This document shows, piece by piece, positions 1-64,000 of a stretch of DNA of 64,000 bases (the first letter of the stretch is position 1; each line of letters begins with the position of its first letter). The notes beneath the pieces were generated by a model. The model ran no database searches. It saw only the letters and a program-made list of their open reading frames with translations, and was not told the origin of the DNA. A program made the position numbers and the translations under genes. Origin of the DNA: an uncultured delta proteobacterium. GTDB taxonomy: Bacteria > Desulfobacterota > RBG-13-43-22. The stretch lies in assembly GCA_963790475.1 (NCBI GenBank), contig CAWBOS010000006.1, positions 448,001-512,000 of the forward strand, written 5' to 3'.

Positions 1-128
1 AGACAATTCGTCAGGCCTTCTAAAAGGAGACGGGAAGTCAGTTTATTAGACTTAGACAAGATTTCTTAACTTTTTGGCTTCCTTTATCGATATATTTTTT
101 TATAACATTTTTCATTTACATCATTATT

Positions 129-142
129 ATGATATAAAACAA
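129..142 (+). promoter_or_regulatory. Possible Crp/Fnr-family (Dnr/HcpR-like) binding box upstream of qNOR
   Basis: ATGATATAAAACAA resembles TTGAT-N4-ATCAA with 2 mismatches; AT-rich context makes a chance match possible. Confidence 0.3.
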
Positions 143-187
143 TATACCTTAGTGAAGCCTAAATCATAAGAAAGTGAGAGAGGCCAA

Positions 188-310
188 ATGGATATTCCAA
201 GATATGACACGTATTGCGGAATATATTGCGGCGCTTGCGAAGGTGTGACTGTACCGAGGGGTATTCCCGTCAGAGCACCAGCCAGGAAGAATCAAAAGTC
301 TGATCGATGA
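188..310 (+). pseudogene. Truncated Cys-rich protein remnant (DUF3795-like N-terminus)
   Basis: RBS-like GAGAGG then MDIPRYDTYCGIYCGACEG, stops after 40 aa. Confidence 0.4.
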
Positions 311-409
311 CCTCAGATTTGAGGACCCAACATTTGAGGATTTACCCATTTATCTTCCGACCGATTTTATGAGTAATGGTACTTGGAAAACAGCAAGGGA
401 AATTTAACG

Positions 410-2671
410 ATGAGCCAAGAAACCTTGAACCAAAAAATCTCTCCCTGGTGGCGGCGGTCCGTTATTCTGACTTTGCTTGTCTGCTTCGGCATTCAGGTCT
501 GGATCGCATGCCTGGCCTATCAAGGCGCGCCTCCCATCCCCGATCGGGTGGTCAACCAAGCCGGGGAAACCCTATTTACCGGGAATGACATCCTCTCAGG
601 ACAACAGGTATTTTTAAAGTACGGACTGATGGAAAACGGCACCATCTGGGGGCACGGGGCCTATTTGGGACCGGACTTCTCGGCGGCCTATTTACACACC
701 CTGGGTATGGACACCGGCATGATCCTGGGCCAATCTCATTTCGGACGGGCATTGGGAGACCTTCCCCTGGGCGAACAAGGGGTGATCAAATTCTGGGTCC
801 GGGAACTGCTTAAGGAAAACCGCTATGACCCCCGGACCGGGACCCTGGTGTTCCTGCCGGCCGAGGAGTTGTCCTTTCTGAAACAGGTGAACCGGTGGGC
901 CGATTACTTTGTCAATCCGGCTTTGAACGGCGGTCTGAAGGCCAAGTACATCCAGGACCCGGTCGAGCTGCGTCAACTGACAGCCTATTTTGCCTGGACC
1001 GCCTGGGCTTCCGTGGCCCGCCGTCCAGGACGGTCCTATTCCTACACCAATAATTTCCCCTATGACCCCTTGGTGGGCAATACCCCGATTCCCGCGGCTT
1101 ACCTCTGGAGTGCTTTAAGCCTGATCACACTGCTGGCAGGAACGGCGGCCATTCTCTTTGCCTTTGGTAAATTCAGCTACTTAGGCTGGAAGGAGACGCC
1201 CCAGATCAATCCGGCCCTGGTGCCCGGCAAGGCCACGGCCAGCCAGCAGGCTACCATGAAGTTTTTTGTTATCGTCACTGTGCTCTTTTTGGCCCAGACG
1301 CTGATCGGCGCCGCTGTGGGCCACAACCGGGCCGAACCGGGCAGTTTCTTCGGGCTTGACCTCTACCAGGTCTTTCCCAGCAATATTTTGCGTACCTGGC
1401 ATCTGCAATTGGCCCTTTTTTGGATCGTCACCGCTTATATCGGCGGTGGGTTGCTGCTGGCCACGGCCCTGGGTGAGGGGGAGCGCCGCAGGCAGGTTTG
1501 GGGGATCAATTTTTTGTTCTGGGCCCTGGTCTTGGTGGTCGGGGGGAGTCTTTTGGGGGAGTTCCTGGGGATCCATAATCTTTTGGGAAGACTGTGGTTC
1601 TGGTTCGGCCACCAGGGCTGGGAATATCTGGACCTGGGCCGGGGCTGGCAGGTCCTGCTGGCCCTGGGATTGGTGATCTGGGTCGTTTTGCTCTGGCGTC
1701 AGATCGGCCCGGCCTTTAACGACCCAGAGCGCCGGGAGATCTCCCTCCTGTTCATGGCGGCGGCCATGTCCATCCCTTTGTTTTATCTTCCGGCCTTTTT
1801 CTTCGGCAGCACGACCAACTACACCGTGGTGGACAACTGGCGCTTCTGGATTATCCATCTCTGGGTGGAAGGCTTTATGGAACTCTTGGTGACCGTCATG
1901 GTAGCCGTGACCTTTTTCCGCATGGGCCTGGTCTCCAGGCAGACTGCCGCCCGGGTCATTTATCTGGATGCCATTCTCTTTTTGGGCAGTGGTATCATCG
2001 GCACCGGCCACCACTGGTACTGGACCGGTCAGTCTCAGATCAATCTGGCCTTTTCCGCCTTGTTTTCAGCCATGGAGGTGCTCCCCTTAACCCTGCTGAC
2101 CCTGGATGCCTGGGATTTTGTCAAGGTGACGCGAGGAGGCAACTCCATGGACCTGTCGCATAAGTGGACCTTTTATTTTTTGATGGCTGTAGGCTTCTGG
2201 AATTTTTTGGGGGCGGGCATCTTCGGTTTTCTGATCAACCTGCCCATAATCAGCTATTTTGAGGTGGGCACCATCCTGACCCCTAACCACGCCCACAGCG
2301 CCCTCATGGGGGCCTTCGGGATGGAGGCCATGGCTTTGACAGTCATGGCCTTCCGCCAGGTACTCAAAGATGAAGCCTGGGCCCGGGTGGAAAGGTTTGT
2401 CCGGGTATCCTTCTGGGGGCTGAATGTGGGTCTGGCCCTGATGGTCCTGGGAAACCTCTTTCCCGGGGGGGTGCTGCAAATGGTCGATGTCATGCAAAAC
2501 GGCTACTGGCACGCCCGGAGCCTTGACTATGTCACCCAAGATTTTGTGCGTTTTATTGAATGGTGCCGTATGCCCGGGGACCTTATCTTTATCTTCCTGG
2601 GGGTGGTACCCATGGTCTGGGCGGCTTTGCTGACTTACCGGGAAATGGTCAAGACGTCCCGGAGTTTTTAA
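410..2671 (+). CDS. norZ: Quinol-dependent nitric oxide reductase (qNOR)
   Basis: GTIWGHGAY, RTWHLQ, HLWVEGFME, GTGHHWYW, SAMEVLPL, HAHSAL motifs; ~753 aa multi-TM protein; start taken at ATG 410. Confidence 0.95.
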   Translation: MSQETLNQKISPWWRRSVILTLLVCFGIQVWIACLAYQGAPPIPDRVVNQAGETLFTGNDILSGQQVFLKYGLMENGTIWGHGAYLGPDFSAAYLHTLGMDTGMILGQSHFGRALGDLPLGEQGVIKFWVRELLKENRYDPRTGTLVFLPAEELSFLKQVNRWADYFVNPALNGGLKAKYIQDPVELRQLTAYFAWTAWASVARRPGRSYSYTNNFPYDPLVGNTPIPAAYLWSALSLITLLAGTAAILFAFGKFSYLGWKETPQINPALVPGKATASQQATMKFFVIVTVLFLAQTLIGAAVGHNRAEPGSFFGLDLYQVFPSNILRTWHLQLALFWIVTAYIGGGLLLATALGEGERRRQVWGINFLFWALVLVVGGSLLGEFLGIHNLLGRLWFWFGHQGWEYLDLGRGWQVLLALGLVIWVVLLWRQIGPAFNDPERREISLLFMAAAMSIPLFYLPAFFFGSTTNYTVVDNWRFWIIHLWVEGFMELLVTVMVAVTFFRMGLVSRQTAARVIYLDAILFLGSGIIGTGHHWYWTGQSQINLAFSALFSAMEVLPLTLLTLDAWDFVKVTRGGNSMDLSHKWTFYFLMAVGFWNFLGAGIFGFLINLPIISYFEVGTILTPNHAHSALMGAFGMEAMALTVMAFRQVLKDEAWARVERFVRVSFWGLNVGLALMVLGNLFPGGVLQMVDVMQNGYWHARSLDYVTQDFVRFIEWCRMPGDLIFIFLGVVPMVWAALLTYREMVKTSRSF

Positions 2672-2744
2672 AAAAGACCCATTGGTCACGGCTACAGGCG
2701 GAGGTCAATGACCTTTTGGATAATCGAGAAAAGGAGTATGTCCT

Positions 2745-3377
2745 ATGAACGGCTCAAAAAGGATCTCAGCGCTTTTTATCGATATCGGAGGGGTCATCCT
2801 GGAAAACGGGTGGGACCGCAACAAACGGCGTCACGCCTCGGAAATTTTCGGGTTCGACTTGGAGGAGATGAACGAGCGTCATCATCTCACCTTTGACACC
2901 TACGAACAAGGCAAGCTCAGTCTTGACGAGTATTTGAACCGGACCATTTTTTACGAGAAACGCCCTTTTTCAAAAGAAGAAGTAAAGGCCTTTATGTTTA
3001 AAACCGGGGCCTACCCGCAAATGATCGACCTGTTCCGCAGTCTGAAAAAAGGTTGCGGAATAAAAATGGCCGTAGTCAGCAATGAAGGCCGGGAACTGAC
3101 CATCCAGCGCATCTCTGAATATTACCTAAATGAATTCATCGATTTTTTTATCTGTTCCTGCTTCGTTCACCTCAGAAAACCCGATGAAGAAATCTACCGC
3201 CTGGCTCTCGACGTGGCCCAGGTCAATCCAGCAGAGGTTATCTACATCGATGACCGGAAGATGTTCGTCGAAGTGGCTAAGAACCTGGGTATCAACGGGG
3301 TCCATCATACGGGCTATGTCTCAACCACCGGCCTACTGGCTGCCTACGGGCTTGTCGGAGGTGTCTCCCAACGGTAA
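2745..3377 (+). CDS. HAD-superfamily hydrolase (sugar-phosphate phosphatase-like)
   Basis: FIDIGGV motif I, SN, RKP, IDD motifs. Confidence 0.88.
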   Translation: MNGSKRISALFIDIGGVILENGWDRNKRRHASEIFGFDLEEMNERHHLTFDTYEQGKLSLDEYLNRTIFYEKRPFSKEEVKAFMFKTGAYPQMIDLFRSLKKGCGIKMAVVSNEGRELTIQRISEYYLNEFIDFFICSCFVHLRKPDEEIYRLALDVAQVNPAEVIYIDDRKMFVEVAKNLGINGVHHTGYVSTTGLLAAYGLVGGVSQR

Positions 3378-3406
3378 AGAGCTAAATTTGACTTTGGGAG
3401 CAGGTT

Positions 3407-3510
3407 ATGAACCCCTCCGGGAAAAAAACTCTTTTTGAATTGGAAGTTGAGGCCCTGCCCCCGATTAGACTGACTCTGACGGTGGGGCCTTTCGCGCCGT
3501 TCGAACAGGA
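3407..3510 (+). pseudogene. Possible N-terminal remnant of AlkA-like DNA glycosylase
   Basis: RBS GGAGCAGG; MNPSGKKTLFELEVEALPPIRLTLTV resembles PPFRLDLTVWALRR N-termini; frame is lost afterwards. Confidence 0.3.
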
Positions 3511-3604
3511 GACGCAAGAGATCTTCGAGCCATGGACCCTTTTGCCGTTTTGGTCTATTTCCATCTTCTTTTAATCAGGTTGGCTGATAAAGGCTTTATC
3601 CCCT

Positions 3605-4156
3605 ATGTCTAAGAACAGACAGGCTAATATCCAAAATATATTCACTATTGGCCACAGTATACGTCCCCTGGACCAGTTTTGGACTATCCTTAAATCCTTC
3701 GCCATAGATCTGGTAGTTGATGTTCGTACTATACCCCGGTCGAGACACAACCCCCAATTCAACCGGGAAACCCTGCCTGAAAGTCTCAAGCCGCAGGGGA
3801 TCGGGTACATCCATCAGTCCGGTCTGGGTGGTTTAAGGAAGACCTCCCCCGACTCACCGAATAAGGGCTGGCACAATGCCTTTTTCCGGGGCTTTGCCGA
3901 TTACATGCAAACCGGAGAATTTGAATCAAACCTGAAAGAACTCATCGAAACGGCCTCCAAGAAAACCCCGGTCCTCATGTGCGCCGAAACCCTGCCCTGG
4001 CGCTGCCACCGATCCCTCATTGCCGATGCTCTGCTGGTGCGTGGGATCCCGGTAATCCATATCTTAAAATTAGACGGCTCTCACCCCCACAAACTGACGT
4101 CCTTCGCCAGGGTTCAGGGAATGACAGTCACTTACCCGAAACCGGAGATGGAGTGA
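3605..4156 (+). CDS. DUF488 domain protein
   Basis: FTIGHS, VDVRTIPRSR, LGGLR, MCAE..WRCHR motifs. Confidence 0.9.
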   Translation: MSKNRQANIQNIFTIGHSIRPLDQFWTILKSFAIDLVVDVRTIPRSRHNPQFNRETLPESLKPQGIGYIHQSGLGGLRKTSPDSPNKGWHNAFFRGFADYMQTGEFESNLKELIETASKKTPVLMCAETLPWRCHRSLIADALLVRGIPVIHILKLDGSHPHKLTSFARVQGMTVTYPKPEME

Positions 4157-4207
4157 AAATATAGCCTTCCTCACTTAGAAATCGAGAATTCGGAAAGGCC
4201 TTTCAAA

Positions 4208-5005
4208 ATGGGTGATCAAGAAATTGGAAAGTCGAAGCCAGAGATTGTTATTCACCCGAACCGGGAGTCATTGTCGGTAGGAGTCTCATCTCAGGTGGCG
4301 CTGTTGGCGGCAGAGGCCATCTTGAAACGGAAACGTTTTTATATTGCCCTTTCAGGTGGTTCGCTGATGGAGATCATCTCCCCTCCATTAGTTACAAAAC
4401 CGTTGCGAGACGAAATCGACTGGTCGGGCTGGCATATTTTTTGGGCAGATGAGCGCTTTGTGCCGCCAACCAGTCCTGAAAGTAATTATAGCGTCGCCAA
4501 TAAACAACTATTCAGACATGTCAATATTCCTTTCAACCAGATACATCCCCTGGTCAGTACGCTCGGGGTTTCGGAAGCGGCCGAAGCTTACGAGTCCACT
4601 ATGAACAAGGTATTTCAGCCCAGGGCTGGCCGACTCCCGAGATTTGACCTGATTCTATTAGGGATCGGGGAAGACGGGCATATCGCTTCTCTTTTCCCGG
4701 GTCATCCGCTTTTGAATGAAACGAAGCGCTGGGTGGCCACTATTTTTGATGCGCCTAAACCGCCTCCGGTGCGTGTCACGCTGACCTTACCGGTGATCAA
4801 TAACGCCCGGCACATTGTCTTCGTAGCAGCCGGTGCCGGCAAGAAGGCCATATTGTCCGAAATTCTCGGACCAGGCCTTCATCGACGAAAATTGCCGGCA
4901 GAATTAGTAAACCCCAACCATGGGGATCTTCGGTGGTTTGTGGATGCCGCTTCCGTCGCAGCAGCGGATTTAGGGAAAACAAAGAATAGGGTCAGGACTC
5001 CCTGA
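4208..5005 (+). CDS. pgl: 6-phosphogluconolactonase
   Basis: ALSGGS, WADERFVP..SN, LGIGEDGHIASLFP, PKPPPVRVTLT. Confidence 0.93.
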   Translation: MGDQEIGKSKPEIVIHPNRESLSVGVSSQVALLAAEAILKRKRFYIALSGGSLMEIISPPLVTKPLRDEIDWSGWHIFWADERFVPPTSPESNYSVANKQLFRHVNIPFNQIHPLVSTLGVSEAAEAYESTMNKVFQPRAGRLPRFDLILLGIGEDGHIASLFPGHPLLNETKRWVATIFDAPKPPPVRVTLTLPVINNARHIVFVAAGAGKKAILSEILGPGLHRRKLPAELVNPNHGDLRWFVDAASVAAADLGKTKNRVRTP

Positions 5006-5282
5006 GGAAGGAATTCAGAGAAGGCCCCCTGACGGTGCCGGAACATATTTTTAGTGTTCGTCTGCAAATCCTGCTGAAGACAGGTCATGCTGCCCGGTCA
5101 AGGCCCCAATTTTGCCGTCCGCGGCCCGATCTCAAAAGTAATGGTTTTTTTGTGTAAAACTACAGGGAATACTTTATTTACTTTTGGGCCGTTTTCAGCA
5201 AAAATATTTTGTTATAGAAGTATGGAGAGATTTAACCGTGAGTCCAGGGGATACCCCGGGAAAGGGAAAACCGTACCCTTGA

Positions 5283-5432
5283 CCCATCGATGAAGCAGAC
5301 CGATTGAACCCTTAGGCCGGGGGAAAAGCCCTCCGGGAGCATGATGAGACTTGCCCGAGATCCTGAACCGGGTCTGGAGTAAAAAATAACATTGGATAGT
5401 TCAGGGACCGAGTGTGCAGCGCATAGGATGGA
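5283..5432 (+). ncRNA. 6S RNA-like structured RNA (tentative)
   Basis: 5' CCATC-G-ATG..TTGAAC can pair with 3' GTTCAG..GCAGCGCAT-AG-GATGG, as in the 6S closing stem; intergenic; short for a 6S RNA. Confidence 0.4.
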
Positions 5433-5465
5433 AACCTGACAGATCATAAAAGAAAGGAAAGGGAA

Positions 5466-6584
5466 GTGAACCGACATACGATTCCATTAGGACGCATTCT
5501 GGGTATCCCTATCGGGCTGGACTATTCCTGGTTTTTGATTTTTGTGCTGATCACCTGGACGATGGCTGTTGGCTACTATCCGGCCGAATTTAAGAACTGG
5601 CCGGCAGCCCAATATTGGATTGTGGGAGCCTTGACGGCCATCATGCTGTTTGTAAGCGTATTACTCCACGAGTTGGGACACTCAGTAGTGGCCATGCGCT
5701 ACAAAATCCCGGTCCGAAGCATCACCCTCTTTATATTCGGGGGTATCTCCCAAATGGGGACCGAACCAAGCAGGGCTCTGGCTCAATTCTGGATCTCCAT
5801 CATCGGCCCCGCTGTCAGTTTCGGTTTAGCCGCCTTCTTTTTCCTGTTGCAGCCCCTCTTCATGGATGTTGTGCCGCTCCTGGCCTTGGTCAAATATCTG
5901 GTTTATATCAACCTGGTGCTGGGCCTTTTTAATCTGATTCCAGGCTTCCCCCTGGACGGCGGGGGTGTCTTTCGGGCCATTGTCTGGGGTATTACCCGCA
6001 ACCTGCGCCGGGCCACCCTCATTGCCGCCAATTTGGGGCAAATCATCGCCTATCTCTTCATCTTCTTCGGGGTCTGGCAAATGTTTGGCGGCAATTTCAT
6101 CAACGGCCTGTGGATTGCCTTCATCGGTTGGTTCCTGGAAAGTGCCGCCAAGGGACAGGTTCAGCAACTGGCGCTCCACGATATGCTTGCCGGACATAAC
6201 GTGTCGCAGGCGATGAATCGGCAATATACTGCAATCCCGGCCGATACAACCTTGCAACGCCTGGTCGACGATCACATTTTGATGAGCGGCCGAAGAAACT
6301 TCGTGGTCAAGAAGAGTAACGAATCCGTTGGGTTGTTGACCTTGCATCAAATTAAAGAGGTCCCGCGATCTGATTGGCCGACCAGGACGGCCGCCCAAGC
6401 GATGATCCCAGCCAAGCAGATGAAACGGGTGCGTCCCGATACGGAACTATGGACAGCTCTGGAAGAGATGGACCGGGAGGGAGTCAATCAACTTCCCGTA
6501 ATGGTGGATGGGGAAACTCAGGGCATGCTCAGTCGGGAGGATATCATAAGCTATCTGCGCACCTTGAAGGAATTCGGTGCTTAA
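5466..6584 (+). CDS. Site-2 (M50) metalloprotease with CBS pair
   Basis: HELGH, NLIPGFPLDGG, C-terminal CBS repeats; GTG start after AAGGGAAG. Confidence 0.93.
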   Translation: MNRHTIPLGRILGIPIGLDYSWFLIFVLITWTMAVGYYPAEFKNWPAAQYWIVGALTAIMLFVSVLLHELGHSVVAMRYKIPVRSITLFIFGGISQMGTEPSRALAQFWISIIGPAVSFGLAAFFFLLQPLFMDVVPLLALVKYLVYINLVLGLFNLIPGFPLDGGGVFRAIVWGITRNLRRATLIAANLGQIIAYLFIFFGVWQMFGGNFINGLWIAFIGWFLESAAKGQVQQLALHDMLAGHNVSQAMNRQYTAIPADTTLQRLVDDHILMSGRRNFVVKKSNESVGLLTLHQIKEVPRSDWPTRTAAQAMIPAKQMKRVRPDTELWTALEEMDREGVNQLPVMVDGETQGMLSREDIISYLRTLKEFGA

Positions 6585-6637
6585 CCTAAGTATTGCGTGT
6601 GATGACGGCTGGCACCCAAACACGAGGAAGAGATCGG

Positions 6638-7366
6638 ATGACATCACCCGACGAAGTTGTATTCTTGTTTGATGTGGACAACACCCTGTTGGATAATGAT
6701 CGTGTGCAAGATGATCTCAAGAACCATCTTGAGGATGAGTTCGGCACTGAGAGTCGGGACCGGTACTGGGCCCTATTGGAAGGATTGCGCTGCGAACTCG
6801 GCTACACGGATTACCTCGGCGCTTTACAGCGCTACCGTCTCGAAAATCTCCACGATCCGCGATTGTTGACCATGGCTTCATTTCTGGTGGATTATCCCTT
6901 TGCCGACCGACTTTACCCCGGTGCCCTCGATGCCCTTGAGGTTGTCCGCCCTTGGGGAAAGACGGTTATCTTGTCCGATGGCGACGTAGTCTTCCAGCCG
7001 CGGAAAGTCCAACGATCGGGATTATGGAAAGCGGTTGAGGGTCGGGTGCTGATCTACATCCACAAAGAGCAGATGCTGACGGATGTCGAGCGGCACTACC
7101 CGGCCCGGTCGTACATCATGATGGATGATAAGCTGCGCATTCTTATCGCAATGAAAGAGATTTGGGGGAACAGGCTGACGACGACCTTCCTTCGGCAGGG
7201 ACGATATGCCCTCGACTATAAAAATATCTCTGCTTATCCGCCGGCTGATCTGACGATTGAGCGCATCGGCGATCTGGTCAATGATGGCTTACCCGCGTTA
7301 CTCGCCGCCTTCCAGGCTGGCAGGGGCAATAGGGGAAACCATGAAACCGACACAACGACTGGATGA
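6638..7366 (+). CDS. HAD-family hydrolase
   Basis: FDVDNTLLD, LSDGD, MMDDK motifs. Confidence 0.85.
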   Translation: MTSPDEVVFLFDVDNTLLDNDRVQDDLKNHLEDEFGTESRDRYWALLEGLRCELGYTDYLGALQRYRLENLHDPRLLTMASFLVDYPFADRLYPGALDALEVVRPWGKTVILSDGDVVFQPRKVQRSGLWKAVEGRVLIYIHKEQMLTDVERHYPARSYIMMDDKLRILIAMKEIWGNRLTTTFLRQGRYALDYKNISAYPPADLTIERIGDLVNDGLPALLAAFQAGRGNRGNHETDTTTG

Positions 7367-7555
7367 TCTCGGTCAGAGCCTTTGGCTCGACAACATTACC
7401 CGTGGGCACTGACAGAGGGGAATCTCCGCCATTATATAACCGAACTTTCGGTGACGGAGCTCACCTCGAACCCCAATTTTTGATCAGGCATTGATAATGC
7501 CAAATTCTCTATCGAGGCCATCCGCCAAAAGCTGCGGGAGGGAAAAACTCAACCA
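7341..7555 (+). pseudogene. tal: Transaldolase N-terminal remnant
   Basis: MKPTQRLDDLGQSLWLDNITR, then ELSVTELTSNP in another frame; frameshifted and truncated directly before pgi. Confidence 0.8.
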
Positions 7556-7566
7556 GGAGGAAAACG

Positions 7567-9227
7567 ATGACGACCACGAAGGCAACATCCGAGACGCGGC
7601 TACTGACGGAGAAGCCGGCCTGGAAGGCCCTTGGGGAGCATTACCGGAAGATCCGCAATGTGCATCTGCGGTCGCTCTTCGCCGATGATCCCCGACGCGG
7701 CGAGCGTTTGGCCGCCGAAGGTGCTGGCCTTTACCTGGACTACTCGAAGAATCGCATTACCGAGGAGACGATCGGGCTCCTCCTGAATCTCGCCGAGGAG
7801 TGCGGATTGCGTCAGCACATCGAGGCCATGTTTCAGGGCCAGAAGATCAATGGCACGGAGAATCGAGCCGTTCTTCACATCGCCTTGCGTGCGCCTAAGA
7901 GCGAGCAGATTCTCGTTGACGGAGTCGATGTCGTGCCCGAGGTGCACGCCGTACTTGACAGGATGGCCGCATTCTCAGACCAGGTTCGCAGCGGCCAGTG
8001 GCAGGGATACAGCGGAAAGCCCATCCGCAACGTCATTAACATCGGCATCGGCGGCTCCGATCTTGGCCCTGTCATGGCTTACGAGGCGCTAAAGCACTAC
8101 AGCAAGCCGTGACCTGACCTTCCGTTTCGTCTCCAACGCGGACGGCACCGACTTCGAAGAGGCCACACGCGACCTTGACCCCGAAGAAACGCTTTTTATC
8201 ATCTCTTCGAAGACCTTCACGACCCTCGAAACGATGACCAATGCCCACACGGCGCGGGCATGGACGCTGAAAGCGCTGCACCATGAAGAGGCTGTTGCCA
8301 GGCACTTCGTGGCCGTCTCGACCAACGCCGAAGCGGTGGCGAAGTTCGGCATCGACACCGCGAACATGTTCGGGTTCTGGGACTGGGTCGGGGGCCGCTA
8401 CTCGATGGATTCGGCCATCGGTCTTTCGACCATGATTGCCATCGGCCCCGAGAACTTTCGCGCCATGCTCGCCGGCTTCCGCTCGATGGACGAGCACTTC
8501 CGTACCGCTCCATTCGACAAGAACCTGCCGGTGATCCTGGGGTTGCTCTCGATCTGGTATAACAACTTCTTCGGCGCACAGACGGTTGCGGTCCTGCCCT
8601 ACGCGCACTATCTCAAACGCTTCCCGGCCTACCTTCAGCAATTGACCATGGAGAGCAACGGCAAGCACGTCACCCTGGATGGCGCGGTCGTTAACTATCA
8701 GACGGGACCCATCTATTGGGGCGAGCCGGGCACCAACGGCCAGCACTCCTTCTACCAGCTCATCCACCAGGGAACCAGACTGATTCCGTGCGATTTCATC
8801 GGCTTCTGCCGGACGTTGAACCCGCTCGGTCCTCATCACGACCTGCTGATGGCCAACCTGTTTGCGCAGACGGAAGCGCTGGCCTTCGGTAAGACAGAGG
8901 ACGAGGTGAGGACCGAGGGCACTCCGGACTGGCTGGTACCGCATCGGATCTGCGAAGGCAATCGTCCGACGAATACGATTCTTGCCGAGCGGCTGACACC
9001 GGAGACCCTCGGCCAGCTGGTCGCGCTTTACGAGCACAGTGTATTCACGCAAGGGGTGGTCTGGCACATTGATTCATTCGACCAGTGGGGCGTCGAGCTT
9101 GGCAAAGTGCTGGCGAAGCGGATCTTTCCTGAGATTGGAAAGTGTCGATGAACCCCCACTCCAACATGACAGCTCGACCAATGCACTCATCCGGCGCTAC
9201 CGTCGGTTCAAAGGAGGGCAATCATGA
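7567..9227 (+). pseudogene. pgi: Glucose-6-phosphate isomerase, two apparent +1 frameshifts (~8107, ~9134)
   Basis: [61 protein letters not shown]; could be sequencing errors. Confidence 0.9.
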
Positions 9228-10207
9228 AGGAGAGTCCTTTGGCCGGAAAGCCGGCTGAGCCGTCCCTGCTGGTTAACGTGCCCAAACTGATCACGGCTTA
9301 TTATACCGACCTGCCTGATCCTTCGATGCCGGCGCAACGGGTTTCCTTCGGCACCTCAGGCCATCGCGGCTCGGCCTTCCAGAAGGCTTTCAACGAATGG
9401 CATATCCTGGCTATCAGTCAGGCCATTTGCCTGTATCGCGGGCAGCAGAAGATCGATGGCCCCCTGTTTCTCGGTATGGACACCCACGCGCTTTCAGTGC
9501 CGGCCCTGGCCAGCGCCCTGGAGGTGCTGGCGGCCAATGGGGTGGAAGTCATGATAGCCGGAGAAAGAAGAATATACGCCGACCCCGGTCATATCCCATG
9601 CCATTCTCTCCTATAACCGAGGCCGCCGGACCGGATTGGCCGACGGGATTGTAATTACCCCTTCGCATAATCCGCCCCATGACGGCGGCTTCAAGTATAA
9701 TCCGCCCAACGGCGGGCCGGCGGAAGGCGCCGTCACCGACTGGATCGAGGCCAAGGCCAATGCTTTTCTCGAGAGCAGCCTTCTGGGTGTGAAAAGAATC
9801 TCTTTCGAGAAGGCCCTTCGCGCCTCTACGACGCACCGTCACGACTACCTTCAAGGCCTACATTAGCGACCTCGGCCAGGTGATCGACCTGAACGCCATT
9901 CGCGAGGCGAAGATCAGCCTGGGGGTGGATCCGCTCGGCGGCGCCGGGGTCCATTACTGGGCACCCATGGCCGAGCGTTACGGGTTGAACCTCACGGTCG
10001 TCAATGAGGCCGTCGACCCGACCTTCCGTTTTATGACGGTGGATTGGGACGGTCAGATCCGCATGGACCCATCATCATCTTACGCCATGCAGCAGGCTGA
10101 TCGGCCTCAAGGATCGCTTCGATATCGCCTTCGCCTGCGACACTGACCACGACCGGCACGGGATTGTCACCCGGAGCGCTGGACTGTTACCATCCAATCA
10201 TTACCTG
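9224..10207 (+). pseudogene. pgm: Phosphoglucomutase, three frameshifts and C-terminal half deleted
   Basis: [28 protein letters not shown] then sequence switches to acetate kinase. Confidence 0.9.
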
Positions 10208-11393
10208 CATCCTGACCATCAATGGCGGCTCTTCAAGTATCAAGTTCGCGGTGTTCGAGGCCGGTGACTCGCTCCAACGGATTCTTGAGGGTGAAATTGC
10301 GCGTATTGGAATGCCGGAGGCTGCTTTGCGGGTGAAAGGCTTGAACCAGGCAGACAACCTTTTGCGACCCGTGACGGCGCAGGACCACACGACGGCGGTG
10401 AATGTACTGATGAGTTGGATTGAGGAACGTATCGGAATCGATATGTTGACTGCGATCGGGCATCGCGTGGTACATGGCGGACCCAAATACAGCGAACCAA
10501 AGAGAATCACTACCGAAATGGTTGAAGAACTGCAGCGGCTCAGTCCCTTCGATCCTGAACATCTGCCGGAGGAGATCCTGTTGACCGAGGCCTTTCATCA
10601 ACGATATCCTGATTTGCCACAAGTGGCCTGTTTCGACACGGCTTTTCACCATGATCTGCCGCGCCTGGCGCAGTTGTTGCCAATCCCACGCCGCTACGAA
10701 GCGCAGGGGGTGCGGCGGTATGGGTTTCACGGGTTGTCGTATGCGTTTCTGATGGGAGAACTGGCCCGCCTGGCCGGAACGGCAGCGGCCCAAGGTCGGG
10801 TCATCCTTGCCCACCTCGGCAATGGCGCCAGCCTGGCGGCGGTGTATGGTGGGCAAAGCATCGATACCAGCATGAGTTTCACCCCGACCGCCGGGGTGCC
10901 GATGAGCACCCGCTCCGGCGATCTCGATCCCGGACTGGTTTGGTATCTGGCCTGCACCGAAAAAATGGGCGCGAAGTAATTTAATGAGATGGTCAATTTC
11001 CGGTCAGGGCTGCTCGGCGTTTCGGAGACCAGTTCCGACATGCACGACTTGCTCGACCGTGAAACGCAGGACGTGCGGGCGGCTGAAGCAGTGGCGCTGT
11101 TTTGCTACCAGGTCAAGAAATGGATCGGTGCATTTTCGGCGGCGTTGGGCGGACTGGATACGCTGATATTCGCCGGTGGCATCGGAGAGAAGGCGCCGGC
11201 GGTCCGGACCCGGATTTGCGATGGGCTGGGGTTCCTTGGAATAGAACTCGAAGAAAAACAAAACCTGGCCAATGCGGGGGTGATCTCCGCTGCGGCCGGC
11301 CGGGTCACTGTTCGTGTCATTCATACCGACGAAGAATGGATGATCGCCAGAACGGTCTGCTGCGTTTTGGGTCTTACCATCGAAAAGGAATAG
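10203..11393 (+). pseudogene. ackA: Acetate/propionate kinase lacking its start, in-frame TAA at 10977-10979
   Basis: [55 protein letters not shown]. Confidence 0.9.
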
Positions 11394-11397
11394 GATC

Positions 11398-13873
11398 ATG
11401 AAAACAAAGGGGTCTGAAAGGAGCATTATTATGAAGCTGAAAAATGGGGGTAAGGAGAAAGTCGTTGTGGAAACGGAGAAGAGGAATAAAACGGACCAGC
11501 CGTTGTCGCCCGATCTCCTGCAAAAGATGAACGCTTATTGGCGGGCTGCGAACTACCTCTCGGTCGGGCAGATTTATCTCTACGACAATCCCTTGCTGAA
11601 ACAGCCGTTGAAACTGTCGCACGTGAAGCCCCTGGTGGTCGGGCACTGGGGCACGACGCCGGGTCAGAACTTCATCTATGTGCACCTGAACCGGGTCATC
11701 AAGAAGTATGACCTGGATATGATCTACATCGCTGGTCCCGGTCACGGCGGCCCGGCGCTGGTGGGCAATACTTACCTGGAAGGGACCTACAGTGAGGTCT
11801 ATCCGAACATCAGCCAGGATGAGGCCGGACTTAAGAAGCTGTTCAAACAGTTCTCCTTCCCCGGCGGGATTTCCAGCCATGTTTCGCCGGAGACGCCGGG
11901 GTCGATTCACGAGGGTGGCGAGCTGGGGTACTCGCTCAGCCATGCCTTCGGGGCCGCCTTCGACAATCCGGATCTGATCGTCGCCTGCATTGTCGGCGAC
12001 GGCGAAGCGGAAACCGGTCCGTTGGCAACCGCCTGGCAGTCCAACAAGTTTCTCAACCCAATCAGTGACGGAGCCGTGCTGCCGATCCTGCACCTCAATG
12101 GCTACAAGATCAGCAACCCGACCGTGCTGGCCCGCATCGAGCCTGAGGAACTGGAGCAATTCTTACGAGGCTGCGGCTGGACGCCCTACTTTGTGGAAGG
12201 CGATGAGCCGGAAAAGATGCATCAGCTCATGGCCGCTATTTTGGAAAAGGCCATCGAGGAAATCCGGCAAATCCAAAGTAAGGCACGAAACAAAAATGAC
12301 CATACCCGACCGCGGTGGCCGATGATCGTCCTCAGGTCACCCAAGGGCTGGACCGGACCGAAAGTGGTCGATGGTCTCCAGATTGAGGGCACCTTTCGAG
12401 CCCACCAGGTGCCCATCCTGGTGGATTCCGAGCATCCCGATCATCTCCAGCAGCTTGAAAGCTGGATGAAGAGCTACAAGGCGGAAGAATTATTCGATAA
12501 AAATGGCCGACTCAGGCCGGAACTGGCCGAGCTGGCGCCAAAGGGCGACCGGCGGATGGGCGCCAATCCCCAGGCCAACGGCGGCATTCTGCTGCGCGAC
12601 CTGCGCATGCCGGACTTCCACCTCCATGCGGTGAAGGTGTCTTCGCCCGGCGCCGTTGACGCTCAGGATACGCTCGTGCTGGGCAAGTTCCTGCGGGATG
12701 TAACCAAGCTGAATCAGGATCAGCGTAATTTCCGGATCTTCGGTCCCGACGAAACGCTCTCCAATCTCCTGGGCGCGGTCTTTGAAGTCACCAATCGTCA
12801 GTGGGACGCCCGGGCCGTAAAGAATGATGAATTCCTGGCGCCTGCCGGACGGGTGTTGGACTCTATGCTCAGCGAGCACCAGAGTGAGGGTTGGCTGGAA
12901 GGTTATCTGCTCACCGGCAGGCACGGGCTGTTTAACTGCTACGAGGCCTTCATTCACATCGTCGATTCGATGTTCAATCAGCACGCCAAGTGGCTGAAAG
13001 TCACCTCGCAACTGCCCTGGCGGCGGAAGATCGCTTCGCTGAACTACCTGCTCGCCTCCCACGTCTGGCAGCAGGATCACAACGGCTTCACGCACCAGGA
13101 CCCCGGCTTCCTCGACCACGTCGTCAACAAGAAGGCCGATATCGTGCGCATTTACCTTCCGCCGGACGCCAACTGTCTGTTGTCGGTCTTTGATCACTGC
13201 CTGCGCAGCCGGCATTATGTGAACGTGGTGGTTGCCGGAAAACATGCTCTGCCCCAATGGCTGACCATGGAAGCGGCGGTCGTCCATTGCACCGAAGGAC
13301 TGGGCATCTGGCCATGGGCCAGCAACGACCAAGGCGCTGAGCCGGACGTGGTCATGGCCTGTTGCGGAGATACGCCCACACTGGAGATTCTGGCCGCCGT
13401 TTCCATTCTGCGCCAGCATCTGCCCGAACTGAAAATCCGGGTAATCAATGTCGTCGATCTGATGAAACTGCAGCCCAGCTCCGAGCACCCCCATGGACTG
13501 AGCGACACAGGATTACGACTCACTCTTCACTAAAGACAAGCCGATTGTCTTCGCCTTCCATGGATACCCCTGGCTGATCCACCGGCTGACCTACCGCCGG
13601 ACCAACCGCAACCTGCACGTCCGAGGCTACAAGGAAGAGGGCACGATCACGACGGCTTTTGACATGAGGGTCCAGAATGAGTTGGACCGGTTCCACCTGG
13701 TGCAAGACGTAATCGATCGCCTGCCGCAGTTGGGTGCTAAGGGGGCTTACCTGAAGCAGATGGTTCGGGACAAGCTCGTCGAGCACAAGCAGTACATCGA
13801 CAAGCACGGCCAGGACCTGCCGGAGATTCGGAACTGGAAGTGGAACCAGGTCAACACCGACCAACCTGCATGA
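11398..13873 (+). pseudogene. xfp: Xylulose-5-P/fructose-6-P phosphoketolase, one +1 frameshift (~13510)
   Basis: [37 protein letters not shown]; FHGYP and GYKEEG continue in the shifted frame. Confidence 0.92.
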
Positions 13874-13978
13874 AACCTGTCGCCAGCGAGGAGATTGTCG
13901 TTGAAGCCCTGCATCGACGGTTGCCGGTCAGTGCGGGCGTCGAGGCGGCTCGCATTGCCGAAAGAGGAGAGAGGAGAG

Positions 13979-14438
13979 ATGATGCGCATTGGCTTAGCAG
14001 CAGACCATGGTGGGTTTGAGTTGAAAGGTCAACTGACTGCGGCCCTCAAGGCCGCCGGATATGAGGTGGTGGACTTTGGCGCCCATGAGTTGGTAACCCG
14101 GAGATGACTACCCGGATTTTGTGGTGCCCCTGGCCAGGGCTGTGGTCCAGGGTGAGGTCTCCCGGGGCCTGGCCATTTGCGGCAGCGGGGTAGGCGCTTG
14201 CGTTGCGGCCAACAAGGTACCCGGCGTGCGAGCGGCCTTGATCACCGATTGCTTTTCCGCTCATCAGGGGGTGGAGGACGACGACATGAACGTTATGTGT
14301 CTGGGCGGTCGGGTCACCGGACAGGCCCTGTCCTGGGACTTGGTCCGGACGTTCTTGAGCGCCCGATTCAAGGGAGACGAACGGTTCAGGCGCCGTCTGG
14401 CAAAGGTGGCAGCGTTGGAAGGAGAGAAGAAGTCTTAA
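13979..14438 (+). pseudogene. rpiB: Ribose-5-phosphate isomerase B, one +1 frameshift (~14098)
   Basis: ADHGG, DDYPD, CGSGVG, ANKVPGVRA. Confidence 0.9.
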
Positions 14439-14482
14439 AGGAGGTCAACGATGAACCTCTGCGTCTTGGAAACAATCTTTTC

Positions 14483-15901
14483 TTAATGAAGCATTCGGGC
14501 CGCAGTTATGGCCAGATCGTAAAAATAGGCCGGAAAAATGCCGCCGCCGATTATGATCATCATCATGATAACGGTCAGCAGTTTAACCGGCCAGGGCAAG
14601 ATAATCCCGGGCAGGTCTTCTTCAGCGGGAAGGAAATAGGCCGCCTTGATCACCAGGGCGTAATAATAAAGGGAGATGGCTACATTGACCATACCGATCA
14701 ATACCAGAAGAAAATAGCCCTTTTCCATGGCTGCCAGGAAAACCAGAAACTTGGCGCTGAAGCCGATGGTCGGGGGGAGTCCTCCGAGACTGAAAAAACC
14801 GAGCAGCAGGGCCATGGCCAGAAGGGGTGATCGACGGTGCAATCCCGCCAAATGGGCAATCTCCAGATCCTGGCCATGGGAGGCTACTTGGGTCAGCACC
14901 AAAAAACAGATGAAGTTCATAACCAGATAGGCCGCGGCATAAAAGATTGCTCCGGCATAACCGCTTTCGTTCAGGCTGAGGATGCCGACGAGTACGTATC
15001 CGGCATGAGCAATGGCGGAGTATCCCAATAATCTTTTCAGGTCCTTTTGAACCAGGGCGGTCAGGTTGCCCAGGGTCATGGAAGCGATGGCCAGGACAGC
15101 CAGGATGTGGACCAAAGGGGTACTGCCGCCGCCGCTCAAGGACAGCATGCGTAACAGGATGGCTATGGCCGCTACCTTGGTCGAGGTGGCGATAAAGGCC
15201 GTCACCTGGTTGGCCGCCCCCTGATAGACCCCCGGTGCCCAGAGCTGAAAAGGGAAGAGGGCCAGCTTGAAGAAAAAGCCGCTTAGAGTGAAAAGCAGGC
15301 CGATAAAGACCATAGGCGAGCCCATCTGGTCAGGCAGTATCTGCAAGAGTTGTGTTACATAGGTGGTCCCGACAGCCCCGTAGAGCAAGGCCAGACCGAA
15401 AAGCATCACCGCCGAGGTCGAGGCTCCGATCAGAAAATATTTGATGCCCGCCTCCAGATGAGGGCCGTCTCCCTTTCGCAAGGGAACCAGAAGGTAGAGG
15501 GAATATCCGGTCAGTTCCAGGGCCACATAAATGGTCAGTAACTCAACACTGCTCACCAGGATCATCATGGCCAGGGTGCAAAGGGTGAGAAGGAAATAAA
15601 ATTCCGGATGGCGTTTCTCCCCGATGCCCTTCAATTCCGAGCAGAGGCAGACGATGAGAAAGACCCCGATGGCCAGTAAGACCTTGAAAAGCTGAGAAAA
15701 GAAATCGACGCGCAAGACCTGTGAAAAAAAAGAACCTTGGCCATGTATTGCCCCCAGGCTGACCACAACACCTCCGGCCGTCAGCCAAAGGGCCAGGAGG
15801 TGGTCCCGCCCGGGGTTGGGCCGGGAGATCATGGCCACAATAAAGAACAGACCGGAGACGAGGAAAAAGTAACCTTCAGGGGCGAGGGGCATCCAGGTCA
15901 T
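14483..15901 (-). CDS. nuoN: Complex I subunit N
   Basis: EAGIKYF, FKLALFPFQLWAP, KRLLGYSAIAH; last gene of nuo run. Confidence 0.93.
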   Translation of the reverse strand: MTWMPLAPEGYFFLVSGLFFIVAMISRPNPGRDHLLALWLTAGGVVVSLGAIHGQGSFFSQVLRVDFFSQLFKVLLAIGVFLIVCLCSELKGIGEKRHPEFYFLLTLCTLAMMILVSSVELLTIYVALELTGYSLYLLVPLRKGDGPHLEAGIKYFLIGASTSAVMLFGLALLYGAVGTTYVTQLLQILPDQMGSPMVFIGLLFTLSGFFFKLALFPFQLWAPGVYQGAANQVTAFIATSTKVAAIAILLRMLSLSGGGSTPLVHILAVLAIASMTLGNLTALVQKDLKRLLGYSAIAHAGYVLVGILSLNESGYAGAIFYAAAYLVMNFICFLVLTQVASHGQDLEIAHLAGLHRRSPLLAMALLLGFFSLGGLPPTIGFSAKFLVFLAAMEKGYFLLVLIGMVNVAISLYYYALVIKAAYFLPAEEDLPGIILPWPVKLLTVIMMMIIIGGGIFPAYFYDLAITAARMLH

Positions 15902-17391
15902 CGCGGTAAGGTCTCCATAAAGGGCATCACTGCGGTTTGAATCAAATCGAGCATCAACGAAGGAAACAATCCGAATAAGAGCAGGGCCATCACCAGAATC
16001 ATTCGGGGAAGTCCCAAGCCGAAGGAGACATCGGGCAAATGAGCCAGGCGCTCATTACGAGGTCCATAAAAGGTCTTTTGGACCACCCGCAGCATAAAGA
16101 GGGCGCTGACCACCAGAGAGGAGATGGCCAGGATACCTCGAACCGGATAGGTTTTCAAGGAGGAAACAAAGATGGTGAATTCGGCCCAGAAATTGGCGAA
16201 TCCGGGTACCCCCATGCCGGCCAGGGCCCCGAGGATAAAATAGGCCGAGGCCTTGGGCATGATCCGGCTCATCCCCCCCAGTTCCGGAATAAGCTTGGTT
16301 CCGGTGGTGTCATGAAAATATCCGACTGATGAAAAAAGAAGGGCCGTCATGATCCCATGGGCGAACATCTGGAAGACGGCGCCGTTCAGGCCGCCCACGG
16401 TGACTGTGGATAACCCCAGCCCGACGATCCCCATGTGGGAGACACTGGAGTAGGCCACCACGTACTTGAGATCGGTCTGGGTCAGACCGACAAAAACACC
16501 ATAAACGATCCCGATGGTGGCCAGAACGGCCATCGGTTCGGCCCAATATTGCCACCCCAGGGGGCAGAGCAGGATAGCCACCCGCAAAATGCCGAAGGCC
16601 CCTAACTTCATGAGCACACCGGCGTGGATCATACTCACTGATGTGGGAGCGGCTACATGGCCCGTGGGTGACCAGGTGTGGAAAGGCCAGACCCCGGCCA
16701 GGATGCCGAAGCCCAGATAAAGAAAGGGGAAGGCTAATTTTTGTTGAAAGGGGGTAAAGGTCCCGGAGTGCATCAGGCTGATCAGATCAAAGGTGTTCAT
16801 GCCCGATTTGACGAAAAGGTAGAGCAGGGCCGGAAGGATCAGACTGCTTCCGGCCAGGAGATAGAGGAACAGCTTCATGGCCCCGTATTCCTTGCGCGTG
16901 GTGCCCCAGATCAGAATCAGGGGATACATGGGAAAGAGGGAGACATCATACCAGACAAAAAGGAAAAAAAGGTCCAGACTCATGAAGAAGCCGAATACGC
17001 CCATGACCAGCAGAAAAGAGAGGGCAAAGAATTCTTTTACCCTTTCCTCAAGTTTCCACATGGTCAGCACCCCGGTAAAGTGGACAATGCCGGTCAGGAG
17101 CAAGAGCGGCAAATTGAACCCATCGGCCCCGTTGAAGTAATGAATGCCCAGGGATTTCACCCAGAGGACTTTCTCCACAAACTGAAGGCCCCCTTGAGAG
17201 CGGTCATAGGTGATGAATAAGAGGATGGTCAGGAGGAAAGGGATCCCGGAAAAGACCGCACTGATCCAACGGATCAGTGCTTTTCGTTGAGCGGGAATAA
17301 ACAGGATGACCAACAGACCCACCAGGCAACTGAGAAGGATGGCCGTGAGAAAAGGAAATCCGGCATAGGCTATGGGTATATTGAGTTTCAT
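15898..17391 (-). CDS. nuoM: Complex I subunit M
   Basis: PFHTWSP, AGVLMKLGAFG, DLKYVVAYSSVSHMG. Confidence 0.93.
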   Translation of the reverse strand: MKLNIPIAYAGFPFLTAILLSCLVGLLVILFIPAQRKALIRWISAVFSGIPFLLTILLFITYDRSQGGLQFVEKVLWVKSLGIHYFNGADGFNLPLLLLTGIVHFTGVLTMWKLEERVKEFFALSFLLVMGVFGFFMSLDLFFLFVWYDVSLFPMYPLILIWGTTRKEYGAMKLFLYLLAGSSLILPALLYLFVKSGMNTFDLISLMHSGTFTPFQQKLAFPFLYLGFGILAGVWPFHTWSPTGHVAAPTSVSMIHAGVLMKLGAFGILRVAILLCPLGWQYWAEPMAVLATIGIVYGVFVGLTQTDLKYVVAYSSVSHMGIVGLGLSTVTVGGLNGAVFQMFAHGIMTALLFSSVGYFHDTTGTKLIPELGGMSRIMPKASAYFILGALAGMGVPGFANFWAEFTIFVSSLKTYPVRGILAISSLVVSALFMLRVVQKTFYGPRNERLAHLPDVSFGLGLPRMILVMALLLFGLFPSLMLDLIQTAVMPFMETLPR

Positions 17392-17489
17392 CCCCGGGGA
17401 GCCCCCTTAAATTCTTTTTTTAATGAATTCATAATACATTCCCAGCCATCATCAACCTTGAACCTTGAACCTCGGATTTTCCCCTTCCC

Positions 17490-19355
17490 TCAGGCCAAGA
17501 AAAAATAAAGGCCCACCAAGGCCAGCACGGCGAAGGAGACAAAAATATTGTAACGGAGTCTGCCGGATTGCAGATAGGAGACCACCCGTCCACTGTTCAC
17601 CGTGAATTTACAGAACTCATCAATACCGCCGTCGATCACCTGCTGATCATTTCGGGTAAAAGGATAGGCCAAGGTCCGATAGATCACCCGGTCCAAAAAT
17701 ATTCTGTAAAAATGGTCCAGGTACCATCGCTCGGCCAGAAAATTTCGAATCCTGTCATTCCGTTCGGCAAATCCAACCTGGCTGGCCTTCTTGCGGCCGA
17801 ATTCAACCCAGGTCAGGGCCAGGGCAAGAAGGACCAAGGCCTGAGAAAGATAAGTCAGCCAATGCCCCTCTCCGGCCGGACCAGGCCGGCCCAAAAAATT
17901 TCTTAAAGACCCTTCAAAAAATCCCAGGACCACGATAATGGCCGCCAGAATAACCAGCGGCCAGGCCATGGCCCAATAAACCGGGCCACCGGGCCTTTCC
18001 CCAGAAGAGTTTTCCCGCTCTATTTTTTTAGGAAAGAGAATGATAAAGATCGCTCTGAAGGTGTAATAGGGAGTCAGGAAGACACCGGCCAGGCCGATGA
18101 TCAGCCAGAGGGGATTGTCCAGACGGGCCAGGGACTCCAGGATGGCCTCTTTGCTGAAGAAACCAGCCAGAGGGGGAATGCCGGAAAGGCTGGCCCCGGC
18201 CAGGATAAGACAGACCGTGGGGATTTTTAGACTGCGGCCGGGAAGTCGCCCGATTTCGAACATGTCGTTGGTCTCATAGTAGTGTATCCAGGCTCCGGAG
18301 CAAAGGAAGAGCAAGGACTTAAATCCGGCATGGGTGGTGAGATGAAAGATCCCGGCAAAGTATCCCCCGGCGGCCAGGGCCATAATCATATACCCTAATT
18401 GACTGATGGTCGAATAAGCCCAGACCTTTTTGATGTCCCGGTCCACCATGGCCATGGTGGAGGCCATCAGCATGGTGATGGTGCCGATGGCCAGAAAAAC
18501 AGTCATGGCCTCCGGGGAATGACTGAAAAAGGGAAAAAGCCGGGCGAAAAGGTAAACGCCGGCGGCCACCATAGTAGCTGAATGGAGCAATGCGCTGACC
18601 GGCGTTGGTCCTTCCATGGCATCGGGCAGCCAGGTCAGAAGCGGGAATTGGGCGCTTTTGCCCACAATTCCGCCAAAAATTAAAAGGGCCGAAAGGGTGA
18701 TCAGCCCTGAAGACATTCGTGCCGAGGCCTCAGGGCCGTTCATTTCCAGGATGCTGAGATTGCCCAGATGAAGCAGCACCAGGAGAAGCCCGAGAAAAAA
18801 AGCACCGTCCCCCAGGCGGGTCATGACAAAGGCCTTTTTCCCCGCCTCGGTGGCACTGAACTTCTCGTACCAGAAGCCGATCAAAAGATAGGAGGTAAGG
18901 CCGACCAGTTCCCAGAAGAAGTAGAGCTGGACCAAAGAGGCGGAAAGAGTCAGGGACATCATAGCCCCGGCAAAAAGAGATTGAAAGCCAAAGTAGGTGG
19001 AAAATCTCGGATCCCCGGACATGTATCCCAGGGAATAGACCTGGACCAGTAAACTGATTCCGGCAACCACCAAGAGCATGAGCAGGCTGGTAGGGTCCAG
19101 CAAGAAACCAAATGAAATGGAAGTGCTCCCGCTGACCAGCCACCGGGTGGTATAAAGGAGGGGATGATCCGGATGGTTCAGAAGCAAAAAAAGGGCATTG
19201 ATCAGGGAAATAGAAACCGCCCCGACAGATAATCCCCCAGAGATCCTGGGATAGGGCCGGGTCAGGATCATGATGACCGCAAAGGCCAGGAAAGGGAGCA
19301 TGACCGCCGTTGCTGCCGCCAGGAGGGTCGGGTCTTGAAAGAGGTTTTGGATCAT
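17490..19355 (-). CDS. nuoL: Complex I subunit L
   Basis: WELVG, GKSAQFPL..WLPDAMEGPTPVSALLHSATMV, AYSTISQLG; start taken at ATG 19355. Confidence 0.95.
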   Translation of the reverse strand: MIQNLFQDPTLLAAATAVMLPFLAFAVIMILTRPYPRISGGLSVGAVSISLINALFLLLNHPDHPLLYTTRWLVSGSTSISFGFLLDPTSLLMLLVVAGISLLVQVYSLGYMSGDPRFSTYFGFQSLFAGAMMSLTLSASLVQLYFFWELVGLTSYLLIGFWYEKFSATEAGKKAFVMTRLGDGAFFLGLLLVLLHLGNLSILEMNGPEASARMSSGLITLSALLIFGGIVGKSAQFPLLTWLPDAMEGPTPVSALLHSATMVAAGVYLFARLFPFFSHSPEAMTVFLAIGTITMLMASTMAMVDRDIKKVWAYSTISQLGYMIMALAAGGYFAGIFHLTTHAGFKSLLFLCSGAWIHYYETNDMFEIGRLPGRSLKIPTVCLILAGASLSGIPPLAGFFSKEAILESLARLDNPLWLIIGLAGVFLTPYYTFRAIFIILFPKKIERENSSGERPGGPVYWAMAWPLVILAAIIVVLGFFEGSLRNFLGRPGPAGEGHWLTYLSQALVLLALALTWVEFGRKKASQVGFAERNDRIRNFLAERWYLDHFYRIFLDRVIYRTLAYPFTRNDQQVIDGGIDEFCKFTVNSGRVVSYLQSGRLRYNIFVSFAVLALVGLYFFLA

Positions 19356-19427
19356 TATGGTCTCTATAATTTCATCAAGAAGGTTTTGATTTTGAATCTT
19401 TATTTTTTCGAAATAAGTGGTCAGAAA

Positions 19428-19496
19428 CATCACTCCGGCGAAAGCCGGAGTTCAGGATTAATCGATTTACTGGATTCCGGCTTCCGCCGGAATGAC
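19428..19496. repeat. REP-like palindromic doublet between nuoK and nuoL
   Basis: CTCCGGCGAAAGCCGGAGTTCAG ... CTGGATTCCGGCTTCCGCCGGAATGAC, two inverted hairpin units. Confidence 0.75.
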
Positions 19497-19572
19497 TCAA
19501 AACGGATTTCTTGACTGTTAGCGATTCCGGCATTCTTAGTTGTCCCCCTTATTCTATTGATCAACTACCCGG

Positions 19573-19878
19573 CTACCATTTCAAGATATTAAAATGGTCC
19601 GGATCAACGGACCCGCTGCGCAGGTAGGCCCCGACGATCAGGGCCAACCCCACCGAGACCTCGGTGGCGGCCACACCAATGATGAACAGGACAAAGGCCT
19701 GTCCTTCCAACTGCTGCCAGCGCAAGGCCCCGGCCACAAAGAGGATGGCGGCCGCGTTCATCATGATCTCTATGCCGATCAAGGTCATGATCAGATTACG
19801 CCGGGTCAGTAAACAAACGAGACCCAGTAAAAAAATGATCGCCGCCAGGATGACCACATGATTATAAGGAACGATCAT
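19573..19878 (-). CDS. nuoK: Complex I subunit K
   Basis: RRNLI..IEIMMNA, AATEVSVGLAL. Confidence 0.95.
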   Translation of the reverse strand: MIVPYNHVVILAAIIFLLGLVCLLTRRNLIMTLIGIEIMMNAAAILFVAGALRWQQLEGQAFVLFIIGVAATEVSVGLALIVGAYLRSGSVDPDHFNILKW

Positions 19879-20393
19879 AGACTCTCCTCACCCGGACTTT
19901 TTCCCTTAACCCTTCCCAGTTGAATAACGGCCACCAGACCGATGAGCAGAAGAAGGGAGATCATCTCCACGGAAAGCCAGTACCTCTCGAAGACGAAGCG
20001 TCCCAGGGCCTGGGGCGTGGCCACAGCCATCTTTAGAGGGATACGGCTCCGGGGATCCAGAAAAACCAGCAGACAGGCCAAGACAAAATAGATCAGGCCC
20101 AAAAAACCAGCCGGGGCCCAGTTCCGCCACTTCAATCGGGCCTCGATGATCACCTCAGCCTTCAGCATCATAATCACAAAGAGGAACAGGACCATGATCG
20201 CGCCGGCATAGATAATTACCTCCAAAGCCGCTAAAAAGGGGGCTCCGAGGAGATAAAAAAGCATGGCGCTGCCCAGGAAGGAAAGGATCAGATAAACCAC
20301 GGCATGAACGGGATGGGGACGGGTGATGGCCAGGGCCGTGGCCGTCAGGATAACCGCCGAGACGAGATAAAAGCAAAGGGCGTAAAAGGTCAT
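19875..20393 (-). CDS. nuoJ: Complex I subunit J
   Basis: HPVHAV, IYAGAIMVLFLFVIMML. Confidence 0.95.
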   Translation of the reverse strand: MTFYALCFYLVSAVILTATALAITRPHPVHAVVYLILSFLGSAMLFYLLGAPFLAALEVIIYAGAIMVLFLFVIMMLKAEVIIEARLKWRNWAPAGFLGLIYFVLACLLVFLDPRSRIPLKMAVATPQALGRFVFERYWLSVEMISLLLLIGLVAVIQLGRVKGKSPGEESL

Positions 20394-20968
20394 GGCCAGT
20401 TACTCCTTAAATCCACCGGTTTTTTTTCATTGATGTGCCCGCCCTTGCCCCCGGCAATAGTAATTCCGGCATGGCGATAAAAATTATAGTCATGGTTTTT
20501 TCCACCGTGATCCACCAAAAGGTCTTCCTTTTCCGCAACCAGCGTTAGGACATCATAATTGCTGAATTCGAAATAAGGGGTCAGTTGAATGGCCAGAGTA
20601 GGACACGCCTCCTCGCACAAGCCTCAGTAAATACAACGGGCGAAGTTGATCCGGAACCAGGGGGCCCAGCGCCGCCCGTCTTCCCGTTCGGCTGACTGCA
20701 TGGAGATGCAACTGACCGGGCAGACGGCCGAACATAGATAACAGGCCACACACCGTTCCTCACCGTCCGGATCCCGGGTGAGGATGATCCTGGCCCGGGT
20801 ACGAGCGGGTAGAGGCCTTTTATACTCCGGGTACTGCTCGGTGACCGGTTTTCGAAAGAGATGTTTAAAAACGGTCCAAAAACCCTTAGCCAATCCCGGT
20901 AGGGCATCAGACCATATTTTTCTCAACTGGGAAGGGCTACTTCTTTTTTTTGAATGGTTATTGATCAT
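20390..20968 (-). CDS. nuoI: Complex I subunit I with in-frame TGA (20624-20626) at a 4Fe-4S Cys position
   Basis: [30 protein letters not shown]; both halves in one frame; ATGA overlaps with nuoH and nuoJ. Confidence 0.9.
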
Positions 20969-21963
20969 CTCATACTCCCCATCCATAACATGATCCCGCC
21001 GGTTACCATAATATTGAGCAGCGCAATAGGGATGAGCACCTTCCAACCCAGGTCCATGAGTTGATCGTAACGCAGCCTGGGCAAGGTGGTCCGCATCCAG
21101 ATCATAAAAAAAACAACGGCCAGGACCTTGATCGAAAACCAGACCAGCGGCGGGAGTCCGGGGCCGTGCCAACCTCCCAAAAAGAAAACGGTCGTCAACC
21201 CCCCCAGGACGATCAGGGTCACATATTCTCCTAAAAAATAAAGACCGAAGCGCATCCCGCTGTATTCCAGATGATAGCCGGCTACCAGTTCACTTTCGGC
21301 TTCGGCCAGATCAAAGGGAATCCTTTTGCTTTCCGCCACGGCGCTGATAAAAAAAATGATCATGGCTATGGGCTGCACCAAGATGAATGGATAGGATGCT
21401 TGGGCAGCGACGATCTCCACCAGGCTGAACGACCGGGTCATCATGACCACCGGGACCAGGGAAAGCCCCAAGGAAAGTTCATAGCTGATCATCTGGGCGG
21501 CACCGCGGATACCCCCCAAAAAGCTGAATTTGGAATTGGAGGCCCAGCCCCCCAAGGCTATCCCGTAGACACTGATCGACGAGAGGGCCAGCACATAAAG
21601 GAGTCCGATGTTAAGATCGGTGACGACCATAGGAATGGGAAGACCCTTAAAGGTCATCCCTTTTCCGAAGGGGATGACCGCAAAAATGAGCAAGGCCGTG
21701 GAGGCCACCACCGCCGGGGCCAAAAGAAAGACGATGCGGTCCGCTCCTTGAGGAACCGTGTCTTCCTTGGTCAGCATTTTAATGATATCGGCCAGGGGTT
21801 GAAGAAGCCCGAACGGACCAGCCCGGTTAGGACCGTAGCGGACCTGTAGCCGTCCCAAGAGCTTCCGTTCGGCCAGAGTCAAATAGGCGGCCGACAAGAG
21901 TAAGACTACCAACACCAGACCCAGCTTGATCAAAAGGATAATGAATCCTAATATCCAGATCAT
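20965..21963 (-). CDS. nuoH: Complex I subunit H
   Basis: [40 protein letters not shown]. Confidence 0.96.
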
Positions 21964-24470
21964 ATCCGCCCCCTGCTTTTTTGGATTCGATCCGGGGTCA
22001 ATCGGATGGGAAAGTTGGTTATTTTTTGCCAGGCCAGTTGCTCATGACGGGGCAGGATCATGACTCCCGCTGCCAGGTGATCATTCAGATCTATGGCCAC
22101 TTCCAAGGGGCCGCCGTCGAGAGATAAAATCGCCCGATCCCCTTTCTGGAGACCTAATCGAGTTCCCTCTTCAGTCGAGATGGTGAGACGGGGTTTTTCC
22201 TCCACTTCCCGAATCGGTTCCGAATAAGTGGAAAGCTCTTCGGTGGCAAAAGTCCACTCGACCAATAGGAGTTCAATCTGATCTGGTGAACTGACTTTTT
22301 TATCCGGGGGTAAGGATTCAGTCAGGGGAAAAAGATTCTCCCGCGTCTGAGGGGAAAACAGGCGTATTTCATCTTCAGGGTGATTCAAGCCCTGGAGAGG
22401 AGAGAAGATCGGATTTTCATGGGCCAGTTCCGTCCACAGGGTATCGAGGGAAAGGTCCGACCCGGGGGATAGAAGATGTGACAATTCGGACAAAATATTC
22501 CACGCCGGCCTGGGCTCCCCTCCGGGAATATCCTGGCCGAACTGACGGGGGGGGTGCCCCCCGCCGCAGACCTGTTCAAGGGGAAGACCGCCGCGATAAA
22601 TCGCAGGAGCCCATTGGACCCGTCCTTCCTGATTGATGAAATGCCCACCGGCCTCGAAGACCGTTTGGGTGGGGAGGAAGAAATGGGCCTGTCGGACCGA
22701 GGCGGAAGGCAGGTAGTCCATGACCAGTAAACAGTCCAGTTTTTTTAAGGCCCGTTCCAAAAGGGTTCTATCCGGAAAGAACCGGAATGGATCGGCCTCA
22801 ACCAGGATCAACCCGGCGATTTCCCCTTTTTCCATCGCCTCCAGGGTCTTTGGAAAAGAACGGTCTGGGGGCGAGAGCAGGGCCGCGCCAAAAGAGTTGG
22901 CCCCAGGCAGCAAGTAGAAAAGACCGGCCCGCTGTTCCTGGGCTTGAAGCAAAAGGACCAAATCGGCGGCTAGGGTAGGGGTGGTGGGCCTGACGATGTC
23001 CGTGCCGCAGACGATGACCGGCCGATGACTTTGTTTTAGCCCATGAGCAATTTCCATAAAACGGGTGTGAATTAAAGGATCGGGGGTGTAGGTATCGGGG
23101 AGGGCCTCATAAAATCGGAGGGCTTCTGTTCCCGTCTTTTCAGCCGTTGAAGGATTGACCGCCTTTTTGAGAATAACGCTCAGGCAAAGATCCAGTTCGT
23201 CCGGTCTAACCGTCAGGGTTTCAAAGTTCAGGGGAAGAAAGACCGGGCGAGGGTCGATGACCACGATGGAGGCCCCTGCTCTAAAAGCCTGTCTTAAGGC
23301 CAGGGCCGACAGGGGGGCTTCATTGATCGGATCCGCTCCCACCACCAGAATGAAATCCGCTTGCTCGATCTCCCTCAAGGAAATGGAAATCCGGGCATCA
23401 GTCCTGGAAACCGCCCTTTGGATCGCTCTTTCTCTTAGGGGATCGATCAGATATCCAGGGTCGGGCCACCCCTGGGTCCGGCAAAGACCTTTAAGCATGG
23501 CCTGGGTCTCCAGAGAACTTCTTGACGAACCCTGACAGGCAACAGACTCTTTTCCGAATTTTTGGATCAGGCTGGAGAACTTTTTGGCTGCGGCCTGAAG
23601 GGTCTGATCCAGGGGAACTTCGTCCAATCCTATTCTGGCCCGGCGCGGTCTCTCCGGATGGTTGGCATAATCAAAGCCATATCGCCCACGGTCACAAATA
23701 AAATATCCGTTGACCTTGTTGCTGAAACCGGCTTCCTGGCGTACCACTTGCCGGTAGCGGACGCTGGTCACGACCCGGCAGCCCAGGGAGCAATGGATGC
23801 ATAGAGAAGGACCTCGCTCGAAATCCCAGCGCCGTCCTTTATAACGAGAAGGTTTATCGGTCAGGACCCCGGTGGGACAGAGATCGATGATATTGCCGGA
23901 AAAGGGGTTTTCCAGAGGTCCGTCGTTGAAGCGGCCTAAATAGGTCCGGTCGCCGATCCCCAAGGCGCCGAAATCCCGATATCCGGCAAACTCCTGATAA
24001 AAGCGACGGCAGCGATAACAGTGGATGCAGCGGTTCATTTCATGCTGGACAAAAATCCTGAGTTCCTGATCGATATAAGTCCGTTTCCGGCCGGGATAGC
24101 GCCGCATCCCATGACCGCCGGCCACGGTCAGGTCCTGGAGCAGACAATGGCCGCCTTCATCGCACACCGGGCAGTCATGAGGATGATTCATCATCAACCA
24201 TTCGATGACCGAACGGCGAAAATCGACAGCTTCATCAGCGGTGGTGGAGACCACCATGCCATCCCTGGCCTCTTCCATACAGCTCATCTTCACCCCTTTG
24301 ATCGGGCCTTCCAGGAACATTACCGCGCACATCCGGCAGGCCCCGAGGGATCCCAATGCGGGATGAAAGCAAAACCTGGGGATGATGATCCCCAACTCTT
24401 CGGCTGCTTCGATGACTTTGGTCCCTTTGGGGACATCTATGGTCAAGTTATCGATGATGATATTAGGCAT
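21960..24470 (-). CDS. nuoG: Complex I subunit G
   Basis: PRFC..GACRMC, HPHDCPVCDEGGHC, CIHCYRC, DLCPTG, extra CIHCSLGC..CDRG cluster motif. Confidence 0.95.
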   Translation of the reverse strand: MPNIIIDNLTIDVPKGTKVIEAAEELGIIIPRFCFHPALGSLGACRMCAVMFLEGPIKGVKMSCMEEARDGMVVSTTADEAVDFRRSVIEWLMMNHPHDCPVCDEGGHCLLQDLTVAGGHGMRRYPGRKRTYIDQELRIFVQHEMNRCIHCYRCRRFYQEFAGYRDFGALGIGDRTYLGRFNDGPLENPFSGNIIDLCPTGVLTDKPSRYKGRRWDFERGPSLCIHCSLGCRVVTSVRYRQVVRQEAGFSNKVNGYFICDRGRYGFDYANHPERPRRARIGLDEVPLDQTLQAAAKKFSSLIQKFGKESVACQGSSRSSLETQAMLKGLCRTQGWPDPGYLIDPLRERAIQRAVSRTDARISISLREIEQADFILVVGADPINEAPLSALALRQAFRAGASIVVIDPRPVFLPLNFETLTVRPDELDLCLSVILKKAVNPSTAEKTGTEALRFYEALPDTYTPDPLIHTRFMEIAHGLKQSHRPVIVCGTDIVRPTTPTLAADLVLLLQAQEQRAGLFYLLPGANSFGAALLSPPDRSFPKTLEAMEKGEIAGLILVEADPFRFFPDRTLLERALKKLDCLLVMDYLPSASVRQAHFFLPTQTVFEAGGHFINQEGRVQWAPAIYRGGLPLEQVCGGGHPPRQFGQDIPGGEPRPAWNILSELSHLLSPGSDLSLDTLWTELAHENPIFSPLQGLNHPEDEIRLFSPQTRENLFPLTESLPPDKKVSSPDQIELLLVEWTFATEELSTYSEPIREVEEKPRLTISTEEGTRLGLQKGDRAILSLDGGPLEVAIDLNDHLAAGVMILPRHEQLAWQKITNFPIRLTPDRIQKSRGRI

Positions 24471-24529
24471 AGTACCAGTTAGTTCACTAGATTTTGGGTT
24501 CCTTCAGCCCCTGCGACGGGCAGGAGTCT

Positions 24530-25813
24530 TCAGCCTGTTTTCATGCTGAAGGGACACTTCTTCTGGGAGATGTGCTCCTGAATCTCCTCGACAAAATCCT
24601 CCACCAAACCCGTGACCGGAGTGGCCGCCCCAGGGGCAAAGGCGCAATAGGAATACGACATAAAGCCGCTCATTTTCTTGAGAAGGGGGATGTATTCTTC
24701 TTTCCCGTCACCGGCCTCAATGCGCTGGAGCAGTTCCCGAATATAAGGCAGCCCCTCGCGACAAGGGGTGCAGAACCCGCAGGATTCCCGGGCAAAAAAC
24801 TGAATCAAATTCAATGTAGCTCCTACCAGGCAGGTTGTATGATCGAAAACCATAATGGCCCCGGTGCCGAAACGATGTCCGTGGCCCATTTTTTGAAAAG
24901 ATTCAAAATCCATTTCGATATCATGATATTTTTTTGGCAGAAAGCGGGTGGAGGCGCCGCCGGGTAAACAGGTTTTGTATTCATAACCGGGCTTCATTCC
25001 ACCGGCATGAATTTCAATGATCTCCGATAATGGGGTCCCGAAAGGCAGTTCGAAACACCCCGGTTGAAGGACCCGGCCGCTGACGCTGTAAATCTTATGG
25101 CCTACGGCGGCCTGGCTTCGGGCCAGATTCCGAAACCATTCGGCACCGTTTTTCAGAATGTGAGGCACGTAGGCCAGGGTTTCGGCGTTATTGATGATGG
25201 TGGGTTTTTCCCAGAGCCCTTCGCTGGTCAAGTGTCCTTCCAGGTTGGGATAAGGTCTTTCCCCTTCCAGGGCATGGACCAACCCCTTGGCTTCACCGCA
25301 AATGTATCTTCCCCCGCTGCGATGAATAACCAGATCGAGGCTGTAAGGGCCTCCCAGGATATTATGGCCCAGCAAACCGGCCTGTCTGGCTTCTTCAGCC
25401 GCCTTTTCCAATACCTGGGCGCAGGCTTCATAGGCCGGCCTGATAAAAACATACCCCTTTTCGGCCGAGGCCGTATAGCCAGCAATGATTAAACCTTCAA
25501 GTAGGGCATGGGGGTTGTGCTGAACCCAGAAACGGTCTTTAAAGGTTCCCGGTTCCATTTCATCGGTGTTGGCGATCACATATCGAGGGAAGGAGGCCTC
25601 TTTTCTAAGAGACCACTTTTGGCCGGTGGGAAAACCGGCTCCTCCCAGGCCTCGAAGGCCTGAGTCCGTTATAATTTGAACGATCTCCTGAGGGGAATAG
25701 CGGCCTAGGGCCATGGCCAATCCCTGATAGCCTCCCATTTTCTTATAGGCTTCCAGAAAGAAGGTCTGGTCGGCCTTTTCTTTTTGGAGAATCAAAGGGG
25801 GATGCTGCTCCAT
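24530..25813 (-). CDS. nuoF: Complex I flavoprotein subunit F with atypical nucleotide pocket
   Basis: GLRGLGGAGFPTG, DEMEPGTFKDR, YICGEAK, ESCGFCTPCREG..CAF. Confidence 0.95.
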   Translation of the reverse strand: MEQHPPLILQKEKADQTFFLEAYKKMGGYQGLAMALGRYSPQEIVQIITDSGLRGLGGAGFPTGQKWSLRKEASFPRYVIANTDEMEPGTFKDRFWVQHNPHALLEGLIIAGYTASAEKGYVFIRPAYEACAQVLEKAAEEARQAGLLGHNILGGPYSLDLVIHRSGGRYICGEAKGLVHALEGERPYPNLEGHLTSEGLWEKPTIINNAETLAYVPHILKNGAEWFRNLARSQAAVGHKIYSVSGRVLQPGCFELPFGTPLSEIIEIHAGGMKPGYEYKTCLPGGASTRFLPKKYHDIEMDFESFQKMGHGHRFGTGAIMVFDHTTCLVGATLNLIQFFARESCGFCTPCREGLPYIRELLQRIEAGDGKEEYIPLLKKMSGFMSYSYCAFAPGAATPVTGLVEDFVEEIQEHISQKKCPFSMKTG

Positions 25814-26307
25814 CAGCGGACCTCTTCCTGTGGAGGTTTCCAGTCTCTTAATCGTTGAAGGATTTCATCTATCGATTCGGGATCCAGAGGGCCGTACAAT
25901 TTTCCATTAATCAACATGGCCGGGGCATGGTCGCAATAACCGATACAGCCCGCCGGCAGAAGGGTAAATAAGCCGTCTTCGGTCGTTCCTCCCAAGGCAA
26001 TACCGAGGCATTGACTGAGATAACTTATAACCGATTGGTGGTTGAACATCCAGCACATGAGGCCGTCACAAACATGGATCACATACTTCCCAACCGGCCG
26101 ACGGTAGATAAAATCGTAAAAAGTGGCCAGCTCCTCCAGTTCCAGAGAGGTCATCCCCAGCAAGAGGGCTCCTTCCTGAAGGGCCTCGTCACTCAAGTAC
26201 CCGTGGTGTTTTTGCAGGGCGAACATGACCTCCACGGCCAGTTCACGGGGGTGATCGGATCCCTCTATTTTGTTTCTCAAAATATTCAATGTTTCTTCAG
26301 GTAACAT
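25813..26307 (-). CDS. nuoE: Complex I subunit E
   Basis: ATFY, CDGLMC..CIGYC 2Fe-2S motif. Confidence 0.95.
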   Translation of the reverse strand: MLPEETLNILRNKIEGSDHPRELAVEVMFALQKHHGYLSDEALQEGALLLGMTSLELEELATFYDFIYRRPVGKYVIHVCDGLMCWMFNHQSVISYLSQCLGIALGGTTEDGLFTLLPAGCIGYCDHAPAMLINGKLYGPLDPESIDEILQRLRDWKPPQEEVR

Positions 26308-26405
26308 TGCTTTATTCGCAGTATGGCATAATGCTCAATATTGAAAGCTCCAAACTCAAAGCTCAAAGAAAAAATCCAATTGGGAAATTCGTAAATCAAT
26401 AGCCC

Positions 26406-28862
26406 TCATCGATCAATATCCGGTAAAATATAGTCAATAGAACCGATGATGGAAAGCAGATCGGACACCAGACCGCCGCGGGCCATCAAGGGCATGGCTT
26501 GCAGATTGGCAAATCCGGGGGTTCGGATGCGCATCCGGTAAGCCATATTAAGACCGTCGCTGACCACATAATATCCCTGCTCCCCGCGAGGAGCCTCCAC
26601 GGCCGTATAGGCCTCCCCCCTGGGGATCTTAGGGCCCCGAGTGACATTGATAAAATGGTAAATCAGGCTTTCGATATCCTTCAGGGTATCGCTTTTCTTG
26701 GGCACCGCATAGCGATAGTCATCGGTAGTATAACGACCGCCGGGCATCTTGCGCGCGGCCTGTTCGATAATCCGCAGGCTCTGGCGCATCTCTTCGACCC
26801 GGACCTGATAACGGGCATAGCAGTCCCCCTCCTGGGCATAAGGGATATCGAAATCAAATTGCTCATAAGAGGAATAGGGGAACTGCTTGCGCAGGTCCCA
26901 TTGAAGTCCGCTGGCCCGCAAGTTCGGGCCGGTTACCCCCCATTCCATGGCCTGCTCCAGGGAAAGAGTGCCGACGCCTCGGGTACGGACCTCAAAAATG
27001 GGGTTTCGGGTGGCCAGGGCCTCATAGTCCTTGATCCGGGCTGGAAAAATTTTTATGAAATCATCTATCGGTTTCTTCCAGCCTTCCGGCAGGTCGTCGG
27101 CCACGCCTCCGATGCGAAACCAGGAGGGATGGAGACGCCCGCCGGTGATATGCTCGATAATATCCATGATCTTTTCACGGTCCCGAAAGGTATAAAAGAC
27201 CGGGCCGATGGCCCCCAGGTCCTGCAGAAAGGTGCCGAACCAGACCAGGTGATTACTCAGACGAAAAAGTTCACCCAGCATCACCCGGATGTATTGTGCC
27301 CGTTCGGGGACTTGGATTCCTGTCAGGGTCTCTACCGAATGAAGGTAGGCCAGGTTGTTGTAGACACCGGAGAGATAATCCACCCGATCGGTATAGGGGA
27401 TGAATTGATGCCAGGATTGGCGCTCACCGATCTTTTCCACCGAACGGTGGTGATAGCCGATGTCCATGTCGATATCGGAGATCCTTTCCCCTTCCAGGGC
27501 CAGGACAAAACGCATCAGGCCGTGGGTGCCCACATGATGGGGGCCCATGTTCAAGAACAGCCTTTCATCGTCGCGGTCTTTTCTTCGGATGATGATCCCG
27601 GCATCGAGGGGCTGATATTTTTGGGCATCGGCCCGCGTATAAGGAGGCATCTCAGTGGCCCGGCCGGGATAATTCTTCCGTAAAGGATGCCCTTGCCAAT
27701 CGTGGGGCAGGAGGATCCGGCAAAGGTTGGGATGGCCCTCGAATCGGATACCGAAAAGATCATAGACTTCCCGCTCATACCAGTCGGCCGAAGGCCAGAT
27801 ATCGGTGATGCTCTTGGCCTTCGGGTCTTTCCCGGTCAAAGGGACCTTCAAGCGCAGACGCCCGGCCGGTTGGAAAGAAAGCAGGTGATAGACGAGGGTA
27901 TAATCCGGATAAGCCTGTTGATCCGGAACTCGGGGCTGATTCCGGCTGATCTCTTTTCCGACCGTTCCGTCGTAAGAGTTAAAATTTCCCCGATCCCTGC
28001 GGGCCGATTCATCCACGGCCGTCAGATCATCCAGCCGCAGAAATCTGGGACTGGATTCGGTTTTTAAAAAACGCAGGACCTCTTTGATCCGTTCCTCAGC
28101 TACTTTAAAGGTCACCATATCCGAAGGGTCAAGGGTTTGATCGACCGCCTGGCCGAATCGTTCCTTTAAAACTTCTGTCAAAGAACGGTCCCGGTCGTTC
28201 AAGGTGATCCTGGGGGGCGGTGGTGTCCACATCAGATCAGACCGGCTGTCCCAAAATTGCGGCGGGGTGACGGATGTGCCTCTGATGGGGATCCCTTGAT
28301 AACCCGGCCCCCGGGAATCCCGGGCCTTGGTCTGTCCGTCGATCAGAATAGGCTTTTGAGATCCCTGCGTCCCTCCGGCCAGATGCAAGATCGGACGAGT
28401 CGGTTTTTCCTTTTCAATTTTTTTCTGCAGCAAGACCAAACCTTCCAGGACGGCTTCGGGCCGAGGAGGACAGCCGGGGATGTAGACATCCACCGGCAAT
28501 ATCTGATCGACGCCCTGGACCACGCTGTAACAATCATACATACCCCCGCAGTTGCTGCAAGACCCCATGGAAATGACCCATTTGGGCTCCGGCATCTGTT
28601 CATAGAGCCTCAAGATAATGGGGGCCACCTTTTTAAAAATAGTGCCGGAAGTGATCAGGAGATCCGATTGACGGGGGGAGCCGCGAAGGACCTCGGCCCC
28701 GAAACGGGCCATATCATAGCGGGGAGTCAGGGCCGTTGACTCCTCGATAAAGCAACAGGACAATCCGAAAAAGGAAGGCCAGAGGCTGTATTTTCGGGAC
28801 CAGTTGATCAGCAGATCCAATCGGTCCAGGGTCTTATTTTTGAGCCGATCGAAATGTTTCAA
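26406..28862 (-). CDS. nuoBCD: Fused complex I subunit B/C/D
   Basis: GLSCCFIE and PGCPP (B), WYERE.YDLFG..GHPLRK (C), NMGPHH..HG, EAPRGE, DIDR (D); TTG start at 28862 inferred. Confidence 0.93.
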
Positions 28863-29259
28863 AATGATATATCCATTCCAGTCCCTGTTTCTTCCAGATA
28901 TATACCAGACCGGCCAGCAAAAGGATGATGAAAACAGAAATTTGAAGCCACCCGGTCCATCCCAGATCGGTAAAGGCCACGGCCCAGGCCAGGATGAAGG
29001 CGGCCTCGACATCGAAGATCAGAAAGAAAACCGCCACCAGATAAAAGGGGACGGGATAAGAAAACCCTGCCGGACCGGTGGGAATGATGCCGCATTCATA
29101 GGGCCTTTTTTTTTCGGTGCTGATCTTCTTTTCCCCGAGCCAGGAAGCCAGGAAAAGAAGAAGGGCTATCAAAATCAGTATCATCAGGCCATATAGAAAA
29201 AGGGCCGTCAGACCCGGTTCCCAAGGAGATAAGATAATCATTGGGGGTATAGGTTGCAT
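28834..29259 (-). CDS. nuoA: Complex I subunit A
   Basis: [23 protein letters not shown]. Confidence 0.95.
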
Positions 29260-29335
29260 GAGAGATTATCCATGGTCAAAGGGTTCGATTCCGCCTTTGG
29301 CGAGATTGAATCCGCTTTCATTTCTTATCGGGACC

Positions 29336-30211
29336 TTACCGGGCAGAGGGGATTATCATGGTCTTCCAGTCTTGGGAAAATTTGTCCATTCCCTTGGTGG
29401 TCAGATCATGGGCCAGGTCATATTCCTGCCGGTTCTTGCTGAGATTCATCTCCCGGTAAGGAATGTCTTTCAGTTCTCCTTTGTTGTAGGTATAGGTTGG
29501 GTCCGGCAGGGGCAGGCCCTGTTCTCCCCAGTGCTTTAAGATATCGAAAGGGGCGGTGATGATGTCCGATCCCAGTTTGAGGGCATATAAAAAATGGTCC
29601 ATAGTCCGGACACTGGCGGTCAGCACTTCCACATGACCGTCCCCTTTTTGATACATGCGAAGGATATTGGAGATCAAATCCATGCCGTTCTCTCCCCGAT
29701 CATCCAGACGACCGATAAAAGGGGATACAAAGACATCCCCTTTTTTGGCCCCCCGGGTGGCGGCATAAACGGCCGCGGCCTGTTCCTGTGAAAAACACAA
29801 GGTCAGGTTGACCCGAAGGCCCATTCCGACCGCCGCTTCAGCGGCCTTCAACCCTTCCGGGGAGGTGGGGAATTTTATATGGGCATTAGGGATCCAGGAA
29901 AACATATCCTGTCCCTGTTTTAACATTGATTCGGCCGGGGTTTGAAGATCGGCATAGACCTCGACGGATACGGACCCCCGGGGAATCAGGCTGGAGATCT
30001 TCTGGACCACCTGCCGGTAAAACCCAAAGATTTCCTCCTGATTGAATTTCTCTCCTTTTTCCAGACGTCGGCGGGCCTCGGGATTTTTGGAGATAAGGGT
30101 CGGGTTAGTGGTTTGACCATCAAGGAATCCCAAAGTGCGGAGGATTTTCCCGGTTTCCTCGGGATCTCCCCCGTCGAGAAAAATGCGGGTTTTAAGGTTT
30201 TCCGGTTTCAT
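29336..30211 (-). CDS. tal: Transaldolase (short family)
   Basis: IFLD, QTTNPTL, HIKFP, NLTLCFS, SPFIGRLDD, ASVR. Confidence 0.9.
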   Translation of the reverse strand: MKPENLKTRIFLDGGDPEETGKILRTLGFLDGQTTNPTLISKNPEARRRLEKGEKFNQEEIFGFYRQVVQKISSLIPRGSVSVEVYADLQTPAESMLKQGQDMFSWIPNAHIKFPTSPEGLKAAEAAVGMGLRVNLTLCFSQEQAAAVYAATRGAKKGDVFVSPFIGRLDDRGENGMDLISNILRMYQKGDGHVEVLTASVRTMDHFLYALKLGSDIITAPFDILKHWGEQGLPLPDPTYTYNKGELKDIPYREMNLSKNRQEYDLAHDLTTKGMDKFSQDWKTMIIPSAR

Positions 30212-32040
30212 AACAGCTCCTTCACTTTTTTGATGATCGCTTCTTTGAATATTTGCTCATAGGCCAGAAGTTCCGCCGGGGTCCCGCTCTTGGGCATGCT
30301 CCTGACGGCCAGGGAGTGAATGACTATCTCCTCTCCGTCAAAAGCGCTCCTGACCGCTTCTCCCAAACCGCCTTCGGCATGATGATCTTCCACGGTGATG
30401 ATGCACCTGGTCTCTTGGGCCGCCTCTTTCAGGGTGGCCGAGTCCAGCGGCTTGATGCTGTAAAGATCGATGATGCGCAGGAAAAGATCTTCTTTTTTTA
30501 GTTCCTCGTAGGCCTGGAGGGCCTCGAATAGGGTGATGCCGGCCGCCACGATGGTCACTTTATCCTGAGGGCTTTTTTTCAGCACTTTTGATCCGCCAAT
30601 CGGGAACCGATCACTATTGGAATAAAGGATCGGTGTAGCCATGCGGGTGGTTCGAATATACACCAGGCCATAGTGGAGGGCCGCCTCCTCCACCAATCGT
30701 TCGGTGGATACCGCGTCGCTGGGATAGAGAACCACGCTGCCCAAAATGCTTCGGAACAGGGCGATATCTTCCAAACCCATTTGGGAAGGGCCGTCTTCGC
30801 CGATGGACACCCCGGCATGGGAGCCGCAAAATTTGATATTGGCGTTCGAATACTGGCTCATCCTGATCTGGTCGAAGGCCCGGGTAAAAAAGGCGGCAAA
30901 AGTGGAAAGGAAGGGGATTTCCCCTCTTGTCGAAAGACCCAGGGCAGTGCCCACCATATTTTGTTCAGCGATGTACATTTCAAAGAACCTATCCGGATAG
31001 TCTTTCTTAAATATTTCGGCATAGGTAGAATTACTGACTTCAGCGTCAAGAACAACCATATTGGGATAGCGAGGGAAAATCCGCTTCAAGGCTTGCCCGT
31101 AAGCCTTCCGGGTAGCTATGGGGGTATCAGTCGGATAGAAGGGCTCCTCGATTTTCCGGGCAATACTTCGGGCCGGTTTCAGGTCTTCCGGTTTGGCTAT
31201 CTCCCCCACGATAGTCTTGTCCACCTCGCCCAGTTCCTTCAGGGCTTGTTCCAGTTGCTCTTTAGACAACGTTTTTCCGTGCCAGCCGTTTTTATCTTCA
31301 ATAAAAGAAACCCCTTTCCCTTTGATGGTCCTGGCAATGATCATCACCGGTTTTTCTTTGGCATCCAGGGCCTGTTTATAAGCGGAAAGAATCGGTTCGA
31401 GATCATGGCCATCGATCAGGATGGTCTCCCAGCCGAAGGAAGCAATGCGGTCTCGATAGGCTGTCAGATCATGGCCATACATGGTTTCTCCCCGTTGACC
31501 GAGACGATTGACATCGATGATGCCGATAAGATGGTTCAATTTATAGTAGGCCCCGATCTCCATGGCCTCCCATAAGGAACCTTCGGCCATCTCACTATCG
31601 CCCATGAGGACATAAGTGTGGTAAGGGAGCTTATCCAGATATTGTCCGTTAAGGGCTATTCCCAGTCCGATGGACAGCCCTTGTCCGAGAGAACCGGTGG
31701 CCGCTTCGGCGTATCTAAAACTAGAGGTGGGGTGGCCTTCCAGGGGGCTGCCGAATTTTCTTAAGGACATCAATTCCTCCTCCGTGACCTGCCCGGCTGC
31801 TGCCCAAAGGGAGTAAAAGAGGGGAGAGGCGTGGCCTTTGGAGAAAATGAGACGATCGTTATTAGGATGGTCCGGTAACCGGACGTCATAATGAAAGATG
31901 CCGCTGAACAGTAAACCGGTCATCAAATCAGTGGCCGATAATGAGGAACTGGGATGGCCCGATCCGGCCTCCGTAGTAGAAACCAGAGAATAATAGCGAA
32001 TCAACTTGGCTATTTTTTGCAATTTTTCCATTGGATTCAT
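30208..32040 (-). CDS. tkt: Transketolase (short, animal-TKT-like)
   Basis: GHPSSS, SKGH, GSLGQG, GDSE..EG, IAEQNM, GEDGPSQM. Confidence 0.93.
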   Translation of the reverse strand: MNPMEKLQKIAKLIRYYSLVSTTEAGSGHPSSSLSATDLMTGLLFSGIFHYDVRLPDHPNNDRLIFSKGHASPLFYSLWAAAGQVTEEELMSLRKFGSPLEGHPTSSFRYAEAATGSLGQGLSIGLGIALNGQYLDKLPYHTYVLMGDSEMAEGSLWEAMEIGAYYKLNHLIGIIDVNRLGQRGETMYGHDLTAYRDRIASFGWETILIDGHDLEPILSAYKQALDAKEKPVMIIARTIKGKGVSFIEDKNGWHGKTLSKEQLEQALKELGEVDKTIVGEIAKPEDLKPARSIARKIEEPFYPTDTPIATRKAYGQALKRIFPRYPNMVVLDAEVSNSTYAEIFKKDYPDRFFEMYIAEQNMVGTALGLSTRGEIPFLSTFAAFFTRAFDQIRMSQYSNANIKFCGSHAGVSIGEDGPSQMGLEDIALFRSILGSVVLYPSDAVSTERLVEEAALHYGLVYIRTTRMATPILYSNSDRFPIGGSKVLKKSPQDKVTIVAAGITLFEALQAYEELKKEDLFLRIIDLYSIKPLDSATLKEAAQETRCIITVEDHHAEGGLGEAVRSAFDGEEIVIHSLAVRSMPKSGTPAELLAYEQIFKEAIIKKVKELL

Positions 32041-32092
32041 TTTCAAACCCCCCTTAGGTCAAAAATACTTTCCTCAGTCCCTGGGATCCGGA

Positions 32093-33658
32093 TCAGGCCT
32101 CTATTGATTTCTTTTCTTCGGAGTTCTTACAACGATGGATGGCCTCCTGGTACTGATGAATATTGGGCATTACCCAACTACGACTGTCTTGGGCAATTAA
32201 ATATTCCGCCGATTCCGGACCCCAGCTGCCGGACGGGTAATTGGGAAAGTTGGCTGGGACCACTGATTCCCAGGCCTCAAGAATAGGGGCGATAACGCGC
32301 CAGGCCGCCTCGGCCTGATCCCCCCGCATAAAAAGGGTGGCATTCCCCAACATCACATCCAGCAGCAGGGTCTCATAAGCCTCGGGAGAAGGAACTTTAA
32401 AGGCTTCTTGATAATAAAACTGCATATCCACGGGACTCAAACGCATGGTCTCTCCCGGATGTTTAGCCTGAAAGCGAAGCAGGATGCCTTCCAGGGGATG
32501 GATGGAAATAAGGAGGCGGTTCGGCGTCCAATCCAAAACCGTAGAGGGAGGAAAGATTTGATGCGGGACAGTTCGAAATTGGATATTGACTTCTGAAACT
32601 TTTGCGGGCAGACGTTTTCCGGTTCGCAGATAAAAAGGGACATCCTGCCAACGCCAGTTGTCCACAAAAAGCTTAACGGCAGCGTAAGTTTCGATCGAAG
32701 AGTCGGGAGAGACGTTTTTTTCACTCCGATATCCCCGGACCTTTTTCCCTTCGATCCAACCAGTGTCATACTGGCCGCGGACGGCAAATTTATGGATCTC
32801 ATCGAGAGGGATAGGACGTACGGCATGGAGGACATCCACTTTTTTATTGCGAATTTCTTCGTCTTTAAAAGAGATCATCGGCTCCATGGCGATCAGGCAG
32901 AGGACCTGGATAAGATGATTCTGAATCATATCCCTCAACGCCCCGGCCTTATCATAATAATGGCCGCGATCCCCGATGCCGTCCTGTTCGGATACGGTAA
33001 TCTGCACATGATCGATGTAACGCCGATTCCAGATAGGCTCAAACAGGGCATTGGCAAAACGGAAAGCCAGGATATTCTGTACGGTCTCTTTGCCCAAGTA
33101 GTGGTCGATCCGGTAAATCTGGGATTCGAGAAAGGTCTTGGTCAGATTTTTATTTAAAGATCTGGCCGAGGCCAGATCACGGCCGAAAGGTTTTTCGATA
33201 ACGATACGGGTTCGTTCCCGTTCAAAGGATAAGCGGGCGTTACCCAACTGTTCTACAATTAATTCAATAGACTGTGGTGGAATAGCCAGGTAGAAAATCC
33301 GGGTGGCCGGGGTGTCCCATTCTTTATCCAGGGTTTTGAGTTGCTTGGTCAGTCGGGAATAGATCTTTGGATCACTAAAATCGCAGATTTGAAAACTTAA
33401 ATGGGAGACGAAGGTTTTCCAATCCTTTTTATCCACTTCCTTGCGGCGAGAGAACTGCTTTACCCCTTGATGCAGATTTTGGATTTGGGCCTCATTGCTC
33501 AGCGACCGATGACCCAGACCGATGATCCGGAAATTATCCGGAAGCCAGTCGTCCAGATAAAGATCATATAAAGCCGGAATCAATTTACGCCGGGCCAGAT
33601 CGCCGGCAATGCCGAAGATGACAAAAACAGTCGGTTTGGGATGATTATCAACCGTCAT
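32093..33658 (-). CDS. zwf: Glucose-6-phosphate dehydrogenase
   Basis: [42 protein letters not shown]; start taken at ATG 33658. Confidence 0.96.
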
Positions 33659-33668
33659 TCGGATGTCC

Positions 33669-35087
33669 TTAATCCCTTCTCCACCGGGTATGAAAGGTGC
33701 CCGGGATATCGGTTCGTTTATAGGTGTGGGCACCGAAATAATCCCGTTGGGCCTGGATGAGATTGGCCGGCAGCCAGGAACTGCGGAAACTGTCGAAATA
33801 AGCTAAAGAGGCCATAAGACCGGGTACGGGTATGGCCAGATCAACGGCGGCCTTAATCACCTCTCCCATATCATTCTGACAGGACTTCATCTTTTCGGCC
33901 AGTTCGGTAGCGGTCAACAGGTGGATGAGATTCGGTTCAATCCGGTAGGCGGCCTGGATTTTGTCCAGGAGGGCCGCCCGGATGATGCACCCTCCGCGCC
34001 AGATCCGGGCCACCTCATCCAGAGGCACCCCATAATGATAAATTCGGGAGGCCTTCTGGAGCAGGGCCAGACCCTGGCTGTAAGTCACCATCATTCCACC
34101 ATAAAGGGCCTGACCGACCTGGGCTATCCATCCTTGTTGCTCTCCTCGGAACAAGGCTCGAGAGTTTTCAAAAACCCGACTCATGGCCTGCCGCTCCTGC
34201 GCATAGCCGGAGAGGTCCCGCATCATCACGGCCAAGTCGATGGTCGGCACCGGTATCTGTAATTCCAAAGCATTGGTGGAAGTCCAGAGGCCGGTCCCTT
34301 TTTGCCCGGCCTGATCCTGGATCCAATCGATCAGACGGCCTTTGCCCATTTCGTCTTCTTGAAGAAAGATACGGGCGGTGATCTCAATCAAATAAGACTT
34401 AAGTCCGGTCTGGTTCCATTGTTCAAAAATCCGGGACAACTCATCATCGTTCAGCCCCAGTCCCTGTTTAAGAAGCTGATAGGTTTCGGCAATCAATTCC
34501 ATTAAACCGTATTCAATCCCGTTGTGGACCATTTTGACGTAATGGCCGGCCGACCCTTGGCCCAGATAAGTCACGCAGGGTTCCCCCTCCACCTTGGCGG
34601 CGATAGTCTCAAGGATCGGACGCACCCGTTCATAGGCCTGGGGGGAACCGCCGGGCATCAGACTGGGGCCGTAACGGGCACCCGACCCGCCACCGGATAT
34701 ACCCAGACCCATATAAAGGATTCTTTTTTCGGACAAGGATTTTTCCCGGCGATCGGTGTCGCTGAATAAAGAATTACCGCCATCAATAATCAGGTCGTTG
34801 TCTTCAAGGAGGGGGAGAAGTTCCTGGATCATTTCGTCGACCGCTCGGCCGGCGGAGATCATCAGCAGAATAGCCCTGGGTCTGCGCAGCAGCCCAACGA
34901 ATTCGGACAGGTTGGTGCCCGGCCTGATGGGTCGTGAACCGGCCTCTTTTTCCATGAATTCCCTGGTTTTTTCCTGAGTCCGGTTATAAACCGCTACAGA
35001 AAAGCCGTGGTCGGCCATATTCAATACCAGATTTCGGCCCATTTCCCCCAGACCGATTAAACCGATCTCAACCCTCTGGTCAGCCAT
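33669..35087 (-). CDS. gnd: NADP-dependent 6-phosphogluconate dehydrogenase (long form)
   Basis: [39 protein letters not shown]; start ATG 35087. Confidence 0.96.
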
Positions 35088-35375
35088 TATCGAATGCTCC
35101 GAAAAATCAATCCATGATAAATGTTTGGTGTTTGGAATAAATGTAGACTTGAATCCTAAAACCGCAAACCATTTCAATTTGATAATTTATTATTATACAA
35201 TAAAAGATGAGCTTGATAAGTAAATAATGCCATTTCTGTATTCGCAGGTCGAAAAGGGTGTATTTTCACTTTTGGCGGATTGGATAGTCGACTGAATAAA
35301 AAAGAGTTGATCTGAGGCCCATCAACATCCTGATAACAAAGGTCCTTTTAGAAGGAATCCACAGGTCATAGCCGT

Positions 35376-36737
35376 TTAAAATAAAATACTTCTCTGTCCA
35401 CTGACGGTTAATGACATGTCTTTTAAAGAAAAATCTTCATCTGGAGTAAATGTCCTATCAAATTCGATGAATTCAAACCTTCTCCACATGCCGTTGGAAT
35501 TGTCCTCTATGGGAGGCATTTCATTCATGGCAATAAAATGCTTGGCAAATGGTCTGAATTTAACCGCTGTTTTATAAGGATACCTCCAGGAACCCAATCA
35601 CCACTGACCACTTCCTTTATTCTGTCGGTATTAGTAGCTATTCTATTAGGGGTTTCACTGGAAACATTCAACATTTTTCCAAACAAATCGAGGACATAAT
35701 ATTCATCGGAGAGACGAGTCAGGTTAATATTGGAGGTATTATCTTCTCCAAACAAACTGGTTATCGTATTAATCAGGACTGATTTCCCAATACTTCCATT
35801 CCCCACTAATAGAAATAAGGTATGCACCGGAATAGACCTTTGAAGGATGTACCCAACAGCCTCTTGTAGAAAATCAATTTGAGCCTGCTTACCTAAGAAT
35901 ATTTCATCTAAATACTTGAAAAATATAGGGCAGGTGGCATTAGGATCAAAGGCATAGGGCAACATGTTAGTAGAAAAGACATCAGGGGTATGGGGGGATC
36001 AATAGCTCAGTTTTAAGATTAAGAATACCGTTAGTAAAGGTCAGAAAATTCAGGATTTCTTCATTACTACTATCATGGCAGATGTTCCCCTTCGGCATAA
36101 TGAATAAAGTTCTCCAATTGGGTTTTAGTAAACAATTCCCTATGGATGCCCAATTTTGTTTGGCATAATGAATTTAAGGCCTTGTTGGATAGAGGTTCAT
36201 AGAAGCGGCCGTTATATCGAAAGAAGACATCCTCGTGAATCTTCATTTTAAAGGTCTGGGAGATAAACTCCTGGAATTTGACAATTTTAAAATTGTAATT
36301 ATCCTTGTTTTTTTGAAGTGAACCCGTGACGAATAATGGATCGAGTCGTTCCTCATCAGACAGCTGAGAAAACGTTCTCGCCTTTTCAATGGTATGGTTT
36401 AGGTATTTTACTTTATCGTTGTGTTCACGATACTTTTCCCCAACGGGATAAATTTCAAGAATCTTTTGAATGAGGGTTTCACTTACCCCTTTATTGATCA
36501 ATCCAGCGACAACAGCCATTTCAACTTCAGACCGAGATTGATAGGTGCCATCATTCCCACGTACTCAATTGACTCCTTTTTCCCATTTCTTTGCATCCGG
36601 GGATTTACTCCACAGTAGACGTTATATCCAGCTTGGGCTAATTCCGAGGCATAGGAAACTGCTCCGTCAATCGAATTAAAAAAATCCTGTTTAATATTTC
36701 CTTTTTTATCAAAGGCCCTAATTTCTATCATGCCCAT
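35376..36737 (-). pseudogene. Degraded phage/plasmid primase-helicase (P4/D5-type SF3)
   Basis: Fragments: IEIRA..YCGVNPR (primase-like), FDPNATCP..GNGSIGKS (Walker A), NEMP..GMWRR; several frameshifts; low GC. Confidence 0.75.
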
Positions 36738-36984
36738 ATCAAATTTTAAAGCCCTTTCAAAAAGAGCTTCAAAAATGAATTAAATATTAATTTTAAATTT
36801 GTCCTAATTGGTAACCACGAAAGGAACACCGTTTAGGTCTGGAAATACGTTAAGGAGGATTTTTGAGATGGAAAAAATACGAAAATATTAGATTCTGAAA
36901 CTGTAACGACTACAAGGAATAATGAGACAGACGTTTGATGATTTGGGACGGGTGGTACTGGGGTTGAAGATTAAGAAAGGTAGA

Positions 36985-37130
36985 TTCTAATTCATGTCTC
37001 GGTAGGATTTTTAACATTTGCAAAAAGATTGTGTTATAATGGGTCATGGCTTGAATCTCCTTCTTTGTTAATAGGTTGGACAAACCCTTTTTAACAAATG
37101 AAAGCAAGATTTCAAGCCTTTTTTATATTT
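36985..37130 (-). mobile_element. IS4-family transposase N-terminal remnant (DUF4372-like)
   Basis: RBS AGGAG then MTHYNTIFLQMLKILPRHELE, truncated. Confidence 0.55.
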
Positions 37131-37202
37131 TTTACCGGTCACTAATGCTATTTTAATAGGTATGAAAAGGGTGTAATTTGCCGGCCCAAGGAGAAACAGG
37201 CT

Positions 37203-38573
37203 ATGGACAGGAGTCTCGGAATTGATCTCACCACGGGCAGCATACCGCGGCATTTATTGAGCTTTTCTCTTCCCATGCTGGCCGGTAACCTCATCCAGAT
37301 CGGTCAGAGCATCATTAATACCATATGGGTGGGCCACTTGGTGGGAGAAAATGCCGTGGGGGCCATTGGCGTCAGTTTTCCCGTGATCTTCATTCTCATG
37401 GGCTTTGCCATGGGTATGTCCATGGCCACGACCATCCTCGTATCCCAGTATTACGGATCCAAGGATCTGATCTTGGTGGAAAAAGTCATCCATAACTCAT
37501 TTTCCCTTGCCCTCATACTGGGTGTTGTCCTGTCCGTGGCAGGTATGACTTTTGCCGATTCCATCCTCAGAATCATGAAGACCCCGCCTGAAAATTTCAC
37601 CATGGCTTCGATCTACCTTAAAATCATCCTCGGAGGTTTTATACTTTTCTATGTCACCTTTATTATAAACTCCGTCCTGCGGGGGATCGGCGATACAGTA
37701 ACACCGCTTATATTCATGGCCGTGGCCATCGGTCTCAACGCCCTGCTGGATCCTTTTTTCATCGGCGGGTTCGGTCCCTTCCCGCATTTCGGTCTTATGG
37801 GAGCGGCCTGGGCCACGGTGATCTCACAGGCCATAGGGTTCGGCACCGGCATCGTCTATCTCAACCTGAAAAAGCACTTGGGGGCTTTTAATCCAAAGAA
37901 ACTCATTTTAAACAGAACTATCACGGGTAAGCTCTTCAGGATCGGACTGCCCTCCATCGTTCAGCAGCTGCTGATCTCCATGAGCTCGCTCCTGGTAACC
38001 ACTATGGTCAATACCTTCGGGGCCGCAGCCACCAATGCCTTTGGCGCCGTGATGCGGGTGGAAATGTTTGCCATCCTGCCCGCCAGTTCCATAAGCATGG
38101 CCGTTTCAGCGCTGACGGGGCAGAACCTCGGGGCAGGCAAACCGCAAAGGATCAAAGCGGTCTTCCATTGGGGCCTTCTGCTGATCTCCTCGATCACCTT
38201 GATCATCTCTCTTATTGCGGTTTTTCTCTCGGGCCAGATCCTCACCATATTCGGTCTCGGTAAGGACGCACTGGTAATGGAAATCGGGATCAACTACTTA
38301 CACATCGTGGGCGCCTGCTATTTGATTTTCTCCATAGGCTTTGTGTCGAACGGCGTCATCAACGGAGCCGGTCATACCATCATCACCATGATGTTTTCTC
38401 TCCTTTCCTTGTGGGTGCTCAGGATACCCCTGGCCGGGGTCCTGTCCAGGACCGGCCTGGGCATCACGGGTATATGGGTCGGTATTGCGCTGAGCTTTTT
38501 TGGATTTTCGTCGGCAAGTCTCAGCTATTACCTCACGGGAAGATGGAAAAAAAGCGCCATTGCACCCCGTTGA
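37203..38573 (+). CDS. MATE family efflux transporter
   Basis: LTTGSI, SLPML.GN..Q, LRGIGDT.TP, N.LLDP, GQNLGAG. Confidence 0.93.
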   Translation: MDRSLGIDLTTGSIPRHLLSFSLPMLAGNLIQIGQSIINTIWVGHLVGENAVGAIGVSFPVIFILMGFAMGMSMATTILVSQYYGSKDLILVEKVIHNSFSLALILGVVLSVAGMTFADSILRIMKTPPENFTMASIYLKIILGGFILFYVTFIINSVLRGIGDTVTPLIFMAVAIGLNALLDPFFIGGFGPFPHFGLMGAAWATVISQAIGFGTGIVYLNLKKHLGAFNPKKLILNRTITGKLFRIGLPSIVQQLLISMSSLLVTTMVNTFGAAATNAFGAVMRVEMFAILPASSISMAVSALTGQNLGAGKPQRIKAVFHWGLLLISSITLIISLIAVFLSGQILTIFGLGKDALVMEIGINYLHIVGACYLIFSIGFVSNGVINGAGHTIITMMFSLLSLWVLRIPLAGVLSRTGLGITGIWVGIALSFFGFSSASLSYYLTGRWKKSAIAPR

Positions 38574-38993
38574 CGAGTCCTTTTGGAACTAAAACCTGGA
38601 CCACAGAATGGTACTCTCGGCGAGGTTGAAGTCTCAGCGCCGGAATAATCGATACCGATGTAACCTCCAAATGAAAGCCCTGGAAAGGGAGAGTATTTGG
38701 AGGCCGGCTCATTCGGATAAGATCCGTAAGACAGGCCGGGGGTTAGGATTGATAAACGTACTTAAAGATACTTTTCCATCAGTGGCCCTAGATAGAAACG
38801 AAACGAAGCTATACAGGGGCTTATACTCGTCAGAACCAGGTGGGAGGGTTATTGAAAAGATGGGTGGTAAGAAATTAGATAAAGTGAATTAAAAATTGAC
38901 AGTATTAATGATTTAGTTTTTTTCAGAAATGAATGGTTCAGGCGGGGACGTTTGGATGAATGAGTTTTAAGGGATTCCCATATATTGTTGAAA

Positions 38994-39287
38994 TTAATTA
39001 TCAGCTCTATTTCTCGAATAGGGAAAAATACTCAGAATAAAGTACCCTATTAAAGCATAAACGATAAGCGCAGCAAGGGTGGCAAAATCAACCACGAAAC
39101 CTGAAAATTTATAATCTGGAAGAATTTTGGCAAATGGCGCTACAAGTCGCGCTGTGACACGATAAAGCCAGGCAACGAACGGCGTGCTTGCATTAACTAC
39201 CAAAAACTTAAATATCAATCTGACACTTAAAAGTAGTTCAATAACGCCCATCACAATATTAATGAATGCCCGTATAATTCTAAACAT
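38994..39287 (-). CDS. YggT-like membrane protein
   Basis: R..FK....STPFVAWLYRVT..LVAPF pattern, two TM segments. Confidence 0.7.
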   Translation of the reverse strand: MFRIIRAFINIVMGVIELLLSVRLIFKFLVVNASTPFVAWLYRVTARLVAPFAKILPDYKFSGFVVDFATLAALIVYALIGYFILSIFPYSRNRADN

Positions 39288-39482
39288 AATTTGTTTTAAT
39301 TCTCTTTTGCTTGAGTTAATCCAACTCTTCCGCTCTTTGATAAGACTTTGCTTTTAGATTCAAAAGTATAAAATAAGATGAAATAGCAGTCAAGGAGAAA
39401 AAAGGAAGAAAAAACAGGGGTGATGGAATGAGAATGGAGATTAAATAAAGGGGGCTCACTCCTTTAGAAAGGGGGATAAAGC

Positions 39483-39734
39483 ATGGCAGCATTTGATTGG
39501 AGCAAAGGACTGGTCAAGGGATTATTTTGGGGTGGCTTAATGGGTGTAGTTGTCGGCATCCTCTATACCACCAAAAGGGATAAGGGGACATGGGAGAGCG
39601 TCGGTAAATCTGCGGATGAGTTGGTTGATAGAACCAAGGAGCAGATTGGGCAAGCGCGGAGGAAAATAGAGGAACTGGCGAACCGTGGAAAGGATTTATA
39701 CGAAGGGGACAAGGAAAGTCTAAAGGAAGTCTAG
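39483..39734 (+). CDS. YtxH-like protein
   Basis: GLFWGGLMGVVVGILY then charged helical tail; RBS GGGGA. Confidence 0.7.
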   Translation: MAAFDWSKGLVKGLFWGGLMGVVVGILYTTKRDKGTWESVGKSADELVDRTKEQIGQARRKIEELANRGKDLYEGDKESLKEV

Positions 39735-39859
39735 GTACCTCAGGGTTAGAGGACATTCTGATATGACCCCCCGTTCCTACTGGCTGATTAAGGAATCATA
39801 CCGAATAACGACGAAAAGCTGGAAGATAGCAAATCAAAAAACAAGCGGATAGTATCCTA

Positions 39860-39985
39860 ATGCTTATATTCTGGGTGATTACAGTGATAGTGACGATGCA
39901 AAGGGGGGAAAGGGTTGGTGTGTAGTAACAAGATGGGAGGTTAACTTTTATAACTGACGGTAATCACAAACAGTAATCCCTCTTA
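39860..39985 (+). pseudogene. Degenerate copy of lmo0937-family membrane peptide
   Basis: MLIFWVITVIV..GLV...MGG pieces resemble the intact copy at 42240-42386; stops and frameshifts. Confidence 0.3.
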
Positions 39986-40271
39986 TTGTTTTCTTGGTCA
40001 GCTTCCCTAAGAGGCGGAGAACCTCTTCGCCTGCGGGAGTTAGCTGGAGGTTATGGCGGACTAATCGGTAAGGTCAAGAAAATCCTGGGAAAATAGTAGA
40101 AGTCAAGACAGGGTTTGATCCGGCAAAACCACCCGTTGGCCTCCATAACGTTCATATCATCCCAAAGAGCGTGGACTATTTCGGGTGATAAGTCCCCGCC
40201 TTGATGCCCGGGGGTATACCGTAAGATAGCAGTAATTGGCCATACTTTGGTGTCTTGAATAAGAGAGCTTA

Positions 40272-40310
40272 CCGGGCTCGGTGGTTTGCTAATCACTATC
40301 ACCGAGCCCC
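40272..40310. terminator. GC-rich hairpin downstream of the Rieske-FAD gene
   Basis: GGGCTCGGTG ... CACCGAGCCC 10-bp stem; no clear U tract. Confidence 0.35.
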
Positions 40311-40422
40311 GGTGTTTAGTCGGGCTTAGAAACCCTAGTCCTTTGGACCAGGGCACGGTCAGGCTTCGGGATGCGAGCCAACTGATCTGCGAACTTGTCA
40401 GGGCGAGGAATGCACAATAGCG

Positions 40423-42036
40423 CTATGAATGTAGCGCGCCGACCTCTAAGGCTCGTAGCACGTTGAGCATTTCATCCTGCGATTTGCCACGGACTGCTTC
40501 TGCAGGCGGAAGTTCTCCACGACGCATCAATTCTTCGAAGGCACTCAGCTTTTCACTGTGCGGGCTAATCATCGCAAGGAAGCGGTTGTTCTTAAGCAGG
40601 TACGCAACGAAGTCAGATTTGGAAACGTCGCCACTGATAATGACTTCGTCCCACGTGTGTGCCCATCCCATATAGGCAAGCGACACGCCGCATTGTTCAG
40701 TCCAGAAGAACGGCACCGCGTCGAACGGCTTGCCGTTTCCTACCATCGCCCGAGCAGCGGCGCGTCCCTGCTGCAGAGCCAGGCGCCAGTGTTCTATCCG
40801 AATACGCTGACCCTCATTGTGCGGATCCATATAACGGGCCACGTCTCCGGCAGCATACACACCCGCAGCCACGCGAAACTCTCCATCCACATCGAGACTA
40901 CCATCCGGGTTCAATTGCACGCTTTTCACGAAATCGGTAGCTGGGCGGACTCCAATACCCACCACAGCAAGATCGCAATCAATAGTAGTGCCATCATCGA
41001 GGGTGACACTCGACACTTCCTTGCTGCCGTTGAACCGGCTGACCGTACGTCCCGATCTGAATATGGTGCCCTTGGATTCGTGAGCCTTCTTCAGGGTGTT
41101 CGCGATTTCTTCTCCAAAAACCTGCTTGAACGGCACAATAGCACGTCCGATAATCGTCACCTGGACCCCGCGATTTGCGAGACTGGACGCCACTTCCATG
41201 CCGATGAAGCTGTCGCCGACGATTACCGCTCTTTTGCCCTTTTGTGCCAGGGCAATAATCGCATTGCAGTCGTTAAGCGAACGCAGAACAAGCACATTTC
41301 GCATGTTGGCGCCAGGCACATCGAGTTTGCGCGGGATGGACCCACTGGCGAGCAACACCATATCAGGCACGAGTGTTGTCCCGTCGTCAAACTGAATGCT
41401 CCTTTGGGGGACGTCGAACGCCATGACGTGTCTGTTCATGCGCTCGATGTGGTGCCGTTTATAGAAGTCTTCGGAGCGGATGTCCAACGATACCAAAGTC
41501 GAGGCGGGATCTCCCGCCAGATAACCCTTGCTGCAGTTCGGGCGGTCATATGGAATGTGATCCTCCTGGCTGATCATCAGGATCCGCCCTCGATAGCCTT
41601 CCTGTCGCAGCGCTTCCACTGCAGCGGCCGCCGCAGCCCCCCCGCCAATCACGGCAAAGACACGTTTGTCACGGGCGGGCTCAAATCGCGCCATGGGCAT
41701 CTGGCGGCTGCCTTCCTTCTTGTCGGGCATGTCCAGATAGATGTTGTCGTGTTCGATGTGCCCATCATAATGTTCCAGTCCGTCGAGAGAGCAAGGTTCC
41801 AAAAGATCACCGGTTTTCACGTCGAACTTCGCCTGATGCCACGGACAGATGATGTGCCCGTCGTGAAGCGTACCTTCGTGCAGCGGCGCGCCATAGTGTG
41901 GACAAGTACCACTTAAAGCCTGAAACCTTCCATTCCACTTGGCAAGCAAAATCGGCGAATCATCCACTTTGACCTGCTTCATCTGATTATCCTGAAGGTC
42001 ATGAGTGCTTCCTATCTTAACTTTCTTGGCTTTCAT
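40423..42036 (-). CDS. Rieske [2Fe-2S] plus FAD-dependent oxidoreductase (ferredoxin reductase/AIF-like)
   Basis: CPHYGAPL..CPWH, IGGGAA, PYDRP, GDSFIGME, AAGD, EHW, VPFFWTEQ. Confidence 0.92.
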   Translation of the reverse strand: MKAKKVKIGSTHDLQDNQMKQVKVDDSPILLAKWNGRFQALSGTCPHYGAPLHEGTLHDGHIICPWHQAKFDVKTGDLLEPCSLDGLEHYDGHIEHDNIYLDMPDKKEGSRQMPMARFEPARDKRVFAVIGGGAAAAAAVEALRQEGYRGRILMISQEDHIPYDRPNCSKGYLAGDPASTLVSLDIRSEDFYKRHHIERMNRHVMAFDVPQRSIQFDDGTTLVPDMVLLASGSIPRKLDVPGANMRNVLVLRSLNDCNAIIALAQKGKRAVIVGDSFIGMEVASSLANRGVQVTIIGRAIVPFKQVFGEEIANTLKKAHESKGTIFRSGRTVSRFNGSKEVSSVTLDDGTTIDCDLAVVGIGVRPATDFVKSVQLNPDGSLDVDGEFRVAAGVYAAGDVARYMDPHNEGQRIRIEHWRLALQQGRAAARAMVGNGKPFDAVPFFWTEQCGVSLAYMGWAHTWDEVIISGDVSKSDFVAYLLKNNRFLAMISPHSEKLSAFEELMRRGELPPAEAVRGKSQDEMLNVLRALEVGALHS

Positions 42037-42095
42037 GTTACGTCTCCTTTTAATTCTGGTTACTGAAACTGTCTCTCTAATAGCGCCCAATTCCC

Positions 42096-42225
42096 TTGCC
42101 AATACTGATTCAAAAGATTTACGAAGTGGATCTCCTTACCTGCCCAATGGTGGGAGGCGATGCGGATTATCAGCATTATCGAGGATCAGGAAGTGATCAA
42201 CATGATTTTAGGGTACTTGGGTTTG
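42096..42225 (+). mobile_element. C-terminal remnant of an IS91-like (Y2) transposase
   Basis: LIQKIYEVDLLTCP, then MRIISIIEDQEVI..IL..LGL in a shifted frame. Confidence 0.6.
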
Positions 42226-42239
42226 AGGACTGTTCTTTA

Positions 42240-42386
42240 CTACCCTCGTCGCCCTTGAATGAAGCCGACTATCAGAACGATAATAGCAATTACCAGCGCG
42301 ATGTGAATGAAACCTCCCATCGTATAACTGGTCACCAAACCCAGCAGCCACAGAATTATCAGTATTACAGCAATCGTCCACAACAT
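42240..42386 (-). CDS. lmo0937-family small membrane protein (48 aa, below ORF-track cutoff)
   Basis: MLWTIAVILIILWLLGLVTSYTMGGFIHIALVIAIIVLIVGFIQGRRG; RBS AAGGAGGAG. Confidence 0.88.
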   Translation of the reverse strand: MLWTIAVILIILWLLGLVTSYTMGGFIHIALVIAIIVLIVGFIQGRRG

Positions 42387-42434
42387 GGGATTCTCCTCCT
42401 TTTATTAATTTATTTTAAGAATACCTAATACAAA

Positions 42435-42450
42435 TGCAAGTAGCTTACCA
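42435..42450 (-). promoter_or_regulatory. Sigma-54-type promoter for the lmo0937-family gene
   Basis: Minus strand TGGTAAGCTACTTGCA = GG-N10-GC. Confidence 0.55.
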
Positions 42451-43006
42451 ACAGCCGGGGGAAAAAAGAAGTATGAAAACAGGCCTGATATCGTAAGGTT
42501 TGACGAATAGGAGATAATAATAAGGAAGGTTGAAACTATTTTTCAGCCTCAATATTTGGTGGAACCACCATATATGGAGGAAAACTTTGAGGTAGTCGGG
42601 CAACTTAGCGCGTGTTGAATCTGGGATTGTAAAAAAGAAAAAAAGATTTTGTTTGCTCAGAGATAGAAAAATATCTTTTAGGATAATACCACACCATTAC
42701 CGATTACCGATTCAACTCTTGAATAATCAGGAAGATGCGAAAAGCAATGTTACAGGAAGAAGTCATATGCTATAGAATAAGAGTGTGAAACCCTCCTGTC
42801 CATGATATGCTTAAGCTTTGCCTTTGCTCGCTCGGGGTGACAGTCAAAGATGTTCTTGCCCATGAGCTCCACGCCACCAAACTTTTTGAACATCACTCCA
42901 CAAAAATACTGTCTTGTTTCCCCCAAAATACAGCCTTTAAGGCATTCCTATTTTCAAATGTTCCCGCTACCGTAATCAATAGAAAATAATCTTTAGGAGG
43001 TGTGGC

Positions 43007-43366
43007 ATGGCCAATCCATTTGTTCACCTTGAATTGCATACCAAAGACGTGGAGAAGTCAAAAAAGTTTTACACAAGTCTGTTCGACTGGAAGTTGGAAG
43101 AATTTCCAGGCATGGACTACACGATTATCAACGTTGGGGAAGGAACAGGCGGTGGAATGATGAAGAACCCTATGCCAAACAGTCCCGACAACTGGCTTCC
43201 CTACATCCTGGTAGACGATATCGCAGCATCGACAAAAAAAGCGAAGTCGCTCGGAGCTGCCATTGTCCAGGAGGTTACCGAGATTCCCGACATGGGGTGG
43301 TCCAGCGTGATTTTGGATCCGACGGGTGCGCCCTTTGGACTCTTTCAACCAAAAGCAAACCAGTAA
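43007..43366 (+). CDS. VOC/glyoxalase family protein
   Basis: FVHLEL.T.D, FY..LFDW, WLPYILVDD, DPTGAPFGL; RBS AGGAGG. Confidence 0.9.
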   Translation: MANPFVHLELHTKDVEKSKKFYTSLFDWKLEEFPGMDYTIINVGEGTGGGMMKNPMPNSPDNWLPYILVDDIAASTKKAKSLGAAIVQEVTEIPDMGWSSVILDPTGAPFGLFQPKANQ

Positions 43367-43404
43367 GGTTGCGAATTCGAAAGACCGGACGGAGGGAACA
43401 GCAG

Positions 43405-43475
43405 ATGAGCATCGGCGGATTATCCAAGGTGCGACATGATGTCATGGCAGGCTATGTCGAGCGTGACAGGATTAC
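43405..43475 (+). pseudogene. Possible N-terminal remnant of a serine hydrolase/beta-lactamase-like gene
   Basis: RBS GGAGG then MSIGGLSKVRHDVMAGYVER. Confidence 0.3.
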
Positions 43476-44416
43476 TTTGACCTTGGGGAAAAAACGAACC
43501 ATAGTTCCTTCTCAGTGTTGACTTTTCATAGATCCTCTTTGGGTGGAGGACTCTTGGAATGGTCTAATTTGAGGAAAGCAATCCTCTGGACAGAAAAAGA
43601 GTTAAGCGTCTTGCCGCCGGCATGGAAACCCTGAAGGTGAACCTGGGCTAGTGAAATCTTCTCAGATCCAGAGGATTCAATAGCGTCAACCAATCACTAC
43701 TTTTTATACAAAGTTGTCGTTATTATGAAAAAACTCTTCACAAAAGGATTTTGTCAAACGGAATTTTCCCCATATAGAATATTTTTAACTTGTTTAATCA
43801 TCGTTTTGTTACCAGATTTGTCTCTTGGAAAGAATCTCCTTGGAATTGAGAGATCAATAGTTTTATTTCTAATACTTCTCGGGTATTGATAATCGGATGT
43901 TGAATTTATTTCAATTCTTCCGAACTTACCAGTTGGACCATCAATAATATAATCAGCGACCATCCTATCCATTCCTTCTATTTGAGGAACTTTGATATTT
44001 CTCGCTTTATAATTGATGTCCTTCGCTTCTTGTGCAAGAGGACCTTTAAAAATATCTTCCTCAATTCCCCAAAAAAAATAATCGGGATAACGAAAAACAA
44101 TTTAAGGGAGAGTTTTCCCTCTATATCTCTTCAGATTTACTTTCGTATAAATCATTTTATCCTCCTTTTTTTCAACTTGGGCATTAATTTGTGAATCAGA
44201 CTGACCTTGTATTACCACCGGTCAGAAGGTCTACCAATTTCTCCGGTTAAAAAGTAGTCCAGACCGACCGATTTAAAGACCTACCAAGATTCTTTTCTTT
44301 CTTCTTCCTAATATTTTCTTACCCTATTTTTTTTCTTAACTATCCCATTCACTTTTTTTATTTTCTTTTCAAACTGAGGATCAATAGCCGATTAATGATT
44401 TCCCTGGAGGGAAGTC

Positions 44417-44851
44417 ATGAACCAGAATCGATGTCGGCATTGCCATACTATTTTTCTTCCGAATCCCCGAATAAAAAAACAACGATATTGTAACCGTCCG
44501 GAGTGCCAACGGGCCAGGAAGGCTCTTTGGCAGAAACAAAAGATGTATCAAGACCTGGATTACCAGACCACCCATAGGGAGTCTCAAAAAACCTGGATGG
44601 AACAGCACCCCGGCTATTGGAAAACCTATCGAGCGGAACATCCCGCCTATATCCAAAAAAACCGCCAGAACCAGCAAAACCGGGATCGGAAAAGGCGGTT
44701 GGCCCGTCTTGCAAAGATGGACGCGTTAGCTCAAAAAGTATTCCTTATTCCAGATACTTCCACAGATTTAGCCCTTCTTGCAAAGAAGGACTCGATAGAC
44801 CCGGCCTCTGGTTTTTCTTATCATGGTCCCCAAACAGGAGGCCCTTTATGA
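44417..44851 (+). CDS. IS21 accessory ORF1, CxxC..CxxxxC putative zinc-binding basic protein
   Basis: CRHC..QRYCNRPEC; RBS GGAGGG; ATGA overlap with ORF2. Confidence 0.75.
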   Translation: MNQNRCRHCHTIFLPNPRIKKQRYCNRPECQRARKALWQKQKMYQDLDYQTTHRESQKTWMEQHPGYWKTYRAEHPAYIQKNRQNQQNRDRKRRLARLAKMDALAQKVFLIPDTSTDLALLAKKDSIDPASGFSYHGPQTGGPL

Positions 44852-45174
44852 TGGAAAAGCAACCTCTCAACCCGGCACGCATTCGGAAGATCAACGGCAG
44901 TTTCGCCTTTATCGAACACCGCTTCCGCTACTTTATCAAGACCCTGACTCATCAGGAGCTTTTGTTGTATCTCTTTCTGGTCCTGGCCGCTGATAAGCAG
45001 GGGCTTTCCTATTACAGCACCGATACCATCTGTGCCTGCCTGAAGATCAGTCTGAGACCATATCTGAAGGCCCGGCAGGCCTTGATCCGCAAGGACCTGA
45101 TTGCTTTCGATGGCCGGTTCTTCCAGGTCCTTTCCTTACCTTTTTTTACTCCCCTGGGAGGTCCTTATGATTGA
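44848..45174 (+). CDS. IS21 accessory ORF2, winged-HTH-like protein
   Basis: LLYLFL....GLSYYS...I...L.IS.....ARQ.LI..DLI pattern; RBS AGGAGG. Confidence 0.7.
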   Translation: MMEKQPLNPARIRKINGSFAFIEHRFRYFIKTLTHQELLLYLFLVLAADKQGLSYYSTDTICACLKISLRPYLKARQALIRKDLIAFDGRFFQVLSLPFFTPLGGPYD

Positions 45175-46633
45175 CCGCCGTCTGGTTTTCGAGATCCACC
45201 GCCTGTCCCATGAAGGCTATAAAATCCGCCAGATCGCCCGGACCCTTAAGCTCAGCCGGGAGAGTGTCAAAAGATACTTGGATAATCCCCATCCGCCCAG
45301 ACCGGTGATTGTCCGAACCGGCAAGTTGGACTCCTTTAAACCGGAGATCCAAAGGCTATTAGAGCAGGACCCTTCGGTCAGCGGCGCGGTTCTGCTGCAA
45401 CGCTTAAAAGCCCAGGGCTATACCGGGGGCCGGTCCATCCTGGGGGAATTCCTGCAACAGGTCCGGCCCAAACAAAAGCGGGCCTATCTCCGGTTCGAAT
45501 CCCCTCCGGGGGAACAGTTCCAGATCGACTGGGGCCACTTCGGGGCTTTGGTCTATGGGAAGACTCCACGCAAGCTTTATTGTCTGGCGGTTATCGAAGC
45601 CCATAGTCGGATGCTTTATGCCGAGTTCACCCATTCCCAGAAACAAGAAGCTCTCCATCAGGGGTTACTCAATGCCTTCCGGTTTTTTCAAGGCACTCCC
45701 AAGGAGATCGTCACCGATAATATGCTCACCGCGGTCTTAGAGAGAGAAGGCTCTATCATCCGCTTTAATGAGGCCTTCCTGGAGTTCCTAAGACCCTTCC
45801 GGATTACTCCCAGGGCCTGTCATCCCTATCAACCTCAGGAAAAGGGCAAAATCGAAAAAGGGGGTATCCATTACCTCCGGCATAACTTCTGGCCCCTCCG
45901 ATCCTTTACCGATTTGCCCGATATCAATCGCCAGTGCCGGCACTGGCTGGACACTCAGGCCAATATCCGACTCCACAGCACGACCGGCGAAAGACCCCTG
46001 GATCGTTTCAACCCCCAGGCCCTTCAACCCTTGCCCGAGTTTACTCCCGACTGCCGGGAGACCCTCTCGCTTAAGGTCCACGCCGACTTTGCTATCCGTT
46101 TCGACAGCAACTTTTATTCCGTCCCTCCCTGGGCCATTGGTAAAACGGTGATCGTCAAGGCTGATCTAAAAACCGTCACCATTTACCTTCACGAGAAAAC
46201 CCTGGCTACCCATACCCGCTGCTGGGAAAAAAAACAACGCTTAGAACTTCCGGATCATCGGGAGGCCGCCTTTAAACGCCGGCCTCAGGAATGGCTGGCC
46301 ACCGAGGTCTCTGCCTTTATCTCCTTAGGCGAAGAGGCCAAGACCTTCCTGGAAGGTTTATCTCATACCGGCCAGCCGATTAAAAAGAACCTGGCCAGAC
46401 TCCTGGCTTTAAAAGACCGCTTTGGAACCCCTTTATTCGTCCAGGCCCTTAAGCGGGCCATGGATCACAAGGCCTATGGCGCCCATTATGTGGAAAACAT
46501 CCTCCACCAGGAAAAATCTCCCAAACAGGATCATCCCCCGGTCCAACTCCAACGTCAGGACCTGAACCATATCCGTCTGGAGGAGCCCCTCCTGGCCGAT
46601 TATGACGCCTATATCCTCAAGCGAAAGGATTAA
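45167..46633 (+). CDS. istA: IS21 transposase
   Basis: N-terminal HTH, RFESPPGEQFQIDW, TDN, KGKIE (DDE), HSTTGERP, YSVP. Confidence 0.95.
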   Translation: MIDRRLVFEIHRLSHEGYKIRQIARTLKLSRESVKRYLDNPHPPRPVIVRTGKLDSFKPEIQRLLEQDPSVSGAVLLQRLKAQGYTGGRSILGEFLQQVRPKQKRAYLRFESPPGEQFQIDWGHFGALVYGKTPRKLYCLAVIEAHSRMLYAEFTHSQKQEALHQGLLNAFRFFQGTPKEIVTDNMLTAVLEREGSIIRFNEAFLEFLRPFRITPRACHPYQPQEKGKIEKGGIHYLRHNFWPLRSFTDLPDINRQCRHWLDTQANIRLHSTTGERPLDRFNPQALQPLPEFTPDCRETLSLKVHADFAIRFDSNFYSVPPWAIGKTVIVKADLKTVTIYLHEKTLATHTRCWEKKQRLELPDHREAAFKRRPQEWLATEVSAFISLGEEAKTFLEGLSHTGQPIKKNLARLLALKDRFGTPLFVQALKRAMDHKAYGAHYVENILHQEKSPKQDHPPVQLQRQDLNHIRLEEPLLADYDAYILKRKD

Positions 46634-46635
46634 TC

Positions 46636-47376
46636 ATGTCTGATCTGGAAACACTCAAAAATAAACTGATCCAAATCCGTCTCAAAACCATGGCCCAACA
46701 ACTGGACGCCGTCCTCGATCAGGCCGCTCAAAAAAATCTCAACCTCCCCCACGTCTTGAACCGTCTGGCCGATTACGAACTGGAGGCCCGTCGTCAAACC
46801 GCTATCACTCTCCGGTACCGTCAATCTCAATTATCCGATAAACCCACTATCGACCAGTTTGACTTCCAGCATCATAAGTCCCGCCAGGATCAGAAAACCT
46901 TGATCCTGAACTTATTCTCTCTCGATTTTATCTCCAGGCATCAGGATGTCATCCTCATCGGCAATCCCGGGACCGGTAAAACCTTCCTGGCCAAGGCCCT
47001 GGTCTTTGCCGCCTGTAATGCCAATATCAAGTGCCTCTTTACCAATACTATGGATATGATCAATCATCTTATTGCCGCTGAAGCCGATCATTCTTTACTC
47101 AAAAAGCTTCACTATTATCAATCTCCGGACTTCTTAGTCTGTGACGAGCTCGGTTATCTCTCCCTCGGCCCCCAGGGTTCGCACCTTTTCTTCCAGGTCA
47201 TCAGTCAAAGGCATCAGGTTAAATCAACCCTGTTGACCACTAACCTGCCCTTTGCTGACTGGGGAAAGGTCTTCGATTCCACCCCCGTGGCCACGGCTAT
47301 CGCTGACCGTCTCGTTCATAACTCCGAGGTCCTTATCCTGGGAGGGCCTAGCTATCGAAGAAAAAATAAATCCTAA
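46636..47376 (+). CDS. istB: IS21 AAA+ helper ATPase
   Basis: GNPGTGKT, CDELGY, TTN..F..W, DRLVH, GPSYR. Confidence 0.96.
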   Translation: MSDLETLKNKLIQIRLKTMAQQLDAVLDQAAQKNLNLPHVLNRLADYELEARRQTAITLRYRQSQLSDKPTIDQFDFQHHKSRQDQKTLILNLFSLDFISRHQDVILIGNPGTGKTFLAKALVFAACNANIKCLFTNTMDMINHLIAAEADHSLLKKLHYYQSPDFLVCDELGYLSLGPQGSHLFFQVISQRHQVKSTLLTTNLPFADWGKVFDSTPVATAIADRLVHNSEVLILGGPSYRRKNKS

Positions 47377-47849
47377 CTTGTAAAATAAATTATGGCGGAA
47401 ATAGGTAGGGCGGTATTCCTTTCTTGGTGTACCCCGCAGTGGCGTGGCTTGCTTTTAGGTTTGTCCCGAGTCGCTGAATACCGCCCTTTCCTGCCTTTGG
47501 CTGGTTTCTTCACCGGTCAGCTTGGTAGGTTTTTAAACCAGCGATAATACGTCAAGCCGATTTCTCTATTTCCTAAGTAATAGATTAATTTTGTTTAATT
47601 TTTAAACCAAATAGCGTTGTCTCCCTCATAACACTTCAAAGGGAAATAGGTGGTCATGAAAGAAAAAAGAAGCGCCGTGAGATAGAAAAAGGAAGACATA
47701 AAGGTCAACCTTGAGATGTTTATAACCTTAAGATATTTAGAGATATTTTATGGCGCATTGATAGCACCTACGAATGCTCCCTCGCAAAAAATTGAAGATT
47801 TCAGACTGAAAGAGTGAATAGCTATAAATTGAGCCGGCTGTTAGAAAGA

Positions 47850-48500
47850 TTAATCAGAAGAGAGCTTAATACATGTGCCGTGTCCAGGTGCAATCAGAGA
47901 AACAGGCAAAGTCAATAACGTATTTTGAAGCTTTTCCAATGCGGTGGGAGATGGAACTCTTTCAGGAGTAATGCTGGTGATCTGCTTTTTCCAATTGGAT
48001 GCCACTGGGCTATTTTCTACTTTTCCAAATTGGATAAATAGGTCACTGCTAAAAAGCACCGATCGTTTTCTCTCAAACAGCAACAATCCTTCCCAGAGAT
48101 GCATTTCAGAGGGATAGGCAATAAATTCGAATTGACAGTCTTGAGTTTGAAGGATTTGACCAGGAGCTTGGATGAGAGTATCATTAGTTATCCCAAAACC
48201 GCTAAGTTGCCTGGCAGTAATCGAGGAACAAATAGGTTTAATGTCAGGATAATTCTGCAACAACAAACTTAGTCCACCGCATTCATCACTTTCAAAATGT
48301 GAGATAAATATATACGCCAATTTCCTGCCGCGAAGAACTCGGTTCAATTGCGGCAATAAAGCCTTGGTATCCATATGGGTACCTGTATGTACCAGCAGAG
48401 GCGCTGATCCCAATAACAGGAATTGATTGAAAGACAAGTTGACCGGCTCAAGATAACTATTGAATTGCAGTAGATCATTTTGAATTTTTAAAGTTTTCAT
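47850..48500 (-). CDS. MBL-fold metallo-hydrolase (FprA/ODP-like domain)
   Basis: SHFESDECG, HLWE, FSSD, PGHG. Confidence 0.8.
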   Translation of the reverse strand: MKTLKIQNDLLQFNSYLEPVNLSFNQFLLLGSAPLLVHTGTHMDTKALLPQLNRVLRGRKLAYIFISHFESDECGGLSLLLQNYPDIKPICSSITARQLSGFGITNDTLIQAPGQILQTQDCQFEFIAYPSEMHLWEGLLLFERKRSVLFSSDLFIQFGKVENSPVASNWKKQITSITPERVPSPTALEKLQNTLLTLPVSLIAPGHGTCIKLSSD

Positions 48501-48836
48501 TCTATTTAATCCTTCCGGAAAAGGTTTGAATCAGAAAATTATTGATTATTACCAATTACAAATTGATTAGTTAATAATATAGTATAACGAGCCAAAAATT
48601 AAATCAACATTTCAGGAAAAAGTACTCTAAATTACTTTTGAAAAATTGTCTTCTTTCCCCAATTAACCTCTTACGCCTACAAGTTCCACTGCTGAGGTCG
48701 TTCGGAAAATTACTGGTTGAACTGCGCATTAAGAAGCACAGCCATTTCTGACCCTGCCTCTGAGTTGACTCTGAGCTTACCACATTGTCCAATTTTTGGG
48801 GACCACACATTAACTTCGCCACGGTCGTGGAATAAG

Positions 48837-49292
48837 CTATCTCATGCTGTTCTTTAATCTCTCTCTTTCCATTAGGAAACCTTCGAAGATGGCCTGCATC
48901 TGTTCTCTGCTCAGGAGTTTGGCCGCAGCTTTAAATATCTTATCTTCTTCCTCTACAATGTGGTGTTCCACAACTTCTTTGCAGACCCGAAGTTTTGCCC
49001 GCCATTGATCCAGCTGCTTTGGCATCAGGTCCAGTTCACCCAGAATCAGACTAATAACGTGATGCTCTTCAACGGATTCCAAAACGTCCTCATAGGACTC
49101 CTTGTTCTCTTTAAGAGGTGGATAGAACACCCCTTCTTCGGCTTTCGTGTGAGGCTCAATTCCCAGCTTGAACTCTCCAAACAATTCTTCCCGTCTCTTT
49201 GATTCAGTGCTGGATAGTTGTTTGAGTTTTGAGAGGATGTTCTTGAACAACTCATGATCCTTGTGAAGAACTTCAAAGAATTCTTTATGCAT
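48837..49292 (-). CDS. Hemerythrin/HHE cation-binding protein
   Basis: DH..., HTKAEE..FYP, EEH, HHIVEEE..IF. Confidence 0.88.
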   Translation of the reverse strand: MHKEFFEVLHKDHELFKNILSKLKQLSSTESKRREELFGEFKLGIEPHTKAEEGVFYPPLKENKESYEDVLESVEEHHVISLILGELDLMPKQLDQWRAKLRVCKEVVEHHIVEEEDKIFKAAAKLLSREQMQAIFEGFLMERERLKNSMR

Positions 49293-49410
49293 TCCACACC
49301 TCCCGCTATTTTACGAAAGAGGGATCGGTCAATAACCCAAACGGACTTTATAACCAATACTTTTTTTGAATGACGTTTTGAATCCCTTGCCTTTCAAAGA
49401 AATCCCAGGG

Positions 49411-49707
49411 TTATTCTCCCACAACAACCTCATAAAATTGAGGGATCGGATGGCCGTCAAGTAGCAATGCGACTCGCCTGCCGGCTTCTTCATGAGCAGG
49501 GCTATTATGCATGGCCATGAAGGTTTCACGGGTCTGGTGTTCCACTACGGCAACATAGTTTCCTTCATCCTGCGCAGACTTTAGAAGCAATCGTTTGATA
49601 AAGCCTTTATGATTTATAAACTCCTTATTGGACCACTCAAACCATTCCCGAAACTCTGTATCCTTGCCTTTTTTAACCGCCGGGAAATTAATAAGAACTA
49701 CAAACAT
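49411..49707 (-). CDS. Antibiotic biosynthesis monooxygenase (ABM)-like protein
   Basis: GK..EF, GFI.R.LL, F.AMHNSPAH; RBS AAGGAGG. Confidence 0.75.
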   Translation of the reverse strand: MFVVLINFPAVKKGKDTEFREWFEWSNKEFINHKGFIKRLLLKSAQDEGNYVAVVEHQTRETFMAMHNSPAHEEAGRRVALLLDGHPIPQFYEVVVGE

Positions 49708-50012
49708 GACCCGTACCTCCTTTTTTCAATTGTTTTTCATAAACTACTTTCCGATTTCATTGGGAGCCGCCTCTTACAGCTATAATCGATATCTACCTGA
49801 TCCTTGGTAATACTCCGAGGCCAAAGTCAGTCGACCAGGATTAGAAAACGTCATTCTTCGAAGAGGTTAGGTAGAAATGTTTCAATCGAATTTGGGGAGT
49901 TTCTTTTTTGATTTTTGGTGCCATCGTATTATTCCTCTGGACCATAAAGAAGATTGGAAAATACTGCATTTCTGCAATAGCAGACGATCTGGACAATTCT
50001 TCCCCCCTTGAT

Positions 50013-50201
50013 TTATTTTTCCCAGTGGATACAGGAGGCCGCACAGCTATCTATGGCCTCATCAATACACTCTTTCGGTCCTCCTTCCGGTAGGATCACC
50101 TCAGCCTTTTCCTTGCCTTCATTCATCTGAAACACTTCCGGGCAAAGTTGTACGCAAGTCTCGCAACCGAGACATTCTTCTTCATCTATGATTACTTTCA
50201 T
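50013..50201 (-). CDS. Single-cluster ferredoxin
   Basis: CLGCETCVQLCPEVF..EAIDSCAASCI; RBS AAGGAG. Confidence 0.92.
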   Translation of the reverse strand: MKVIIDEEECLGCETCVQLCPEVFQMNEGKEKAEVILPEGGPKECIDEAIDSCAASCIHWEK

Positions 50202-50235
50202 TCGGTACTCCTTTTTATCATCTATGACTAAATCT

Positions 50236-50427
50236 TTAGATTTCTCTGAGTTTCCAGATGGCCTTATTATGCGGTTCTGAAAGAATCAAATCGAATTTCT
50301 GAGTTTTCAGGAGTTGAATCGCCTGTTTGAGTGGAGCAAAGGAACGGATCATACTTCCTGGATGTTTGATAAAATAGGTCACCTTAAAATCAGGGTCGAT
50401 GTGCAGGATTTTAATTGGAGTATTCAT
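50236..50427 (-). CDS. Truncated receiver-like small protein, copy 1
   Basis: IKILHID..FDLILSEP; paralogous to 54745-55038 and to the N-terminus of 57233-57847. Confidence 0.7.
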   Translation of the reverse strand: MNTPIKILHIDPDFKVTYFIKHPGSMIRSFAPLKQAIQLLKTQKFDLILSEPHNKAIWKLREI

Positions 50428-50602
50428 TGTTGACCTCATTCTTTATGATATTGGAAATGCCAAGACAATAAAGGATACCGAATGCTAATAGACAAAAACA
50501 CCTTAGATTCAATATCGCCAAACTAAGTTAATAAGGGAATATAGGCAGGAGGGTATTTTGAGGAAAAAAATATTGTAGTTGAAACGGTAAGCTGTCATTG
50601 GG

Positions 50603-50857
50603 TTAGTCAGATTCGGTCGAGGGAGTTTCTTTGATTAGCGCCTTTACCCGGGTTAAGCCAATTTTTTTACAGGCCCGCCAGCGTTTTTCGCCTTCAATGA
50701 TTTGAAACCAGTAGCCGACCAGTTCCACTACCAAGGGTTCCTGAAGCCCACGAGATTTGATATCTTGACACAAACGAAGAATAACCTCTTCTTCGAATAT
50801 CAGCCGACGATTGGGCTGAATCCTGATAATATCTATCTCTCTTATTTCTTGTAACAT
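50603..50857 (-). CDS. Stand-alone ParB/Srx N-terminal domain protein
   Basis: L..DIKSRGLQEPLVV, IIEGEKRWRA; RBS GGGAGG. Confidence 0.75.
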   Translation of the reverse strand: MLQEIREIDIIRIQPNRRLIFEEEVILRLCQDIKSRGLQEPLVVELVGYWFQIIEGEKRWRACKKIGLTRVKALIKETPSTESD

Positions 50858-50881
50858 GGAATCCTCCCATTCAACTGGCTT

Positions 50882-51157
50882 TTATCCAAACTTGTGGCTA
50901 ACTCCGTAGCCGCCTTTGGGAAAGCGCCATTCAATGTTCAGATGAGGGCAGCCGATCCGGCAGGAGCCACATTCCAGACACCCCTCATAGTTTACACTGA
51001 TCCGGTCTCCCTCCAGCCGATAAACGTTTGCCGGGCAGAGATAGAGGCAGGCCTGATCCCGGCACTGTGTCAGGCATTTCTCTCCATCAATTATCCGCAG
51101 ATGGCTTTCGTTATCTACTTTGAACCGGTCCAGGAATAGCTTGTCTTCTATTCTCAT
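50882..51157 (-). CDS. fixX: FixX ferredoxin-like protein
   Basis: CPANVY, CLECGSCRIGC, WRFPKGGYGV..KFG. Confidence 0.93.
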   Translation of the reverse strand: MRIEDKLFLDRFKVDNESHLRIIDGEKCLTQCRDQACLYLCPANVYRLEGDRISVNYEGCLECGSCRIGCPHLNIEWRFPKGGYGVSHKFG

Positions 51158-51159
51158 CG

Positions 51160-52464
51160 TCACTTTACCGACCTCCAGCCCTGCCAGGCAAGTTTGAAAA
51201 GTTTGAGGAGGGACGTTTCCTTGTGTAGTTCCTCACGAATCAGTTTCTGCTTCTCCTTTTTGCTAACCCCGTTGACCGTCAGCATCTCTCGGGCCGCAAA
51301 GGAGGCAAGGCGGGGGAGCTGGTTGAAGATCTCTTTACGGTGGTATAGAAACTTGCCGAACCTTCGATATTTTTTCATGTCTTTAAGAACATAAGAATCT
51401 GCCAGCCGGCCATTATATCCGGCCAGAACTTCCTGGGAATAGTTATCTTGATGGATAGCATCAATAATCGTCTCGGCCGCCATCCTTCCCGAAGCCATTG
51501 CCAGATTGTTGCCTTCCCGGTGTAGAGAGTTAAATAGCATGGCCGAATCTCCGGCTATGAGATAGCCATCGCCATAAAGTTTGGGAATCGTGTCCAACCC
51601 ACCCAGGGCCAACCAGTGAGAAATATACTCCCGCGGCTTACCACCGGATATGAGGGGAGCCACCATAGAATGCTGCTTGAAAGTTTCCATTAACTCATAG
51701 GGTTTGAGCTTGTAAGCAGCAAAATCAGCCAGGTTGCCTCCTATGCACAAGGAGAGCGAATTGGTGTTGGTATAGATAACAGCCACTCCATCCATTCCTC
51801 CGGTGATTTCTCCCAATATCTCAATGGTGACGCCATTCCCATTAGTGACACCGAAGCGCTGCTCGATTACTTCACTGGGTAGTTCAATGAGTTCCTTGAC
51901 CGACAGGGCGACGTTCTCCGGTTTAGGCTCAGGTCGAAATAGGGTCCGGGCTGCCAGGGGAGAATTGACACCATCAGCCAAAAGAGTAACCTTGGCCTGA
52001 ACTTCTCCATCTTCCCTTCCGGTCTGGACTCCTATGACCTGACCCCTTTCGTCGCGCACAAGATCTTTGACCACCGTCGAAGGAACCACCAGAGCACCCT
52101 TTTTGCCAGCCTGTTGGGCAAACCAGCGGTCGAATTTTGCTCTGAGCACGGTAAAGGCATTGTGCTTGCGCTGGTCAGCAAAAACACTGTCCCGGTAGCC
52201 GAGACTGTAACCGCCATCTTTGGACAAATACCAGATTCGGGATTCTACAATGTTCCTTTCGACTGGACATTGGCGTTCAGCATAGTCAGGTAGAATCTGG
52301 GCCAGGTCGTGGCCGTAGAGGACACCACCGGACATGTTCTTGGCCCCGGGGTATTCGCCTCTTTCAAACACAATAGTTTTTATACCGGCATCTGCCAGGA
52401 TACAGGCGGCAGAGATACCGGCGGGGCCGGCCCCCACTATGGCCACGTCAAAGGCCTCTTTCAT
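51160..52464 (-). CDS. fixC: FixC / ETF:quinone oxidoreductase flavoprotein
   Basis: GAGPAG, ERGEYPGAKNMSGG, R.KFD.WFA, ADGVNS, AGD, EGNNLAMASG. Confidence 0.93.
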   Translation of the reverse strand: MKEAFDVAIVGAGPAGISAACILADAGIKTIVFERGEYPGAKNMSGGVLYGHDLAQILPDYAERQCPVERNIVESRIWYLSKDGGYSLGYRDSVFADQRKHNAFTVLRAKFDRWFAQQAGKKGALVVPSTVVKDLVRDERGQVIGVQTGREDGEVQAKVTLLADGVNSPLAARTLFRPEPKPENVALSVKELIELPSEVIEQRFGVTNGNGVTIEILGEITGGMDGVAVIYTNTNSLSLCIGGNLADFAAYKLKPYELMETFKQHSMVAPLISGGKPREYISHWLALGGLDTIPKLYGDGYLIAGDSAMLFNSLHREGNNLAMASGRMAAETIIDAIHQDNYSQEVLAGYNGRLADSYVLKDMKKYRRFGKFLYHRKEIFNQLPRLASFAAREMLTVNGVSKKEKQKLIREELHKETSLLKLFKLAWQGWRSVK

Positions 52465-52467
52465 CGT

Positions 52468-53736
52468 TTATTCCCTTACCTTATGTAAGTTCTGGAGTCT
52501 GTCTTCGATGCCTTTGATAAGTTTCGGTACTATTTCCAGATAATCTCCGATGATGGCATAATCAGCCATCTGAACCATAGGGGCATTGTGGTCGATGTTG
52601 ATGGCAATTATCTTTTCTGAACCCTGCATTCCTGCCAGGTGCTGCACTGCTCCCGGTACCGCCACCCCGATGTAGACTCTGGGAGCCACCGTTTTACCTG
52701 TTTGCCCTACCTGGCGCATATAGGGAATCAGCCCTGCCTCTACAACCGGGCGGGAGCAGGCCATAGTACCCCCCCAAAGTTTAGCAAGCTGCTCCAGCAT
52801 CGGCATATGCCCGGCGTCGCAGGCACCCTTGCCCACTACTACCAGGACCGGAGACCGGGTGATGTCCACATCACCTGCTTCAATCGTTGTAGGAATAAAG
52901 TCCAGAATTCGTGGCAGCGCCTCTGTTTCCGGAGCCTCAAAATCAAAGGTGCGGATCTCCCCTTGACGCCCAAGGTCTTTTTTTAACATCTTCATCACCT
53001 TGGGCCTTACTGTGCTTATCTGGGGTCGCTGGTTCCGGCAAAAGATGGTAGCCATGACATTGCCGCCAAAAGTGGGGCGAGTCATAAGGAGCAGGCGCTC
53101 CTGAGGGTCGATATCGAGCCGAGTGCAGTCTGCCGTGAGTCCCGTTTCTAACTGGGTGGCCACCACGCCAGATAGGTCTCTTCCCAGCGGGGTTGCTCCC
53201 AGGAGCAGTATTTCGGGCTTGACCTGGTCACAGAGTTGAAACAAGGCCCTACCATACACCTTTGGCAGGTATTTTTGCAGGACAGGGTTGTCGATCGTGT
53301 AGACTATATCGCAGCCGTAGGCGATAGCCTCTTTAGCCACGGGCTCGATCCCCATTCCCAGCACGAATCCCAATACCTGAGTCTCCAGCTTCTCGGCCAG
53401 ATTTCTGGCAGCTCCTACCAACTCCCAGGCGACATCAGCCCCCCCGCCATCACGGGTTTCAATGAACACCGCCACGCCCTTGTAATCTTCAAGAGGACGG
53501 GGTTTTTGCCCGGCCACAGCCACCTTTTTCTTCGTGAGCTTTTCAAAGATGACCGCTGCTGCCGGGCAAACATCAAAACACCGGCCACAGCCAATGCAGG
53601 CCTCGGGGTCAATCTTGGCTACGCCATTTTTCAATTCTATGGCATTGACCGGACACTGGCCGATGCAGATCTGGCAGCCAATACATTTGTCAGGAATAAC
53701 CTCGGCAATTTCTTTACCCTGGCTATTCTTGGGCAC
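52468..53736 (-). CDS. fixB: ETF alpha subunit (FixB) with N-terminal 2x[4Fe-4S] domain
   Basis: CIGCQICIGQCP, CIGCGRCFDVCP, GLTADCT, TRPTFGGN, QVGQTGKTV. Confidence 0.92.
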   Translation of the reverse strand: MPKNSQGKEIAEVIPDKCIGCQICIGQCPVNAIELKNGVAKIDPEACIGCGRCFDVCPAAAVIFEKLTKKKVAVAGQKPRPLEDYKGVAVFIETRDGGGADVAWELVGAARNLAEKLETQVLGFVLGMGIEPVAKEAIAYGCDIVYTIDNPVLQKYLPKVYGRALFQLCDQVKPEILLLGATPLGRDLSGVVATQLETGLTADCTRLDIDPQERLLLMTRPTFGGNVMATIFCRNQRPQISTVRPKVMKMLKKDLGRQGEIRTFDFEAPETEALPRILDFIPTTIEAGDVDITRSPVLVVVGKGACDAGHMPMLEQLAKLWGGTMACSRPVVEAGLIPYMRQVGQTGKTVAPRVYIGVAVPGAVQHLAGMQGSEKIIAINIDHNAPMVQMADYAIIGDYLEIVPKLIKGIEDRLQNLHKVRE

Positions 53737-53737
53737 G

Positions 53738-54577
53738 TCACACCTTACCCTTGTTTAATAGTTCGTCCAGCAGCCACCCTTCCTTCTGGAAGAAGGTATC
53801 CAGAAAACCTTCGACGGCCCGCTCGCTGCCTTCTGCACTGTCGAAGACCAAACCTCCGCCCCGTAATGGGGGCACAAAGATTTCTTTTACCCAGGTGGGG
53901 GAACCTTTCAGCCCCATCTTTTCTTTCGGGCCGCCTATTTCGGCTGCTCCCCAAACCTTGATATCCTGTCTCAAAGCTCGCACCAGTTCAGGAAGGGAAG
54001 CATACCGTGGCGTAGCTAAACTCAGTTCAACCGTCAGCAACGCTGGTAGTTTACCCTCGATCGTCTCCCTGCCTCCTTCAATTTCCCTCTTGACTGTGAT
54101 AAGGCCGCGTCCTGGGTCCAGTCCCACAATTTCAGAGACATAGGTAAACTGGTTGAATCCCAGCCGGGTGGCAATACCTGGGCCGGTTTGTCCGGTATCT
54201 CCATCAATGGCCTGCTTGCCGCAAATAACCAGATCGACCGGTTCAGCAGATGCTATTTTGGATATAGCCTGTGACAGAGCAAAGCTGGTGGCCAAGGTAT
54301 CGGCCCCGGCAAAGGCTCTATCGGAAAGCAGAATAGCGTCGTTCGCTCCCAAAGCCAGGCATTCACGCAGGGGGTCTTCAGCCTGCGGTGGTCCCATAGA
54401 GATAACAGTTACTTTTCCACCGTATTTCTCCGCCAGCCGTACCGAGACCTCAGCCGCTACCAGGTCATAGGGGTTACAAATTGATTCAACCCCGGAGCGA
54501 ACTAAGGTATTGGTTTCCGGGTCGATCTTGACTTGAGTGGTATCAGGCACCTGCTTGATGCAGCATACAATATGCAT
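53738..54577 (-). CDS. fixA: ETF beta subunit (FixA)
   Basis: KQVPDT, NPYD, SMGP, GADTLATS, GKQAIDGDTGQTGP. Confidence 0.94.
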   Translation of the reverse strand: MHIVCCIKQVPDTTQVKIDPETNTLVRSGVESICNPYDLVAAEVSVRLAEKYGGKVTVISMGPPQAEDPLRECLALGANDAILLSDRAFAGADTLATSFALSQAISKIASAEPVDLVICGKQAIDGDTGQTGPGIATRLGFNQFTYVSEIVGLDPGRGLITVKREIEGGRETIEGKLPALLTVELSLATPRYASLPELVRALRQDIKVWGAAEIGGPKEKMGLKGSPTWVKEIFVPPLRGGGLVFDSAEGSERAVEGFLDTFFQKEGWLLDELLNKGKV

Positions 54578-54744
54578 TTCCTTGTTTTCACCCTAACAAC
54601 CGTTAGATTTTTGATAAAAATTTCCTGAGTCCTGGTGCTTTATTGAGTAACAACACAAGGACTCAAAAGAAGAAATAAGGTATCCGTTTGGATCTATAAA
54701 CCCCAGGTATCCGGAATTGGTCCTGTGTCTCACTAAATCCTGGA

Positions 54745-55038
54745 TTAAGGTTTCGCATTCCCTTTGGCATATTCCGGGGCTTCAGAATCTGCAAAAATAG
54801 TATCGAAATAACCTGTTTTCCAGTCTGAGATTGTGCTTGGAATTTCCGAAGGCTTTTGGGGATCGAGTATAGCTATTTGTTGAGGTTCTGAAAGAATCAA
54901 ATCAAATTGATCATGTTTAAGCATCTCAATGGCTTTTTCCAAGGAAACAGTCGATTTTATCACTGTCCCGTCGAAGATAATGATATAGATGACCTCAAAA
55001 TTATTATCAATATGAATGATTTTGATGAATCTTTTCAT
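54745..55038 (-). CDS. Truncated receiver-like small protein, copy 2
   Basis: IKIIHID..LEKAIEMLK..FDLILSEP. Confidence 0.7.
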   Translation of the reverse strand: MKRFIKIIHIDNNFEVIYIIIFDGTVIKSTVSLEKAIEMLKHDQFDLILSEPQQIAILDPQKPSEIPSTISDWKTGYFDTIFADSEAPEYAKGNAKP

Positions 55039-55237
55039 GATTTTTATTTCTCAACACTAAAAACCATAAATGAATTAAACAATAACCAATTAGACAATTT
55101 ACCTGCACATTTTGCCCTCCATCCCTTTATCTTCTTTCCTTTCTGGGTCCGGTTCATCCCGGTATCTCTTCAAAGGCGTTGGTTTTTAAAAGAGCTTGTC
55201 CCTCTTCAATAACATCCGGTGACAAGTCCGAGGATTT

Positions 55238-55717
55238 TTACTCGACTTTCACCTTTATTTCTTTCTTTTTGGCTTCTTCTGTTTTGGGCATCCTGATTTC
55301 CAAAATGCCGTCTTTAAATTTTGTTTTAATTTGATCTGTTTTGACCTCGGCCGGGAGACTGAAAGTTCGGCAAAAAGAGCCATAAGAGCTCTCCCAACGA
55401 TAATAATCTTTTTTCTTGATCTTCTCTTCCTTCTTCTTTTCACCGGCAAGGGTTATGGTGTCCTCGGTTAGGGTAATATCAAGGTCTTCTTTCCTGATCC
55501 CTGGTAGTTCCGCTTTGAGCACCACGTCGCCGTCACTCTCAAAAAGGTCGACAGTCGGAATCAACTCTCCGGTTTCCGGAAATCTTGAACCGGGTAGGTT
55601 GAACAGGGAAAGGGGACGCCGGAAGAATTCATTCAGACCCTTCTCCATCTCTCCCCAAAATGGAACCGTTTTGGTCCCTTCCTGTTTGACGATTTCTTTT
55701 ACTTCTTTGCTGGCCAT
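55238..55717 (-). CDS. Hsp20/alpha-crystallin small heat-shock protein
   Basis: PTVDLFE, AELPG, SYGSF.R..SLP, FKDGILEI.MPK. Confidence 0.95.
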   Translation of the reverse strand: MASKEVKEIVKQEGTKTVPFWGEMEKGLNEFFRRPLSLFNLPGSRFPETGELIPTVDLFESDGDVVLKAELPGIRKEDLDITLTEDTITLAGEKKKEEKIKKKDYYRWESSYGSFCRTFSLPAEVKTDQIKTKFKDGILEIRMPKTEEAKKKEIKVKVE

Positions 55718-55863
55718 GGTTACACCTCCCTATAAATGTTAAAAATTTTCTGTTTCATGGGTTAATTATTGACCAAAAGAACCGTACCATTTTTGAATGT
55801 CTGAAAAATCGGTTCGAACAAGAATATGGTAAGTGAAAACATCACAACCTTCCATCGGTCGGT

Positions 55864-56058
55864 TTATTCTTTATTAAAAGGCAACAGCAAGGTCCCTGAC
55901 AGGTCATTTTTTAAAATATCGACTACTTCGGACCGGACCCCTCTCTTTAGCTTAGGGGAGTAAATTTCATCTATGGAAGGTTCCAATAAAATAAAGTTAA
56001 TTTCATCCTGGTTCATAAAAGAGGGATTCAAAAATTCATAATTTTTCATTTTATCCAT
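55864..56058 (-). CDS. Hypothetical small protein
   Basis: 64 aa ORF with strong RBS AGGAGG; no family recognised. Confidence 0.45.
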   Translation of the reverse strand: MDKMKNYEFLNPSFMNQDEINFILLEPSIDEIYSPKLKRGVRSEVVDILKNDLSGTLLLPFNKE

Positions 56059-56350
56059 TTGAATAGTCCTCCTGGAATTTTTCCTTAGAAATTTTCCTTT
56101 CCTTAAGGAAAGGGATCTCCTTTTACAAGTAGGCGAAAGGAATGAGTCCTTAAGAAAAACAAAAACCTTAATCAGGGATCTTCCGGGGGCCTCGTTAGCT
56201 TTAAAATTTATCGATCTCTGTTTGAATTTTTTCGGCCAAAGGGGAACCTATGGAATCGGGCCAAGACCTGGTACATCTCCATAACCTGGAGTTCACATCC
56301 ATTAAAAGGCAAAGATTCACAATTCTCGGTCAGGAGGGTAGATAGGTTCC

Positions 56351-56782
56351 CTACTTTTTTGGTTCCAAACTTCGGAGAGCATCCACCATCGTTGGGGAAA
56401 TATCAGCGTGGTGGTGAACAGCCTTCCATGCCCCGGCTTCTCGGCGATAGATGTTGGTGACACGATGCTGCATGGAGACCTGCTGTCCGCCAAGCATCAC
56501 CTGCCCTTCTTCGGTACCCACTTCGTAGGCTATATCCCCTTCGATTCGAATAAGTTGATCCCTCAATCTAATCTGCCCGTCTGAAGTTAGCCTGGCTAAT
56601 TGATCCCACTTTTCTCGAACCTGGTCCCATCCGACTTCCCGACCGCCAACCGGGTGCATTGTCGTCACGTCTGGGCTGTGCGACCAAATGCCTTCCATTA
56701 GGCAGGAGTCCCCGTTGAGCATGTGGTGCAAAGCATCGTATAGATGTTCTGATGCTTTGCGGCATTCATCTAATGGAGACAT
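56351..56782 (-). CDS. SnoaL/NTF2-like protein
   Basis: GWDQVR..W, GDIAY, RVTNIYRRE.G.WK.VHHH.D. Confidence 0.88.
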   Translation of the reverse strand: MSPLDECRKASEHLYDALHHMLNGDSCLMEGIWSHSPDVTTMHPVGGREVGWDQVREKWDQLARLTSDGQIRLRDQLIRIEGDIAYEVGTEEGQVMLGGQQVSMQHRVTNIYRREAGAWKAVHHHADISPTMVDALRSLEPKK

Positions 56783-56857
56783 GAAAAATCCTCCCTGATA
56801 AGTCTTTTCATAATAGGGGGTTAAATTTTTTATAGAAAAATCATATTTTATTAGAGA

Positions 56858-57058
56858 TGGTGCCGAAAGAAAATAAGGTCAATACAGTATTTTTGAATCA
56901 ATATTGATATATTATTTTGTGTTCTCAGGGGGATTCGAACCTAATAGATTTTGTTTCCTTTCCCAATGATTTATCTAACAATCATCTAATAGCATTTTAG
57001 ATTTTTTAATAAATAAATAAGCAGGTTAACGGTGGAGAGAGTTGGATTCGGACCTACG
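56858..57058 (-). repeat. Cluster of degenerate tRNA 3'-end fragments (att-site-like scars)
   Basis: Minus strand TTCGGCACCA; GGTTCGAATCCCCCTGAGAACAC; CGTAGGTCCGAATCCAACTCTCTCCACC; no 5' halves. Confidence 0.5.
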
Positions 57059-57232
57059 AACAATATTATATTAATCAACTACTAATTTCACCACTGTTAA
57101 TCTGAGGCATGTGTTTGCCTTAGCGATTAAGATTTGAGATAGATAATCTGTTCCAAGGTCCCCGGACGGCCACCATCGGATGAAAGGAATGTAAAAGAAA
57201 TCCAAAGATGGGCAAGGAGATAATGAAAAAGA

Positions 57233-57847
57233 TTAGCGGGGAGCCTCTTCCGTGATGCCCGTATGAAGTCCTTGCTTTCCATCCAGAATATCTTCGATGG
57301 ATTGAATCAATTCGGCCCGGGAAGAATCTTTGGAAAGATACATGTCCGCACCAGCCTTAGAGGCGGCCGCCTGGTATTCGGGGGTTTTATGAACGGTGAA
57401 GACCAGGATTTTAGTGCCCGGCCATTTTTTCTTGATTTCACTGGTAGCCGCTAAGCCGTCCATCCGGGGCATGGATATATCCATCAAAACCAGGTCGGGA
57501 AGCAATCTTTCGACAGAATTAATTGCTTCCACCCCATCGGCCGCTTCACCGACAATATCGAAAACCGGGGAATGGGAAAGAACGGACTTTATTCCCTCGC
57601 GGAGAATGGGATTGTCATCGACGATTAGGATGCGGATCTTATTATCCATAGTTAAAGATTTAGCTTGAGGTCTCATGATCGCTTTATTGTGGGGTTCTGA
57701 AAGAATTAAATCGAATTCCTCGGTTTTCAGGAGTTGAATGGCCTGCTTGAGTGGAACAGAGGAATGGATTATACTTCCAGGATTTTTAATAAAATAGGTA
57801 ACTTTAAAATCGGGGTCGATGTGTAGGATTTTAATTGGAGTACTCAT
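57233..57847 (-). CDS. Response regulator: truncated receiver-like module (copy 3) fused to a NarL-type receiver, no DNA-binding domain
   Basis: ILIVDDN, DLVLMDISMP.MDG, FT, LSK; ends shortly after the receiver. Confidence 0.88.
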   Translation of the reverse strand: MSTPIKILHIDPDFKVTYFIKNPGSIIHSSVPLKQAIQLLKTEEFDLILSEPHNKAIMRPQAKSLTMDNKIRILIVDDNPILREGIKSVLSHSPVFDIVGEAADGVEAINSVERLLPDLVLMDISMPRMDGLAATSEIKKKWPGTKILVFTVHKTPEYQAAASKAGADMYLSKDSSRAELIQSIEDILDGKQGLHTGITEEAPR

Positions 57848-58121
57848 TTTAATAAATCCATCCCGCCTAAAGTCTAATGAAATAGAAGATACCAACTTAC
57901 TGATTGAAAAAACACTTATGGATTATTTTTGCATAAATTAGCCCAATAAAGAATATAGGCAGGAATGTATTTTGAAGAAAAAAATACTGTAGTTTTAAGG
58001 GTGGGCTATTCCACAAGATACAAATTTGTTAATCCCGCAAAGGGAGCAGTCTGTTTCAATTTGTCTACATAGTCCTGGTTTACTATTCGAACCAAGTTCC
58101 CGGATGGCCAGGCTTTCATAA

Positions 58122-59432
58122 TCAGACGGGCCAAACGGCCCGGACAACCGTCCCTTTTCCTTTGGCGGACTTGATGGAAAAAGAGCCGTTTAAGAATTCA
58201 ATCCTTTCTTTCATGCTGGAGAGCCCCAAGCCTTTCGTTGAAATTTCCCTGGAGGACAGATTTTCCGGATCAAATCCTTCTCCATTATCTTTGATATACA
58301 GTTCTATGGCGCCGTCAATTTTTCGCAGCCCGAAATGCACCGAGTCGGCCTTGGCATGTTTGCCGATATTATTCATAGCCTCCTGGGTAATTCTAAAAAG
58401 AACGATCTTTAGATGATCCGGCACCTCCTCTTCCCTGATGGTAATCACTGGTTCAACCTCGATGTCAGAGTAAATCGTTTTAAATCTCCGGCAAAACCAG
58501 GAAAGGGCGGCCACAATACCCAGATCGTCCAGAAGAGGAGGCCGCAAATCGGCCTGAATTCTGCGGGTCTCTCCAATCGTTTCCTGGATGAGGGGGATGA
58601 GGGTCTCCAGGGGTTTGGAAATATTAAAGGTCTCATCATACTTGGGGAGATGCTGTAAGGCCTCTTCCGCCTTGAATTTGATGGCACTTAAGTTAGACCC
58701 CAGGACATCGTGAATCTCCAAGGCGATTCGTTTCCTTTCATTCTCCTGGGCGGAGAGAACCTGGGCGGCCAGGATTCGAAGTTGTTCTTTTGATTCCTGC
58801 AAGGCCTGCACCATCTTCAATCGTTCATCGATTTCGATGGTTAGTTCTTCATTTCTTTGAGCCAACTCTGCGGTTCGTTCTTGAATCCGGGCCTCCAGTT
58901 CGTCGTACGATTTGCGAAGCTCTTTTTCCAGTTGCTTGCGCTTGGTGATATCGTGGATGTTGCACTGAATCACTTCTTTATGGCCAACGAGATAGATATT
59001 ACTGACAAATTCCACGTCAATGAGCCGCCCATCTTTTGTTTGAAGCGGTAAATCTTCATAGCGAACATATCCCTTGGTTTGCAGTTCCGAAAAAGTGGTT
59101 TTGGCCTTCTGAATATCTTTAAAGGCACCAATCTCCCAGAGTTGCTTCCCAAGAAATTGATCGTATGAATAGCCTAACATTTCAATTAAAAATGGGTTAA
59201 CATCGGATATCCGACCTGTATCGGCATCGAGGATTAATATTCCATCCTGGGCTGTTTCAAAGAGACGCCGGAAACGAACCTCAGAATCCTCCAGTGCCTC
59301 CTCCATCTGCTTGCGCTCCGCGATTTCAGACTGTAATAGTTCATTAGCCTCTTTTAATCGCTGTTCCGCACTATCAAGCCTCTCTTCCATCTCAACGAGT
59401 ATTTGTTGTTTTGTTTTGGCATCTCCTTTCAT
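58122..59432 (-). CDS. Cytoplasmic PAS sensor histidine kinase (HisKA_3 type)
   Basis: RLFETAQDGI PAS, ERKRIALEIHD H-box, QEAMNNI.KHA, DNGEGF, GLGL, GKGT. Confidence 0.93.
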   Translation of the reverse strand: MKGDAKTKQQILVEMEERLDSAEQRLKEANELLQSEIAERKQMEEALEDSEVRFRRLFETAQDGILILDADTGRISDVNPFLIEMLGYSYDQFLGKQLWEIGAFKDIQKAKTTFSELQTKGYVRYEDLPLQTKDGRLIDVEFVSNIYLVGHKEVIQCNIHDITKRKQLEKELRKSYDELEARIQERTAELAQRNEELTIEIDERLKMVQALQESKEQLRILAAQVLSAQENERKRIALEIHDVLGSNLSAIKFKAEEALQHLPKYDETFNISKPLETLIPLIQETIGETRRIQADLRPPLLDDLGIVAALSWFCRRFKTIYSDIEVEPVITIREEEVPDHLKIVLFRITQEAMNNIGKHAKADSVHFGLRKIDGAIELYIKDNGEGFDPENLSSREISTKGLGLSSMKERIEFLNGSFSIKSAKGKGTVVRAVWPV

Positions 59433-59678
59433 AAGATCAATCCTCCCTGATTTGGGAATCTTCAACCTTTTATCTTATCAATTTTATAAACAAATTATAA
59501 AAAAGGCTGCTCCCATGGTTTGCGAAACCCCATGATGCGATAAGATCTCCCTCATGAATACCAGGCCAAGAATTCATTACATTATCATTGTGAACGCATC
59601 CTACAAACAAAAATTAATAAAAAAAGGAGATACATAAAAATATTTTATTCATACTTGCCCCATTAATTTGATACGATT

Positions 59679-59720
59679 TAATAAAAAGCCCCACCTCTCT
59701 GTTGAGAAATGGGGCTCTAT
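59679..59720 (-). terminator. Intrinsic terminator upstream of the histidine kinase
   Basis: Minus strand AGCCCCATTTCTC..GAGGTGGGGCT followed by TTTTATT. Confidence 0.7.
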
Positions 59721-60034
59721 TTTTCCATTAGACACTCCTGGCTAAAGGTTGCCAACGAGAAAATGTATATATTTTATAAACTCTTAACTTATCAGGATAT
59801 TCCTAACGAGTCAAATCATTTCTTAAGTTATGTCATTTCTTAAGTTATATTCATTATCGTTTGAACTCTTCCGTTTCATTCAATCGGTTTTTAACTTGTT
59901 GGGTTTCCCTTCCGTCCCAACAACACCATGATTGTGATCCGTACACTTGTCCTGAATAGCATCGCTGTGATGCTGATTAACGACACCGGTGCCTTGAAAG
60001 CGATGGATTAAATGGGTATGCTGAAGAAGAGACC

Positions 60035-60135
60035 GGTTGGAGCTTGCCGCCTTCATCCCCGCCACTACGATGATAAAACTGGTCAAGATCAATAGTGCGG
60101 GCGCCTTGGCCGCGAGTTCCACATTCTTATCTATG
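60035..60135 (-). pseudogene. N-terminal remnant of an AI-2E-family transporter
   Basis: LLILTSFIIVVAGMKAASS, no valid start, homology ends. Confidence 0.4.
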
Positions 60136-60156
60136 GGACTTCCTTCTTTGCCGAAG

Positions 60157-62286
60157 CTACCCAATAGGGAAATCGTGCGTGTTGCCGTCAGGCTCAATGA
60201 TGCGGAAGCAGACTTGATGCTTGGGATGATCTCGCAACTTCCCCCACGCTTTTCGAAAACGCGCCGCCTGCCCTTTGGGCGGCAGTACGGGTGAAGGTCC
60301 CTCGATGATTTCCGCCGAGTCGAGTTGCGCGGCAGTGAGGGCGATGGCGTCGAGAACATTCGAGGATGGTACGACGAGCAAGTGCACCGGCTTGCCTTCC
60401 TTTTCCGCAAGCGCGACTACGTGAGTGAACAGCAATTGCTTGTGGCTCGTGAAAAGATAGTGCTCAGCAATGCCTTTGTACCCGGTGTCGGGTCCTTTTA
60501 GAATTTGCACGGTCATCACCACCAAGTCTTTTTTATGCGTGTTTGTTAGCTCCAGAGTTTTACGAAGGTGGTCGAGCGTGTGGTAATCACGAACGAAACA
60601 GAGCGTGTTGCCGGGACGCACGCCGAGGCTCTCGTTTGAAACGTTTTCTTGCGGGTGGGTCTGGAATTGATCCATCTCGACGCGGGATGTTGCACCTTGT
60701 TTTCGTTGGTTGATGCGTTCCGAGATGATAAAGATGAGGAAAAATACCAGCGTGAAGGTAACCCCACTGATCGTCGCTACCTCTTTAGTGATCAAGTTTA
60801 TTCCGGCTATGGAGAACAGCAGCGTTGCAATCGCACCCAGACCGATCGGAATCTCGTTACTGCCCAGATACATATTGAAGGGGACCTTCCACTCGCGTGG
60901 CGATTGGTCTTTGAAGCGCAGCACAACCATCGCCAATCCCTTGAATGCGAATGACCAAATCACGCCGAAGGCGTAAGCCTCACCCAGAACGTAGACGTTG
61001 CCGCGCGAGCCTATGATCGTTGCCAGTTGCAGGAGAACGATGAGGTTGATCATCCGATGAGTGGTCCCGTATTTTTTATGGGGTTCGCGAAACCAATCCG
61101 TCATCACGCCGTCTTCTGAGACCCTGTTGAGGACACCGTTGGATCCGATGATAGCTGTATTCACTGCGCCCGATAGCATAAGAAAACCCACGATGACGAT
61201 GAAAGCTTGAAAGAGCAGTCTTAACGGTGTCGGGCCGACCAGGTATAACGCAATGCCACTGATCAGATTGTCGAAATACTTCGGCCGAATGTGGTCGGGG
61301 ATGATTGCATAGGCGAAGAACGAAACCAACGAGGTGAACAGTAGTGAGTAAACAAAGATGACAAATCCCGCCCGCACCAGGTTTTGGTGTTTGGGGTATT
61401 CCAATTCGCGGTTGACCTGGGCGAGAGATTCTTCGCCCGACATGGCCAGAAACGAGTGTCCGAAGGCGATCAGGATGCCGATCAGCCCCAATAGAGCACC
61501 TGCGTTGGGCGCGAGACCATAGAGCGGTTCCGCTGCTGATTGTTCGGGCGCGGGCCTCGTGGCTGGCGGCGCTTCAATGGGAAGTTGCCTCAGAGCACCT
61601 GGGGTGATTTTGGGCAACCACCCAACGGCATCGTGATTGAACGTGAGGTGGCTCGGGACAGGCGTGGGCGGAAAGCGCTGCATGGAGGGCTGCGTCAAGA
61701 TTGTTAACCCGCACCATCCAATCAGGAAGACGATCATCACCGTCGTCGCATACATGATCCTTAGCGCATCGTCCGATGATTCGTGGATGCCTTTCGTGTT
61801 GCGCCACCAGAAATAAAGGGTAACCAGCACGGCAAGGCCGGCGGCCAGCAAGTTTATCGTTGCCTTCGAGGGAGTCCACGGATGTCCGAAATAGGTGACT
61901 GTCTGGGCAACGAGTCCAATGATATACTGCCCTGCCGAAACACCCGAGATCGGCCCGGTCAGAATGTAGTCGAACATCAGGGCGGAAACTGAAAGTTTGG
62001 CGAGGGTACCGCCCATCGCCTCTTTGACGACTCGATAGACCCCGCCGCGCGTAAACATGCCGCATGATTCGATATAAACAGCCCGAACGGCATAAGAGAA
62101 GAGCATCACCCCGAAGATGAACCAGGGAGCCGCACGTCCGACCGCTTGCTCGGCAATTCCTCCAACATAGAAAGCCGACGAACCGAGATCGTTGAGGACG
62201 ATGGCAGCAGCACGCCAGAAGGAAATGAACGAGAGCATCACCGATGTGACGACGACTACTTTCGTCGTCTGTTTGGCCGGCTTCAT
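60157..62286 (-). CDS. APC-family amino acid/cation permease with cytoplasmic C-terminal domain
   Basis: DLGSSAFY, GGVY.VVK, DYILT..IS, AMSGEES, SGAVNT; multi-TM. Confidence 0.88.
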   Translation of the reverse strand: MKPAKQTTKVVVVTSVMLSFISFWRAAAIVLNDLGSSAFYVGGIAEQAVGRAAPWFIFGVMLFSYAVRAVYIESCGMFTRGGVYRVVKEAMGGTLAKLSVSALMFDYILTGPISGVSAGQYIIGLVAQTVTYFGHPWTPSKATINLLAAGLAVLVTLYFWWRNTKGIHESSDDALRIMYATTVMIVFLIGWCGLTILTQPSMQRFPPTPVPSHLTFNHDAVGWLPKITPGALRQLPIEAPPATRPAPEQSAAEPLYGLAPNAGALLGLIGILIAFGHSFLAMSGEESLAQVNRELEYPKHQNLVRAGFVIFVYSLLFTSLVSFFAYAIIPDHIRPKYFDNLISGIALYLVGPTPLRLLFQAFIVIVGFLMLSGAVNTAIIGSNGVLNRVSEDGVMTDWFREPHKKYGTTHRMINLIVLLQLATIIGSRGNVYVLGEAYAFGVIWSFAFKGLAMVVLRFKDQSPREWKVPFNMYLGSNEIPIGLGAIATLLFSIAGINLITKEVATISGVTFTLVFFLIFIISERINQRKQGATSRVEMDQFQTHPQENVSNESLGVRPGNTLCFVRDYHTLDHLRKTLELTNTHKKDLVVMTVQILKGPDTGYKGIAEHYLFTSHKQLLFTHVVALAEKEGKPVHLLVVPSSNVLDAIALTAAQLDSAEIIEGPSPVLPPKGQAARFRKAWGKLRDHPKHQVCFRIIEPDGNTHDFPIG

Positions 62287-63077
62287 CGAACCCCCGAATA
62301 TCTGGAAAACCTTGGGGCCGTACTCTAACACGGCGCCCTTAGCACCACAAACGTGGTGATTGTCGAATTTTCTCCTTGCTACCCTTAGAAATCGACTCGG
62401 AGCAAAAATCGTGCGTGCAGGTATGGACCACGGGGCTACCCGACGTCTTTCTCGGCTGCTTCACCGATAGCAAGCACAAGCAACCCGGCACTTACGTTGT
62501 GCCTTAACCCTGCCATACTATAGTCCAGCTGAATGTTTGTTATACCAGATGTGCCGGACTCAGTTATCAGCACCCCCAGGCTGGGTCCTGCGGTCAGCTG
62601 CCTGCGGCGGTTGTTCATACCTCGACCGAGTGTCCCTGACGGTCATCGACCAGGAGAATCACTTTGTCGTGTCGCTCGACGCCATCAACGGTCACACTTG
62701 CTTCCCATTCCCGGCGTGCGTTTGGTTTGATAAGACTTTGCTTTTGAATAGGAAGAGTATAAAATAATGTTAAGATAGGTTCAAGGAGAAAAACAGGGCG
62801 GAAGGCAAGAGGACAGAGGTCGTTTTCTTGCGAAAATGGGACTTTGCGGGGCTGATTTGACAAATTGATTACCGTTTGAACTTCTCTGATTTTTCAAACA
62901 TGCCAAGTAAACGATTTCACGAAGTAATTATAGGGACGTCCACATTTTTTTTTGGGGGAGTCGCCTGGAGACGTTACGATAAAAATCTGATACGGGTTAT
63001 CGTTCAACACCTAAACACTTTGAGATTTCTCCTTAGTTGCATAAAGGTAAAGGTTCAATGTTGAATCATTTGGCCTA

Positions 63078-63953
63078 TTAGCTCTTAAGATATAAGGGGG
63101 ATGAGGCCTTCATAAACCGGGTCATATGGCGCATTTCTGCGATAACTGTATCGGTGCCTTTTTCTTTCAACGTTGAATCGTACCAGAAATATTCAGTTTT
63201 AGGACTTGCCCCAACACAGATCAATTTCCCAGTTGCTTGGTAGGGTATGCCGACTTTTACCGGACCTTTCACATTTCTGATTTCGGTGGCTCCAAAGAAA
63301 CCAACAGCCTCAATTCTCCTACCATCGGGAGGATGCGGGGTCAGCATCATGGCGTGATACATATGCGATGGATTCACCACCGGTTCACCCCAGGGGGACT
63401 CTTTTGTGTACCATTCCAGAGGATCGGTTATAGTAGTCAGGACTTTATCCGCTGTATCCAAGGTCATGAGAACATCAGTGGTGGGCAGTTCCTGCCCGGC
63501 CTTAAGCCCAGCCAGGATTCGAAGCTCATCCGGGTCAGCATTTTTCAGCTCAATCGATCGAACGTATGATGTTTCCTGGGGATTACCCACAGATACGGTT
63601 CCCTTAGCTACCACTGTGCCGTTTTTCATCACCACCCGTGCTTCGAGCGATACGTTATCCTGGTCTTTTGGGGGCACCGGCATTTCCACCCGTACTTCCT
63701 CGCGATCCAGAGTGGCGTAGACGTAAAACATGCTAATTGAGCCGGTCTCAAACCAACGCTGACCAAAAGCCTCAAGCAATACGGGTGGAAAGAGGTTTAG
63801 ATGAATGGTGCCAGGAATAGTCCCCCCCCGCATGCCTACTTTCTGAGCCACCTCATCAGTGTGAATTGAACCAGGGGCTCCTTGCCAGACATTGACTGGT
63901 TTGCGCCAACCGCCATAATACATTCCGTCTTTAATAATAATATCGCTGGACAT
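63078..63953 (-). CDS. MaoC-like double hotdog-fold protein
   Basis: SIH.DEVA..G.RGGTIPG, SPWG.PV; RBS AGAGGAGG. Confidence 0.55.
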   Translation of the reverse strand: MSSDIIIKDGMYYGGWRKPVNVWQGAPGSIHTDEVAQKVGMRGGTIPGTIHLNLFPPVLLEAFGQRWFETGSISMFYVYATLDREEVRVEMPVPPKDQDNVSLEARVVMKNGTVVAKGTVSVGNPQETSYVRSIELKNADPDELRILAGLKAGQELPTTDVLMTLDTADKVLTTITDPLEWYTKESPWGEPVVNPSHMYHAMMLTPHPPDGRRIEAVGFFGATEIRNVKGPVKVGIPYQATGKLICVGASPKTEYFWYDSTLKEKGTDTVIAEMRHMTRFMKASSPLYLKS

Positions 63954-64000
63954 AATCCTCCTCTTTTCCTATTTTTTTAAGATTCATACCTACTCTTTTT

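What the first reader, a model, noticed from the sequence alone, without database searches (positions are those of the whole stretch)
14483..35087. Candidate NADPH-oxidising complex I in one operon-like run with the oxidative pentose phosphate pathway
Seen: gnd-zwf-tkt-tal-nuoA..N are co-directional over ~20.6 kb. Gaps between gnd and nuoA are 76 bp or less, and I see no clear terminator between tal and nuoA. NuoF reads YICGEAKG (25283-25306) where NADH-type NuoF has YICGEETA, and the usual RxKPPFP adenine-pocket loop is replaced by PNLEGHL. Gnd carries the NRT fingerprint of NADP-dependent enzymes. Established: the second Glu of CGEET (E. coli NuoF Glu183) contacts the adenosine ribose and discriminates against NADPH, and replacing it raises NADPH activity. 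Inference: Glu to Ala plus an adjacent Lys fits a 2'-phosphate pocket, so this locus may respire pentose-phosphate NADPH directly through a proton-pumping NADPH:quinone oxidoreductase.
Basis: partly seen in the sequence, partly recalled or inferred. Interest (0 to 1): 0.88.

Follow-up and report, generated by a model that had tools for sequence, protein, structure and literature searches.

The report
Sugar-pathway operon with altered complex I
A sulfate-reducing bacterium carries a complete respiratory complex I fused in one gene run to the sugar-oxidising pentose phosphate genes, and its electron-input subunit has a rebuilt nucleotide pocket that may let it burn NADPH directly, which no natural complex I is known to do.

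Summary
On the minus strand, gnd-zwf-tkt-tal-nuoA-nuoBCD(fused)-nuoE..N run without a break from 35087 to 14483. NuoF reads YICGEAKG and PNLEGHL where E. coli NuoF reads YICGEETA and RSKPPFP.

For it:
- The rebuilt pocket defines one clade of NuoF (22 tree rows). Pentose phosphate genes lie beside nuoA in 15 of the 18 rows with enough flank, co-directional or divergent.
- Every adjacent Gnd seen is the NADP type.
- This is the only nuoEFG-bearing complex I and the only zwf and gnd in the genome. No PntB was found.

Against it:
- Loss of the second Glu alone is widespread. 51 further tree rows lack it, and 0 of the 29 with adequate flank have pentose phosphate neighbours.
- Two Nitrospirota MAGs fuse gnd-tkt-tal-zwf-pgl to a nuo operon with canonical NuoF. 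Their Gnd belongs to the NAD-named family.
- Zwf here has His at the NADP-discriminating position.
- No kinetics, structure or RNA data could be obtained.

Best reading: an NAD(P)H-accepting complex I that serves a respiratory pentose phosphate/phosphoketolase island.

Found in passing: nuoI carries an in-frame TGA at an Fe-S cysteine. Comparative evidence points to selenocysteine.

The parts
33669..35087 (-). gnd, long-form 6-phosphogluconate dehydrogenase with VYNRT
   Evidence: Pfam 6PGD plus NAD_binding_2. NCBIfam NADP-dependent equivalogs are passed: 633.7 bits (cut-off 413) and 617.6 bits (cut-off 426.7). Single copy in the genome.
32093..33658 (-). zwf, glucose-6-phosphate dehydrogenase, with His at the E. 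coli R50 position (GLGHRS)
   Evidence: Pfam G6PD_N and G6PD_C. TIGR00871 scores 619 bits against a cut-off of 400.6. Alignment to 9emm_A. Single copy.
30208..32040 (-). tkt, transketolase
   Evidence: Pfam Transketolase_N, Transket_pyr and Transketolase_C.
29336..30211 (-). tal, transaldolase; its start overlaps the tkt stop
   Evidence: Pfam TAL_FSA; coordinates.
28834..29259 (-). nuoA
   Evidence: Pfam Oxidored_q4.
26406..28862 (-). nuoBCD fusion; the likely TTG start at 28862 overlaps the end of nuoA
   Evidence: Pfam Oxidored_q6, Complex1_30kDa and Complex1_49kDa in one ORF. NF009808 'subunit B/C/D' scores 1388.7 bits against a cut-off of 1156. Start codons.
25813..26307 (-). nuoE
   Evidence: Pfam 2Fe-2S_thioredx.
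24530..25813 (-). nuoF, 427 aa, variant nucleotide pocket
   Evidence: Pfam Complex1_51K, SLBB and NADH_4Fe-4S. Best solved relative is E. coli NuoF, E 2.7e-115. It falls below all three NCBIfam NuoF cut-offs: 457.5 against 558.65, 413.3 against 749, and 346.5 against 389.
25283..25306 (-). YICGEAKG: A175 replaces the second Glu and K176 replaces Thr
   Evidence: Alignment to E. coli NuoF. CGE[A/T]KG is present in the NuoF of all 8 related genomes of the order that carry it.
25229..25249 (-). PNLEGHL loop replacing (R)xKPPFP: E192 at the Lys position, H194, and L195 at the Phe position
   Evidence: alignment. PNIEGHL, or PNIENRL in one genome, in the relatives.
21960..24470 (-). nuoG, 836 aa
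   Evidence: Pfam Fer2_4, NADH-G_4Fe-4S_3, Fer4_Nqo3 and Molybdopterin.
20965..21963 (-). nuoH
   Evidence: ORF. A 50% identical second copy lies on contig C10.
20390..20968 (-). nuoI with an in-frame TGA (20626-20624) at the first Cys of the second CxxCxxCxxxCP motif
   Evidence: NF004536 NuoI scores 269.2 bits against a cut-off of 212 when read through.
20572..20623 (-). Candidate SECIS region. It holds the 15-mer GAGGAGGCGTGTCCT at 20614-20600.
   Evidence: The 15-mer is present in 9 of 10 TGA-type nuoI genes and in 1 of 120 Cys-type genes. Hairpins are predicted but are not significant and show no covariation.
14483..20393 (-). nuoJ (20393-19875), nuoK (19878-19573), nuoL (19433-17490), nuoM (17391-15898), nuoN (15901-14483)
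   Evidence: ORFs. Orthologues at 69-85% identity in related genomes.
35192..35219 (-). Best promoter-like site (TTATCA-16-TATAAT, 10 of 12), about 105 nt upstream of gnd
   Evidence: The number of sites in the region does not exceed shuffles (4 against 3.9), so this is a suggestion only.
7498..14438 (+). Convergent sugar-phosphate cluster: pgi 7498-9148, pgm 9224-10146, ack 10164-11393, xfp (phosphoketolase) 11398-13873, rpiB 13979-14438. Each is broken by one or more 1-nt frameshifts in this assembly.
   Evidence: Pfam on the pieces; frames. Single-base 'left out' differences at 10094/5, 13507/8 and 14099 in contigs of other public runs.
4208..5005 (+). pgl, 6-phosphogluconolactonase
   Evidence: Pfam Glucosamine_iso, E 7.9e-73. 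Single copy.

Best explanation
The locus encodes a complete, probably functional complex I with 14 core subunits in 12 genes, because NuoB, C and D are fused. It is co-inherited, and probably co-transcribed, with zwf, tkt, tal and, in this genome, an NADP-type gnd.

The adenosine pocket of its flavoprotein NuoF has been rebuilt:
- the carboxylate that H-bonds the adenosine ribose 2'-OH is gone (Glu to Ala)
- the KPPFP loop is replaced
- new basic residues (Lys176, His194) are conserved

I infer that the enzyme accepts NADPH, most likely alongside NADH, as an NAD(P)H:menaquinone oxidoreductase.

With pgl, pgi, pgm, phosphoketolase, acetate kinase and rpiB next door, the ~31 kb island would work as follows. 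Hexose phosphates are oxidised through the oxidative pentose phosphate branch. Xylulose-5-P is split to acetyl-P (giving ATP) and glyceraldehyde-3-P. The NAD(P)H is re-oxidised by proton-pumping respiration. Electrons then go to the organism's sulfite reductase, cytochrome bd or quinol-NO reductase branches.

Shown: gene content, order, the pocket substitutions, their clade-wide conservation, and the genomic linkage.
Inferred: nucleotide preference, co-transcription, proton pumping and the flux route.
For: 1. Pocket. The alignment to E. coli NuoF puts Ala175 at the second Glu of CGEET, Lys176 at Thr, Glu192 at the loop Lys (+17), His194 at the second Pro (+19) and Leu195 at Phe (+20).

2. Experiment on a homologue. 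In R. capsulatus FdsB the equivalent Glu259 H-bonds the 2'-OH. E259G/R/K/Q gain NADP+ activity while E259D does not. K276A (+17) and L279R (+20) also gain it. The same paper cites the E. coli NuoF Glu-to-Gln/His result (PMC10671435, passages).

3. Conservation. CGE[A/T]KG plus PNIE(G/N)(H/R)L is present in the NuoF of all 8 related genomes of the order that carry it. The FMN and N3-cluster residues are invariant.

4. Clade and linkage. In a 102-row NuoF tree, the forms without a PPxP loop make one clade of 22 rows (SH-aLRT 98). In it, pentose phosphate genes lie in the locus in 15 rows, none were found in 3 rows with at least 5 kb upstream, and 4 rows lack flank. The arrangements differ. They are co-directional in family f1, L147 and L150. 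They are divergent in L146, L126, L127, L201, L139, L152 and L163.

5. Cofactor matching. All 9 N-terminally covered gnd hits beside variant NuoF (8 related loci plus the window) read YNRT or HNRT. The two full pentose phosphate-nuo operons with canonical NuoF (L200, L252) have short Gnd reading VFDAN and VFDTD. L200's Gnd passes the NCBIfam equivalog named NAD(+)-dependent, at 363.6 bits against a cut-off of 297.2.

6. Genome.
- zwf, gnd, tkt, tal, pgl and xfp are single copy, and all lie here.
- The second nuo cluster on C10 has nuoD directly followed by nuoH, with no nuoEFG.
- No PntB was found.
- dsrA, two cytochrome bd genes and qNOR are present.

7. Phyletic pattern in the order's 21 genomes.
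- This NuoF is in 9 genomes.
- The 73-78% identical Zwf is in 8 of those 9. The ninth keeps a remnant.
- That Zwf is in 0 of the other 12.
Against: 1. Loss of the second Glu is not specific. 51 further tree rows read CGE[V/G/A/N][T/S]A with a PPP(Y/F)P-type loop. In 0 of the 29 with at least 5 kb upstream was any pentose phosphate gene found.

2. The variant clade has one origin, so the linkage may go back to a single event. Kin are not independent.

3. Canonical NuoF (CGEETA plus KPPYA) also sits in a tightly packed gnd-tkt-tal-zwf-pgl-nuoA operon in two Nitrospirota MAGs. In L200, pgl and nuoA overlap by 8 nt. Four further Nitrospirota loci have a lone short gnd-like gene before nuoA. Three of these read AYNK(S/T), which does not look like an NAD signature.

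4. Zwf here has His at the discriminating Arg position. That residue goes with dual use in P. putida G6PDH-B (PMC8546961, passages), so part of the reducing power may be NADH.

5. gnd is not a constant member. The long NADP-type Gnd was found in 5 of the 9 genomes with this nuo.

6. Glu192 at the former Lys position could pair with Lys176. That would be a charge swap that keeps a salt bridge rather than a phosphate site (inference).

7. In the FdsB variants, Km for NADP+ stayed at 3-6 mM (Table 1). Loss of the Glu alone therefore gives poor NADP binding.

8. No kinetic, structural or transcript data were obtained.
Confidence: 0.5

Rival explanations
1. This is an ordinary NADH:quinone oxidoreductase. 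The NuoF changes are lineage drift in a phylum where the second Glu is generally dispensable. The pentose phosphate genes sit beside nuo only for co-regulation of sugar catabolism with respiration. Reducing equivalents reach it as NADH, through a dual-specificity Zwf or through soluble transhydrogenase-type enzymes.
For: - Loss of the Glu is common without pentose phosphate linkage (51 further tree rows; 0 of the 29 with adequate flank).
- Canonical NuoF is also fused to pentose phosphate genes in L200 and L252.
- Zwf has His at the R50 position.
- All catalytic residues of NuoF are otherwise conserved.
- The genome holds several other NuoF-like flavoproteins: 2 long forms on C12 and a split copy on C6.
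Against: - The whole KPPFP loop, not just the Glu, is replaced, and His at +19 is conserved across types A and B.
- Every Gnd seen beside this clade is the NADP type, whereas the canonical-NuoF operons carry the NAD-named type.
- No PntB was found.
- This is the only nuoEFG-bearing complex I in the genome.
Confidence: 0.3
2. The enzyme is a strictly NADPH-specific complex I. This is the reader's strong form: it has lost NADH use and respires only pentose phosphate NADPH.
For: Same as for the best explanation. In addition, the loop Lys and the aromatic residue are lost. In solved NADH complexes these line the adenine and ribose (recalled from Berrisford and Sazanov 2009, which is not held). The +17 and +20 positions are named as specificity residues in PMC10671435.
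Against: - A sulfate reducer with only this NuoEFG module would then lack a complex I route for NADH.
- Zwf looks dual.
- 4 of the 9 genomes with the operon lack the NADP-type gnd.
- The engineered Glu variants keep NAD activity.
Confidence: 0.15
3. The operon is decaying or non-functional. On this view the TGA in nuoI is a nonsense mutation and the neighbouring pgi, pgm, ack, xfp and rpiB genes are frameshifted pseudogenes.
For: There is an in-frame TGA in nuoI. At least 7 frameshifts lie in 7498-14438. RNAfold finds no significant hairpin after the TGA (z +1.26).
Against: - The same TGA column is found in 4 of 8 orthologues of the order, spread over three genera, and Cys in the other 4.
- It is also found in 9 genome records across three phyla, each with 77-78 open codons after it.
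- Synonymous changes exceed non-synonymous changes downstream in all 28 pairs.
- A 15-mer after the TGA is fixed in 9 of 10 TGA genes against 1 of 120 Cys genes.
- tRNA-Sec, selA, selB and a TGA-containing selD are present.
- There are no frameshifts in the 20.6 kb operon.
- Three of the neighbouring frameshift sites coincide with 1-nt differences in independent contigs.
Confidence: 0.03

Closest known systems
E. coli-type complex I (Nuo with fused NuoCD); NuoF as in PDB 7p64/7awt
   Same: It is the best solved relative of this NuoF (E 2.7e-115, 388.9 bits). The subunit set and order are the same. Fusion of the C and D subunits is shared. The FMN loop GGAGFPTG, DEMEPGT and the N3 cysteines are conserved.
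   Different: - B is fused as well (B/C/D).
- CGEETA is replaced by CGEAKG, and RSKPPFP by NLEGHL.
- NuoF falls below all three NCBIfam NuoF cut-offs.
- nuoI has TGA at a Cys ligand.
- The operon is preceded by pentose phosphate genes.
Engineered NADPH-using variants: E. coli NuoF Glu183 (Morina et al. 2011, not held, recalled and as cited in PMC10671435) and R. capsulatus FdsB E259/K276/L279 (PMC10671435)
   Same: The same three positions (0, +17, +20) are altered. Removal of the carboxylate is the change that experimentally admits NADP(H).
   Different: Here the changes are natural and fixed in a clade. They are accompanied by loss of both loop prolines and a new conserved His. No activity data exist for them.
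Pentose phosphate-nuo operons of Nitrospirota MAGs (L200, L252), found here
   Same: gnd-tkt-tal-zwf-pgl run straight into nuoA. Tkt and Tal are 71-73% identical to the window's.
   Different: - NuoF is canonical (CGEETA, KPPYA).
- NuoB is a separate gene in L200.
- Gnd is the short form with Asp after beta-2. L200's Gnd passes the NCBIfam equivalog named NAD(+)-dependent; L252's is 74% identical to it.
- pgl lies inside the operon.
Cyanobacterial/plastid NDH-1 and type II NAD(P)H dehydrogenases (recalled)
   Same: These are other routes proposed or known to link NADPH-rich sugar oxidation to the quinone pool.
   Different: NDH-1 lacks NuoEFG and takes electrons from ferredoxin. NDH-2 is a single non-pumping flavoprotein. 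The window has a full NuoEFG module.
Bfu-type (HydABC-like) bifurcating NuoEF homologues (PMC9304861, passages)
   Same: The flavoprotein fold is homologous. The genome holds several such long paralogues.
   Different: This NuoF is 427 aa and has only the 51K, SLBB and N3 domains. It carries no extra Fe-S domains and sits inside a 14-subunit membrane operon.

Membership tests
Respiratory complex I (Nuo/NDH-1) | All 14 core subunits encoded together | tested here: met
   A, B/C/D (fused), E, F, G, H, I, J, K, L, M and N are co-directional over 29259-14483.
Respiratory complex I (Nuo/NDH-1) | NuoF FMN-binding loop and the four Cys of cluster N3 | tested here: met
   GGAGFPTG, DEMEPGT and C345/C348/C351/C390 are aligned and invariant.
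Respiratory complex I (Nuo/NDH-1) | NuoF NADH-pocket signature CGEET ... RxKPPFP | tested here: not met
   CGEAKG and PNLEGHL are found instead.
Respiratory complex I (Nuo/NDH-1) | NuoF reaches a curated NCBIfam NuoF cut-off | tested here: not met
   457.5 against 558.65, 413.3 against 749, and 346.5 against 389 bits.
Respiratory complex I (Nuo/NDH-1) | Quinone reduction coupled to proton pumping | not testable with these tools
   This needs membranes or purified enzyme.
NADPH-accepting NuoF-type flavoprotein (reference: engineered E183/E259 variants) | No carboxylate at the ribose 2'-OH position | tested here: met
   Ala175 in the window; Ala or Thr in all 8 related genomes of the order that carry this NuoF.
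NADPH-accepting NuoF-type flavoprotein (reference: engineered E183/E259 variants) | Basic side chains positioned for the 2'-phosphate | tested here: inconclusive
   K176 and H194 are conserved and next in sequence to contact positions. No model could be made because structure prediction was off. Glu192 may neutralise K176.
NADPH-accepting NuoF-type flavoprotein (reference: engineered E183/E259 variants) | kcat/Km for NADPH comparable to or above NADH | not testable with these tools
   No enzyme data exist.
NADPH-accepting NuoF-type flavoprotein (reference: engineered E183/E259 variants) | Genomic link to NADP-type dehydrogenases | tested here: met
   15 of the 18 clade rows with adequate flank. 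All 9 N-terminally covered gnd hits beside variant NuoF read (Y/H)NRT. One counter-pattern exists in Nitrospirota.
Bacterial selenoprotein (NuoI) | In-frame UGA at a column where homologues have Cys, with a conserved open frame beyond it | tested here: met
   TGA in 4 of 8 orthologues of the order and in 9 genome records; Cys in 120 other nuoI genes; 77-78 open codons follow.
Bacterial selenoprotein (NuoI) | SECIS hairpin just downstream of the UGA | tested here: inconclusive
   The 15-mer is fixed in 9 of 10 TGA genes against 1 of 120 Cys genes. The predicted hairpins differ between methods. The z-score is +1.26, and 0 of 8 predicted pairs covary.
Bacterial selenoprotein (NuoI) | Sec machinery in the genome | tested here: met
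   tRNA-Sec; selB 390.6 bits; selA 629.5 bits; selD 394.1 bits with its own TGA.
Bfu-type bifurcating flavoprotein | Extra N- or C-terminal Fe-S domains on the NuoF homologue | tested here: not met
   427 aa with three Pfam domains only.

The most novel reading that the evidence does not exclude
A clade of Desulfobacterota carries a natural proton-pumping NADPH:menaquinone oxidoreductase. It is a complex I whose NuoF pocket was rebuilt (Ala/Thr at the Glu position, His at +19, no KPPFP loop) to prefer NADPH. It is inherited as one mobile island with the oxidative pentose phosphate and phosphoketolase genes. Sugar phosphates would then be respired without any transhydrogenase. In some members the enzyme also uses a selenocysteine as a ligand of a NuoI [4Fe-4S] cluster.
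Probability: 0.25. Interest if true: 0.85.

Novelty: new variant of a known kind. Interest (0 to 1): 0.72.

Why it matters
Complex I is textbook-strict for NADH. NADPH use has only been obtained by mutating the very glutamate that is missing here.

A natural NAD(P)H-accepting, proton-pumping complex I would change three things:
- how redox budgets of anaerobes are modelled
- how sulfate reducers could respire stored or scavenged sugars through the oxidative pentose phosphate and phosphoketolase route
- the template available for engineering NADPH-driven respiration

The survey gives a testable sequence signature: no Glu at position 0, no PPxP loop, His at +19. It also gives a natural control, the Nitrospirota operons that pair canonical NuoF with the NAD-named Gnd.

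The selenocysteine candidate in NuoI would be a selenoprotein family not listed in two recent reviews. It would also be a rare case of Sec as an Fe-S ligand in a core respiratory enzyme.

Tried and rejected
Transcripts. The look-up of sequencing runs listed no RNA holder (11 runs, all DNA, best share 0.47). Co-transcription across tal-nuoA could not be examined.

Independent reads. Read laying on 9900-21100 with 4 DNA runs did not cover the nuoI TGA site. Depth in bin 20372-20745 was 0 in three runs and 1.55 in one. The TGA in this genome therefore rests on the assembly plus the comparative evidence.

No model, fold search or co-fold with NADPH was made.
- Complex prediction was not used, because it scores only protein partners.

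Papers.
- Morina et al. 2011 and Berrisford and Sazanov 2009 are not held. What I say of them is recalled, or taken from citing passages in PMC10671435.
- Five searches for a natural NADPH-using complex I or a pentose phosphate-nuo linkage found nothing relevant in their listings: NuoF/NADPH/complex I/E183; energy-converting NADPH/Morina; NADPH/NuoF/pentose phosphate/Desulfobacterota; NuoEFG/NADPH/sulfate-reducing; nuoF/zwf/gnd/NADPH/gene cluster.
- Two searches covered a selenocysteine NuoI, plus term look-ups in two selenoproteome reviews. These reviews have 0 occurrences of 'Nuo' or 'complex I' and list only an NqrE-type 'subunit E'.
- Supplements are closed. The NuoF tree in the supplement of PMC4453560 and the supplementary selenoprotein tables could bear on both novelty claims.

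Rejected readings.
- nuoI as a pseudogene: see the rivals.
- Bfu-type bifurcating enzyme: no extra domains.
- The first SECIS fold and RNAalifold gave no significant or covarying structure, so I call the element a candidate only.

Not done.
- The metagenome scan, because the genome collection already gave 160 loci (80 each).
- The search for homologous proteins and the protein atlas were not used.

Dropped rows.
- tkt-like hits under 35% identity (L135 at 24%, L139 at 28%) were dropped before the tally.
- Three duplicate rows (L143, L186, L136) were dropped before the tree.
- L097/L012 and L098 NuoF are frameshifted in their assemblies and were left out of the tree.

Full report
**What is there**

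The window is contig C6:448001-512000 of a 6.34 Mb, 20-contig genome. Everything in the finding lies on the minus strand. Pfam names each product:
- gnd 35087-33669
- zwf 33658-32093
- tkt 32040-30208
- tal 30211-29336
- nuoA 29259-28834
- one ORF holding NuoB, NuoC and NuoD, 28862-26406
- nuoE, nuoF (25813-24530), nuoG, nuoH, nuoI, nuoJ, nuoK, nuoL, nuoM and nuoN, ending at 14483

NCBIfam's 'subunit B/C/D' model is passed (1388.7 bits against a cut-off of 1156). Genes overlap or are at most 76 nt apart. The consensus scan puts no terminator-like site in the tal-nuoA gap. It finds about as many sites as in shuffled sequence, so this is weak evidence. The best promoter-like match of the upstream region lies about 105 nt before gnd.

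**The NuoF pocket**

The closest solved protein is E. coli NuoF (E 2.7e-115). In that alignment CGEETA becomes CGEAKG and RSKPPFP becomes NLEGHL, with a one-residue deletion.

Counting from the second Glu as position 0:
- position 0 is Ala175
- +1 is Lys176
- +17 (the loop Lys) is Glu192
- +19 is His194
- +20 (the aromatic or Leu) is Leu195

The FMN loop, DEMEPGT and the four N3 cysteines are intact.

Passages of PMC10671435 cover the homologous FdsB:
- The Glu at position 0 H-bonds the adenosine 2'-OH.
- Changing it to Gly, Arg, Lys or Gln admits NADP+, while changing it to Asp does not.
- Changes at +17 and +20 also admit NADP+.
- The paper cites the E. coli NuoF Glu-to-Gln/His result of Morina et al. 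I could not read that paper.

NuoF scores below all three curated NuoF cut-offs of NCBIfam, which measures how far it has moved.

**How far the variant reaches**

- A scan with the protein alone found 63 loci. Only 2 were above 42% identity (74% and 80%, both 'uncultured delta proteobacterium' MAGs).
- The order holds 21 species genomes in one family. Orthologues (68-77% identity) are in 8 of the other 20. All 8 read CGE[A/T]KG and PNIE(G/N)(H/R)L.
- Among 1.84 billion representatives, the nearest clusters (59% and 58% identity) read CGEATA...PLKGVHM and CGEASA...PDKESHM. The canonical motif appears from 47% identity down.
- In 401 genomes of the phylum, 45 had a match at E <= 1e-115. Of the 25 new loci read, 23 lack the second Glu.
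- With 80 more loci from the genome collection, I sorted NuoF into four types:
  - A: xKG, no PPxP loop
  - B: no Glu, no PPxP loop, usually K..HM
  - C: no Glu, PPP(Y/F)P loop kept
  - D: canonical
- A maximum-likelihood tree of 102 distinct rows puts all 7 A rows and 15 of the 17 B rows in one clade (SH-aLRT 98). C and D lie outside it.

**Linkage to the pentose phosphate genes**

I searched each locus with the window's own proteins. I counted gnd, zwf, tkt, tal or pgl hits of at least 35% identity.

| Group | Pentose phosphate genes in locus | None found (>= 5 kb upstream of nuoA) | Too little flank |
|---|---|---|---|
| A+B clade, 22 rows | 15 | 3 | 4 |
| Type C, 51 distinct rows | 0 | 29 | 22 |
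| Type D, first survey (27 rows) | 2 | 6 | 19 |

The genes are co-directional in family f1, L147 and L150. They are divergent in L146, L126, L127, L201, L139, L152 and L163. The linkage has therefore survived rearrangement. Of the two type D cases, one has only split tkt-like genes.

'None' means not found in the fetched locus, not absent from the genome. Because the A+B clade has one origin, this is one historical association that has been kept, not many independent ones.

Within the order, the 73-78% identical Zwf occurs in 8 of the 9 genomes with this NuoF. The ninth keeps a 71-residue remnant. It occurs in none of the other 12. The long Gnd occurs in 5 of the 9 and in none of the 12. The block behaves as an accessory island. 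In the window it abuts low-GC DNA with IS21 genes.

**A natural control, and counter-evidence**

A second scan, seeded with the canonical NuoF of L200, gave 80 loci, all reading CGEE.

- Two Nitrospirota MAGs (L200, L252) have gnd-tkt-tal-zwf-pgl running into nuoA. In L200, pgl and nuoA overlap by 8 nt. Their Tkt and Tal are 71-73% identical to the window's. Their Gnd is the short form reading VFDAN or VFDTD. L200's Gnd passes the NCBIfam equivalog named NAD(+)-dependent.
- By contrast, all 9 N-terminally covered gnd hits beside variant NuoF (8 related loci plus the window) read (Y/H)NRT. The window's passes the NADP-named equivalogs.

This fits cofactor matching between the dehydrogenases and NuoF. 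It also shows that a pentose phosphate-nuo fusion does not need a variant NuoF.

Four more Nitrospirota loci have a lone short gnd-like gene before nuoA. Three of them read AYNK(S/T), which does not fit a simple NAD signature. That an Asp after beta-2 marks NAD preference is general knowledge, not a result of a call.

Zwf is ambiguous. Aligned to 9emm_A, it has His where that enzyme has the first Arg of GFARRD. I take that Arg to be the E. coli R50 position; this equivalence is recalled and comes from no call. Volke et al. treat any residue other than Arg there as loosened discrimination. They found dual use for the His-bearing P. putida G6PDH-B (PMC8546961, passages).

**Genome context**

- zwf, gnd, tkt, tal, pgl and phosphoketolase are single copy, and all lie in this locus.
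- The only other nuo cluster (C10) goes from nuoD straight to nuoH, so it lacks nuoEFG.
- No PntB was found.
- dsrA is present at 615 bits, with two cytochrome bd genes. A quinol-type NorB is in the window.
- Convergent with nuoN lie pgi, pgm, ack, xfp and rpiB, and pgl lies a little further on.

The island thus holds a full route from hexose phosphate through the oxidative branch and phosphoketolase to acetate. Complex I is the obvious sink for the reducing equivalents. That flux route is inference.

**Verdict on mechanism**

I put about 0.5 on an enzyme that takes NADPH as a physiological donor, probably together with NADH. I put 0.3 on plain NADH use, and 0.15 on strict NADPH specificity. 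The last figure overlaps the first in spirit but is scored as a separate, stronger claim. A few per cent go to decay.

The step from 'Glu removed' to 'NADPH accepted' rests on experiments in two homologues. The step to 'NADPH preferred' rests only on the loop change, the conserved His and Lys, and the neighbours. Glu192 may simply pair with Lys176, which would weaken the phosphate-pocket idea.

**Selenocysteine in NuoI (found in passing)**

nuoI has TGA at 20626-20624, exactly at the first Cys of the second CxxCxxCxxxCP motif: [15 protein letters not shown].

- The same column is TGA in 4 of the 8 orthologues of the order (three genera) and TGC in the other 4.
- A pattern scan of the genome collection found 9 more such genes. 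They include one each labelled Nitrospirae, Chloroflexota and Syntrophaceae. Each has 77-78 open codons after the TGA.
- Downstream, synonymous differences exceed non-synonymous ones in all 28 pairs.
- The 15 bases GAGGAGGCGTGTCCT, starting 9 nt after the TGA, are identical in 9 of 10 TGA genes. The Ala codon is GCG in 10 of 10 against 18 of 120.
- The genome has tRNA-Sec 8 kb beyond the window, plus selA, selB and a selD that itself contains TGA.
- Predicted hairpins are weak and show no covariation.

By the ferredoxin-fold rule, this residue ligates the cluster formed by the second motif. Its name, N6b, is recalled and not tested.

**Limits**

No RNA, no enzyme data and no model were obtained. 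The assemblies of several relatives are frameshift-ridden. All organisms are known only as MAGs. Supplementary files of the cited papers could not be seen.

Noticed in passing
window 20390-20968 (-), TGA at 20626-20624; L229, L231, L232, L330-L338: nuoI has an in-frame TGA at an Fe-S cysteine ligand. The same column is TGA in 4 of 8 orthologues of the order and in 9 genome records from three phyla. A 15-mer after it is fixed in 9 of 10 TGA genes against 1 of 120 Cys genes. The Sec machinery is present. This is a likely selenocysteine NuoI, not listed in two selenoproteome reviews.
   Followed up: yes
L200:764-7041 and L252 (Nitrospirota MAGs): gnd-tkt-tal-zwf-pgl-nuoA... form one tight operon with canonical NuoF. 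The short Gnd (VFDAN / VFDTD) belongs to the family NCBIfam names NAD-dependent. Four more Nitrospirota loci (L271, L275, L281, L282) have a lone short gnd-like gene just before nuoA.
   Followed up: partly
L128, L131, L134, L137, L138, L141-L145, L151-L197 (many): A large Desulfobacterota clade of complex I NuoF (51 distinct tree rows) lacks the second Glu of CGEET (Val, Gly, Ala or Asn instead). It keeps a PPP(Y/F)P loop. Its nucleotide preference is also unknown.
   Followed up: partly
window 7498-14438 (+): pgi, pgm, ack, xfp and rpiB are each broken by 1-nt frameshifts, at least 7 in 7 kb of GC-rich DNA. The 20.6 kb operon has none. Contigs of other public runs lack one base at 10094/5, 13507/8 and 14099, so these look like assembly indels.
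   Followed up: partly
L011:14899-20214 (G017); also G014, G020, G010: In several genomes of the same genus, nuoH and nuoI are separated. In G017 about 5.3 kb of opposite-strand genes lie between them: DinB-like, an EgtD-like histidine methyltransferase, and a molybdopterin oxidoreductase fused to a class-V aminotransferase. In the window the two genes are adjacent.
   Followed up: partly
window 35200-50000: Low-GC DNA (0.41-0.49) lies directly upstream of gnd. It holds a DUF5906 fragment, a MatE gene, a Rieske-FAD reductase (in a higher-GC patch) and IS21 istA/istB. The pentose phosphate-nuo block is present in only 9 of the 21 genomes of the order, so it looks like an accessory island.
   Followed up: no
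G000:C10:381300-392300: A second nuo cluster runs nuoB, C, D directly to nuoH..N without nuoEFG. It is followed by a short ORF resembling only the C-terminal 4Fe-4S part of NuoF.
   Followed up: no
L149, L155-L160, L164, L171, L182; L132, L187: Stand-alone nuoEFG clusters without nuoA nearby. In two loci nuoEFG is placed before nuoA-nuoBCD.
   Followed up: no
P0015, P0053, P0079, P0116, P0121; L217: Longer, hydrogenase/FDH-like NuoF homologues read CGEST...K(Y/H)(V/I)H. L217 reads CGESS...RKDSHA. These are other natural forms with a small residue at the Glu position and a His in the loop.
   Followed up: no
window 383-2671 (+); 51160-54577 (-): A quinol-type nitric oxide reductase (NorB with a cytochrome c-like domain), and an EtfB / ferredoxin-fused EtfA / FAD-dependent oxidoreductase cluster.
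   Followed up: no
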